Assembly (NCBI GenBank): GCA_977017645.1
Contig: OZ360224.1
Span: forward strand, 177,692,001-177,756,000
Origin: Torpedo marmorata
Taxonomy: Eukaryota
Length of the DNA stretch: 64,000 nucleotides
Direction of reading: 5' to 3'
Shown here: positions 1 to 64,000 of the stretch, in pieces
Layout of the letters: every line of letters starts with the position of its first letter
Position numbering within the stretch: the stretch's first letter is position 1
The notes under the pieces: model-generated
What the model saw: the letters and a program-made list of their open reading frames with translations, nothing else
The model's database searches: none
Told to the model about the DNA's origin: nothing
Position numbers and translations under genes: made by a program

Positions 1-325
1 ACGAGGAGGCTGCAACCAACCATCCCCTTCTCTTGGTGGACATCATAATTGCCTTTAAAAATGATGAGATGGGATAGTGATGGATTTTCCCCATCTAATT
101 CAGTGGAGATAACCAGATTGCTGCTATTCCACCCCAAACCATGCACTGATGTCTTTGAAACAGCGACTGCTCTGACGTGTCCCAATTCCACTTCAGAGGT
201 TCCAAGGCTACCCTCCGATGTATTAAACAAAGATTATTATATCATATCTGACACTACTTTGAGAATCCAAACAAGTCACATGGGCTGTGGGTAGCATTGA
301 CTGTATTGGTTTGGATTGCGGTTAC

Positions 326-514
326 CTGGTGCTCAGCGATAAGGGTTTTGACTTCTTCAATCTCCTGGGGGAGTGTCTCTTGGTCTCTCTGAGTGAGTAT
401 TGTCTCTGCCCACTGTAGCCAACCCAAAAGGCTCTCCAACAACTCCTGATTGGCAATAACATCAGCGAGGGCTGCTTCCAGGCGCAGTTGATGCTGCTTG
501 GACCATGCAGTTAC
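326..514 (-). CDS. DST: DST exon, 189 nt ([10 protein letters not shown]...TLIAEHQ)
   Basis: taccag|GTA ... CAG|gtaacc; phase 0/0. Confidence 0.93.
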
Positions 515-805
515 CTGGTATTTTAAGTACAAACAAAACGTTACAAAAGATGTTGGAGTTTGAAGCAGCACCTGGAAATGCACAGGCTTTGCTCCTGCAT
601 TTTCCAGCAGCAATAATCCAACATGATTTGATTATTGAGGGCTGGGTGCCACAAACTTCTGTCCAGCATGAGGCACACCAATCCTATCCGCTATCAATCC
701 AGGCATTGCCGCCTTGACTTTCACCCATTTGTTCAAGTTTATTATCTGACTGTACATATACAACCAGACGAAACAGCATTTCTCTGGACCACGGTGCGCG
801 CGGGT

Positions 806-841
<36 letters not shown>

Positions 842-3800
842 TGCGCGCGGGTGCACACACACACACACACAGAGCACGTAATAATCCCATATGTACATCT
901 ATATTCCCGTGTCGTTAGATCCTATGGCTCTGTTCTTGCTCCTTGGATGTACTGCCTGACACAGCATCAACCACTCTGAGAGAGCAGAGGGAAAAAGAAA
1001 TTCATCAGCTTTTACTACACGGGGAGCATGTGCTTGTTGATCAAGAACAAAAACAAAAGTGAGTGTTAGGTCAAACCGCAACACCTCTGAAGCCCAGCAT
1101 CGACTGATGTGAGATAGCAGGCTTGTCCAAAATCTACACTGAGGGATGGAGTTGAGCAACAAAACTCCGTGACCAAGAGCTTTGAGCACAGACTCATCTA
1201 CAGCAAATAGCAGGGCCTTGGGAAGTGTTGTCGAACAGAGAGGTCACAAGGGGTATATGTACACAGTCCCCAGGAAGATGCTAGACAGGGTGGTGCAGAG
1301 GTGATTGGCACACGTGTTCATCAGTCAGGGTGTGGAGTGCAGGAGCTGGGATGTCATGTACAGCTATACAAGACATTGGTAAGCCCACACTTGGAATGAC
1401 ATGCGCAGTTCTGGTTGCCTTCTTCATGGAAGGATGTCATTAAACTGGAAAGAGAACAAAGATTCACAAGGATGTTATCAGGGCTGCAGAGCTTGGGTTA
1501 TAGAGAAAGGCTGGGAATGGCTGGGACATTTTTCCCTTGAGTGTAGGAGGCTTATGCAAAATCATGAGGAGCATAGATAAGGTGACTAGTTTCAGTCTTT
1601 TCCCCCAGGGTTACAGAACCTAAAAGGAGAGGACACAGGTTAAAGGTGTGGGGGGAAGGATTTAGAAGGGAACTTAAGGCTCACATTTTCCACACAGAGG
1701 TTGGTGGGTATATGGAACGAGCTGCCAGGGGAAATGGTAGCGGGTGGGGTGGGGCGGGGGGTACAATTGCAACATTTGAGACATTTGGAGAGAAAAGGGT
1801 GGAGGGATATGGACCAAGTGCAGGGAAAGCTTAGATGGACAACTTGGTCAACATGGGTGTGTTGGACTGAAGGGTCAGTTTCAATTCCTCATCGTTCTAT
1901 AACTTTCATTTGGTGATAACCTTTAACCATCCGCTTATTGACTGTTTAGCCTCCTCTCCCCTGAAGTCAAGTCAAGTTTATTGTCAGATTTTAGATTTAT
2001 TGTCAGAGTACATACATGACATCACATACAACCCTGAGATTCCTTTTTTCCTGCGGGTGCGGCAGAATTACCACTAATTGGTAGTGCAAAAAAAACTGTA
2101 CACAGCGTAAACACATAAACAATCAAAAGAACTGTAAACAGATAACGAATGTAAACAAGCTGACTGTGCAATACAGGGAGAGCAAAGAAAATCAATAAAG
2201 TACACAAGTAAGAGTCCTTAAATGAGTCTCTGATTGAGTTTGTCGTTGAGGATTCTGATGGTGGAGGGATAGCAGCTGTTCCTGAACCTGGTGGTGCGAG
2301 TCTTGTGGCACCTATACCTCTTTCCTGATGGCAGCAGTGAGAACAGAGCGTGTGCTGGGTGTCATCTGATTGTACAAGTACAACTTGACGAAACAGCGTT
2401 TTCCGGTCCTCGGTGCAAAACATGCAGACACACAACCAGACATAACACACATACAGACAAACAATACATATGCAGGACAAGTATTTTATCTATACAAGTA
2501 AATAAATAAATATTGTTTTGTTCAAATGAAAGTCTCCAAAGTTAGTGTGAGCAGTTCCTTTGATCGTTCAGCATTTTCACTGCCCGTGGGAAGAAGCTGT
2601 TCCTCAGCCTGGTGGTGCTGGCTCTGATACTCCTGTATCTCTTCCCTGATGGAACATGCTGTGTGCAGGGTGGAAGGGGTCCTTAATGATTTTGCGCGCC
2701 CTCTTCAGACAACGATCCCAGTAGATCATGTCGATGGGGGGGAGGGAGACTCCAGTGATGCTCTCCGCCACTCTTATTATCCTGTGGATTGTCCTCCGAT
2801 CCATTTCTCTGCAGCAACCCGTACCACACTGTGATGCAGCCGGCCAGGATGCTCTCGATAGAGCTCCTATAAAAGGTTGACATAATGATGGCCGGTAGCC
2901 TTGCCCGCTTCAGTCTTCTCAGGAAGTGTAATCACTGTTGTGCCTTCCTGACAAGTGAGGAGATGTTGAGTGTCCACGATAGGACACTAGTTAAGTGAAC
3001 TCCACGGAACTTGGGTGCTCTCCACTCTCTCTACAACAGAGTTGTTGATGTGTAGTGGAGGGTGGTCGTTCCTGGTCCTCCTGAAGTCCACGATCATCTC
3101 CTTCGTCTTGTCCATGTTGAGACTCAGGTTGTTACTCTCGCACCATTTTCACAAGATTTTACACCTTTTCATCACAGTGTGACTCATCGTTGTTGCTGAT
3201 GAGGCCAACTACTGTTGTGTCATCTGCAAACCTGATGACACTGTTGGAACTGGATCTGGGGATGCAGTCGTGTGTCAGTAGCGTGAACAGGAAGCGTTAA
3301 CTAAACTACGAAGAGTGGTGATGCCTCAGTTATCGAGGAGTGGTGATGGGAACTGTCAATGGGGTGGGGAATCTTCTAAAGTCCACATCTCACCAGCCAA
3401 CAAAGGGTGCGCAACAATTGTGTTTTAGAGCCCACAACAGCTATTGATAAATGCACAGCAAAGAAATAATTGGAGTTCATATATTCCACACTGGTTTAGT
3501 GACTCAAAGTGCTTGAACATATATTTGTCTGCCACATTTCAAAAGTACCCTGAGCAGATTGAAGCCACACTTCTACATCGTTAACTTGATATATACGACT
3601 GTAGTGGGTGTATCGTATGTACCAGAGTTGCTGCTGCAAGTAAGAATTTTGGCACATCGGTGCATTGTATTTGTGTACATGACCATAATTATCTCATCTC
3701 AGATTAGTTACCTCTTCAAATCGCGCTCGGATTATCGTGATCCAGTGCTTGATGGTTATGATGGAGTCTGGGTGGCAGATGGACAGGATGGATTCCCCCA

Positions 3801-6800
3801 TACCCACAGCGGCATTCAGCCCAACCATCTTCTCTTCCAGTTTCTTCACAAAGTCCTTAAAAAAATCAAAAATAAGTCATCAGTGCAAAGCCAAAACTTA
3901 ATGAACATCAATGAAATACACTGGTTTCCTATTACATGGTGGAGTAAAGTGGGATGATTTGTGCAAAATACTTAGCATCCAGCCATTTCCTTCAGGATGT
4001 CAGCACAGTGGTGACCTGCCCCACTCCCAATCACTCTCTTCAGCATCATTGCAACACAAATACCTCAGCCATTCCATCCACTGTGGTGCCAAATGAGCGC
4101 TGTCTTCCCACAGAGATACTGAGGGAGCACTGTCTCCCCAGTGCAGTACTGAGGGAGCACTGCCCTCCCAGTGCAGTACAGAGGGAGCGCTGCCCTCCCT
4201 GTGCAATACAGAGGGAGCGCTGCCCTCCCAGTGCAGTACTGAGGGAGCACTGCCCTCCCTGTGAAATACAGAGGGAGTGCTGCCCTCCCAGTGCAGTACT
4301 GAGGGAGCACTGCCCTCCCAGTGCAGTACTGAGGGAGCCGTGCCCTCCCCATGCAGTACAGAGGGAGCGCTGCCCTCCCCGTGTAGTACAGAGGGAGCCA
4401 TGCCCTCCCCGTGCAGTAGAGGGAGCCGTGCCCTCCCAGTGTAGTACAGAGGGAGCCGTGCCCTCCCCGTGCAGTACAGAGGGAGCGCTGCCCTCCCAGT
4501 GTAGTACAGAGGGAGCCATGCCCTCCCCATGCAGTCGAGGGAGCCGTGCCCACCCAGTGTAGTATAGAGGGAGCCCTGCCATCCCCGTGCAGTACAGAGG
4601 GAGCCCTGCCCTCCCAGTCTAGTACAGAGGGAGTGCTGCCCTCCCAGTGCAGTACTGAGGGAGCGCTGCCCTCCCAGTGCAGTACTGAGGGAGCCCTGCC
4701 CTCCCAGTGCAGTACTGAGGGAGCGCTGCCCTCCCAGTGCAGTACTGAGGGAGCCCTGCCCTCCCAGTGCAGTACTGAGGGAGCGCTGCCCTCCCAGTGC
4801 AGTAATGAGGGAGCGCTGCCCTCCCAGTGCAGTAATGAGGGAGCGCTGCCCTCCCCGTGTAGTACAGAGGGAGCACTGCCCTCCCCGTGCAGTACAGAGG
4901 GAGCCCTGCCCTCCCAGTGTAGTACTGAGGGAGCGCTGCCCTCCCAGTGCAGTACTGAGGGAGCCCTGCCCTCCCAGTGCAGTACTGAGGGAGCCCTGCC
5001 CTCCCAGTGTCGTGCAGAGGGAGCCCTGCCCTCCCTGTGCAGTACAGAGGGAGCCCTGCCCTCCCAGTGTAGTACAGAGGGAGCGCTGCCATCCCAGTGT
5101 AGTACAGAGGGAGCGCTGCCCTCCCAGTGTAGTACAGAGGAAGCGCTGCCCTCCCAGTGTAGTACAGAGGGAGCGCTGCCCTCCCAGTGTAGTACAGAGG
5201 GAGCGTTGCCCTCCCAGTGTAGTACAGAGGGAGCGCTGCCCTCCCAGTGTAGTACAGAGGGAGCGCTTCCCTCCCAGTGTAGTACAGAGAGAGCCCTGCC
5301 CTCCCCATGCAGTAGAGGGAGCCCTGCCCTCCCAGTGTAGTAGAGGGAGTGCTGCCCTCCCAGTGTAGTACAGAGGGAGCGCTGCCCTCCCAGTGTAGTA
5401 CAGAGGGAGCGCAGCCCTCCCAGTGTAGTACAGAGGGAGCGTTGCCCTCCCCATGCAGTACAGAGGGAGTGCTGCCCTCCCAGTGTAGTACAGAGAGAGC
5501 GCTGCCCTCCCAGTGTAGTACAGAGGGAGCGCTGCCCTCCCAGTGTAGTGCAGAGGGAGCCGTGCCCTCCCCGTGCAGTAGAGGGAGCGCTGCCCTCCCA
5601 GTGTAGTACAGAGGGAGCGCTGCCCTCCCAGTGTAGTACAGAGAGAGCGCTGCCCTCCCAGTGTAGTGCAGAGGGAGCCGTGCCCTCCCCGTGCAGTAGA
5701 GGGAGCGCTGCCCTCCCAGTGTAGTACAGAGGGAGCGCTGCCCTCCCAGTGTTGTACAGAGGGAGCGCTGCCCTCCCAGTGTAGTACAGAGAGAACGCTG
5801 CCCTCCCAGTGTAGTGCAGAGGGCGCCATGCCCTCCCCATGCAGTAGAGGGAGCCGTGCCCTCCCCGTGCAGTAGAGGGAGCGCTGAACTCCCAGTGTAG
5901 TACAGAGGGAGTCCTGCCCTCCCCATGCAGTAGAGGGAGCGCTGAACTCCCAGTGTAGTACAGAGGGAGCGCTGCCCTCCCAGTGTAGTACAGAGGGAGC
6001 CGTGCCTTCCCCGTGTAGTAGAGGGAGCCGTGCCCTCCCCGTGCAGTAGAGGGAGCCCTGCCCTCCCAGTGTAGTACAGAGGGAGCCGTGCCCTCCCCGT
6101 GCAGTAGAGGGAGTGCTGAACTCCCAACGTTAGTTTTCCAACACTTTCCGATAGGACCTGAAACGATGGTTAGTCCTAAGTTATTACGAAAGTAATGTGA
6201 CCACCATGCCATTGGTTTTCATTGGCAGAAGTGGGTTCAATGTTGCCGATAAACTCATCAGCTGCAGGACCTGACCCCGCGCTGGCATGTTCCATGGGCC
6301 CCTTTCAAAACTACTTTTGTTCATGCTCTTTCCAACCTTGTGTTGATCGATGAGCACGTGGAGAGCATCGTGGTCGTCTGGCAAAATGCCGTGGAAACGA
6401 AGGGTCTGCTCCGCTTCGGCCAGCCACTCCAGCAGCACGTGCACCGCAGAGTGGAATTCCTCAGCCTGTAAGTGCAACATCCATTTGTTACCACACTCGC
6501 AACTGCCTCAGCCAACACGTCACAGATATTATTAAGCTGTATTAACTTTGAAGAAGGGGAGGGGAAAAATAAAATATCGAGAAGATTGGCAAGCTCGCTT
6601 GGAGCAGAAGGTTGAGTGAACAGAGAGAAGCTGGAGGGACTCAGCAGCTCAGGCAGCATCCATGGGTGAAGGGTCTCGTCTCAGAACATTGACTGTCTAT
6701 TTCTACCCTTTGATGCTAGCCTGACCCGCTGAAATGCCGACTGCCTGTTGCTTTCCCTGGATGCGAGTGACCTGCTGAGTTCGTCCAACACTTCTGTGTC

Positions 6801-9800
6801 TTGTTCTCGCTCTCCAGTATCTGCAGACTCCCTGCTTCTCTCCACCTTTTCCTTGCTCACTCAACATTCCAGGGCCCGCAGTTTTTTTTTTTGCAGTTCT
6901 CTCGGAAGCAGAAGGTTGTCCCAAGGCACAAGTGGACCAGGGAGAGCAAAGGTCAGCTGCGTCAGCTGAGGAAGGGAATGACGTCGCATCCTTCAGCCAT
7001 GGGGAGTAACATTTGGTCTTTGAACTGGAGGAGAAGTGGAACCAAAGTGAGCACACACAATTAAAATGCGAACCATGCGCAGTGTTTTGGGAAAGGATTG
7101 GGAGCAGAATTATTTGAAGAATGGGCGACACGGTTAGCGTAGCGGTTAGCACAACGCTATTACAGCACCAGCGACTCGGGCTCCAATCTGCCGCTGTCTG
7201 TAAAGAGTTTGTACGTTCTCCCCATCCCCATGTCTGAGTGGGTTTCCTCCGGGTGCTCCGGATTCCTCCCACCCTCCAAAAACAAAGAGGGTTTGTAGGT
7301 AATTGGTGTATTTGGGCGGCATGGGCTCATGGGCCGAAGGGCCTGTTGCCGTGCTGGATGTCTAAATTAAAAAAATTAAAACTCCTTCAAGGGTCTAATT
7401 GGCTGAAAGGAATGGGAGCGGAGATGCTTGGAGAGCTCCTTCAAAGGTGTGATGGGCCAAATGGCCTGCTGTGCAGCAGAGATGCTGATTCCACTCAGTT
7501 CTGGTGGTCCCAGCAGAAAGTGGATGTCAGTCGAGGACAAGAGGCTCAGCTGCAGTGCTCCCTGCGGGGATAACTACGTTCATTATCAGTCGTGCTGTCA
7601 GCAATCATCTTAAGGAGATGCAGGACTGACAGATAATTTAGCAATTGTGATGTACTGATAGCCTTAAGAGGGGAGAAAAGAAACCAAATAACTTTTGACG
7701 AAAATCCCCGCTTCGTTGCACCTGGATAATAAGGTGATGTTTTGGTGCTGAAGTCCTTTTACCTGGTTGAGGGCTTGTTCCAGTCTGGCTTGTTTGGAGA
7801 CAGAGAGAGCACACACGGTCTCCCAGCGAGTACTAAGCTCTTGCATCTGCACTTTGACCCAGGATGAATCATCGCGGCTGGCCTCAACCAGCTCGCGGGC
7901 TGAGCGCTTGAGAGCCTGCACGCCACTCGTCCGTTTGCCCAGCTCCTTCTGGAAGACCTGCACAGAAAACGGAGGCTCGTCAGCTGCTCAGAATAGCATG
8001 GCAACTGGGAACACACGCACAGAACAGGCTGCAAGCCACTGAGTAGGTGGGTCTACACGCTCGACGTGACAACAGCAGTACAGCCATTGCCCTGTTTACA
8101 AAAGGGCTGGGCTCCTGGAAAATGTTTCGCTCAGTGCAAGTATGTTAATCAAAAAGGCCGTGATACAAAGTACTCCCATAGCCAGAGACTGGCATAGTAT
8201 TCTTGGGAGAGATAAACTGCTTTGTAAACTGAAGTCATGTACCACTAAAAACCCAATGGTGTCATAGAGAAAATTTGTAAATAGAACATTAGAGAATCAC
8301 GGAATATCAGCACAAATATATTTGCAATGTGAATACATCAAAATTGTAGCAGAATGACAGGCCACTTGACCCTTCTAACTGGTTTAGCCTCCACATTTGC
8401 TTTTTCACATCATCCATCCTAACATTATAATTTTCATTTTTTTCTTTGATATCTTAAATTCCTCAGTGTCAGACCTTGTTTATTAATATCGAGCACAGTA
8501 AAATATTCCACCACTGAATAAGCAAAATAAACCGATGGCACGGTAATAAAAGGGGTTCACAAGTTTTAGGTGGTAGATGAGCTGTGCTTATAACTCCAAG
8601 CTGTACCAAAATATAACGTGTTCTTAGTGGATGTTATGTTTCAAAGATTTAATGTACCATCTGATGCCTATTTGTTGGTTAAATTTGACACACCAGTCAC
8701 AATTGCAAGAGATTTCTGCATTTTTTTTGACAAGTAAATGATTGTTACAACGCAATGACCAAATAAACTTGTTGAATAAAGGCCAGGCAAATCACCCTGT
8801 GCTTGATTAGGATATTACTTCAGGTGATGGATGCAGTGAAGTTTGGGGTTTGGAGGTGGGGTGGGTGATGGGAAGAGATCCATTGGCCAACTTCACTGGA
8901 GACGACAATACCTTGTGAGCGTCAATCAGGTTCATGACGAGGTCAATGTCGCCGTGCACCGGCTGATCTTCAGCCAGCAGGGGCTCGATCTTGTACAGCC
9001 AATCGATCAGAGCTTGCAGGGCATCCGTAAACTGGCCTGAAAACAGTAGCGCTTCCTCCAATTTGTTCTGCCTGAAAGACAAACAGAAATGTACACTTGA
9101 CCTCCGCCAAACGACAGCCACAATCCAATTTTATTCAAGCTAAATGCAAGGTTGGAAAGGCACAATCTGTCCACAGGAAGGGTTTTATTCATTAAAACAA
9201 TCCCGTGGCCCTTGTGCTGTGCACATTTAAAAGAAGACCATGGCCCAGTCTGCTCAATGTTTCCTCAGAAGACAATTCGCCTACCTCAGGAAAGAAACCT
9301 ACAGTATATCATATCCCCTTTCACAAAAGTATATCCTTCTCCAAGCAGAGCACAAACCTGTACACATGATATCAGGTGCAATCGCTGGAGTAAACTGCTT
9401 TTCTCTTGTACTCAAACCATTTTGTAGTAAAGTCCTATGCACCATTCGCTTTAATTGCTTGCTGTTAACTACTTAACTACATCCCATTCCACCACCCAAG
9501 ACCACAAGACCGGTGGCTCAGTAATACAGAGACAAATACTGAGGAGAATTTTTAAAAATCTGCTGGAGGAAATCAGTGGGTCGAGCAGCATCAGTGGGAG
9601 AGAAAGAAAGCTGGATGTTTCAGGTCGGAGTCCTTCATCAAGTTTTGACAATTGTTAGGTTATAGTTTGATTTTACCAAGACAGAATGAATTAGAATTAT
9701 TAGTTACTAAAGGAGATGTAAATAAATTTATTTCTCAAATGTATAGATTGTTTCAGAGAAAAATTCCTAAAGTAGGAATTCATAAATCAAGATTAAAGTG

Positions 9801-12800
9801 GGAATTAGATTTGAATGTAACAATAGATGAAAATCATTGGAAAGAATTATGTAAATTAAGTATGACGAAGATTATCAATGTTAGATATAGATTAGTACAA
9901 TATAATTATTTTCATCAATTGTATTTAACGCCTAAAAAATTAAAGAAATTTAATCCGACATTATCAGGTTTATGTTTTAGATGTAATAAAGAGGAAGGTT
10001 CTTTCGTACATTTTACATGGTTTTGTCCAAAAGTTTATGATTTTTGGTTGAAAGTTAAAAAATGTTTAGACAAAGTATTAAAAATTACATTCCCAATGGA
10101 TCCTATGATATTTTTGTTTGGAGATATCAAAAAACTTAGTATTAAGATGAAATTAAATATGTATCAAATAGAATTTTTGCGAATTGCTTTAGCTGTTTCA
10201 AAGAAATGTATTGCTATTACTTGGAAATCTGACGTAGATTTAGGGTTAGAAAGATGTCATGCAGAACTTCGTTCATGTATACCACTTGAAAAAATTACTT
10301 ACAATTTACGTAATAAGTATAATTTCTTTTTAAAAATATGGAGCCCATATATGAAAGCTGTCGGTTTAAGGATCTGAAGATCTCTGGACATCGGATCTAC
10401 TGGCAAACCTAACCTCCATAATAGAATTAGTTTATAGATGTATTTTTTTAGATTGACATTCTCCTTACTCTATCTTTTTCTTTCTTTTTTATCTTTATTT
10501 TTATTTTATTAGATTAGTGGGGTTGGGAGGGTTGGGGAGGGGAGGGTGGGAGGGGAGGTGAAAATGTATCACAAGTATTTTGATAATTTCATATTTTACC
10601 TTATGTATTTTGTGATTTAAAATTTTAAATAAAATATTTAAAAAAAAAAAAGTTTTGACAATTGTTTTTTTGCGATTTGTTTTTGAGATGGCAGATTGTT
10701 TCAGTGTCTTGTGTCTCCTGAGGAGGAGAATGTTCACCCGACCTCAAGATGATGCTCAGTTCTCAACTCCTCCTGTCTCAGGAAGGACCTGGACCCACTT
10801 CAGTGCACCTATCGTCACAACAGGTCAATGGCAGATGCCATCTCACTGGCTCTCCTCTCTGTGTTAGTACACCAAGACCACAGGAACACCTACGTCAGGC
10901 TGTTGTTCATTGACCACAGCTCAATGTTCAACACCATCGTACCAGCAAAACTCATGACCAAGTTAAAGGATCTAGGACTGTTTGTCCCTCTGCAACTGGA
11001 TCCTCAACTTCCTCATCGGCATATCCCAATTAGTGCAGATCGGCAACATCCCTTCCTCTTCTCTAACCATCAACACGGGAATCTCAAGTCTGTGTGCTTA
11101 GTCCCCCTACTCTATTCCTTGTACACCCACGACTGCGTAGTCAAGTTCAGCTCCAACTCAATTGACAAATTCAATGATGACACCACCATTTTTGGCAGAA
11201 TAACTGAAAATGATGAGTCAGAATTCAGGTCAGCGATCGAGAACCTGGTTGGGTGGTGCCAGAACAACAATCTTGCTCTCAACATCACCACGACTAAGGA
11301 GCTGATTGTAGATTTTAGGAAGGAGAGGCAGAGGGACCACGCACCTGTCCGTATTGATGGGACGGAAGTGAAGAGGGTTAGAAGACAACCCCTCCTCCAA
11401 ATGATCAGGTGCTGTGTTTCAGTGGCCGACGTGAGGAGAGTGTTAAGCAAGGTTAACCCACAGAAAGCTGCTGGTCCAGATAACATTCCCGGCAGAGTGC
11501 TCAGGGGATGTGTGGCCCAGCTGGCTGATGTTCTCACCGACATCTTTAACATCTCCCTGAGCAGTGCCGTGGTTCCAACGTGCTTCAAAGCCGCTACCAT
11601 CATCCCCGTGCCGAAGAAGTCGACGGTGCCCTGCCTCAATGACTACCGCCCTGTCGCACTCACATCTACTGTCATGAAGTGCTTCGAGAGGCTCGTCATG
11701 AGGCACATCAAGTTGCTGCTGCCCCCCTCACTGGACCCCCTGCAGTTCGCATATAGATCAAATCGCTCCACAGATGATGCCATCATTACCACCCTCCACC
11801 TTGCCCTCACCCACCTGGAAAATAAGGACTTGTATGTTCGAATGCTGTTTATTGACTTCAGCTCAGCATTCAACACGATCATACCTCAGTAACTGATAGG
11901 GAAGTTGAGCGGGCTGGGCCTAAACTACACCCTCTGTAATTGGATCCTAGACTTCCTGACGGGAAAACCTCAGGCAGTCCGGATTGGAAACAGCACTTCT
12001 AAGGTCATTACATTGAGCACGGGGATCCCCAGGGCTGTGTGCTTAGTCCATTGTTGTTCACCCTGCTGACTCATGACTGTGCAGCAAAACACAGCTCGAA
12101 TCACATCATAAAGTTCGCTGATGATACAACCGTGGTGGGCCTTATCAGTAAGAACGATGAGTCAGCATACAGAGATGAGGTGCAGTCGCTAATGGAATGG
12201 AGCAGAGCCAACAACTTGCATCTGAATGTAAACAAAACGAAAGAGTTGGTTGTCGACTTCAGAAGGGCCCGTGGGGTTCATTCTCCATTGACCATGGACG
12301 GTTCTACCGTTGAGGTCGTAAAGATTACCAAGTTTCTTGGAGTGCACTTGGCGGAGAGTCTCAGCTGGTCCCTCAACACCAGTTCCATAGTCAAGAAAGC
12401 CCAGCAGCGCCTTCACTTCCTGCGAAGGCTGAGGAAAGTTCATCTCCCACCCCCTATCCTTACTACATTCTACAGGGGATGTATTGAGAGTATTCTGAGC
12501 AATTGCATCACCGCTTGGTTTGGAAACTGTACCATCTCGGACCGAAAGACCCTGCAGAGGATAGTGGGGTCAGCGGAGAAAATTATTGGAGCCTCTCTCC
12601 CCACCATGACGGACATCTACAACACATGATGCATGAGGAAGGCTAAAATCATTGTGAAGGACTTCTCACACCCCTTTGGTAAACTGTTTTCCCTTTTGCC
12701 ATCTGGAAGAAGGTACCGAAGCACTCGGGCTCGTACGTCCAGACTGTGCAACAGTCATAGGCTCTTTACTTGCCTGTTGTTTTGGCCGCGGGTGCCGGCG

Positions 12801-15800
12801 GTGTTCCGGGGCCCGTGGGCCTCTTCCGTAGGCTGCGCCAGCTCGAGCGCCGCCACCGCTTGCGAAGCTGGAGCGTGGCGGCGCATGCGTGGTTGGCTCG
12901 GCGGCGTCTTCGGCCGGGGCCGGCGTATCCATCAGTGCACATGCGCACTGATGGGCTGGGTCGACGCAGGCGCGGTTGTCTCGGCCCCGGCGGCGAGCGG
13001 TTGGAGCCGGGGCCAGCGCGTGGACTACGGAGCATGCGCGGGTGGGACCTGCGCGTTTAAATGGAGGTTCCCCCGCGCGAGTCGACAGTTGAACGCCTGA
13101 GGACGGTGAGTTAGATGTCGACAATCTCTGTCGACCGTTTAATATCGTTTGTTACCTTTGTAACACGTTTAGTACCTTTGGAAATCGTTTAATACTTTTG
13201 GAAATTATTTTTACATTATTTTACATCATTCAAGAAATGTATATATTAAAGTCTGAAGATTACTGCAAGTCTAATGTAAATAAAGGTTTTTGAACATTTT
13301 GGACTTTGCTAGTAAATTAATGAAAACGCGTCGCAGACAAACATCTAACTTAGTCTCCAAGCGACTTTTTATTGGAAGAAGTCGCTACACAACCCTTTGG
13401 TAAACTGTTTTCCCCATTGCCATCTGGAAGAAGGTACCGAAGCACTCGGGCTCGTACGTCCAGACTGTGCAACAGTTTTTTCCTTAAGCCATCAGGCTCC
13501 TCAATTCCTAGATATATATGTGTATTAGCATGTTATAGTTTTTCTATTGTATTATGATATTTATGTACATCTGCCCATGGTCCTGGAGAAACGCTATCTC
13601 GTCTTACTGTGTATATGGTAATGAACGACAAATAAAGGTGACTTGACTTGACTTAGAACCTTCAAGTTCCTGGGAGTTTTTCAGAAGACCTCTCCTGGAG
13701 CCATCATATAAAGGCAACCGTGAAGAAAGCACACCAATGCCTCTACTTTCTAAGAAGTCTGTGGAGATTTGGCATGTCATCAGATACTCTATCAAATTTC
13801 TGCAGGTGCACGTGGAAGTATACTGACTGGTTGCATCACAGCCCAGTTTGGCAATACAGGATCGCAGAAGGCTGCAGAAGGTAACAAACACAGCCAGGTC
13901 CATCACAGGCTATGACCTCCCATCCATTGCAGACATCTATATGAGGTGTTTCTTCAAGAAGGCAGCCAACATCATAAAGGATGCCCATCACCCTGGTCAC
14001 AACCTCTTCTCATTGCTACCTTCAGGCAGAAGATACAGAAGCCTGAAAATCAGCTCCTCTAGGTTCAAGAACAATTTCTTTCCAACAGCTATCAGTCTTT
14101 TGAACCTTCCCTTGGTGCACTCATAGACTGCTCCGACACCACAAAAAGACTGTCTTCTCCATTGCAAGTCACTTTTGTTACACTGAATACCTGAATATTT
14201 ATTATCTACCTTGTATGTTTATTTTCTCTTTTCGTTTAATTCAATTACTGGTAGTTCACTAACATACCGGTATTTTTTTTATTTTTATTTTTTACAGGAA
14301 GCTGTTCGGCTGCAGCAAGTCAGAATTTTGGTGCATATGTACATTGTACAATGTGTATGACAATATACTCATCATCATCACCAAATGCCATGACACTCAG
14401 TTTACCGAGAATATGTGTAAGAGTTGGAGGGCAATGGGAAGTGTAACATGACAATGTTTGACTCAACATTAGAGGCATCGTGGTTCACGTAGCGGTTAGC
14501 ACAACACTATTACAGTGACACCGATCTGGGTTTGAATCCGGCGCTGTCTGTAAGGAATTAAAAACACAATGCTGGAGAAACTCAGCTAGTCAAACAGTGT
14601 ACTTATGTAACAAAGATAAGATACATAACCAACGTTTCGGGCTTGAGCCCTTCATCAAGGTATGAAAAACAGTTGGCAGGTGCCCGGCTCAAGCACAAAA
14701 CTTTGGTTATGTATCTTTATCTTTGGTACATAAAGTATGCTGTTTGACCAGCTAAGTTTCTCCAGCATTGTGTTTTTTTTCTTCAACCACAGTGTCTGCA
14801 GACTTTCGTGTTTTGCTGCTGTCTGTAAGGAGTTTGTACATTCTCCCCGTGTCTGCGTGGGTCTCCTCTAAGTGCTCCAGTTTCCTTCCACCCTCCAAAA
14901 ACGTAGAGAGTTTATAGGTTAATTGGTGTATTTTTGCAGCACGGGCTCGTGGGCTGGAAGGGCCTGTTACCGTGTTGTATCTCTAAATTTTTTAAAATAC
15001 ACTGGGCAGGGGACAGGCTTGACTTCCCCAATGCTTCTGGACGTTGGTAGTGCTCCACAACTCTCAGATATAACACAGATGCCCTATTTGTACAGGAGCT
15101 CCAATTCCACAGGCCTAGTTCCCAGTGAGAGCAGCACCATGGCTCAGCTGTTGGATCGGCTGGCTCACCATCCCAGCTACGTCCAGTGCTGCCTCTGGTG
15201 GTGTGGAGTTTGCATGTTCTCCCTGTGACCACGTGGATTTCCTCCAGATGTTCTGCTTCCTCCCACATCCCAAAGACAATTGGGAACAAAGGTCAATATG
15301 CCACTCTAACTGCCTTTAGTACGTGGGTGAGTGGTAGAATCTCGGCAGAATTAATGGGAAAATAAAATGGAATGAGTGTAGGATTAGTGTAAGGTTGGTG
15401 TGGCCAAAAGGGCTTACTTTAATATTGCATGATGCTTCTAAACAAAGTGCTCAACAATCTCCAAGCTGCTGGAACATAGCAAAGAAAAAAATCCTCCAAA
15501 AAACAGATAATCCTCAAAACAACAGAAGAAACCAAGATATGCATTCATCTGAACTTTCAATCAGTTGATTGTCAAGAATAAACTGCACCCCACTACCACA
15601 CTGACATGTCTGTCCATGGCCTCATGTCGTGCCAAGCTGAGGTCACCTGCAAATTGGAGGAACAACACCTTGCATTCCACCTCAGTCCCCAATCTGACGG
15701 TATGAACTTCCCCACCCCCCCACCACATACCTGTTTATTCAGGTATCTGCCTGATTTTCAGCACTCCTGAAGAAAGGCCAAGCCAAAAACGTCGACTGCC

Positions 15801-18800
15801 TTTTCCTTCCTATGGACGCTGCATGACCTGTGGAGTTCATCCAGCGCTTTTGTGTACTGCACCTAGATCCCAGCACCTGCAGTCTTTCTTGTTTATCTCC
15901 AAGAATAATTTCAAAATTCTCTGACAAATCACTTATGATCATTTCACGGTATCCAATTCCGAGCAATCACATAAAATGAATCAATGAAGAAAGAAGGTTG
16001 TCCACATGATTTTCAAAGCAAGTCAATGATAATACAAAACAATATTATCAATTGATCATTGCAACTTTAGTGGAAAAATAGTACTCCTGATATTGAGGAA
16101 ATCTGAGTGCAAAGCCAGAAACAACAAAAAGTATAATTTCAGAGAAAGGCAATAAATTTTAATCTGAAGATTTTTGTGGTGAGAGTGACAAATTTACAGT
16201 CAGATTGGAGTTACATCCATTTGAAGAAAGTGAATTGGTTTGTGACTATGCTGATCCTAGAAACAGATTGTGTGCACTAGGAGGGAATACTTTCTGTAAG
16301 AGCCTTTTCAAGATTATGGTCAAAGTGGCTTCCAATTGCATTTGTATACAGATATATTTGGGAAATAACACCATGAGACAGTTAATCACAACAGTTCAGT
16401 TTTGGCCAATTCTTTAAAATTAAAGCTACAATCCTCCACAAGGAGGATAGAAAATATATGAAGCAGGTGGCCATCATGTCTGTGCTGTCCACAAATGAGC
16501 GACCAAACCCAATTCCACCTTCCAGCTATTGGTCCACAGTCCCGCAGGCCATATCTCTCCAAGTGGATGACAAGCTCTACAACAATGTAAAGAGGGTGTT
16601 TACCTCTTCCATCATCTCAAGCAGTCATCTTCAGAACCACCTCCCATCCTCTGGGTGACTTTCTATTCTCATGGCCCCTCTCTCCTTCCAACCAATCACT
16701 TCCAATCTGCGACCCCTGGTTTTTGACAACTCTGCTAAGACAACCGTGGCTTGTTGTAAACAATTCCTGGTGTGCTTATCGATAAAGGAGTATTTTTGCA
16801 GTGGAATTTCTTCCCAAAGCAGCAGTACATGGATAAGGAGACAGATTCTCATGCTGTACAAGACAGGGCAGATAGGTGGTCATCACAAGCGGAGGGAGGG
16901 GGGGTGGGGGGTTTAACTGATGACCTACAATATGAGCAGGAATGCAAGGGAACACAACCTTTCCAGTCAATCATCGAGAGAGCTTCCTGGTGATGATGGA
17001 TTTCCGATAGAGTTTTATAAGAAGTTTAAAGATTTATTGATACCTATATATATGGAAGTATTGACTCAAATAAAGGAAACTCATTTATTACCGAAAACAT
17101 TTTTAAATGCTGTTATTACAGTTATACCAAAGAAAGATAGAGATGTATTAAAAACTGAGTCATATAGACCTATATCATTGTTGAATGTAGATTATAAATT
17201 AATGGCAAAAATTTTGACAAACAGATTAGCTAAGTTTTTACCGCTTTTAATACATTCAGATCAAGCAGGATTTATTAAAAATAGATATTCGAAGGATAAT
17301 ATAGCAAGATTAATAAGTTTAATTAATTTGCAAAAAAGGAAACAGGATTTACCTTTGGTGATAACATTAGATGCAGAAAAAGCATTTGATAGATTAGAAT
17401 GGAATTTTTTATTTAAGGTTTTAGAGAAATATGGGTTTGGAAATACTTTTATAAATTGGATTAAGACTATATATAAGGAACCTACAGCTAGAGTAATTAC
17501 AAATGGTCAGATATCATCTAAATTTTCCTTGACGCGATCAACAAGACAAGGATGTCCTTTATCACCTGCTTTATTTGTATTGGCAATAGAACCGCTGGCT
17601 GAAATGATTAGGAAAGATATCAATATAAATGGGATTAAAGTAGGTGCAGAAGAGCATAAAATTAGTTTATTTGCAGATGATGTATTAATATATATGACGA
17701 AATCTATTGGATCGCTTCAACAATTAGCTAAGATACTGAGGGAGTATGGTGAGATATCTGGTTATAAAATAAATTCAGATAAGAGTGAAATAATGGCTTT
17801 ATCTCAAGGAGATTATACTAAATGTAAAGAAGTTACAGGATTTAAATGGGCTAAAGAAGCAATTAAATATTTGGGAGTTAAAGTAGATACAAAATTGGAA
17901 AATTTATATAAATTAAATTATATACCTCTATTTCAGAAAATAAATAAAGATTTGGAAAATTGGAAAGATTTACCTATAACCCTAATGGGAAGAGTGAATT
18001 GTATAAAAATGAATATCTTTCCAAGAGTTCAATACCTTTTTCAATCTATACCTTTTGGAATTGCTCAAAAATTTTTTAAAGATTTAAAAATCATTGTTAG
18101 AAAATTTTTATGGAAAGGAAAATTAGCAAGGGTAAGTATGGATAAATTAACTTGGGAATATGAGATGGGTGGATTACAACTCCCCAATTTTCAATATTAT
18201 TATAAGGCAGCACAATTAAAGTTTATTAATGAATTTTTTGATTTAACTAAATCTACTGCTTGGATTAATATAGAATTGAATAATATAGGGGAAAGATATA
18301 AGGAAGATATTATTTATAAATGGAATTCTAAATTATTATTAGTTAAAAAGAAAAAATCACCGATTATTAAACATTTACTGGAAATCTGGACTCAGTTAGA
18401 CAATGAGATAGGACGAAAAGGGTCATTATCTTTGAATATGCCATTGTATCAGAATTTATTGTTACCTTTTTCTATTGATAATCAATTTTTAAAACTATGG
18501 TTTCAAAAAGGAATTAAGAAGATTAAAGATTGTTTTGAGGCTGGAAGATTTGTTACATTCTCTAGGTTGAAAGAAAAATTTGGAATAACGGATAATACGA
18601 TTTTGGCTTATTATCAGGTTAAAGGATTTTTAGTTGAGAAATTGGGGAATCAATTAATAACTCCAAGACAGGATGGATTAGAATTATTAATTACTAATGG
18701 AAATGTTAACAAGTTTATATCACAAATGTATAGATTACTTCAGAGAAAGATGCCTAAGGTAGGATTGCATAAATCAAGATTAAATTGGGAATCAGCTTTA

Positions 18801-21800
18801 AATATTAGTATAGATGAAAAACATTGGAAAGAATTATGTAAATTGAGTATGACCAAAATTATTAATGTTAGATATAGATTAGTACAATATAATTTTTTTC
18901 ATCAATTATATTTAACACCTAAAAAATTAAAGAAATTTAATCCGGCACTATCAGATATGTGTTTTAGATGTAGGGATGAAATAGGTTCTTTTGTACACTG
19001 TACATGGTCATGTTTAAAAATTCAAAATTTTTGGTCTAAAGTTAAGGATTTTTTGGATAGAATTTTTAATATTATGGTTCCAATGGACCCTATGTTATTT
19101 TTATTTGGAGATATTAAAAAATTTAGTATTAGAAATAGATTGAATATGTATCAAATAGAATTTTTACGAATTGTTTTAGCGGTTTCAAAAAAATGTATCG
19201 CTATTACTTGGAAATCAGATTTAGATTTGAGTTTAGATAGATTACATGCAGAATTACGTTCTTGTATACCATTGGAAAAAATTACATATAATTTACATGA
19301 TAAATATCATTTCTTTTTGAAAATTTGGAGCCCATATATGAGAATTATGGGTATGAATTAATTCTCTAGAAGTTGGTACCGCTGGCAAAAATAACCTCCA
19401 ATATATAAATAGAATTAGCTTGTAATTTGTTTTCTCCTCACTTTAACTCTTTAATTCTTTATTATTCAACTCTTTTCTTTTTTTTTCTTTATAACTAACA
19501 TTCTTTTTGTTTTCTTCTTTTTTTTTTAAGAATAGTGCTAGGGGGGTTGGGGAGGGGAGGGTGGGAGGGTGGGAGGTAATATATCACATGTATTTTAAAT
19601 GATATACTATTTTTGATTCATGTATTTTGTGATTTAAAATTTAAATAAAATTATTTAAAAAAAAAAAAATCATCGAGAGAGCTTCCACACTTGTCTTTCA
19701 ATCCTGCGACTACACAGAGTCAAGATCAAATATCTTGTTGTCTCCGAGGCCTTTATACGTTGAAGGGAACATGTCACAGCCCTCCTGCACTTGCCGTTGA
19801 ATTTGGACAGCTATGACCATATTTATCACTTTGGGAAGCTTTGTACATTGTCATCTCTTGAGCCAGGAAATGATTCAACATACTCACTGCTCAGGAATGT
19901 CACTTTTACCTCACATTCCAGATTTTCAATTGTATTTTTGATGAAAACTACTGTAAAAAAGAAGGAATCTTAACAAGAAAAGCAGAGACCCCATTACAAT
20001 GGAAGAGCTTAAAATAGTAAAATTCACATTAAACAGTGTAATTAATTTTTTTCATTTCCAACAATGACTGCTATCATGCTCATTTATTTTTTGTGATATT
20101 TTCATTAATTGCAACTCCTATTTACACGTTTCAGACCCAATTTTGAGTTAAAAAATTCAGATTCGAGAAAGGGCAACATGCTGTCTGGGTTGATTTCTTT
20201 ACCTTTCCACTGACTTCCCGCACACCGTATCCCACTTGTCCCTCAGCTCGCTCAACATGTCATCGAGTTTCTGGTGATCATCGGCTAAAGTTGTCTTTTC
20301 TTTCAAGGAGCGGCCCGTCCTTACTGTGGTGTCATACACGGAATGTTTTGCTCCGACTGCTTTCTGGAACTCCTACATAATGGCAAAGAAGTCTTGTTAG
20401 CTGCAAAAACTGATCAAAACAAGCCATGAAGTCCAACTGTTCTTCGATATCGTGCATGAACTGAGGCCAATCATCCTTTTCTCTTTGGAGTTCGCTCTGC
20501 AAAGTTTCTAGAAAGAGAGACATATTCCAAAATTTCTCCATAGTAAATAAAAACTGTATCACAAATACTCTGTTGTTGGATTTGGTTGCTGGCTTTGCCT
20601 TGACTTTTTTTTTACTCTACTTCAAAATAGTTGATTAGTGATTGGCAGCATCCTTAAGATGTACAATGTACTTGACAAACTCAGGTTTAATTTTAATTTT
20701 TAATTTACAGATACAGCACGGTAACAGGCCGTTCTGGCCCACGAGCCTGCGCCACCCAAATACACCCATGTGACCAATTAACCCGTATGTCTTTGGAACG
20801 TGGGAGGAAACCAGAGCACCCGGAGGAAACCCACGCAGACATGGGGGAAGAATATACAAGCTCCTTACAGACTGCGCCAGATTCGAACCCAGGTTGTTGG
20901 CGCCATAATAGCGTTGTGCTAACCACTACACTCAGGCTCTTTGTCATTTTTCATGCAATTTGTTTAAAGAGAAGTAGTTACAGCTGTAATGAACGAAACA
21001 TGCCAGGTGACTCGCGCACACACAAATCCACTGTAGTAACATGTTGGACAGGCTGAAGGCATTTTGGCCAAGTCAGTGGTCAAACAAAGAAAAAACTGTA
21101 TATAATTGGAGATTTGATTCTTCTTTATTGAAAAGAAAGGATTTTTGTGAATATATGAGAAGAGAAATTTGGGATTTTTTAAGAATAAATAATAATTCGG
21201 TTAATGATAAATTTATGATATGGGAGGCTTTGAAAGCCTACCTAAGAGGCTTAATAATAAGTTTTTCAGCAAAGATTAAAAAAGATTATTTGAAAGAAGA
21301 AGAAAAATTAGAGAAGGAGATTGAATTTATGGAAAAGGATTTACAGAGAAATAAGTCGATTCTTAAGAGAAATCGTTTAGTGAGGAGGAAATTACATTAT
21401 AATTTATTACAAACTCGTAAGACTGAAAAACTGATAGAAAGAACAAAACAAAGATATTATGAATTAGGGGAAAAAGCTCATAAGGTTTTATCATGGCAAT
21501 TAAAAAAAGAACAAGTTTCTAAAACTATTAATGCTATAAGGAAGAGAAATAATGGGGAAATAACTTATAAGCCACAAGAAATAAATGAATCTTTTAAAGA
21601 ATATTATCAAAATTTATATAGATCGGAGATTGATCATGATGATATGAAGATTAATAGATTTCTATCTAAAATTACTTTACCTAAATTGAATGTTCAAAGT
21701 AAATATTCTTTGGATTTACCTTTTACGATGAGAGAAGTTACTGAGGCAATATCGACGTTGAAAAGTGGTAAATCTCTGGGTGATGATGGGTTTCCAGTAG

Positions 21801-24800
21801 AATTTTATAAAGAATTTAAAGATTTATTAATACCTTTATATATAGAGGTATTGAATCAAGTTACTGAAACTCATTTATTACCGAAGACATTTTTAAATGC
21901 TATTATTACAGTTATACCAAAGAAAGATAGAGATGTGTTGAAAACTGAGTCTTATAGGCCTATTTCATTGTTAAATGTAGATTATAAAATAATGGCAAAA
22001 ATTTTAGCAAATAGATTAGCTAAATACTTACCAAATTTGATACATTCGGATCAAGCTGGATTTATTAAGAATAGATATTCGAAAGATAATATAGCTAGAT
22101 TGTTAAGTCTGATTAATGTATATAAGAAGAAACGAGATTTACCATTAGTAGTAACATTGGATGCAGAGAAGGCTTTTGATAGAGTAGAGTGGAATTTTTT
22201 ATTTAAGGTCTTGGAAAAGTTTGGATTTGGAGATAAATTTATAAATGGGATTAAAACTATATATAAAGAACCTACGGCCAAAGTAGTTACAAATGGACAA
22301 GTATCGCAAAAGTTTTTGTTATCAAGATCAACAAGACAGGGATGTCCTTTGTCACCTGCTCTGTTCGTTTTGGTGATAGAACCTTTAGCTGAAATGATTA
22401 GAGAAGATATAAATATAATGGGAATAAAAGTTGGTAGGGAAGAACATAAGATTAGTTTATTTGCAGATGACGTATTAATATATATGACAAAATCTGTTGC
22501 ATCACTTCAACGATTGGCTATTATATTGACAGAATATGGGGAGATATCTGGATATAAAATTAATTCAGATAAAAGTGAGATTATGGCTTTATCTCAAGGG
22601 GATTATACTAGATGTAAAGAAGTTACGGATTTTAAATGGACTAAAGAAAGTATTAAATATTTGGGAGTTAAAGTAGATACAAAATTGGAAAATCTGTATA
22701 AATTAAATTATATACCTTTATTTATGAAAATAAAAAAAGATTTAGAGCTTTGGAAAGACCTACCGAAAACTTTGATGGGAAGAGTAAATTGTATTAAAAT
22801 GAATGTTTTTCCAAGAATTCAATATCTTTTTCAATCGATTCCTTATGGTATTCCAAATAAATTTTTTAAAGATTTAAAATTTGTTATTAGGAAATTTTTA
22901 TGGAAAGGAAAGCTGGCAAGAGTAAGTATAGATAAATTAACATGGAATTATGAGATGGGAGGGTTACAACTTCCCAATTTTCAGTATTATTATAAAGTAG
23001 CTCAATTAAAGTTTATTAATGAATTTTTTGATTTGACTAAATCGTCTGCTTGGATTAATATAGAATTGAATAATATAGGAGAAACACATAAAGAAGAGAT
23101 TATTTATAAATGGAATTCTAAATTGTTGTCAGTTAAAAAGAAAAATACACCAATTATTAAACATTTGTTAGAAATTTGGTCACAGGTAGATAAAGAAATA
23201 GGTCAAAAAGGATCAATTTCTTTAAGTACACCAATATATCAAAATCCGCTTATACCATTTTCTATGGATAATCAGTTACTTAGGTTATGGTTTCAAAAGG
23301 GAATTAAGATTTTAAAAGATTGTTTTGAAGCTGGTAGATTTGTTACTTTTCAAAGGTTAAAAGAAAAATTTAATATATTAGATAATACAATGTTAGTTTA
23401 TTTTCAAGTTAAAGCTTTTTTGATTGAGAGATTAGGGAATGAATTAGTTGCACCAAGACAAAATGAATTGGAATTGTTAATTACTAAAGTTAATATTAAT
23501 AAATTTATATCACAAATGTATAAACTGTTTCAAAGAAAGATGTCTAAAGTAGGGGCGCATAAATCTAGATTAAAATGGGAACTAGATTTAAATGTTAATA
23601 TAGATGAAAATCATTGGCAAGATTTATGTAAATTAAGTATAACTAAAGTTATAAATGTGAGATATAGATTAGTACAATATAATTTTTTTCATCATATTTA
23701 ACACCTAAAAAATTGAAGAAATTTAATTCAGCATTATCCGATATGTGTTTTAGATGTAAAAGTGAAATAGGTTCTTTTGTACATTGTACATGGTTATGTT
23801 CAAAAATTCAAGATTTCTGGTTGAAAGTTAAGAACTTTTTAGAGAGAATTTTCAATGTTGAGTTTACAATGGATCCTATGTTATTTTTATTTGGCGATAT
23901 TAAAAAATTTAGTATTAGAAATAGATTAAATATGTATCAAGTAGAATTTTTACGTATAATATTAGCAGTTTCGAAAAAATGTATAGCTATTACTTGGAAG
24001 TCAGATGTGGATTTAAGTTTAGAACGATGGCATGCAGAGTTACGTTCATGTATACCATTAGAAAAAATTACTTATAATTTACGAAATAAATATCATTTTT
24101 TCTTGAAAATTTGGGGCCCATATATGAGGATTATGGGTTTAACAATTTAAGTTCCCTAGATATCGGATCCATTGGCGAAAATACCCTCTAAGGTAAATCA
24201 GTTTTAAGTTTGTTGTCTCCTCACTCTATTTTTCTATCTTTCCTTTTTCTTTTTCTCTTTTTCTTTTACTAATATTTTATTTTATTTTTAGAGTAGCGGG
24301 GATATAGGGGTTAGGGAGGGGAGGGTGGGAAGGGGGGGAGAAAATGTAGATCACATGTATTTTTGAAATATATATAAAATTATTTTATGTATTCTGTGAT
24401 TTAAAAATTTAAATAAAATAATTTAAAAAAAAAAAAAAAAAAGTCAGTGGTCAAACTCGCCAACTATTCTCTGAACTGTGGAATCCTTCCATCCATCTAA
24501 CAGGAGAGACTGCTCCTCTAGGATGGCACGTACACACACGATATACAACAATATACATTACCTTGTGGTTTGCAAGTTGCATTTTCACCTTGTCCGGATC
24601 ATTTGCGATTTCAAGGTCAGAATCCAGGTTTTTTTCTGACTCTTCCAACCACTCCATCAATTTCTTCCAGGCTTCTTGGAACTATTGTGGAATGATTTTT
24701 AAAAAATCACTAACATTCAATGCTTTAATAACCAAATACTTGATACTTGTCCTTAAACTAAAGTCCTCTTTTACTCAAATAATTCTTGCACCTTCCAAAA

Positions 24801-27800
24801 AAGTGGAAAATATTATAGGACAAGTGATTTCAAAGACTAATTTAAATGCATTAGAAATTAAAAAGCCTGATCTGGGATCTCTTGTGGAAAACAATTACGT
24901 CTGATATGTCATAATACAAGATTACCTACAATGGAAAAAACTTGCAGCCAGTAACATGAACATTATTTTAAGCAGCATAATCACATACATTGCTTTGAAT
25001 TAAATTCAAGACTCATCCATAAGACTGCAAGAGTCTGCTGAAACACAGGATTTATAATTATTCTCTGTACATCTGCCGGAAGTACAAGCAGACATTGCCA
25101 CAGAGGTAGCAACAGAACATATGAGGCCTTTGTTAACAAGGAAATCAACAGACCATCTTGGCCAGTGAGGTTTGTGGAATTTAAATTTTTTAATTTGGAT
25201 ACAGCACGGTAACAGGCCCTTCCGGCCCACAAGCATGGGCTGCCCAAATACACCCATGTGACCAATGAACCAGCTACCCTGTACGTCTTTGGAACGTGGG
25301 AGGAAACTGGAGCACCCAGAAGAAACTCATGCAGATATGGGGAGAACGTACAAACTCCTTATAGACAGCGCCAGATTCGAACCCGTGTCGCTGGCGCTGT
25401 AAGAGTGCTGCACTAATGGTAGTGTCCTAATACACAGAGAAAAGATGGGTAAGAAACTGGGTAACATAATCAATTCAGCTGTGCACTGCTCAGGCATTTC
25501 TATTCAGCAAAACATGCCAAATATTGGCTGCTTTGTGAGAGAAAACAAATCATTTGGATCACTATTGAATTTGCTGCCTTCTCTTCATGGTTTCTAATCT
25601 TTCTCCTTGTCATGCTGAAAGGTTGTGCATACACAAGCTTGAACTTAAAGGTCAGGCATACAAGGGGTCAAACTGAAAGGTCAGATAAGGAGGCTGCATC
25701 CAGGTCTCATGAGGCCAGGCTGCTGTCACTTGATTACTCATCTCGTGAATTAGTCCCTGTCCCTGTGGGCAGGAATGGGTCTCTGCTTGACGGTTTTCTC
25801 CAAAGAACCCAGAGGATCAGCAATCAAAGGCCAGTGACTTAACAGTACAGGATCATTGTCACGTTAAACTCAAAACTTACTGAAAAATTTAGAAAGCACA
25901 AACTGAAATTTCAATTTAATTCCCATCCTTTTGGTAACGACTAATCTACACACTTGCACTCAGTTGAACAGATGCACACAGTTTAGCACAGCACTCAGTT
26001 GAACAGATGCACACAGTTTAACAGTGCAATACACAAAAAGCTCATACCTTGACAAAGGGTTCAGGCCCGAAACGTTGTTACCCTTTACTTCCTATAGATG
26101 CTGCGTGACCTACTGAGTTTCTCCAGCACTTTTGTGTATTGCACTACAATCATAGTGTCTGCAGACTTTCCGGTTTAACTCCACACAGTTTAACACTACA
26201 ATTTTATCTTCTGATATAATCACACCAGGTTTTTGCTCCTTCATTACTTTCTTCAGATATGCTACCATACCTGTTTTGCGCGCTTCCTCGCATCATCTAG
26301 CCCTCTTCCCCGATCGACAGAACGCTGCACAACCTTCTCCCATCGAGCTTGAACACTGATCAACAAGTTTTTAATGAGCACCACATCCTGCTTCTGACTG
26401 AAGTACTTCAGGTGGGTTCCGGTCTTGTCCAGGTCAATTATTTTCTCACGGTGTGAGTTGACTTCATTGGCAAAAACCTGAAAACATTGCAGCAAAGTGC
26501 AATGTGAGAAGTATGCCAAGGCTCAAGCTTATTATGAAATTATCTGCTTAGAGTCTTAAGTACCTTGTGTTCATCAATCTGGAACAAAATGGTGTCCAGA
26601 ATGAGACTCGGCGATGCGGCTAACGTCAAACTTTGTTCTGCTTGAGTCAACCAGTTGATGAACTCTTGAAGGGAGTTGTGGAACTCTGTGGCTAGATTGA
26701 GGGCCTCCTCCAGTTTAACCTGCACATGAGACATAGATCAATTAGAAAGCCCAATTTAGGTAGTTCGCACAGGATGTTCCTACCTGTCCATCATTTGGGC
26801 TTAGTTCTTCCTCGCCTATATGTGTACTCTGGCTGGCTGGGCACTTTCTTTAGCCTCACTATTTACAACAGAAACCAAGGAGCTTAATGTGCTCATAATT
26901 GCCCCCATTATCACATTTGGACTCAAGCCTATAAGAGATGCTCCTTTTGTTCTAACCAACCTGTTTATTTCTTTTTTCCCAGTTCTGACAAAGAATCCCA
27001 GACCCCTATTTCTCTTTCCTCAGATGCTGTCTAACCTGCTGAGTATTATTTTCTGCTTTTATTATGATCAATTATTTCATCCCAAACACATGTTGCCCAC
27101 TCAGTGAATTCACTCATCAAATTACAACAGGGGCTACTCTTCCAGCATTTTCGGCAAAGTGCCTTTGGACAAGGTATGATTGCTCTATAACGCGGTGGTG
27201 GGCTGTGTTGACATCTAGGGATCTCAGCTGAGGGAGAGCACTGAGCAGCATTCTACATTCACCAAGCATCACCAACCAACTCCGTGACTGCTCGTTCTAT
27301 CACTTCGGGGTGAAGCCTCCCCATTTCCCACAAGCTTCCCACCTGTGACCTCTGCTGAACTATTTAATTCAGATCGTGACCCATTTAATGCTTAACGTTC
27401 ACAATCGTTAAAAATGCTCACTCTTTTTAAAAAAAAACACACTAATTTACAGCGCTAACATTCAATGTCCAAGCTTCTTTTAGTGATCATCGGGTTCAAA
27501 GTCAAATGCAGCTGCTCAAACTCTGATGAAGCACTTTAGGCCGTCCTACTGCTTTTCAGGTTTGGGCTGGACTTGTAAGCTAATCAGGAAAACACATGCT
27601 AATAATCTGCGTAAGGGCATTAAACGGAGATAAAGAACATTGCAGCAAAGGAACAGGCCCTTCGACCCATGATGCCTGCACTGAGAACACCACCAAATTA
27701 AACTAAATATCTGCTGCCTGCTCATATCTCTTCATTCTCTACATATTCATGTCTATGTGTTTTAAATGCTACGAGTGTATCTCCTCCCACCACTACCCGT

Positions 27801-30800
27801 GGCACCCTGTTCCAGGTACCTCCTCCCCTCAATATTTCACGAGCAAACGCTTAATCTGGCACCTTTCTTTCTGTTAGTTTTATTTCAACAGATTCCCATC
27901 TTTCTTTCAGGTTGTTGATGCCTTCCTCCAGGTTGCTGACACCGGCTTTCCTGTGGCTCTGCTGCCCCTTATTTATCAGGTTCTTGTAGATCTCCTCTTT
28001 GGCTCTAAACACGGCACAAAGCTCCTACAAGGAAAAAAATCATCTCCTCGTTAGTTTTCAAGTGTTTCCATACATTCACACTCCCACAACTATCAGCTAA
28101 AGACCAAAAGAGAGAGGGAGGGAGGGAGAGGGGGAGGGGAGAGGGAGATGGGAGAGCAACAGAGCAAATGCATCAGAACTATACTGCCACTTAGATTAAA
28201 TTACAAACACAAACTACACAACCTTTGGGTAGTAGTCCCTTGAGTTTAGAAGATTAAAGACTGGTCTGACTGGGGTACTGAAAAGTAGAAAAAGGTTCAA
28301 AAGGGTTGGTGGAGGAAACTATTTAATTCAGGTCGTGACTCCACAATTGGGACGTAATGTTAAAGTTGGAGGCTGCCTCAGGAAGCACTTTATTGCATAA
28401 ATAGTTGTGGAAATGAAGAATGCTTTCCACTGAAGTTTGTTGTACTGGAGCTTGGAACTCCCTTTGTGAATGTCACTGGCCCCACCTCAGGTGGGAGTGA
28501 GCTGTCAGGGGAAATGGCAGAGGCAGGTACATTGACCGTGTTTACAAGACATTTAGGTGGGTACACGCACAGGAGTGGTTTCAAGCGACATGGGCCAAGC
28601 GCGGGTAAATGGGACTAGACAACTTGGTTGGCATGGACAAGATGGGCTAAAGGGCCTGTTTATGTGCTTTAAAACTCTACAAGTAGGCTGAACATTAGCT
28701 GAGATTCACCCAAACAATCACCATGGACACAAGTGGGCACAATCTATATAAATTGATTCCTGGAATGAAAGAGTTGAGTTTAAACTCATTGGGGTTCAGA
28801 CAGGACAATCCCCCTGGTTAGGGTATCTAGAAATAAGTATCAGAATAAGGGGTCACCTCTTTAATGCAGAGTCGAGAAGAAACGTGTTCTCTCGAAGAGG
28901 AGTGACTCTTCAGAATTTTCTACCCCAGACAGGTGAGAAGAGGGACACATTATATGGTTTCAAGGCAGAGATTGACAGGCATTGCAACTAAGACAGAATA
29001 GGGGGACAGAGAGAGTGTGCGGGAATGTGAGGCCTACATGTCATTGGGTGCCAGAACAGGTTGGGTGGGTCTACTTCTGCTCGCATTTCTTCTACAACCT
29101 GAAGTAACATTTTCTTCAGATCAGTCTTGTTGTCATGAAGCAATCCCTACTTTGTTCCATCTCATTCACTGACACAGGAAGCTCTCCCAGCCATGCCCCT
29201 TTTACAATGCATACCAGATGGGCGTTGAGCTGCTCTCTGGCCGTTTCTGGCAGACCTCCAACGGGTTTTGATGCCGACAGCTGCCGCTCAGTCTCGACCA
29301 GCCACCGCTGCATATCGTCAATCTCGCTCTGGAAACCCTGAGCCTGCACCAGATAAAGCAACAATATCATCACATTCTGCCACGCAGAACAGGAGCAACT
29401 CCCTCCCATTTTTTCATGCACCCTTGTATCGTTCTCTTCCCAGTTTTACCAATTATCAAACCAAGCCAGAGATGGTCACACCTCAGTAAAATGTTTGAGA
29501 ATACGAGAATTAAGAGTCTGCTAATTAGAGCAAGTGTCGGAAAAGTTTCAGAGTGTGGGAATTAAGGGTTATGGAGCAAAGGCAGATTAGTGGAGCAATG
29601 TTCTTGTTCTTGTTGAATGGCATTGCAGGCTCGACGGGCCAGATGGCCTCCTCCTGCTCCTACTTCTTATGTTCTTATGTTTTTGAACTGGAATTCGCTG
29701 ACTGAATTCATGCCATTTGGGGAGGTGTTTTTCCACAGGAGGTCAGAAAGTTTGACTCCCATTACAAATACTGATCCCCTGGAAGTGACTAGTGTGTGCA
29801 GGAGAGCCGCAAATGGTCACAACATCTCCCTCCTGCCTATCCTCTTGCCCAACAATTCATGAGTGGCACGGGCTTGTGGGAAGAAGTCACGTGACTGCCC
29901 ATCCCTAAACTACAAAGGACATCTTTTAATTGCATTATATTCGCAGGGGATTCAAAGGAATAAAATGGAAGAATATTCCCAGATACGAATAATCAATATG
30001 GAGGAGGGTAACAGGTCGTTTCTGGATGTGCACTTGGATATTGTGACCCACAGGGCTGGAAGGTGGAATGAGAGTGGGTAGATATTTGTTTTCCCCAGCA
30101 TGCACTCAAAAGGACAAGTGCCTCTAGAATGGTAACTGTTTAATGAATTAAATTTAACTGTCCTCCTTTGACAATTTAACTTTTTTCAATTTCAGCCACT
30201 GTTTCTCCAGATTTGATTGAACCCTGGAAACTGCTACTTAGTTTATCTGTGTACAAATTAATTCTGATCAGTGTGAAATTTTAAACAAGAACAGAGAGTT
30301 CTGGAAATACTCTGCAGGACAGGCAGCGTCTGCAGAGGGAGAAACAAAGGTTACTTTTCAGGTCGAAGACATTTCATTTCTAATATCCAGCATCTGCATT
30401 TTTTCCCCAATTTTTTGAGGGATGAAATTGTACCCCCTCTGGTCAATAACCAAGTGCTGTTTAAAATTTATTTGTTTCTCGTAATGCAGATGTTGCATAT
30501 ACAATCCTAAAAAAATTAAAATTGTACCCCCTCTGGACAATGTCAGAGTGCTATTGAAAATGCATTTGTTTCTGGTAATGCTGATGTCGCATAAAATAGC
30601 ATTGAGTGCATTTAGCAGCACTGCTTAGTGTGGGCACGAGCAAGCTGGCGACTAATCCTCTGCAGGGTCACACCTGGATGAGTGAATGGTGCAGTTGCAG
30701 TTGCTGCTGGGCAGTTTGTTCCAGTACATTCTTCCAGCGCTGGTTCAGGCTTTCCAGTTTGCTCTGTAAACTGCTGGCTTCCTCCACGTCACTCGATCCC

Positions 30801-33800
30801 AGCAGAGCATTCCCAGCTTTGTTCACCGTCTCCACCGTAGATTTGTGAGCCAGAACGTCATTCTGCAGCACCTAAAAATAGAGAGCATGCCTTTGACAGA
30901 TTCTGGTTCGGAGCTAAGGCCACTGCTCCAGATCTGAGCAGGGCATAGGTTAAAACAATCGTCACAGTGAAGGAGCAAAACCGAAAGAGGCAACCCTGAT
31001 TGCTTTTGTTGGCCATATATATGAACAATTAAGACTTCCAGGGCTTTGGGTCAGGTGAGTACTCAGCTTGTTACCTCCGAATGCCAAGGCACACGCCTCA
31101 CTTGACAGTGCCTTGTTGCATCCAAGCACAAGCAATCTCAAAAGAAAGGAAAGAGGCAAAAATTGAAGAGAATAACAAGCCATCAAATAGCTAAAATTCA
31201 AGAAGGGAATGCTCACGATCCTGATGCCAGTGAAAATCAACATTAGCTTTGGACGCATGTTAGACCTCTGCCAGGCCACTTGGATCATAAGGCTCAAACC
31301 TCCAGAGTGGCCGACTCTTCCAGGGAGTCCCATTCCACTATAGCCCAGGAGAGCTCAGAGCTGAACTCCGCATTCAAGTTACTTTTATGTGAATGGAACC
31401 AAAAATCAATGCTATGAAAGCAACACTGCTTACTGACTCTCTGAAAAATGCAGATTTTGTGGCAGGAATTTATAATTTAAGAAAAGCACAATCTTGCATA
31501 AAACTGAGCTATTTGACAATGCTGTACTCTTTAATTACATCTGCAATCTGAATTTCAAAGATAAGTTATTCTAAGTTGATAAATGATGCCTTGTTAAAAA
31601 GTATCAGACCCTAAATTTTCATTACCAAAACATTATTGATAGGGTTAAAAATCATGAGTATAGGTCAACTAATCTGCAAACATGACCCAGCCAATCATCT
31701 TTCTGCATGGGATCCTGCCATTGCTTTCAGAGCCTGCTGAAGCTACTTCCCATGTATTATGGGAACATATGGCCTTTCAGACACCGACTGACCAACTGTG
31801 TGTGCTTTCAGAGACAAAGGGACCATGGATTGATGCTCAGCAATGCCACTGTCAGCCATTGTCTGGCTAACCCCCTGTTGATCCTGCCACACAGTCCATA
31901 TGAAAAGGAAGCAGCATGATTTTAAGCAGCACAACTAAATTCATCATTCTGGAGATATTGCTTACCAAGGCCATGTAGCATCAGATTTTATGGCTTGTAT
32001 ACCCAATGAGAACAAAATTGCAGGACAAGGGAAAGAGTAGTCATAAAGTGGACAGCAGTGCAGTGAGCAGAGCTCCTGCCTCACAGCTCCAGCAAACTTT
32101 GTTCAACCCTGACCTCTAATGCTGTCTGTGTGGAGTTTGCATGTTCTCCCTGTCACAACATGGGTTTCCCGCCACATCCAGTTGCCTAACTGGTGACTGT
32201 AAATTTCTCCTCATGTGCACGAGTGGCAGGAGAATCAGGGGAATTGATGAAGACGTGCAAGAGAACAGGTTACAGCGAAATAAGTGGGGCAATAGGTTTG
32301 ATAGGATTGCTTCAACAACCAGCACAGACTCAACAGGCCTAATGGCCTCCTTCTGAGTTTTAAGGAAACATGTGAATGGGATTGCAGGCTACTGGCATCT
32401 TTCAGCTGGCTATATAAATTGCAGGAAGGTAAAATCTGCTTCAGCTTTATCATTAGCCATAGCTATAAGAAATCAATTGTTGAAGGTGGTATTACATACG
32501 TGATGTTTGGCAATTGCAATTTCAATAGCTTTCGGATCTCCACCAACTGTTCTCTGTTCATTTAGCAGCTCCTCGGTGTGAGTCAACCAGGTCATCAGCT
32601 CATCAAGGGCATGTTGGAACTGTCCTAGAGCTAATAGAGCACCCTCCAGTTTATGCTGCAAATACAAACAAATACACACTTAAATGGTGGAACCATCCTG
32701 TTAAATCAGAGCATTCAATTCCTTTCTCCATGGAACTTGAGTCTTCCTATCCCATCAAGGGATTTCATCTTCAGATTCCCAGATGGAGAGTTCAAAATCA
32801 TTGTGGTTTTCCATCAATGTACAATGTAAAAGACAAGAATTCAAATTTTAAAAAGCTTTAGGCCAAACAGATTGACAGAGCTAGGGCTTTTCTCTTTGGA
32901 GCAATGAAGGAAGAGAGGTGACTTAATAGAGTATGTAAAGTTATGAGGGAATATAGATAGGGTGGACAGCCAGCACCTTTTCCCCAGGGTGACAGTAGCA
33001 AATACCAGAAGGCATCTGTTTAAGGTGAGAGGAAAGTTTAGTGGAGGGGTCAGAGGCAAGTATTTTTTTAAATTTTTTTTTTTTTTTTTAGAGAGCGGTG
33101 GGTGCCTGGAATGCATTAACGAGGATGGTGGTGGAGGCTGGTACAACAAGGACAGTTGTACTCTTAAGTAAAACATGAAAATCTGTAGACACCGTGGTTG
33201 AAGTAAAAAACACAAATGCTGGAGAAACTCAGCAGGTCAGTGTCTTTTATGTAGCAAAGGTAGAAATACATAACCGACGTTTCGGGCTTGAGCCCTCAGT
33301 TGTACTCTTAGATGGGCACATAGATGGAAGGTAAATAGAGGGATATGGGTGTGAGGGAGGAAAGGGTTAGATTGTTGAGGAGAAGGTTTACGTAGGTCTA
33401 CGTAGGTCCTCCACGGGCCGAAGGGACGATACTGTGGTCTAATGTTTGATCTAGACTGGCATTTACAGACTGTGAAACCACTGTAGATGCATCACCTGTC
33501 GGTTGACGATTTTGCCGTCCAGATTTTCCCAGAAATGTTTCAGCTCATGTAGAGGCTCCTGCACAACCCGATTGTTATTTTCTTCATTGACTTTCTTCAG
33601 CAACAATTCTCCCTGATGATTTAGCCGCTCCATTTCGATCTGCTGCTGATATGCTTCAGTCTTAAAGTGCTGTTGAAGGTCAGCGTATCAAATCAGGTTC
33701 AGTCACAAAACACTACTTTCCAATTCATAAAGTTTAGTCTGTGCTTTGCACACTATAAATGATAGTAATCTTCAGTTCTTTTCATCAGATTAGTTGCAAA

Positions 33801-36800
33801 TTACATACCTTGAGCTCAGCAATTTGTTGTTTCACGGTCTCCAGATCTGTACCAACTGGGGACATTGTGTTCAATTTACTTTCTGCAAAGTCCATCCAGT
33901 CAAACATGGCCTGAATTTAGTGGAGGAAAATAGCACACAAAATCAGACCCAAGTATCTCAAAAAGTACTTGGAACAGCTGCCAAGAATTTCATCATTAGT
34001 ATTGGTTGTGCTGACCAGCCGTTTAAAGCAGTCAAAATTGTCTCCCCAAGTTACAGGTGCAAATGTTAAAATGAAATGGTTCATAAATGTTCAGAGTCAC
34101 TCAGTGAAGCAGCGAAAAGGAGGGGACATAAATGAAGTTGAATTATTGCCATTTCCCTTTATACCAAATACCTAATTTTCTGCTTCAAATAAGGCACTGA
34201 GTTTAATGTACAGTGTATGCTCAAATTATGTTATGGTGTCTGTTTTGTGTCTCTGCTTGTCCAATTTCATCTATTAAGTTCAGAGGTCATGGTTCTCAAA
34301 CTTCCAATGGTATCCTCCAAGACTACACTCTGGAAAGGTATTCAAGGCACTCCTCATTGTAAACATGTCAAAAGCTGCTCAGGAATTAAGAAAGAACAGC
34401 ACAGCCAGGTTCGTTCTACGTCAAAATACCAAAGTTTTGTACTTATATACATCTGAATTACAGATCTACACTTTATCTGATTATCAGGGTTATGATTATC
34501 TAAACTCCTGTTACCAAAAAATATAATTAACCAAAAGTTCTGCATCCAATGATTTCTATTCCACTTACTTATTCCATAATCTGTAATTACTATAAAGCAT
34601 TTCCCGTTCCTATTTCAGCCAAAGTAATCCAATTTGAGAGATGCAATATGTGACAAATTGTATTTTACATTTAATGCTCTTAACGATGCAATATTTACAC
34701 CTAAGTGACGATTCCCTCAACAGACGTCCCAGAGGCATGCTGTGCAAAGATCATTTGGAATATTAAGAGCCTGGAGCTTCAAGTTTGTCATCACCCAGTA
34801 GTTTAAGGGGAAGCAGAATTACAGGAAGCAAGCATCCAATTTCCTATCCAGCTTTTGAAAGGAGATGATCTCAATCCTGTCAGATTATTCTTAATGGACA
34901 GTTTATTTTGGAAATAAAAAGGGAAACAACTGTATAGTGGCAAGGCATTAGATATCAAAATGTGCAAAAGAATTTCAAAATCAGAAAACAGTACCTGCAG
35001 TGCATCCTGGAACTGAACTGCCTCCTGCATTGCTTCATCCAACCGATCAATGCGATCTTTCCATGCCTTATTCAGAGTATCCCAGGTACTATTCAGCTGT
35101 AAACACAAATATTCAGCCTTAGGATAACAGAGACCAATAAATCCTCCTTTAAAAGCAGAAGTACACCTGTAAATCATTTAATTCACTTACCAACAGTGAT
35201 TCTTTTACAATTAGGATACAAAGTATATATAAAACTCAAAATTAACAGATTCATCTGTCCCCATTTCCTCCACCAGTTCAGTATTATCCCTTATCTGAAT
35301 GACTGAATACAGTTCATAAAATGCCTCGAACCTCACTGCACCACCCCAATAGACCAACCCGAGAGACAATTGCAGTGAAGGGTTATTGAGCCGAGAGCCT
35401 ATTGTACTGGCCATTGCACTGATGGCTAGCTGGCAGTTCTATGCGACCTGCCTGCTAGATGCAGCGTGCATTCAACGTGTTCTAGACACGAGCTCTGCCC
35501 CCAGCTTCATCACCAACTCCACAGGCATTTCATCCGTTGCTGAGCCAATGGACCAGTCACATCTCAGACTGTATGCCAGCCATAGTGTGGCTGCTTTAAC
35601 TTGAATAGGACCTAAACCATTAACGCTGCTTCTCCTTCCACAGTTGCTGCCTCGCCTGCTGAGTATTTCCAGCATTTTCACATAACTGCAGGTTTCCAAC
35701 ATCTGAAACTTTTCTAAAGATGGATTGTTTTCTTTCTAACTTTATTTAAATTAATGGATCAGTTGTGCACTAAGTGAATTCATTATTTTTTATTTGTTTC
35801 ATGAGTTTTTTTTTCTGAAGAAAACAGTTTCTAAATCTCTCTGATCCTCCGAGGCCTTTGGAAACAATGAAAGGAACTTCTGAAGCTGTCTACAGCCAGG
35901 TTGCAGATAGACCGCTCCATCTCGGTTAGGCCTCAGGGCGGCTAGAAGCTGCATGGGAGTGTCAAGGGCAGGTCCGACGTACCTCTTAATTCCCCACTGC
36001 CCATCCAAATGGCCTGAGTCAGCAGTGTGACCGCTTGCCTGGGTGAGTGCGGCTTCAACAACACTCAAGAAGCTCGACACCATGCAGGACAGAACACCTG
36101 ATAGGAACCCCCATCCACATCCATTCGCTCACTGCACCACCAAGGCACAGAAGCAACAATGGGGGGTGGAGACATCTTTCAGTGCTCCTCCACAGAGTCC
36201 AACTGCCCGGCCGTCCTGCCCAAAGTCCCCGTACAGGTTGAATCTGTAGAACAGGGCTGCAGCAGTCCTTTTAACATCGATGTCCATCACCACGGTCAGC
36301 AGCCCAGACCACGAGGGTTCCGGGGGAGCAGCGGACCGTCACAGTACATCAGAGCAGGAGAACAGACCCTGCCGAGAAGGAGAGGCCTGGGAGAGAGCCC
36401 TACAGGCTTGGAGACCACAGCAATGGATCAGCGCGAGCTCGGCAGCTTCTGGGAACCAGGTATCGGGTCCGGGATCTGTGTGGGTGCTGAGGGCGAGCAG
36501 GGTTCCCAAAGGGCCTTGGGCGCTGACAGCTTTCTAATCTCTTTGGGGGTTTGGAACCATAAGTTGAGGAGGGGGGTCATGGACGCCTGGAGCTCGGATT
36601 CACCACTGCACTGGACAGGAGGCTGCGCGGCCACAGAGGTGACAGGAGCACAGGAGGAAGCGCCATCGGAGGAGACGGTGGGCTCCACGGACACTTGACG
36701 ACTCTGTGAGGACTCTCTTTATTTCTTGATAGTGCTGCTGGATAGATGGCGACTCTGTGTGCCTTTCAGGACAAACAAAGGAAAAACTTTTTTTTTTAAT

Positions 36801-39800
36801 GTGTACACAATGGAATCTTGACTCGAGGAGTGGGACAGATACAGACAAAAATGGAATCTGCACATGGATGCTGAGAGCATTGTTTAAAGTACTAAATGAG
36901 TAGTTTGGACCAGCCGGTCTTCATAGGGAAGAGGCTGCTTCAAAAATAATAGAATCAGAATTTATTGCCATGAACATGACACGTGGCATGAAGGAATTAG
37001 GAAAGTTGGTAGACCTAAAAAAGTCACCATAACCAGATGGAATTCCTCTGCACATTATGAAGGAAGTATGGGAAGAAATCACAGGATGCAGCCATAACTT
37101 TCCGATGCTCTTGGATACAGGATGAGGCCAGAGAACTGGAGCGTGGCAAATGTTAATACCTTGTTCAAAAACAAAAAGAAGCACGGATAAGCCTCATAAT
37201 TGTCGGCTGGCTCGTTAACCTCAGTAGTGGAAAAGTGATTAGAAACAGTGACCTGGGACAATTGCCCCCTGGCTGGAATTAGTGAATTCCAGCTAGCACA
37301 GATCATGTTTAACCAACTTGACCGAAGTTTTTGACAGGGTAACAGAATCAATGTGATGTATATGGACTTCCAGAAGGCTTTTGATAAGGTACAACATCAC
37401 CTGCCTATCAACAAGCTGAAGCACGTGGCATCGAAAAGACATTGAAATCCCACAGCTAGATCAGCTGCCATCATATTAAATAGTGGAGTAGGCTTGAATG
37501 GCCTACTCCTGCTCCTATTTCTTCTACCACACCTGGAGTGATGTGTACAAGGATGGGTCTCCTTCTGTAAGGAAGGAAGTAAAGGTGTTGGAAGCAGTTC
37601 AGAGACCAATCTCTGGAATGGCCACATCTTTAATAAGCAGACTGACAACCACCTTTCATCTATTCATGGCACCACAAAGCACACTTTCACTGGACTACGT
37701 ATTTTAAAATTATATTTCTGGACAATGGTTTTTCAGTTGATGTCTACAATTATCCAAGGGGACACACCTCATCCACATTTTTCTTCACCACTGGTTTATC
37801 AGGTTCTCCACAGGCTAAAGTCAGCTCAGCTCCAAGATTCTGAACAATCTCCAACTCTTCCTGAAGTCCATCTATTTCTTCTTTTATTGTCTAGAAAGCA
37901 AAAAAAAAATCAAGCATGACATCTATTAAAACAACTAAGGAGAGAAAAATCTCAGAAAATTACATAAACCTCGAGATTTGCAATGGTCCCTCTAACGATA
38001 ACTACCCATCCCAAGATACCCAGTTTCCTTTAACATCACATGAGAAACATTTTGTCTAAACCTCATTGCAGGCTGGACAAGATTCCACAGACATCCATCA
38101 CCTTCTGGAACTGAGCTCAGTGGCCATTAGTCTCGGCTCAGTTTGGACAACACGAGTTGATGGGATAATTGACTGCAGAAGATACCACTGCTAAGTTTCA
38201 ATATCTTCCCTGTCCTACACTCCCCCACTCCAGTGCCCCCCCCTCCCCCCCAACACCCACAGAAATGCACTCCTTGTTGTGGTCCCTCGTGTAGAAAACC
38301 AGGCCTGGCTAAGTCTGCATTCTTCAGGCCAATGGCCACTGCAGTGATATCCATAAGCAGAGAGCATGGAACAAATGGGAGAACTTCTCTCTGCTCCACA
38401 TTTCCAGTTGGTTCTTTCAGTGAAGGAAACCTAACAAGAACTGTGAACCGAGGGAAGATTTATTCACTCAAGCTTTCCATTGCCTCAATAATGCTGGATG
38501 TCCTTATCTGACAATTGCCTCGCGTCGTTTATGGTATGTTGCCCCTTGGTATTTCTCATGGTAAAAAGAGAAGGCTATTCTGTCCATCGCGCCAATGACA
38601 GCACTCAGAGCAATCCCAGCAACCATAGAATCATGAGCAGCATGGATAATGAATGCTCACCATCTCTTTCGGAGGGGAGATGACTCCAGAACTAGAGGGC
38701 ATAGGTTGAAGGTCAGAGGGGAAGAGATTTACAAGGGATCTGAGGGGCAACCTTTTTCACTCAGATGCTGGTCCGTATCTGGAAAGAGCTGCTAGAGGAA
38801 GCTGTAAAAGTAGGAACATTCTGACATTCATAAGAAATAGGACCAGGAGTAGGCCATCCGGCCCGTCGAGCCTGCTCCGCCATTCAACGAGATCATGATC
38901 TGATCAAAAGACATTTGGACGGATATATGGATAGGAAGGGTTTAGAAGGTTATGGACCAAATGCAGGCAAATGGGACTAGCTCAGAATGCCAGCTTGATC
39001 AGCATGGATGAGTTGGGCTAAAGGGTCTGTCCCGTGCTGTGTGTCTCTATCTCATTCCACCCCGCTAACCTCCATGCAAACTGTTCTCCCTCGTTTGCCT
39101 ATCTACTCCACCCCAATTTCCATGGGGCAGTTCACTGCAATCAATCAAACCACCAACCAGCAGGTGTTTGGGACGTGGGAGGAAACAGGAACACCTGGGA
39201 GAAACCCGGACAGTCACAGGGAGAAGACGCAAACTCCGAAAAGACAGCAGCCGAGGTCAGGGTCAAACTCTGTCCCCAGGTGCGGTCTCAATCTAGGACC
39301 GGCTTTCAGCCAATACTTCATTAACGCTCTGCTGGAGAAGTAGTAAATATAGGCTTGCGATGGAGGTCGGACACAGGCAAGGAGGGGTCGTCTCCTGGGT
39401 AACGTTCATAGCAAGCTGTGAAATCTGCACAAGGCCCAACACCTACTGGGGAAGTGGCTGCGGTACAAAAAAAATGCAAAGGTTCCCCCCTCATCATCAG
39501 AAATTGTGGTCTGGGGTTCAATGAAGTCCAAATCAGATGGATGCAGGTCACAGGACATCGTAAGCTACAGCCTCCCTCCCTTTCCTGCTCCCATCCTCAA
39601 CTTCGAGGGAAAATATTTGCACGACTGCAATGGAACGCCTCCATTACCCCAGAGAGAGCATCCTTTTATCATTCGGGGAAAATTGTGCCTGATCGCTCCA
39701 CCTTCATTAACCATGGACAAGCACTCTTGAAAGACACCAAATCAATTTATTTTTGACGTGCAGCTTTGACCCTCCCTGTATTTCACACCTCTCAATGCCT

Positions 39801-42800
39801 ACTCTGTGATATGAATGAGGCAATATATGGGATACAGTGCAACGCAGCAGGAGATGGCTGTTTCACTTGCCTCTGGGGAAACGTAATGGGTGGATAAAGA
39901 TAAATGGGCACCAGTGACTGCAGCTGACTCAACTCCCAGCACTCTCTTTAACAAGATTATCGTTACATTTCTAATCAGTTAAACCTCCTCTTCCCTGTCC
40001 TAACTGCCACTAATGAAAAAGGGAGGCCTTACAAAAACCCTTTATACACACAAATGATGGAAAAACTTAATCTGAACCAGGAGAGCTTTGCTATAATGTC
40101 AGATGTTCAGGTGCAGACAAGTGTTAGAAAATAATTTTTGCACACTATGACAGGTGACACAGTTATAGATTAAAGTGAAATCCTGAAGGTTAGTGGAACA
40201 TGAAGATAATATTATTGAATTGATCGACAGAAAATAAAAACAATGATCACTTGAACTAAAAGTGTGCACCCCAAAATTAACCTTAGAAAAGAAAAATCCT
40301 CCATTAATTACATACAAATTACATACAAATCAATTTTTTTTAAAACTGCTGGATATCCAAGAACAGGAGAGCAAGATTCTACCAAATAATTATTCTGGTC
40401 ATAGATGACATGTATTTATCCTTCCACCACCCATAAAAGCACAGAATATACTCTAAATTAATGCTCCCTTACACTGAACTTGGCCTCTCTCAGTTATCAA
40501 ACTGATTTTCTTCCAATGGCTAAACATTCAATTCAAATCTTTTTTTACTGTGTGATTCTAAAACCTCATTGTGTCATTAAGTTTGTGCAATCCAAACGGG
40601 TGTTCAAATTAATGAGAATCTAGCCATCTTCATTTTTTTCGGATATGGAGGGCTACAGTTCAAGGATAGTATGGCACAATATGATTCGACCACATTACTT
40701 AAATTTAACTTTTTTTAATATTTACAGCATGGTAAAAGCCGATTCTGGCCATTTAAACCCATGCCTAATTACACCCAAATTAACCTACAACCTCGTATGT
40801 TTTGAAGGTGAGAGGAAACTGGGGCACTCGGAGGAAACCCATGCAGACACGGAGAGAACGTACAAACTCCTTACAGACAGCGACCAGATTCGAACCCGGG
40901 TCGCTGGTGCTGTAATAGCGTTGCGGTAACCGCCACGCTAACCGTGCCATTGTTTGTGCTGCTGTGATGTAATTAAATATGGCGACACGATTTACATGAT
41001 TTCTTCTACCTTGGATGGCCATTTTGAGGACATGGTCACACATGCATTATATAAAAGGCAAGAATGTCTTCCCAGTTAGGTTTTGCATACAACATGGTTT
41101 TCCTGACCTCCAGAGCTTCCTGCTGTTCCTTGACAACAGACGGATCTATCCCGGGTTCCTCCAGTTCTCGGATCAAGTCCTGAGTATCCTTAATGGTGGC
41201 AATAAGGGCGGAATGGTCGCACCAGAATTTCTCAGCCAGGTCCATCACGTCAAGCAGCTTGGCCTCCCAGTCTTCTGCCCGAGTTTTGATGTCCGCCCAG
41301 TAGAAAACCATTTTGTCCAACTGCTCTTGAACAGCTTAAAGATACGACAACCTCATCAGAAGCAAGTCAATCCAATTACGTTACGATTATGTAATTAGAC
41401 CCGCAATCCAGATGCATGAAGTAACAAACCACATTCATATTCTAGTGCAGAAAATTGTCAATTGAATAGAGTTTTAAAAAACTATTTTCAAATGATGAAA
41501 TGCCAACAGTAAACTTGACAATTCGACCGTGATATTATCATGATGTATTGTCTCCATCAATCGACTCACTAATGCCCAATAAGTATTTCACCAAGACCCA
41601 TCACAGCCCCAGTGAACCATCGGTGAACCAGAGAGCTGAATTGCAGAGGTGAGGTTAGACTGCCCTTCCCATCGTGGCATCTTTTGAACAAGATTGGCAA
41701 TGAGCAGGCCTCATAAAACTCATGTCAAAGGGAAAAGGGAAAATGCTCCATTGTCTGTGGACATTCTTGGCACAAAGGAAGATAGCTCCGCTTGAGGAAG
41801 GCTAATCATCTTAGCTAAGTTGCAGGAGGTTAACAGGGCAGTGTCCTGGCCCCTACAATCCTCAGCTGCTTCGCTTCCATCATAATACCAGAAGTGGAGA
41901 TGTTCACTACAGGTTGCACGGTGTTTGGCTCCATTTGCAATAAGATAACGAAGAAGCAGAAAGACCCGAAGATCTTGAAAGGTGGCTTGTAATGTTTTCA
42001 CCACCGAGTGCCAGGTAATGAACTCCTCCAACAAGACAGCCTACTCATTGCTCCTTGATGTGCACTGTCAAACTCCTCACTGTGGATATCCTCTGAGTCA
42101 CTGTTCATTCAATATTACAGCACAGAAATGGGCTCTTTCAGCCACCTCATCCATCCCAACTCATCCATCTACAAGTAACTGCCCACATGCCTTTTCAACA
42201 CTGTAATTGTATATGCCTCCACTATTTCCTCTGGCAGCTCGTTCCAAATAATCAGTGCGCTGTGCGAAAAATGAACCCCTTCAGATCTCCTTTAAATTTC
42301 TTAAACTTATACCTTCTAGTTATGGACTCCCCTGCCCTGGAAAAATGTCCGTGATCGTCTATGACCCACAATTTTACAACCTCCAACACCCCTCAGCCTC
42401 CTATGTTCCAGTGAAAATAAACCTAGCACATCCAATCTCTTGTAACTACAGTCCCTCCATTCCTGGCAACATCCTGGCGAATCTCTTCTGTACTCTCTCC
42501 GTTGCTCCCACATCATTCCTACAGATTGGCAACCAGAGCTGAACACAATGCTCAAAGTGCAGTCTAACCATGTTTTATACAGCTGCACATGATGTCCCAA
42601 TTGTTATGCTCAGTGCCTTGGCCTATGAAATCAAGCACACCAAAAGCCTTCTTCACTACGCTATCCGCCAGTGTTGCACTTTCAGTGAGCTCGAGACTTG
42701 CACCAGAAGGTTCCCCCAATACATGAACATTCCTAAAATCCCTGCCATTTACTCTCTATGACCTAACAAATTTTGACCTCCCAAAGTGCATTACTTCACC

Positions 42801-45800
42801 CTTGACTGGATCAAATACCACCTGCCACCGCTCTGCCAAATTTCCAGCTGATCTTGTGTCAATAGGAAACTTGCTAATCATATCCCCGACATTCTCACCC
42901 ATGTCATATACATTACAAACAACAAAGGTCCTAGCACTCCTACCTACAGTACACCACATGTTGCAGACTTCCAGTCAGAGGAACATCATGCAGCACTACC
43001 CTCTGTCTCTTATCACAAAGCCAATTTTGGACTAGTTTGTCAACATCCTTCAGATCCCTCGTACACTAACCTCTGGACAAGCCTACCATGCCAGACCTTG
43101 TCAAAAGCCTCAAAGTCCACGTAAACCATGTCTCCCACTCTGCTTTCATCAATTTTCTCAGTTACCTCCTCAAAAAACTCAATCAGATAGTTAGGACACA
43201 ATCTCCCCTGCACAAAGCTATGCTGACTGCTCCTAATTAGCAGCTGTCTTTCCAAGTGAACACAAATCCTGTCCCTCACAGTCTTCTTCAAACAACTTTG
43301 CTGCCACTGACTCAAGGCTCACCAACTCGTAGATTCCACGCTTATCGCTACTTCCGTTATTGAACAAAGGGACAACATTAGCTATTCTCCAGTCTTCTGA
43401 TAACTCACCCATGAATAACGAAGGTGCAAAGGTCTCCATTTGATCCCCAGAAATCTCCTCCCTTGCTTCCCTCCCTTCAGCACTCCAGCCATGGCTTTAT
43501 TTGATTTGGATATGACAGCGTGGGACCACCATAAGTTCACATGGTGCACACCATTGCAACTTAGAGTATATACCGGTATATATTTTTTTTAATTTTAAAT
43601 TTTAGACATACAGCACGGTAACAGGCCATTTTGGCCCACGAGCCCGTGCTGACCAATTACACCTAATTAACCTACAACCCCCGGTACGTTTCGAACGGTG
43701 GGAGGAAACTGGAGCCCCCGGAGGAAACCCAAACAGACACGGGAAGAACGTACAAACTCCTTACAGACAGCGCGGGATTCGAACCCCGGACCTGATCGCC
43801 GGCACTGTAACGGTGTTGCACCAACCGCTACGCCAACCGTGCCGCCCAGTTGCTCCTTCCCTATGTCAGGGAAAACTCTCTACCTAGAACCACCTTCAGC
43901 AGAAGGACTGCAGTGTTTCAAGAAGGTAGCTCACCTCCACCTTCTCAAGGGCAGCTATGATGGGGCAATAAATGTTGGCCTTGCCAACTGATACCCACAA
44001 ATGTACAAAACCAAACCAAATGTACCTTGGCAATCAATTTTCAAATTACTATTCTGATGAATCGAATGTAGATTGAAATCAAAATGCTAAAAGGGGGCCT
44101 TTCTCCCCCACTGAATTACCTTTGGCACAAAAGTCTTTGTCGGTTCCCTCAGAACGCCCAATCAAGTCATCGCCTCGTTGTTTAAGGGTTTCAAATGCTG
44201 GCTGCAGCTTATCCAGTTCCATGGTGACATTTTTGTTTTCACTGATCTGCTCTCGGATTTTCTCTACCTCAGCCGAGATGGAAGGTGGCTGCCTCAGTCG
44301 GATCGCGATGCGTTCCAAAGCCTCGAGCATTGGGCATATTTTGTCATGAAACTGCAAAATAGTCAGACCAACGGGAAGTGGGTTACCACTGGTATAGACC
44401 TCTGAGAACTAACGGTGTTTGCCCCTGTGCTTTCCCCGCCCCCTCTCTCCAACTCCTCATCCACGTCACCACTTTTCCTTCAGTGTTTGCACACTGGGGC
44501 AGCAGGCATTGCTGTCAGCACACAGATCCAGAGCAATGAACAAATGTGCTGAAGAAACTCAGCAGGTCACACAGCAATTAAAGGGAAACCTACATTTCGG
44601 GCCTGGGTATGATGAATGGCTCAGGCCGGAAACATTGGTTACCTTTTACTTCCTATGGATGCTGATGGCCTGCGGAGTTTCTCCAGCACATGTGTGTACT
44701 TCACTCGACCCCAGTATCTGCAGCCTTTCTTGTTCAGAATCAGAATTTATTGTCATGAACAAGTCATGAAATTCGGGGTTTTGCGGCAGCATCATAGTGC
44801 AAACATTCATATTATAACCATCTTACGACATTACTATAAAAAATATATATAAATAGTGCACGAAAAGTAAGGCAGTGTCTTTGGTTCATTGATTATTCAG
44901 GAATCTGATGGCAGCGGGGAAGAAGCTGTCCTTGTGCCGTTGAGTGCTCGCCTTTAGGCTCCTGTACCTTTTTCCCGATGGTAGCAGAGTGAAGAGGGCA
45001 TGGCCTGGCCTGGGTGGTGGGGGTCTTTGAGGACAGAAGTTGCTTTTTTAAGACACCGCCTCGTGTAGATGTCCTCAATGGAGTGAAGTCTGGTGCCTGT
45101 GATGTCACAGGCCAAGTTAACAACCCTCTGGAGTTTATTCTTGTCCTGAGAGTTGGCGCCTCCATACCAGGCAGTGATGCAACCAGCCAGAATGCTCTCC
45201 ACGGTACACCTGTAGAAGTTTATGAGAGTTTTCGGTGACATACCGAATCTCCTCAGACACCTCACAAAGTATAGCCGCTGGCGAGCCTTCTTTGTGATTG
45301 CATCAACGTGGAGGCTCCAGGACAGATCCTCGGAGATGTTGACACCCAGGAATTTGAAGTTCTTGACCCTCTCCACTACTGAGCCCTCGATGAGGACTGG
45401 GCCGTGTTACCCTGACTTCCTCCTGAAGTCCACAATCATCTCCTTGGTTTTGCTGACGTTGAGCGCAAGGTTGTTGTCGTTACACCATTCAACGAGCTGA
45501 TCTATCTCCCTCCTGTACACTTCCTCATTGCCGTTTGTGATTCTGCCGTCAACTGTGGTGTCATCGGCAAACTTGTAGATGGCATTGGAATTGTGCCCAG
45601 CCACACAGTCATGGGTGTATAACGAGTAGAGCAGTGGGCTAAGCACGCATCCTTGGGGTGCGCCTGTGTTGATAATAAGTGAGGAGGAGACGTTGTTTCC
45701 AATTCGTACTGACTGTGTTTAACACAGATCCAGAGACCAAGGTTTAACCTCAGCCGCTGCCTATTTGGAGTTTGCACTCTTTCTGCCACCACTTGGCTGT

Positions 45801-48800
45801 CTCCAGTTTCCTCCACATCTCAAAGAGGTGCCGCCAGGTTAAAGGGCCACTGTAACCTGCCTGGCCGTAAATGGCGAAAGAATCAAAGAGTGGAGTTGAT
45901 GGGAGAGTGGAGAGAAAGGTTGCAGAGATTGGAGAGAAAGGTTGCAGAGATAAGAGAGAGGGAAATGGATTTCCAGAATTACTGGACTCCCTCTGCATCA
46001 TAATATGCAATTTAACATCAGAGTTCCTGCATCACCGGATAAGCATCCACATTTTTTTTCTTTTCCGGTAGCTTTGTTCAAAGCATAGCATCTCTTCACA
46101 TCTTGGTGCTGCCTGTGGCCTGAAGACCCAGGCGATAAGGCATTGTTAAATCCATCTCATACCGAAGTTTGCAGAACGCAGTTTCCTCAGCATCTGCCAG
46201 TGAAAGTAGCAAATCAAGACTTGGGCTTGTAGGCATCACTAACCTTGTTAAAGCTTCTTAAAATATTTCAATAGGCCCCCGAATAAATGCAGTAACCAGT
46301 GAGCATGCTCATCTAAACTGTCTGCTCAACACACGGTAAGGGCATGGCATTGACTGATGGAGTAAATTTTCTTAAACCACTTTAACTGCTGGCGACAAAG
46401 CCTTTTTAGGTTGTTGCTTTTATCTTTAACCTTTTCTGTTGCTTTCATTTTGCAATGCTTGCAATTCCAAATGTTGCTTGCAACTACTCAAGAATGGGAA
46501 CTTCCAAGGGTAAAACAAATGGCCCTAAATTTGGAGAGTGAAGAGTGGACCTGAAGGAGACAGTAGACCAACGTAACCATATCTTACATCTTATCAGTAT
46601 TTGCAACGTCATCAGGCACAAATTCATGACCAGGTGGGTACAGGATACACGAGAGAGGAAACTGTCTTCAGTACTTCTGGCCTCAGGATGTCCAAGTAAA
46701 GACTGGTGTCAGCAAGCAACAGCGGATGACAGACAGCCGTTAAGTGGGAACAGGGCAAGCCAGCACTCCCTCCACTGCTACATAAACAGAAATTGGTGGG
46801 AATACTCAGCAGGTGAGCTGTGGACAGAGAATAGTGATGCTGTTGGCAGCTCTTGCACAGGTGAAACATTAATTCTCTCCACGGTTGTTGACGGGACACG
46901 GACAAGAACAGTAACGGCAGCATTTATTGCCTATCCTTCATAGCCCCTGAATTCAGCTACAATCAGTGGGTCTGGTGTCACATGTAGACCGATACAGTCA
47001 GCTCCCTGGCCACCAACACTCCAAACCATGCTCCAGCTAGGCCTCTCTGCTGAGGAGGGAATTTAGTCCATTGCACCTGTGACAGAGTGATGCAGAGTGC
47101 GAGGGTGAGCAAGAGCACTGTGCCGAGCACCAGGGCAGACAGACAAAGCACAGGGCAGGATGGGCAGAGTGCAAGCTGCACTGGCGGGCAGACAGCAGTC
47201 CAGATGCAACTAGATTGGAAGGAGGCTGGGGCTCAGAGCAGAGATGAGGCACGTGAGAAATTGGCGGCTAATACCATACTCAAAGAGGGCGTGTAGTGGA
47301 CAGGATGGGCAGGTGCATGGGAAAGTGAGAGGAAAGACCCATGGTTTCAATTGCGTTTATTTCAATGCAAGAGGCATAACAGATAAGGCAGATGAATCCA
47401 GGGCATGGAATGGCTCGGGAGACTGGGATAATATAGCCGTAACAGGAACGTAGCTGAGAGAGGGGCAAGACTGGCAGCTCAATGTCCCAGGGTACAGATG
47501 CTACAGGTGCGATTGAGGGGCAGGTAAGGGTGGGGAGAGGGGAAATTGCATTTTTGAAAAGGGAAGACATAACAACAGTGCTTAGAGAGGATATTCATGG
47601 GAGATCACCAAGTGAAGCTATATGGGTAGAGCTTAGAAGGGAATGATCTCTTTGATGGGGCTGTATTATAGGCCCTCAAATTTTCAAATGGAATTGGATG
47701 GGCAGATGTGCAGGGAAATTGCAGATAACTGCAAGAATAAAAAAGATAGTATAATTGGGAGATTTTAACTTCCCAAAAGTTGACTGGAACACCCAGAGTA
47801 CAAAGGGTTTGGACAGGGTAGAATTTGTGAACTATGTCCAAGAGAGCTTCCTCGATCAATATATTGAGGGTTTCATTGGAGAGGGCGCAACACTGGAGCC
47901 CCTGTGGGACCTGGATTGGGCAAGTGACTGAGGAAGCACTTTGGGGTACAATAACAACATTCAAAAGATATCTGGACAGATTTATGGATGGGAGGGGCTT
48001 GGAGAGAGACAGATCAAGTGCAGGCAAACGGGACAAGCCCAGAATACCATAATGATCGGCATGGACTGGTTGGGCCAAAGGGCCTGTTCTATGCTGAGAA
48101 CATGAGCAAGATCCAGAGACGAAGACGAAGACACCTGGAAGAACTGGTACAATGCAATTTTGGGGGAGTTAAAAGTAAAAGGGGGCAGTTGAGATGGAAA
48201 ACAAAAATTAAAATAATTTTGATTTTGAAGAAATGGAGGAAAAAAATGAACATCATTCAATGTGATGTACAAGGAATGGGATGACATCAGCTTTTCTCCA
48301 CCTTTGATCCATGGACCTATTGGTTTGTGGGTTTATTATAGGAGGTCCATGGTGATGGAAAATATTACTGATTCTGTAAACAAATAATATGTAAAACAAG
48401 GTTGTAAATTTAACAAAATCTCGCAAAAAAATACCAAAAATCCCGTTGGTGATCTGGGAAGGGGCCCAAGCTCACCAGACCCCTCTCCACCCCCACCCCA
48501 CTGGTGGTCCATGGGTTTGCTGTAGGTGGTCCACAGTAAATAAAGGGAGACAAGGTGGTCTGTGTGCATGGGGGAAAAATGTTGAGAACCACTGGATTAG
48601 ATAACAGAACAGATTCAAACGCACACTGCTTGATTCCAGATATGTGGTGAAACAAGTTGATTTTGCAAGCTTGACAGATTTGAACTAAAACACAGCCTTG
48701 CAGTGAGTAGAAAGCTGTCGTGGGGACACCAACAGCAAAGTCGTATTCCATGACTGGGCAGGCCATACCTGAGTGGACTGGGAAATGGCTTCATCCAGCG

Positions 48801-51800
48801 AGATAGCTCTTTGCTTGACAGCTTCTTTGACCTCGCTGTACAGGGCACCAGCGGCAGTGTACTTCTGCTGAATGGTCAGGCCTTCCCGAGGGCTTAGCTC
48901 CAGTAGCTGAGGTCCAGTCTTGTTCATTTTATCAATGTGGGGCTTGTGTTCAGCTATTAACTCTCGCAGTTGCTGCAACAGAATTAAAAACAACACATTT
49001 CCATTACAAGATCACAAGATGTAGGATCAGAAGTAGGCCCACTGGCCCATCGAGACTGCTCCACCATTCTAATCATGAGCTGATCCATCCACTCACTCAA
49101 CCCCACTCCTCGGCTTTCTCCCCCTAACTCTTGATGCCCTGACTAATCAAATACCTGTCACTCCCTGCCTTAAATACATCCAAAGACCTCGCTTCCACAG
49201 CCGCCTGTGGCAACAAGTTCCACAGACTCACGACCCTCTGACTAAAGAAATTTTTCCGTATCTCTGTTTTAAATTGATGCTCTTTTTCCTAAAATTAAAG
49301 GCTACATATCATGCAAGTTTAAGTATCCAGGCAGAACGTTAGGGCATCTTAAGCTGGAACGTAGGTGTGAGAATAGAAGAGCCCTGCAGCTCAAATGGAG
49401 GTAGTCAAAGATTGACAAAGGGTTCTCCTTTATTACTTGGGGCTCATGGTCACAGTTCAGTTGCTTCATCCCTTGTTTGTGGAGTTTACTGAACTGCCCA
49501 ACTTGTTTGAGCTTCACATGAGCCTCCTTGTTCTTCATCTAAACCCTTTCAGGACTGCCCAATGAAGTACGTTTGAAGTATATTCCCTTTTGCAATGAGG
49601 GAAGCCATTTATTTCTTGCCATCAAGCCTGCTGGATTAGCATCCCTTCAAAAACCCAACAGTTATTCCCTCCTACATGCAGTGACTTGGCCATGTGCATC
49701 TTCCACAAAACACTCCGTCGTTTCTCACCGAGACGACTCCGACAGCATCGCCCAAACTTGCCGCCTCTACGACCAAGAAAGGGGAAAAGGTTTGGGCGCA
49801 GTGGAACTCCACCACCTGCAGGTCACATACCATCATGACTTGGGACTGTATCCTCACTGGGCCTAAACTCTACGGCAGCACCTTCACCAGAAGGACTCCA
49901 GCTCAGCACCACCTTCTCAAGGGCAATGAGGGATAGGCAATAAATGCTGGCCTCAACTCAGCACCAAAGTGTCAGCCTGGACTTGTGCCTAAATCTCCAG
50001 AATAAGAGCAGAATTTGGAAGGAAGGCAAATTCGACGCTTCCCCATAACCTTCTCTTTCTTTCCCCATCATGTACTTACCTCACTTCCCTTGACATACCA
50101 TCTTGCTAATTCACTCAAATTACTAATTGCATGAGGAGCAGTGTACAATTTTCAAAAGGCGAGATGTACATACAACAAATTATTCAGAAAAATAATTGTT
50201 ATTGTTTATTGCGAAGAAAAATGAGCAAGTAAACTGGGAGATTATATTACGGTTATATAGAGCACTGGTGACACCACATCTGGAGTACTGTGTGCAATAG
50301 AGAGACAGTTCAGAGTTTTACTAGATAACTATTGGTGGAGGTGGCTAATCTAGTAAGGTCAGAGCAGGCTTCTGGTTTAGGAGAGTGAGAGGGGACTTGA
50401 TTGAAATAAATAATATCCTGCAAGAGTTGACAGGGTGGTTGCAGACAGGACAATTCCTCTTATGGGGAGAATCTAGAAGTAAGGGGGTCACATTTAAAAT
50501 TTAAGGGTGGTGTTGAAGACAGATGAGGTGAAATCTTTTCTCTCAGAAGGTCAGGAGTATTTGGAATTCTCAAAGATCAGTGGAGGCAGGGGCTTTGAAT
50601 ATTTTGCAACAGAGGCAGACAGGCATAAACAGGCAGGCAGGTTGAAACTGAGTGGAGGTCAGTTAAAATGAGTTGAGCTTACAATCGGATCAACCGTGAT
50701 CTCACTAAATGGCAGAATAGGCACGAGGGGCTGAAAGGCTTCTCCTGTTCTTTATTCATGGAGCCACAGAGTCATACATCACGGAACAGGCCCTTCGGCC
50801 CAACTCGTCCATGCCAACCAAGTTGGTGTTCTGGGCTGGTCCTATTTACCTGTATTTGGTCCTTATCCTTCTAAACTCTTCCTTTCCATAACTCTGTCCA
50901 GATGTTTTATGAACATTGTATTTGTACCCACCTACAGTTTCCCCTGGCAGCTCGTTCCAGATGCGGACCACCCTCTGAGTGAAAAAAACTGCCTCTCAGG
51001 TCGCTCCTAAATCTCTCCCCTCAAACAATTGCACTCTAGTTCTAGAATAATCCATGCTGGAGAAAAAATCCGTGAGCATTCACTTTATCTATGCCCCTCA
51101 TGATTTTATAAACCTCAAGGTCAGCCCTCAGCCTCCTTTGCACTAGCCTATCCAACCTCTCCCTATAACTCAAACCCTCCAGTCCTGGCAACATCCTGGT
51201 GAATCTCCTCTGTACCCCTTCCAACTTATTGTTGTCCTTCCTATAGCTGGGTGACCAGAACTGCACACAGTACTCCAAGTGTGGTCTCATCAACGCATTG
51301 TATAGCTGAATCGCGAGGGTCTGACGTTTGTACTCTATATTCCGCCCAATGAAGGCAAATGTGCCAAATGCCTTCTGCACCACTGACTTAAGTGGCCACT
51401 TTCATGGAAACATGTTCATATGCATTGGTAGAGAGTTCCTCTTTCTTTCCACTCTCTGGATAAAAAGGTTTGTAAGAACTCGAGTAGACCATTTAGCCTT
51501 GAACCTGCTCTGCTATTCAGAGTCTGATTTGTGACTCAAGTTCAAATACTCTAAAATTAACAACTAAGCATCAATTGTCATTTATATCTTGAAAACTTCA
51601 AACAACATTTTAATTAACCAAATTCCACAGAATACAATCTTGGTTTCTTTAACCCACATACACAGATGTCTGCAATATCTTGAGAATTCTTGAATCATAA
51701 GTATATATACAAAAGAAGTAATGTTTACTTTTCAAACATGAGACTATTTGCATAGCAAGTCTGAAGTTGTTGGTGCAAAACTAAATGTTTCAAAGACTGT

Positions 51801-54800
51801 GAAACGGTCACATTGCTTGTGAAACAGGTACACCGCCTGACTCTGCTGTCCAGAGATCACAATACACTCCATGCTTAACGATACATCAGATAATTATTTT
51901 GGTAAATGAAGGCTGCATTTCATCCAAGACAATATATCCTTCCTGAGGTACAGTCGCAATGACACACAATACAACTGTAATTGAATCATGTCTTTGCCTA
52001 GATGTAATATAACTTCCATCTTCCAAATTTGAAGGGCAACGTTCCATTGAAAGTGGGAACACCGGAAGGCGCAATGGTCACGTGACCCACAGCAAGCGCC
52101 AGCTGTTTGTTTAAACGCAGCAGCCATCAATTCCACTTCTCCAAACACATGAGGCAGATCAATTTAAATGTGTTAAAACTGAAGTCCCACACACTTCGAG
52201 AGCAGGACATGCTATTCTGAAATGGCAGAAAGTAGACTCAGAATGGGGTCTTTATCGTTGGTCTTTCAGTCTCTGCGATGAAGCATTGTGCTGGCCAAAC
52301 AAAACCTTCAGAAATGAACTTGCTAACCTTGAACTAACTGACTTAAAGAGTATTCTGGGTGAAACAGTGAAAACATTTGTTGCCTGGCAGTCAGCCAGGT
52401 CCCAGAGGGAAAAGGAAATTCAAACAAACAAGCTCTTTGAAGATGACATCATGGGGGAAGGCTTGACCAAAGGGTCTAAAATACAAAACTCGGTCACTTC
52501 CTGCAAAACTTGCACTGGAACAAAGAGGATTCCAATTAAGTTGAAGGAGAAGAAAACATGGGCCGAGGTTTCGCAAAAATTGCCCAGGGAAGTGTCAGAA
52601 TTCACAGACATTATTCCATCTAAAAGACAACATCTTCCTTATTCCTGCACTTACGAAGGGCAAAATCAAAGTTCAAAGTTCTGATTTATTGTCAGAGTAC
52701 ATACACGACATCAGATATGACCCTGAGATTCGGACAGTTGCTGTCAGCAGTGGTGGGCTGTTCCTGGATCATGAACTCCCGGAGCTCAAATAACCCTGTA
52801 TCAAGTTCAAGGTGCAGCAACACTTTTGTTGCTAAGCTTGGTCTGTACCGAAGGGAAGGGTGCAAGTGATTCAGGATAAGTGTTTTTAATGTCAAAAGAC
52901 TTTTAAGTCAGGTTTTAGTTTGATTTGGACATCATGTTAAGCACAGACACATGGGCCAAAGGACCTGTTCTATGTTGTATGTGAAACAAACTTATTCAGA
53001 TCGATGGTGATTTTGCCCTTCCACAATGCACTGCATCCTGCGACTTCAGAAAATACCCCCATCATTTCAAGCCTTAGGATATTAAGCTCATTTATCTAAT
53101 GTTATCAGAAAGGGAGAAATTATGCTTGCAAAACACAATATTATCTCGTAGTTTAGTCTGCAGAGAGATATAGATAGGTTAAGTGAGTGGGCAAGGGTCT
53201 GGCAGATGGAGTACAATGTTGGCTAATGGGAGGTTATCCACTTTGGGAGGAAAATGGAAGATCAGAATATTATTTAAATGGCAAGCGATTGCAGCATGCT
53301 GCCGTGCAGAAGGACTTGGGAGTGCTTATGCATGAATTGCAAAAGGTTGGTTTGCAGGTGCAAGCAGGCTATCAAGAAGACAAATGGAATGTTGGCCTTC
53401 ATTGCTGGAGGGATTGAATTTAAGAGCAGGGAAGTTATGCTGCAACTGTACAAGATACTGGTGAGGCCACATCTGGAGTACTGCATGCAGTTCTGGTCTC
53501 TTTACTTGAGGAAGGATGTACTGGCTTTGGAGGCGGTGCAGAGAAGGTTCATCAGGTTGATTCCAGATATGAAGGGGTTAGCATATGAGGAGAGATTGAA
53601 TCGTCTGGGACTGTACTCACTGGAATTTAGAAGAATGAGAAGGGATCTTATAGAAACATAAAATTATTAAAGGCATAGATAAGATAGAGGTAGGCAAGTT
53701 GTTTCCATTGGTAGGGTTGATCAGAACTAGGGGACATAGCCTCAAGGTTCATGGTAGTAGATTTAGGACAGAGATGAGGAGGAATTGCTTTTCCCAGAGG
53801 GTGGTGAATCTATGGAATTCGCTGCCCATTGAAGCAGTGGAGGTGACCTCAGTAAATATACTTAAGACAAGGTTGGATAGATTTTTATATAATCAGGGAA
53901 TTGAGGGATATTGGGAAAAGGCAGGAGGTGGAGATGAGCTTATCATCAGATCAGCCATGATCTCATTGAATGGTGGAGCAGGCTTGATGGGCTGGATGGC
54001 CGACTGCTGCTCGTATTTCCTATTTCTTATGTTTTTAACCAACACGTATAAAAGTGTGAAAAAATTGTCAATGAAACTAGCAATGGCATCAATAAAGAAA
54101 TCAGAGGGGAAAATTAACTAGCAATCTACATCCATTCTGGTGTGTGATCAGAAACCATTGACATGTTTTGAGATGGGTGATTCTTCTTCTTCTTCAGAAA
54201 GACTGTAAATAAACAAGACAGGGACAAACATTTTCAGAAGCAGAGTTTAAAGGTGTGTGCAATACAGACAAGAAATTAGTCGGTAACAGTAACAAACTAC
54301 ATGCTCAGAACCTCTGGTATGAAGGAGAGTTTACAGTAGCTTCCATAAGGTGATATACTCCAACATATGGGCTGTAACTTCAAGGGTACAAGGGAACACC
54401 TGCTCAGAAACAAATTTATTCACAGATGGCAATGTGGATTGACAGGGAGACATTACTGAGATTACAAGGACAAATTGCATTGATTGTATTGATAAATCTG
54501 TTATCCAGTGTAGAAGATGCATCAACCTACAAATCCAGTGTAGAAGATGCATCAACCTACAAATTTTGCATTTCAGGAATCTGCATATTTCCAAGTTTAT
54601 GTAAATCAATCTCAACACTGAAATATCAGTGTCAGAACATGTGCCAGTTGCACTATGATGAGCATGTTTGATTGTTCACAAAGATGTTACCGGGACTTGA
54701 GAATCTGAGTTACAGAGAAAAATTAAACAGGTTAGAACTTTATTTCCTGGAGCGTCAGAGAATGAGGGGAGATTTGATAATATGTAAAATGATGAGGGGT

Positions 54801-57800
54801 ATAGATAGAGTAAATGCAAGCAAGTTTTTTCCATTGAGGGCAGGTGAGACAAGGGCAAGAGAACATGGGTTAAGGGTGAAAGGTGAAATGTTTAAAAGGA
54901 ACATTCATGGTCACTTCTTCACTCAGAGAGTGGTGAGAGAGTGGAATGAGATGCCAGATGAAGTGGTCAATGCAGGATCGTTTTTGACATTTAAGGAAGA
55001 TTTGGATAGGCACATGGATGGGAGGTGTATGTAGGGCTATGGTCTGGGTGCAAGTCAATTGGACTGGGCAGAATAATGGTTTGGCACGAACTAGATGGGC
55101 CGAAGAGTCTGTTTCTGTGCTGTAGTGTTCTATGGTTCTGTGGTTGCACCAATTTAAGAAGCTATAGGGTTGTAAGAAGATTCTATGGACAAACCTGACT
55201 GATTCTGAAGACTAATTAATACATAAAAGTGCTGGAGAAATTCAGCAAGTCCCGCAGCATCCACAGGAGGCAAAAATACATAACCAACGTTTTGGGCCTG
55301 AGCCCTTTGTCAAGGTGTGAGCAAAAAGCAGGCAGGCGCCGGAATAAAAAGGTGGGAGCAGGAGGCAAGAAGGGGCAGGGGGAAGAGCACAGGCCAAGGG
55401 AAAGAGGCCATAGGCAGACATGGATAGGAGGGCAGGAGAGAAAAGCTGAGAATTGATCAGGGCAGGGGGTATTTCTGTGAATGCAGAGCTGGTGGAAAGA
55501 AGACAGGGGGATAGGGAAAGAGAGAGAAAGAGACAGGGCGTGGGGAGCTGGAGAAAAGGCAGAGGGATAGGGAAAGGGAGAGATGGGGGGGGGGGGTGGG
55601 GGGAGGTACGGAAACCGGAGGTCAATGTTAATGCCATCTGGTCGGAGGATGACCAGTCAGAATATGAGCTGTTGTTCCTCCAATTTGCGGGTGGTCTCAG
55701 TTTGGCAGTGCATGAGACCATGGCCAGACATGGAAATGGGGTGGGGAATTGAAATGGGTGGCCATTGGGATATCCCCGCTATCAAAGTGGACAGAGCAAA
55801 GGTGCTCAACAAAGCGATCTCCCAGTCTGTGTCCAGTCTCTCCGATGTAGAGGAGGCCACAATGGGAGCACCGGATACAGTCGATAACTCCTGCAGATTC
55901 ACAGGTCTATCATATGAAAAGGTTAAGTAGACTGGACTTGTACTCTCCAGACTTTAGAATAATGAGAAATTAGCTCAGTAAAACAAAGTTTTCACAGGGC
56001 TCAGTGAAATTAATTTTTCCCTTGGTTGGAGTGTTTAGAATTAAGGGTCAAGGTCTAAAATTAAGAGGTCGGCCACGATGAGACGCATCCTTAGCATGAG
56101 GGTGGCTTCCCTTCCTGAAAGGTTTGTTGGAGTTCCGTCACCAAATATACTCAGTCAGCAATTGATCAATTTTTAGATTTTTAAGGGTTTTAAGGAGTAT
56201 GGAATTTGTGTGAGAAAGTGGCTCTGTGATTAAAGATCAGCTGCAATCTTATTCAATGGCAGGGTAGATATATGAGGCTGAATTAGCAACTCCGGTTACT
56301 ATTTAATAAAATCAGCACTTTTCATTAACAAATAAAATGTTGCACATAAAATGATTTACAAAAGTGCATCTTGAATGCTAATTTCTGAATTACATGGAGA
56401 AGTTGTCACATGTGACCACTGCTTCAATAATAGTTAACATCTATCACATTAGATGTGTGCAGAGCAGACTCGCCTAGCTCAACAGATCCAGTTGCAGTGG
56501 CAGGAAGAGGTTGCTGAAAGCAGTTAGTGACAGTGCATTCGTGAACTGGAGGGAGAAGCACATCAACTGGGCACCTTTGACTGGCTTTAAACTACAGAAC
56601 ATTACAGCACACAAACAGGCCCTTTGGCCCATCTTGTCCGTGCCGAACTATATTTCGAACTCGTCCCAACGACGTGCACCCATACTGTTGCCCTCCATAC
56701 CACACCCCCATCCATGTCCCTATTCAAATTTCTCTTAATGTTGAAATCGATCCCAAATCCACCACTTCCGCTGGCAGCTCTCACCACCCTCTGTGAAGTT
56801 CCCCCAAATATTTCCCTGAAACATTTCACCCTTAACCCATGTCCTCCCATTCTTGTCTCACTCAACCTCAATGGAAAAAGTCTGTTTGCATTTACCCTAT
56901 CTATACCCCTCATAATTTTGTATATGTCTATCAAATCTCCCCTCATTGTCCAATGCTCCAGGGAATGAAGACCTTGCCTATTCTACCTTTCCCTATAACT
57001 CAGCTCAAGTCCTGGCAACATTCTTGCAAATCTTCTCTGCACTCTTTCAATCTTATAGATACCTTTCCTGACGTTAGTTGACCAACTGCACACGATATTC
57101 CAAATTTGGCTTCATAAATGCCTCATACATAGTCAACATAACAACCCAACTTCTGTACTCTCTACTTTGATTTATGAAGACCTTTGTGCCAAAAGCTCTC
57201 TTTACGAGCCTATCTACCTGCGACACCACTTTCAAGGAATTATGAATTTGTAGTTCCAGATCCCTCTGTTCTGCCGCACTCCGCAGTTCCCTACTGTTTA
57301 CCATACAAGTCCTACCCTGGTTCATCCTCCCAAAGAGCAATATCTCACACTTGTCTGCATTAAATTCCATCTGCCATTTTGTGGCCCATTTTCCCAACTG
57401 GTCCAGATCCCACTGCAAGCTTTGAACGCCTTCTTCGCTGTCCACAACACCCCCAATCTTAGTGTTGCCTGCAACTTTGCTGATCCAATTTACCTCATTA
57501 TTATCCAGATTGTTGATATACAAACAACAAAGGACCCAGCACCGATCCCTTAGGCATACCATGAGTCATAGGCCTCCAGTCAGAGTGGCAATCATCTACT
57601 ACCACTCTGCTTCTCTCACAAAGCCGATTTCAAATCCAATTTACTACCTCATCCTGAATACAGAGTGACTGAACCTTCTTGAACAACCTCCCATGTGGGT
57701 CGTATTAAAGGCCTTACTGAAGACCAAGTGTGGCCAGGGGTTCATCGAACGTCCATGCCACTCCAACAGTGACAGGCCCAGAATCAACTGTCACGTTGAG

Positions 57801-60800
57801 ACCACAGCTGGGTTAAAAAGACACAAGCTGATAATGTTCACTCTAATACCCAAAGAACTAGATCGATATCCCAAAAATAAGTCCATTGCAAAAGAGCATT
57901 CACAATGGTAAATGGACTTCTTAAATACACACACACAAGTTTAGCCAAAGCTAGGTTCTGATAAGTTTCTGTAGGCTCCAATTTTTCTTAGATGGATTAT
58001 CGTACATCTGGATCAGAATTCACGAGTTGGTCAGGCCAATATTTATCTCTCACTCAGTATCACAAAAGGGTTTTATTTTAATTGTTTGTGGAAGCTTCCT
58101 ATGTAAAATCTACCATTGCCTTTCAAAGGACAGACTTTGCAATTATAGGTTGAAACTCTAATTGACATTCTGCGATGTAGAACTCCTAAAGTCCAGTATC
58201 TTTTGAATTTATAGTACAGATTTGTACTAATCAACCAATTCTAAAATTAACAAATATTTAAAATTGACGAAGATGTGTACTAATTTGTAGCTAATTAACC
58301 TACCAGTGCAATTTTGCTATCTCAGCAAACAATGTTTCCGATTTACCACAGAACCCAGCTAGTTTAATTCGGGTGATATCAAGAAATGGCTGATAGCACC
58401 AGATACACAGAGCCTACTTGACCAGACAACAATGCTGGCATCTATCTGAGACTGCAAAGAGTGAGTCATAGAGCTTCACAGCATAGAAGCAGGCCCTTCA
58501 ACTGACGAGGTTGTCCATCCAAGCAAGTCCCATTTGCCTGCGTTTGGCCAATATCCCTCCAAAACCTTCCCATCCAAGTACTTGAGGTCAGAAATGGGAT
58601 GTTGACTGACGATTACACAACATTCAATTCCATTCACAGCTTCTCAGCAAATGAATGCCTGCTTGCAGCAAGACCTAGACAACATTCGGGCATGGGTTAA
58701 TAAGTGTCAAGTAACATTCACGTTGCAAATACCAAGCAATGACCATATCCAACAAAAGAGAGCTTATCCACCTGTTCTTGGCATTCAACAGTTTTGCTAT
58801 CACTGACTCTCTCATGATCAATATCCTGGAATCACCACTGAGCAGACTTGACACATGAATACCATGGCTCCAAGAGGCTGGATATCCTGCAGCAAGTGGC
58901 AGAGTTTGCAAAGCCTTTCCACTGTCTGCAAGGCACATGTCGGCAGTGTGATAGAATCCAAACATAGAATCCCCCTTATCCTCACCTACCATCCCACCAG
59001 CCTCCGCATGCAACACATTATCCTCCAGAATTTCCGGCACTTACAACAGGATCCAACCACCAGACACATCTTCCCCTCTCCTCCTTCCGTAGGGACCGCT
59101 CCCTCCATGACTCCCTTGTGCACTCATCCCTCCCCACCAATCGCCCCCCCCCCGGCACCTTCCCCCTGTGGCCGCAGGAGGTGCCACACTTGTGCCCACA
59201 CCTCCTCCCTCACCACAGTCCGGGGCCCCAAACAGGCCTTTCAAGTGAAGCAACACTTCACTTGTGTATCCGCAGGATTGATTTACTGCATCCGGTGCTC
59301 CCTTTGTGGCCTTCTCTACATCAGAGAGACTGGGCGCAGACTGGGAGATCGCTTCGCTGAGCACCTTCGCTCTATCCGCACCAGTGACAGAGACCTCCCA
59401 GTAGCCAACCATTTCAGTTCTGTGTCACACTCCCATACACACGTCTGTCCATGGCCTTATGTACTATCCCACCAAGACCACCCGCAAATTGGAGGAACAA
59501 CACCTGATTTTCCGTCTGCGCACTCTCCAGCCAGATGGCATTAACATCGACTTTTCCGGTTTCTGCTAACCTGCTCTCCTCTTCCTCTTTCCAGTTCTCC
59601 TTCCTCCCTTCCCCCTCTATTTACCTAGCCATCCCTCCTCCCCTTGATCGCTGCTGTCCCCTCCCTCCCTTCTCCACCTATCACCTCCTGCCTTTGCGAC
59701 CACACCTTCCCCCCTACTCTTTTGTTCGGACGCCTGCTGACATCTTTCCATACCTTGATGAAGGGCTCTAGCCCGAAACGTCGGTTATGTATTTTTACCG
59801 TTGCTATATAAAGGACACTATTTAATCTGCTGCGTTTCTACAGCATTGTGTTTTTACTTCAACCACAGTGTCTATAGATTTTCGTGTTTTACTACTCTCT
59901 ATCCACCTGGACGAGTCAGCTCCATCCACTGTCAAGGAGCAGGGCAAAGCAGCCCAATTAATTGGCACCCCATCAACCATGCTAAACATTGCATCCACCT
60001 TTGATGCACAGTAGATGCAGAATCATTAAAGATTGCAGTGGTATACACACCTGTATACACTGTGCTGCCACTTGTGATGGCACCTGCCTTCTGGTAGGAC
60101 TGTGATGAAGAAGCCTTCCATAATTGCATGAAAGGCATCATCCTGTGATTCTGTAGGTCATCCCATTATTTGGCCAGTCTATGAGATAGCTTCTCCCAAT
60201 TTAGACACCACACAGAGTACCTGTTCCTTCTGTATTTGGTTTTTTTCCCCCACTTAACCTTCAGGTCAGGAGATCCCAGTCAGATGACTGGGAATTCTAT
60301 CCTGCTGCAGGTCTGACAGTTGAGACTTCCCCTACGTAATGCAATATAAATAGACTCCACGAGACCAGCACCTGTCACTCAGCTCACCTAGACTTACGGG
60401 GGGACCTCCCAAGTCCAGAACCTGCTAACTAAAGGCAACTGTCTGCCATAACTAGAGAGGCACGGTTACCGCGGGGGTCTGGGCCCAAAATGGAGGCACC
60501 TGTGCTGGCAGCGGCCTCAAGGGGTTGCAAACTCCAAGGAAGCAGAGGATTAGCGCAGGGCATCAGAAACAGGGAGAACACCCCCCAGCTTGAGATGGAG
60601 AAACAGAGGAGTCGACCCTATGCGACAGTGACCACAGCGTAGGGCCAGCGGCTGAAGAACACACAGGCAACGGGCTGTTGGCAACTCGAGGCGAGGAACC
60701 TACTCAGGCTGTGGGCAACTTGCGGTCAAAGGACTCACACCAGGCTGCAGATTGCTGGTGACTGGCTCGAGACTGGCTGAAGGGGTTCCAGGTATCGGAA

Positions 60801-62899
60801 CCGGGATGTGAGAGGGTGCCGAGGGCTCGAAGGGTTCCCGAGGAGCCTCGGGTGCCGAAGGCTTCCTGATCATGTTGGAGGTTTGGATCTGGAGCTCGGG
60901 TTGCCAATGGTTTGGACTGAAGTTTGTGCTGCTGCAGAGGCTACGGGAGCGCTGGAGGCGAATCCACAGTCACTCAGTGACTCTGGAGGATTCTCTTTCT
61001 CTAACTGTAAGGTGCGATTTCTGCTGATGGCGACTCTTTGTCTGCCTTACGGCAGACTAAATGCAATTTCGTGTAATATTACCTGTTTTATAACGCGGCA
61101 ATAAAAGAATCTTGAATCTTGAGTTTTAAACACACATTTCTACTCTCGGTTTCACAAGCTGAAGACAATTGAGCCAAGAATGCAACATTCCAGGAAGCTG
61201 ATCAACCTGTTCACTCACCCGAAGTTCCTCCTGCTGCTGCTTCAGAAGCTCAAACTCGATGGCGGGGGTAGGTAGCCGCGATATCAGTGTCCGAGTCTCC
61301 TCAAGCCATGGCCAGAGCTCCTCGTAGGTCTCACAAAACTGGATGATCAGAGACTGAGCACGTTCCAGTTGCAGGTATCGCTCCGCGTTCATCTGGCTGA
61401 TCACCTCGTACTGCTTCTGAAGCACCTCCAGCTTTCCCTAAAACAAAAACAATCCAAAGCACTTCTGTCAACAGAAGCTGTAAATAAATGATCTATTCCT
61501 CATTCACATTTCATGGCTCAAACGTGGGTTTGCAATGGTTACAGACCAATGAGACTCACACATGCTCAAACACAACGTCATTAGCATGTGATTGCATCCT
61601 TCGTTCTTGTACCTTCAGGGATTCTCGCTCCTCCTCGGTGCTGGAATTCATAATTTGGTCCCCATTCGCGACAAGCTCATCAATTGTGTCTTTGTGTCGT
61701 AAAATATCCATCGAAAATGCCTGAAACACAGAATATGAAAATGTCAACACGGATTTTGTTTTAAATTACAGGTACAAATATAGCTGCTGCCTTAAATCCA
61801 GAACGCTGGAGTGCTGGCAAGAACTAATGCATCCTCCTGTTAGTTCCAAGTGAAACAACAGAGGTGACAGTAAGTGAGGAAAACAAGAGTGGAGAGACAA
61901 CTGATTCCAAGAGGGTGACAACAGCAGGGAGCAGCTTGCTGTGATTGGGATTTGTCCCTATGGCATCCCAGTGACTGACGCCTTTTCTTTCAATGTGATT
62001 GGCCCACTGCTGTTGAGCTCCTGACTCAGGATTATTGGTGCTGTTTGGCCTGCTCTTCCAATACTTAAAATGGCAATCTACGGAGGACAGAGTCCAAGAG
62101 GTGCATGCGAGGTCACAAGATGAAATGAATCATCTGCTCTCCATTGACAACACTCAAGTGGCCCATGCTTTATGCACAGGATTATAAGAAATGGGAATAG
62201 GTAAGAGAGGATTAGTCAGGCCAATACTTGTGGTAGGAAAACATGACATACCAATAATCTCAACGAATTGTGAGCAGAACGAAATGTGGTATCTCTTCCA
62301 CTGCGACTTCATTAGTTCTCCCTCACTGTGCATCTTTAAATGGTCACGTGGTTTCAAGGGTTTAAAATGGACCTCGTGAGGGACATGAGCGATTTCCTAT
62401 CACTTAATGAGCATGATCTTTGTTGTTCCGATATGTTCATCACTCGGTGTATGCCAATACAATCAATAAATTGGGACCTGCATTACTATCAACTGTACTG
62501 GCTGTAATGGTGATCAGACAGCATTGAAGGTGAAGCAGCCTTGTCTTCACACTCCTGACAGAGCGTAACTGTACAGAGGGAAGGATACTTTGCATGAAGG
62601 CCACATTGCTTTCAGCAAGGACGTACTCATCAGGAAACAAGGTGTTCAAGTACAGGAATATTCAATTCAAAAAAGTGTTTCTCAGAATTGCAGTGTGCCT
62701 CTTTTATAAATGCTCATAATGGACCTGACATTATCCAGTAATAACATGCAGACACCGGCTGTCGAGTTTGCTGCATTACCTTTTGAACTTGTAGTTCGGC
62801 AGAAGTCTGGTCTTGCTCAAGCCTTATGTCACCAAGTGATCTCAGCTTCCTCTCAGTTTCTGCGATCCAAGCAATCTCTGCATCTGCTCTTTGCTCGAA
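326..62899 (-). CDS. DST: Dystonin (BPAG1) spectraplakin, partial: 23 exons of the C-terminal spectrin-repeat rod, 1242 aa; gene extends beyond both ends
   Basis: All 23 exons have GT/AG boundaries with compatible phases and join without stops. Peptides such as [39 protein letters not shown] and [26 protein letters not shown] match vertebrate DST as I recall it, more closely than MACF1 (e.g. [31 protein letters not shown]). The paralogue call should be confirmed by phylogeny. Confidence 0.9.
732..905 (-). mobile_element. Rex1/Babar-type LINE 3'UTR fragment containing a compound (CA)n microsatellite (about 807-869)
   Basis: Similar to the tail at 1965-1986/2360-2420 (caagtttatt...tgtaca...gacgaaacagc); the unit cacggtgcgcgcgggtg(ca)n occurs twice. 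Confidence 0.65.
1170..1900 (+). mobile_element. Degenerate CR1 LINE 3' fragment (boundaries approximate)
   Basis: Decayed [11 protein letters not shown] / RRFTRMLPG / [14 protein letters not shown] segments plus a CR1-type tail. Confidence 0.7.
1965..3290 (-). mobile_element. Rex1/Babar LINE 3' portion, interrupted at 1987-2359 by the 3' end of a related element
   Basis: (GACTT)n tail; ORF pieces [19 protein letters not shown] and [11 protein letters not shown]; the inner insert is flanked by TGTCA (1982-1986, 2360-2364). Confidence 0.8.
3712..3855 (-). CDS. DST: DST exon, 144 nt (DFVKKLEEK...[12 protein letters not shown])
   Basis: Translated by hand; tttaag|GAC ... GAG|gtaact; phase 0/0. 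Confidence 0.92.
4095..6125. repeat. Minisatellite, 30-bp unit AGTACAGAGGGAGCGCTGCCCTCCCAGTGT with 28-bp variants, about 68 units
   Basis: Periodicity is directly visible; explains the long repetitive ORFs on both strands. Confidence 0.97.
6337..6465 (-). CDS. DST: DST exon, 129 nt ([10 protein letters not shown]...LIDQHK)
   Basis: ttacag|GCT ... AAG|gttgga; phase 0/0. Confidence 0.93.
6615..6904. mobile_element. Older composite Penelope-derived mini-element(s)
   Basis: Inverted arms gctggagggactcagcagctcaggcagcatc / gatgc...gacctgctgagttcgtccaaca; flanked by GGAGCAGAAGGTTG (6601-6614) and GAAGCAGAAGGTTG (6905-6918). Confidence 0.55.
7123..7381 (+). mobile_element. tRNA-derived V-SINE (HE1-like)
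   Basis: A/B-box-like head, V-domain-like GTTTGTACGTTCTCCCC...GGGTTTCCTCCGGGTGCTCCGG, CR1-like tail, AT-rich end; multiple copies in the window. Confidence 0.85.
7763..7957 (-). CDS. DST: DST exon, 195 nt ([10 protein letters not shown]...EQALNQ)
   Basis: gtgcag|GTC ... CAG|gtaaaa; phase 0/0. Confidence 0.94.
8912..9071 (-). CDS. DST: DST exon, 160 nt ((R)[14 protein letters not shown]...LIDAHK)
   Basis: tttcag|G ... AAG|gtattg; phase 2/0, matching the upstream exon. Confidence 0.94.
9657..10650 (+). mobile_element. L1-clade LINE, 5'-truncated (ORF2 C-terminus, 3'UTR, polyA)
   Basis: CFRC..H..W.C knuckle; AATAAA plus polyA; TSD (A)AGTTTTGACAATTGTT at 9641-9656 and 10651-10666. Confidence 0.95.
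11384..13652 (+). mobile_element. Younger 5'-truncated Rex1/Babar LINE (RT domain with a stop and a frameshift)
   Basis: [37 protein letters not shown]; AATAAA plus (GACTT)3 tail; TTAGAA at 11378-11383 and 13653-13658. Confidence 0.9.
12756..13389 (+). mobile_element. CpG-rich LTR-like/promoter-like insert inside the Rex1 element
   Basis: GC/CpG-rich 5' half, TTTAAAT at 13056, AATAAA at 13279, ends in GTCGCTACA; no clear 5' TG terminus or short TSD. Confidence 0.55.
14557..14817. mobile_element. Penelope-derived fold-back mini-element (inverted pLTR arms of about 90 bp)
   Basis: Homologous to the 3' terminus of the GIY-YIG element (59720-59893); 14-bp TSD at 14543-14556 and 14818-14831. Confidence 0.85.
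14624..14664 (-). ncRNA. Minimal type I hammerhead-ribozyme-like motif (Penelope-associated)
   Basis: CATACC-TTGATGA-A-GGGC(TCAA)GCCC-GAAACGTT-GGTTATG; putative triplet GUU. Confidence 0.55.
15590..15898 (+). mobile_element. Penelope-like 3' fragment with internal deletions
   Basis: Matches 59440-59550 (tgtccatggcct...aaattggaggaacaacacct) and a pLTR-type tail. Confidence 0.75.
16988..19667 (+). mobile_element. L1-clade LINE, 5'-truncated, uninterrupted ORF2 from the RT to the stop (19361)
   Basis: [42 protein letters not shown]; polyA; 19-bp TSD AATCATCGAGAGAGCTTCC at 16969-16987 and 19668-19686. Confidence 0.96.
20203..20372 (-). CDS. DST: DST exon, 170 nt ([16 protein letters not shown]...CGKSVER)
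   Basis: Translated by hand; atgtag|GAG ... GAAAG|gtaaag; phase 0/2. Confidence 0.93.
20686..20933 (-). mobile_element. V-SINE
   Basis: Reverse complement of the 7123-7381 family. Confidence 0.85.
21086..24440 (+). mobile_element. L1-clade LINE, 5'-truncated near the end of the EN domain; ORF2 has a single 4-bp deletion near 23693
   Basis: WRFDSSLL linker, full RT motifs; CATCA-TATTTA versus CATCAATTATATTTA in the 16988 copy; polyA; 16-bp TSD AAGTCAGTGGTCAAAC at 21070-21085 and 24441-24456. Confidence 0.96.
24562..24681 (-). CDS. DST: DST exon, 120 nt ([11 protein letters not shown]...QLANHK)
   Basis: caatag|TTC ... AAG|gtaatg; phase 0/0. Confidence 0.93.
25177..25420 (-). mobile_element. 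V-SINE
   Basis: Same family as 20686-20933. Confidence 0.85.
25956..26020. repeat. Direct duplication of GCACTCAGTTGAACAGATGCACACAGTTTA (35-bp period)
   Basis: Seen directly. Confidence 0.9.
26024..26181 (+). mobile_element. Penelope-derived mini-element (short inverted arm plus pLTR with hammerhead-like motif at 26043-26082)
   Basis: GTGCAATACACAAAA is inverted to TTTTGTGTATTGCAC; 14-bp TSD CACACAGTTTAACA at 26010-26023 and 26182-26195. Confidence 0.85.
26271..26477 (-). CDS. DST: DST exon, 207 nt ([11 protein letters not shown]...ARKRAKQ)
   Basis: tttcag|GTT ... CAG|gtatgg; phase 0/0. Confidence 0.94.
26564..26719 (-). CDS. DST: DST exon, 156 nt ([10 protein letters not shown]...FQIDEHK)
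   Basis: gtgcag|GTT ... AAG|gtactt; phase 0/0; followed by an 86-nt intron. Confidence 0.94.
27863..28024 (-). CDS. DST: DST exon, 162 nt ([11 protein letters not shown]...IKLTERK)
   Basis: Translated by hand; ttgtag|GAG ... AAG|gtgcca; phase 0/0. Confidence 0.9.
29215..29343 (-). CDS. DST: DST exon, 129 nt ([10 protein letters not shown]...EQLNAHL)
   Basis: gtgcag|GCT ... CTG|gtatgc; phase 0/0. Confidence 0.93.
30425..30595. repeat. Diverged tandem duplication, 94-bp period
   Basis: AAATTGTACCCCCTCTGG at 30425 and 30519, with alignable downstream sequence. Confidence 0.8.
30674..30871 (-). CDS. DST: DST exon, 198 nt ([10 protein letters not shown]...HHSLIQ)
   Basis: ttttag|GTG ... CAG|gtgtga; phase 0/0. 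Confidence 0.93.
32053..32350 (+). mobile_element. Older V-SINE copy
   Basis: GGAGTTTGCATGTTCTCCCTGT...TGGGTTTCCC V-domain-like core; similar old copies at about 15190-15420, 39120-39275 (-) and 44495-46000 (interrupted). Confidence 0.65.
32500..32655 (-). CDS. DST: DST exon, 156 nt ([10 protein letters not shown]...IAKHH)
   Basis: ttgcag|CAT ... CAC|gtatgt; phase 0/0. Confidence 0.94.
32855..33450 (+). mobile_element. CR1 LINE 3' fragment, interrupted at 33167-33296
   Basis: [15 protein letters not shown] / [11 protein letters not shown] / FKVRG motifs. Confidence 0.75.
33167..33296 (-). mobile_element. Penelope pLTR-derived mini-insert, truncated inside the hammerhead motif
   Basis: Reverse complement of 59762-59893; 14-bp TSD CAGTTGTACTCTTA at 33153-33166 and 33297-33310. 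Confidence 0.88.
33496..33669 (-). CDS. DST: DST exon, 174 nt ([16 protein letters not shown]...KIVNRQ)
   Basis: Translated by hand; caacag|CAC ... CAG|gtgatg; phase 0/0. Confidence 0.92.
33809..33910 (-). CDS. DST: DST exon, 102 nt ([10 protein letters not shown]...KQQIAELK)
   Basis: Translated by hand; attcag|GCC ... AAG|gtatgt; phase 0/0. Confidence 0.92.
34995..35096 (-). CDS. DST: DST exon, 102 nt ([12 protein letters not shown]...FQDALQ)
   Basis: ttacag|CTG ... CAG|gtactg; phase 0/0. Confidence 0.93.
36270..36825 (+). mobile_element. Unclassified GC-rich non-coding retroposon (same family as 60440-61122)
   Basis: Shared blocks gagaaca..ccc, ccaggtatcgg, tccac.g.cact...gactctg, gatggcgactct; GAATCTTGA tail. 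Confidence 0.6.
36975..37620 (+). mobile_element. Degenerate CR1 RT fragment (boundaries approximate)
   Basis: Decayed KSP.PDG / W..ANV.P.F / [14 protein letters not shown] motifs. Confidence 0.65.
37768..37890 (-). CDS. DST: DST exon, 123 nt ([13 protein letters not shown]...[11 protein letters not shown])
   Basis: Absent from the ORF track, translated by hand; ttctag|ACA ... GAG|gtgtgt; phase 0/0. Confidence 0.92.
38680..39040 (+). mobile_element. CR1 3' fragment with a short opposite-strand CR1 tail inserted (about 38828-38900)
   Basis: AGAACTAGAGGGCATAGGTTGAAGG, CTTTTTCACTCAGA; inner cataagaaataggaccaggagtaggcc. Confidence 0.65.
40700..40948 (-). mobile_element. V-SINE
   Basis: Same family, intact tRNA-like head. 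Confidence 0.85.
41108..41334 (-). CDS. DST: DST exon, 227 nt ((A)[12 protein letters not shown]...QQEALE)
   Basis: tttaag|CT ... GAG|gtcagg; phase 1/0, matching the upstream exon. Confidence 0.92.
42110..43460 (-). mobile_element. Degenerate CR1 LINE, RT to 3' end
   Basis: [21 protein letters not shown]...FFEEVT...[25 protein letters not shown]. Confidence 0.8.
43583..43847 (-). mobile_element. V-SINE (young, CpG-rich copy)
   Basis: Same family; full head GGGCGGCACGGTTGGCGTAGCGG. Confidence 0.88.
44120..44351 (-). CDS. DST: DST exon, 232 nt ([10 protein letters not shown]...DKDFCAK)
   Basis: ttgcag|TTT ... AAAG|gtaatt; phase 0/1. Confidence 0.93.
44534..45721. mobile_element. Penelope-derived fold-back mini-element (44534-44734 plus 45720-45721) inside an old V-SINE, itself interrupted by a Rex1 LINE
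   Basis: Inverted arms gctgaagaaactcagcagg / cctgcggagtttctccagc; 14-bp TSD ACACAGATCCAGAG at 44520-44533 and 45722-45735. Confidence 0.8.
44735..45715 (-). mobile_element. 5'-truncated Rex1/Babar LINE
   Basis: [36 protein letters not shown]; (ATTCTG)n tail; TGTT flanks at 44731-44734 and 45716-45719. Confidence 0.9.
47330..48090 (+). mobile_element. CR1 endonuclease-domain fragment joined to a CR1 3' tail
   Basis: [29 protein letters not shown] motifs. Confidence 0.75.
48769..48972 (-). CDS. DST: DST exon, 204 nt ([10 protein letters not shown]...EAISQSTQ)
   Basis: ttgcag|CAA ... CAG|gtatgg; phase 0/0. Confidence 0.93.
49005..49300 (-). mobile_element. CR1 3' tail
   Basis: Reverse complement of the tails at 53780-54030 and 63440-63670. 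Confidence 0.7.
50200..50760 (+). mobile_element. Degenerate CR1 3' fragment
   Basis: [15 protein letters not shown] motif plus tail. Confidence 0.7.
50765..51400 (-). mobile_element. CR1 3' fragment
   Basis: ORF 51042-51383: [19 protein letters not shown]...[12 protein letters not shown]. Confidence 0.85.
53155..54032 (+). mobile_element. CR1 3' fragment
   Basis: [39 protein letters not shown]. Confidence 0.88.
54503..54564. repeat. Perfect 30-bp tandem duplication ATCCAGTGTAGAAGATGCATCAACCTACAA
   Basis: Seen directly. Confidence 0.92.
54672..55142 (+). mobile_element. CR1 3' fragment
   Basis: [27 protein letters not shown]; (TTCTATGG)-type tail. Confidence 0.85.
55218..55905 (-). mobile_element. 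Penelope-like 3' fragment (GIY-YIG C-terminus plus pLTR with degenerate hammerhead at 55279-55319)
   Basis: Reverse-complement homologue of 59260-59860 ([10 protein letters not shown]). Confidence 0.85.
55906..56305 (+). mobile_element. Degenerate CR1 3' fragment
   Basis: YEKVK.RLDLYS..FR-like segment and tail. Confidence 0.55.
56595..57730 (-). mobile_element. CR1 RT C-terminal fragment plus tail
   Basis: [27 protein letters not shown]; [18 protein letters not shown]. Confidence 0.87.
58958..59893 (+). mobile_element. Penelope-like element 3' part: linker, GIY-YIG endonuclease (frameshifted) and pLTR
   Basis: [20 protein letters not shown]...[35 protein letters not shown]; no TSD seen. 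Confidence 0.92.
59749..59789 (+). ncRNA. Minimal type I hammerhead-ribozyme-like motif in the Penelope pLTR
   Basis: CATACC-TTGATGA-A-GGGC(TCTA)GCCC-GAA-ACGT-C-GGTTATG: stem I, U3-variant core, stem II, palindromic stem III, GUC triplet ending at 59782. Confidence 0.65.
60440..61122 (+). mobile_element. Unclassified GC-rich non-coding retroposon with AATAAA plus (AATCTTG)2 tail
   Basis: Homologous to 36270-36825; the tail resembles the short tandem tails of the Rex1-type elements here. Confidence 0.65.
61219..61437 (-). CDS. DST: DST exon, 219 nt ([10 protein letters not shown]...QQQEELR)
   Basis: ttttag|GGA ... CGG|gtgagt; phase 0/0. Confidence 0.93.
61613..61720 (-). CDS. DST: DST exon, 108 nt ([10 protein letters not shown]...ERESLK)
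   Basis: tttcag|GCA ... AAG|gtacaa; phase 0/0. Confidence 0.93.
62780..62899 (-). CDS. DST: DST exon, 120 nt ([11 protein letters not shown]...AELQVQK)
   Basis: catcag|TTC ... AAG|gtaatg; phase 0/0. Confidence 0.93.
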
Positions 62900-63009
62900 C
62901 TGATGTGAAGGAAGACAGACAGTCAGGTCAGCACCCTCCTTAAACTCAAACAGCACTCTTCCCTTTCACATCAGCCCATTCTCTCAGAGGAGCAAATGTC
63001 CCCAGGTTC

Positions 63010-63670
63010 TTAGTGCGGGTGCAGCAGCTAATCAAGAAGGCAAATGGGACGTTGGCCTTCATTGCTAGAGGGATTGAATTTAAGAGCAGGGAGATTCTAC
63101 TGCAACTGTGCAGGGTTCTGGTGAGGCCACACTTGGAGTACTGGTGTGCAGTTCTGGTCTCCTTTCTTATGGAAGGATAGAACATTACAGTACAGAACAG
63201 GCTCTTCAGCCTACGATGTTCTTTGGAGGCAGTGCAGATGGGGTTCACCAGGTTGATTTTTAGAGAAGAGGAAGTTAGCCTATGCAGAGAGGTCGAGTCA
63301 CCTGGGATTATACGCTCGCTGGAATTCAGAAGAGGGGTTCTTCTAGAAACATATAAAATTATGAAAGGGATAGACAAGATAAAGGCAGGAAAGTTGTAGT
63401 CCCAAGTTCCGAGGGAGTAGGTTCAGGACGGAGATGAGAGTAGTGAATCTGTGGAATTCTCAGCCCAAGGAAGCAATAGAGGCTGCCTCATTAAATATAT
63501 TTAAAACACAGGCTAGATAGATTTTTGCATCGTAGAGGAATTAAGGATTATGGAGAAAAGGCAGGTAAGTGGAGTTGAGTCTATGGCATGATCAGCAATG
63601 ATCTTATTGAATGGAGAAGCCGGCTGGACGAGCCAGATGGCCGACTCCTGCTCCTATTTCTCATGTTCTG
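63010..63670 (+). mobile_element. CR1 3' fragment
   Basis: Closely similar to 53355-54030; short opposite-strand tail at about 63178-63222. Confidence 0.85.
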
Positions 63671-63831
63671 AAATGAGAGGCAACACATAACAGGGGTGCA
63701 ATGATTGTTTCCAGGAGCCCCAAGGAACTGATTAAGGAGGCAATAATAACTGTCCTATCTAGAAATAATTAGCCTGTTATCTCTAATTTCCCACTAATGT
63801 TTCAGGCAATGCTAAATGAAACTATATATAT

Positions 63832-64000
63832 TTTTAAATTTAATTAAGAGATATAGCACGGCCACAGCCCCTTCTGGTCCATGAGCCTGTGCTGCCCAAG
63901 TACACCAACTAACCAACAAACCCCGTATGTTTTTGAAGGGTGGGAGGAAACGGGAGCACCCAGAGGAAACCCACGCAGTCACAGAGTGAACATGCAAACT
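63832..64000 (-). mobile_element. V-SINE (runs off the window end)
   Basis: Same family as 43583-43847. Confidence 0.82.

Follow-up and report, generated by a model that had tools for sequence, protein, structure and literature searches.

Duplication of about 14 bp of target by two-armed insertions of a Neptune-type Penelope-like element in Torpedo marmorata

Why should short inserts of differing age in one stretch of Torpedo marmorata DNA be flanked by direct repeats of one length, 14 bp? The question arises in a window of 64,000 nucleotides, the whole stretch analysed here, where inserts related to Penelope-like elements (PLEs) lie between perfect 14-mers. A reading made from the sequence alone saw in them a non-autonomous, MITE-looking family, mobilized by a GIY-YIG endonuclease (EN) that makes a fixed 14-nt stagger. 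The inserts are 5'-truncated stubs of an abundant Neptune-type PLE. Those with two inverted arms almost always duplicate about 14 bp of target.

Inserts in the window and their parent element

Insert 1 is a two-armed stub (14557..14817) with a tail-less arm on the minus strand (14560-14686) and a tailed arm on the plus strand (14686-14817). One copy of its 14-bp target-site duplication (TSD) lies at 14543..14556, within a SINE, and the other at 14818..14831 (both, like the flanks of inserts 2 to 4, given on the plus strand). Insert 2 (26024..26181) belongs to an older subfamily and joins a 16-bp tail-less inverted arm (about 26024-26039) to a tailed arm on the plus strand (26040-26181), between 14-mers at 26010..26023 and 26182..26195. 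Insert 3 (33167..33296) is a single tailed, 5'-truncated arm on the minus strand, of the youngest subfamily found (98-100% identity to other copies). Its TSD copies lie at the primed (3') end, 33153..33166, and at the 5' junction, 33297..33310. Insert 4 opens with a PLE part (44534..44734), comprising a tail-less arm on the minus strand (about 44534-44605) and a tailed arm on the plus strand (about 44606-44734); its TSD copies are at 44520..44533 and 45722..45735. The window contains just two copies of each of these 14-mers, at the flanks claimed for it, and no further base matches; on any given diagonal, a perfect 14-mer would arise by chance with a probability of about 5e-9. Insert 5 (6615..6904) is an old PLE-derived composite, and its flanks (6601-6614 and 6905-6918) are identical at 13 of 14 positions, as had been described.

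The inserts had been said to consist of pLTR sequence only. This fails for insert 4, where 983 of the 1188 bp (44534-45721) are a LINE reverse transcriptase (RT) fragment (44735..45717, minus strand; RVT_1 E 3.7e-12; about 95% identity to other copies) situated within the last bases of the tailed arm. We infer that the LINE inserted later than the PLE arms. The TSD of insert 2 is partly confounded, because its left 14-mer falls within an 18-bp tandem array (25955..26028, plus strand) and the contig of a related organism holds one additional 18-bp unit to the right of the insert. The 3' part of insert 2 is present in the related organism (contigs from four public runs of two samples, compared with 25500-34200). 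The five inserts differ in subfamily and age, with pairwise identities of about 70-89%. Further copies in the window are single-armed: a truncated copy with about 9 bp of target duplicated (15590..15897, plus strand), a truncated copy of an older subfamily that reaches into the end of the GIY-YIG region (55218..55905, minus strand) and a 5'-truncated copy without a TSD (58958..59893, plus strand), which retains a broken linker and GIY-YIG frame, 3' UTR, pLTR and tail. The first and last had been offered as counter-examples to a fixed stagger. Both are seen as described, and their short or missing TSDs are explained by single-armed insertion.

The parent has the apparent make-up of an EN+ PLE in its RT, GIY-YIG domain, linker and pLTR with tail. 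One genomic copy (L253) carries an 821-aa open frame that matches RVT_1 over 317-496 (E 4.6e-6) and GIY-YIG over 726-760 (E 0.0022), each under Pfam's curated cut-off, and has visible YIDD and YIGET motifs; a Pfam search with the window's own 159-aa EN fragment gave no match. A CxxC stands between the IY and YIG halves and histidines follow downstream, as PMC8557442 defines EN+ PLEs. Just upstream of GIY-YIG, a C-x4-C-x2-C linker fits the CX2-5CxxC found between RT and EN in the Neptune clade and common to Nematis (PMC8557442); the putative label Neptune-type is given by motif only. Another copy (L256) has the layout pLTR-ORF-pLTR, and the two ends lie about 35 nt apart, fitting the 30-40-bp tail of EN+ PLEs. 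The family is very large, with 163,408 first-look candidate matches to a 78-aa EN piece. An insertion bias of Neptune to microsatellites is a hypothesis of PMC8557442; inspection of the 107 young sites places few in microsatellites (e.g. L278) and most in ordinary DNA or other repeats.

A minimal hammerhead-like motif was recognized by eye in the pLTR (59749..59789, plus strand). A core-like motif with a helix II hairpin appears also in the fold (z -1.4), with no Rfam hammerhead match in the equivalent stretch of L253. Hammerhead cleavage was rejected as the source of a cluster of 5' ends, which falls some 30 nt upstream of where the cut is predicted, in a sample blind to ends much closer than that cut. 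A non-LTR retrozyme, which needs head-to-tail tandem hammerhead units (bioRxiv 10.64898/2026.07.22.740005), was likewise set aside; the window inserts are single or head-to-head.

Duplication length and target motif across genomic copies

The young sample comprises 107 copies, that is, 138 loci minus 31 set aside as duplicates. The histograms count 35 two-armed and 59 single-armed inserts, 13 complex loci standing outside both. One locus among those set aside (L338, not itself a duplicate) has a 14-bp TSD, and L258, two-armed with a 14-bp TSD, is counted as single-armed. A TSD is present in 32 of the 35 two-armed (head-to-head) inserts. The mode is 14, with 12 of the 32 at exactly 14; seven are shorter, and a few look truly short (for example L157, 9 bp). 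Single-armed copies have TSDs of 7-18 bp, or none (28/59). Lengths of 13-16 bp are found in 26/35 two-armed against 12/59 single-armed inserts (p 3e-7). The TSD-length histogram that the sequence-only reading had proposed is narrow, not broad, and has its mode at 14 in young two-armed inserts. The fixed stagger survives as a near-fixed length in two-armed inserts and does not extend to every copy.

Simulated likelihoods for the young two-armed set agree with this: lnL is -64.8 for a fixed 14, against -74.0 for 13, -75.7 for 15, -73.2 for a spread of SD 3 and -81.9 for a uniform 8-20. A free mixture places a weight of 0.68-0.83 on 14. For single-armed copies a fixed 14 is rejected by likelihood. 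Older copies (n=71), in samples drawn partly with two-armed queries, again have their mode at 14 (20 of 65 called TSDs). For the older subfamily to which inserts 2 and 4 belong, 11 of 21 TSDs were called, three at 14 and four at 10.

Empty target sites hold the duplicated word once. For insert 1, five paralogous SINE copies in the window contain a single 14-mer, and the word is single in 77/77 paired matches among the genomic loci examined. Paralogous empty sites are single-copy for 21/21 testable two-armed inserts. Contigs from four public runs of two samples, on 25500-34200, gave no interpretable orthologous empty allele of insert 3, which lies in a repeat; nor was one seen for a young two-armed insert, the empty sites being paralogous only.

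The 14-mers had been described as sharing no sequence. That is true inside them; just outside, the genome-wide sample shows a weak target motif at either end of the TSD, the one a mirror image of the other. Read toward the TSD, it is approximately A-A-N-C-M-R-R-N and then T. Among the 66 ends of 33 inserts called 14, position -3 is a purine in 56, position -5 is C in 30 and position +1 is T in 33. For calls of 15, 16 and 17 (n=17, 10 and 6) a shifted 14 is preferred by 13, 23 and 8 bits, respectively. The motif thus places their ends at 14 spacing, so that apparent 15-17-bp TSDs are read as extended 14s; inserts called 13 show no such preference (0.4 bits, n=9). In single-armed inserts with 7-11-bp TSDs (n=18), the mirror motif peaks 14 nt from the primed end (0/5000 permutations; at most 1/600 for the best of 19 distances). 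With 13-15-bp TSDs (n=12) the single-armed peak is at 13, not 14, and the 28 single-armed inserts without a TSD show none. In cross-validation offset -4 also scores (0.71 vs 0.78), and window inserts 4 and 5 have low motif scores. Microhomology at the outer junctions averages 1.54 nt against 0.73 in the null (112/120 ends).

Probable priming at two nicks and the rival explanations

Young two-armed inserts pair one tailed with one tail-less arm in 34 of 35 cases. These additional 35 nt or so on one arm contradict the identical terminal inverted repeats of a MITE. Insert lengths are continuous, from about 100 to 4300 bp, with no uniform size, and the sequence is the 3' end of the autonomous element. 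The short inserts are truncated products of the ordinary element, not a family of their own.

The inserts are 5'-truncated insertions of the Neptune-type PLE. Its protein probably acts as a dimer, nicks the two strands 14±1 nt apart and starts reverse transcription from each nick at either of two sites on the RNA, some 35 nt from one another. (i) The cut would leave 14-nt 3' overhangs, the motif being read once per nick. (ii) Each 3' end would pair over 1-3 nt with a U-rich RNA start motif and then be extended. (iii) If both nicks are primed, both overhangs would be protected, and end-joining of the two cDNAs head to head would duplicate the full 14 bp. (iv) If one nick is primed, host repair would trim the free overhang, either shortening the TSD to 7-15 bp or producing a blunt join or a slight deletion. 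TSDs would look variable because only doubly primed events retain the full overhang. (v) A frequent stopping point of the cDNAs, about 135-145 nt from the tail end, may be the 5' end of the RNA, and the shortest stubs may be due to these stops. The private deletion junction common to both arms of L258, and the rare alleles that paired arms share, speak for this model as well.

The length could also reflect an L1-like loose second nick, some 12-17 nt away, with no ruler and 14 as the mere mode of a moderately broad spread. Observed TSDs span 9-21 overall, and a normal distribution of SD 1 fits about equally well (lnL -64.5, against -64.8 for a fixed 14, with 2% decay). Nor is the length itself exotic, since 7/10 A-tailed LINEs at these loci carry TSDs of 14-19 bp, a further point for looseness. 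However, SD 2 is worse by 4-8 and SD 3 by 8-12 lnL units, and the motif returns the ends of the 15-17-bp calls to 14 spacing, which leaves the loose stagger unlikely. A host-wide 14-bp rule was also considered and rejected: in a small sample, 0/6 ATTCTG-tailed and 1/32 unassigned repeat copies have a TSD, and the A-tailed ones are at 14-19 bp.

The inverted arms themselves admit other origins. Fold-back or self-priming, proposed for PLE inverted arms in PMC3846280, would make one arm the template of the other, or a folded antisense RNA the template; the resulting hairpin would then be integrated, with the 14-bp TSD arising from the integration cut. The inner ends do lie within 20 nt in 9 of 28 pairs, some junctions are palindromic, and paired arms have rare alleles in common, above all 200 shuffles. 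Yet the tail-less arm is longer in 12 of the 28 and the tailed arm in seven, so neither is a plain cDNA copy of the other; each type of end occurs alone (38 tailed and 21 tail-less single-armed inserts); and microhomology between outer junctions and template is in excess. We consider such an origin quite improbable, though the antisense-RNA version keeps a small probability. A 4-bp pLTR deletion used to select one arm is absent from every readable partner arm, again against fold-back, although it is given little weight. As a subfamily marker the deletion was discarded, being in one arm only, even in L258, and recurring in older subfamilies. We give still less credence to a MITE-like pLTR family copied as a unit by an autonomous element. 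Short palindromic composites are numerous, and L258, with one private deletion junction common to both arms, indicates that one internally deleted source was mobilized. Among 68 short composites most have their own junction, and the few shared ones fall at a single hot spot (five composites) or in four further pairs. All 30 of 30 simple young arm-junction pairs differ, however, and lengths are continuous. The five hot-spot composites come from subfamilies of different age, young as well as old; in two of the shared pairs the tail is on opposite arms; and the sets of similar size were picked by a two-armed query.

Relation to known systems

How PLEs integrate is still poorly defined, and a review terms their TSDs variable (PMC6696364). 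The 14-nt stagger, mirrored motif and one-tail rule of the doubly primed model supply numbers testable in a published in vitro system, namely where the nicks fall, how long the overhang is and which start site serves each strand. For annotation, palindromic PLE stubs should not be classed as MITEs. A bolder version, to which we lend slightly less than even credence, would make the dimer a molecular ruler that, in essentially all insertions, reads a pseudo-palindromic site and cuts both strands exactly 14 nt apart before copying, with one nick per fixed start site of one RNA. In that case the variable or absent TSDs of the literature would be marks left by host repair after single priming, and every PLE clade would have a hidden fixed stagger of its own, legible from two-armed inserts.

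The in vitro system is Poseidon of Anolis carolinensis, where both strands are nicked and extended, cleavage is AT-rich, two internal RT start sites define the tail and a dimer is predicted (PMC11167929), all in line with the doubly primed model. The portions of that paper examined and its supplement text, figures apart, give no stagger length or TSD. Poseidon is of a different clade: Penelope/Poseidon elements lack the Cys linker (PMC8557442), whereas the Neptune-type element has one. PMC12602865 contains no text on TSDs, and a fixed PLE stagger or TSD length was not found in the full-text literature searched, subscription papers, Repbase, figures and bioRxiv supplements apart.

Among other retroelements, trypanosome ingi/RIME and L1Tc/NARTc have a conserved 12-bp TSD (PMC3820030). 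A fixed stagger is therefore not unprecedented. These non-LTR elements, whose endonuclease is of the APE type, prime at one end and have true non-autonomous partners. The element described here has a GIY-YIG nuclease, and its TSD length is fixed only where both ends are primed. In L1 twin priming both nicks also prime cDNA, yielding an inverted segment within one TSD. The second primer anneals at variable internal sites, however, and TSD length varies, whereas here both arms start at fixed sites of the element's 3' end and face outward.

The closest likeness is to the EN+ PLEs Pen2 and Pen3 of Adineta vaga, with inverted pLTRs and an optional 30-40-bp tail (PMC3846280; overview in PMC8557442). 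In the shared layout RT is followed by C-terminal GIY-YIG; copies have a pLTR, are truncated at the 5' side and bear there a second copy in inverted orientation; one arm is tailed, and a TSD encloses the entire unit. The two-armed inverted arrangement is thus already published, and the narrow 14-nt mode is what was not found for PLEs in the literature searched. The portions seen of the Pen2/Pen3 reports give single cases of 8, 9 or 10 bp, or no TSD; the element described here differs in its narrow mode at 14 tied to two-armed inserts, its near-strict one-tail rule and its symmetric target motif.

Inserts in the window and their source element

The flanking 14-mers described around inserts 1–4 by the sequence-only reading exist: each is found exactly twice in the window, directly at the insert edges. 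The computed chance of a perfect 14-mer on one given diagonal is approximately 5e-9. The flanking duplication is real. Insert 1 (14557–14817), insert 2 (26024–26181) and the PLE part of insert 4 (44534–45721) are two-armed: two pieces of a Penelope-like element (PLE) lie head to head with their 3' ends outward. Insert 3 (33167–33296) is single-armed. The SINE interrupted by insert 1 has five sister copies in the window, in which the target word is present once. The TSD of insert 2 is a weaker case, because an 18-bp array includes its left 14-mer and a related organism has one extra 18-bp unit on the right. The inserts had been described as terminal (pLTR) sequence only; this does not hold for insert 4, which is composed of approximately 200 bp of PLE and a 983-bp LINE fragment seated in the last bases of a PLE arm. 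Since the LINE fragment is approximately 95% identical to its relatives and the PLE arms 77–89%, the fragment is probably the later arrival. Its C-terminal frame (44954–45403, minus strand) matches Pfam ALKBH8_N (E 2e-12), likely a LINE-derived segment within the Pfam model rather than a host gene. Other repeats in the window include a 30-bp minisatellite (4095–6126; 68.5 copies, 87% matches) and an A-tailed LINE, with two 2.7-kb copies (16989–19669 and 21779–24437, 82% alike) and a 1-kb copy carrying a 17-bp TSD (9654–10653).

The 6.2 Gb genome yields 163,408 first-look candidates for a 78-aa piece of the endonuclease. Longer copies carry an 821-aa open frame comprising reverse transcriptase (RT), a C-x4-C-x2-C linker and GIY-YIG/CCHH, and one complete copy has a pLTR-ORF-pLTR layout. 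By its linker motif alone, the source element is a Neptune-type PLE as defined in PMC8557442. Two sites approximately 35 nt apart, upstream of the ORF start and sharing one short motif, serve as element ends; arms reaching the outer site carry a 'tail'. They correspond to the two internal start sites and tail described in PMC11167929. In the ORF at locus L256, and also at L254 and L258, a variable tandem repeat in the 5' part encodes a Pro/Ala/Thr-rich spacer, which separates RT from an N-terminal segment that looks conserved. A recurrent 4-bp pLTR deletion, approximately 75 nt upstream of the tail end (about 33240), is seen in several subfamilies and in only one arm of two-armed inserts; it possibly marks an RT slippage site. 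PLE references match approximately 20% of bases in 99 stretches of at least 7 kb (870 kb, window included), a share that overstates the genome-wide one because the stretches were picked around PLE copies.

Length of the target-site duplication

The subfamily of insert 3 is young, its copies being 98–100% identical. An exact 69-base internal pattern gave loci picked independently of flanks or structure (102 matches, 100 listed). Together with the 98–100% matches to insert 3 these made 138 loci, reduced to 107, of which 35 are two-armed, 59 single-armed and 13 complex. Shuffled flanks supplied the null for TSD calling (95% score 6.0). Two-armed inserts show a mode at 14 bp, as the sequence-only reading anticipated: 9 bp once, 11 twice, 12 once, 13 three times, 14 twelve times, 15 seven times, 16 four times, 19 twice and none in three. 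Single-armed inserts have TSDs of 7 (three), 8 (five), 9 (five), 10 (two), 11 (three), 13 (five), 14 (three), 15 (four) and 18 bp (one), and 28 have none. Lengths of 13–16 bp thus occur in 26/35 two-armed versus 12/59 single-armed inserts (p 3e-7).

Measured length was modelled as true stagger plus chance matches to element ends minus decay, and simulated inserts were passed through the same caller. For young two-armed inserts at 2% decay, a fixed stagger of 14 gives lnL −64.8, of 13 −74.0 and of 15 −75.7. Normal distributions around 14 give −63.5, −64.5, −69.0 and −73.2 for SD 0.5, 1, 2 and 3, and a uniform 8–20 model −81.9. At 3% decay fixed 14 is best (−63.6). Free mixtures place weights of 0.68–0.83 on 14 and approximately 0.15 on 15. 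A broad mixture outperforms fixed 14 by 18–43 lnL units for single-armed copies. The proposed 14-nt stagger therefore survives as 14±1 for the cut, on two-armed lengths and likelihoods, and fails as exactly 14 in every copy, given the single-armed range of 7–18 bp or none.

A separate detector over all retrieved loci found 139 two-armed composites. The same lineage supplied 71 older pairs with one tail, many retrieved by two-armed queries; 65 TSDs were called in them, 14 bp in 20 and 13–16 bp in 42. The more distant subfamily that includes inserts 2 and 4 shows no clear mode, with TSDs called in 11/21 (14 bp three times, 10 bp four times). The two-armed/14-bp pattern is absent from other repeats of the same loci. 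A-tailed LINEs there have TSDs of 14–19 bp, so narrowness of length counts more than the value 14.

Single-copy empty sites, the other expectation, were found in paralogous copies of host repeats rather than as orthologous alleles. Among 112 two-armed inserts with TSDs, 21 interrupt host repeats for which two or more paralogues were retrieved, and the target word is present once in the paralogues of all 21. Fifteen of the 59 single-armed inserts are comparable; the 11 with TSDs are all single-copy. The host copy of insert 3 differs from most paralogues by 3 nt. The four without called TSDs show overlaps of 12, −1, −2 and −15, so three are near-blunt or deleted.

Target motif and origin of the two arms

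A weak motif lies just outside the TSD, in mirror image at the two ends. The 33 inserts called 14 offer 66 ends: 56 have a purine at −3 (p 7e-9), 30 have C at −5 (p 3e-6), approximately 55% have A at −8 and −7, and in 33 the TSD begins with T. Trained on older inserts, the motif scores young ones at 0.78±0.34 versus a background of −1.35, with offset −4 nearly equal. For inserts called 15, 16 and 17, a spacing of 14 with chance extension is preferred to the called length by 13, 23 and 8 bits; those called 13 show no clear preference between 13 and a shifted 14. In 18 single-armed inserts with 7–11-bp TSDs, outside the training set, the mirror motif is strongest at a distance of 14 nt from the primed end (0/5000 permutations; as best of 19 distances, at most 1/600), which suggests a second nick site at 14 with the overhang trimmed afterwards. 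However, 12 single-armed inserts with 13–15-bp TSDs peak at 13. The 28 single-armed inserts without TSDs show no mirror-motif peak. Nicks staggered by 14 nt to leave 3' overhangs would lie one helical turn from each other, on roughly the same face of B-DNA, a geometry that would suit a putative symmetric dimer. Independent-looking insertions on different contigs share a position in a multi-copy LINE (L307 with L338; L263 with L306, at 3' junctions), and in the former pair the few bases at the junction agree as well. Target hot spots would account for these cases, as would a junction copied later.

Reverse transcription primed from both nicks would give two head-to-head arms. One tailed and one tail-less arm occur in 34/35 young pairs (32/33 in the exact-pattern subset). 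The longer arm is tail-less in 12/28 and tailed in 7/28, and lengths are similar in 9/28. Both end types also occur singly, in 38 tailed and 21 tail-less inserts, counts in which the insert 3 similarity matches bias toward tailed ends. Because either arm may be longer and both end types occur alone, double-nick priming fits better than cDNA fold-back. At outer junctions the mean overlap with the template is 1.54 nt, against a null value of 0.73. Central junctions show 0–5-nt overlaps or fillers, as expected of end joining. The arms of L258 have the same private deletion junction, and rare alleles are common to both arms at 12 of 6763 sites, exceeding all 200 shuffles, so a single source locus or RNA gave rise to both arms in at least some pairs. 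An antisense self-priming model for paired arms, as in PMC3846280, is an unlikely alternative.

The supposed separate, MITE-looking mini-family is contradicted by continuous lengths and by 30/30 distinct junction pairs among simple young inserts. Among 68 short composites, five, drawn from both young and old subfamilies, have one hot-spot junction in common. Junctions also match in four further pairs, two of which carry the tail on opposite arms; whole composite units may occasionally be copied, at a rare level. Arm 5' ends cluster: 16 of 30 between −108 and −200 fall in −143 to −134 (p 1e-8, in a window picked after inspecting the data), just 5' of a hammerhead-like core, and may mark a putative RNA 5' end. 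L258 (962–2667) is a two-armed insert from an internally deleted source, with the same junction and filler in both arms and a 14-bp TSD. This derivative is truly non-autonomous and was mobilised in trans.

Comparison with known elements

Full-text searches of openly readable papers found no fixed stagger for PLEs. PMC3846280 gives PLE TSDs as 8, 9 and 10 bp or absent, and PMC6696364 terms them variable. Fixed TSDs are described for ingi-clade elements in PMC3820030. For this known class, the 14±1 stagger adds a mechanistic detail that is new and testable.
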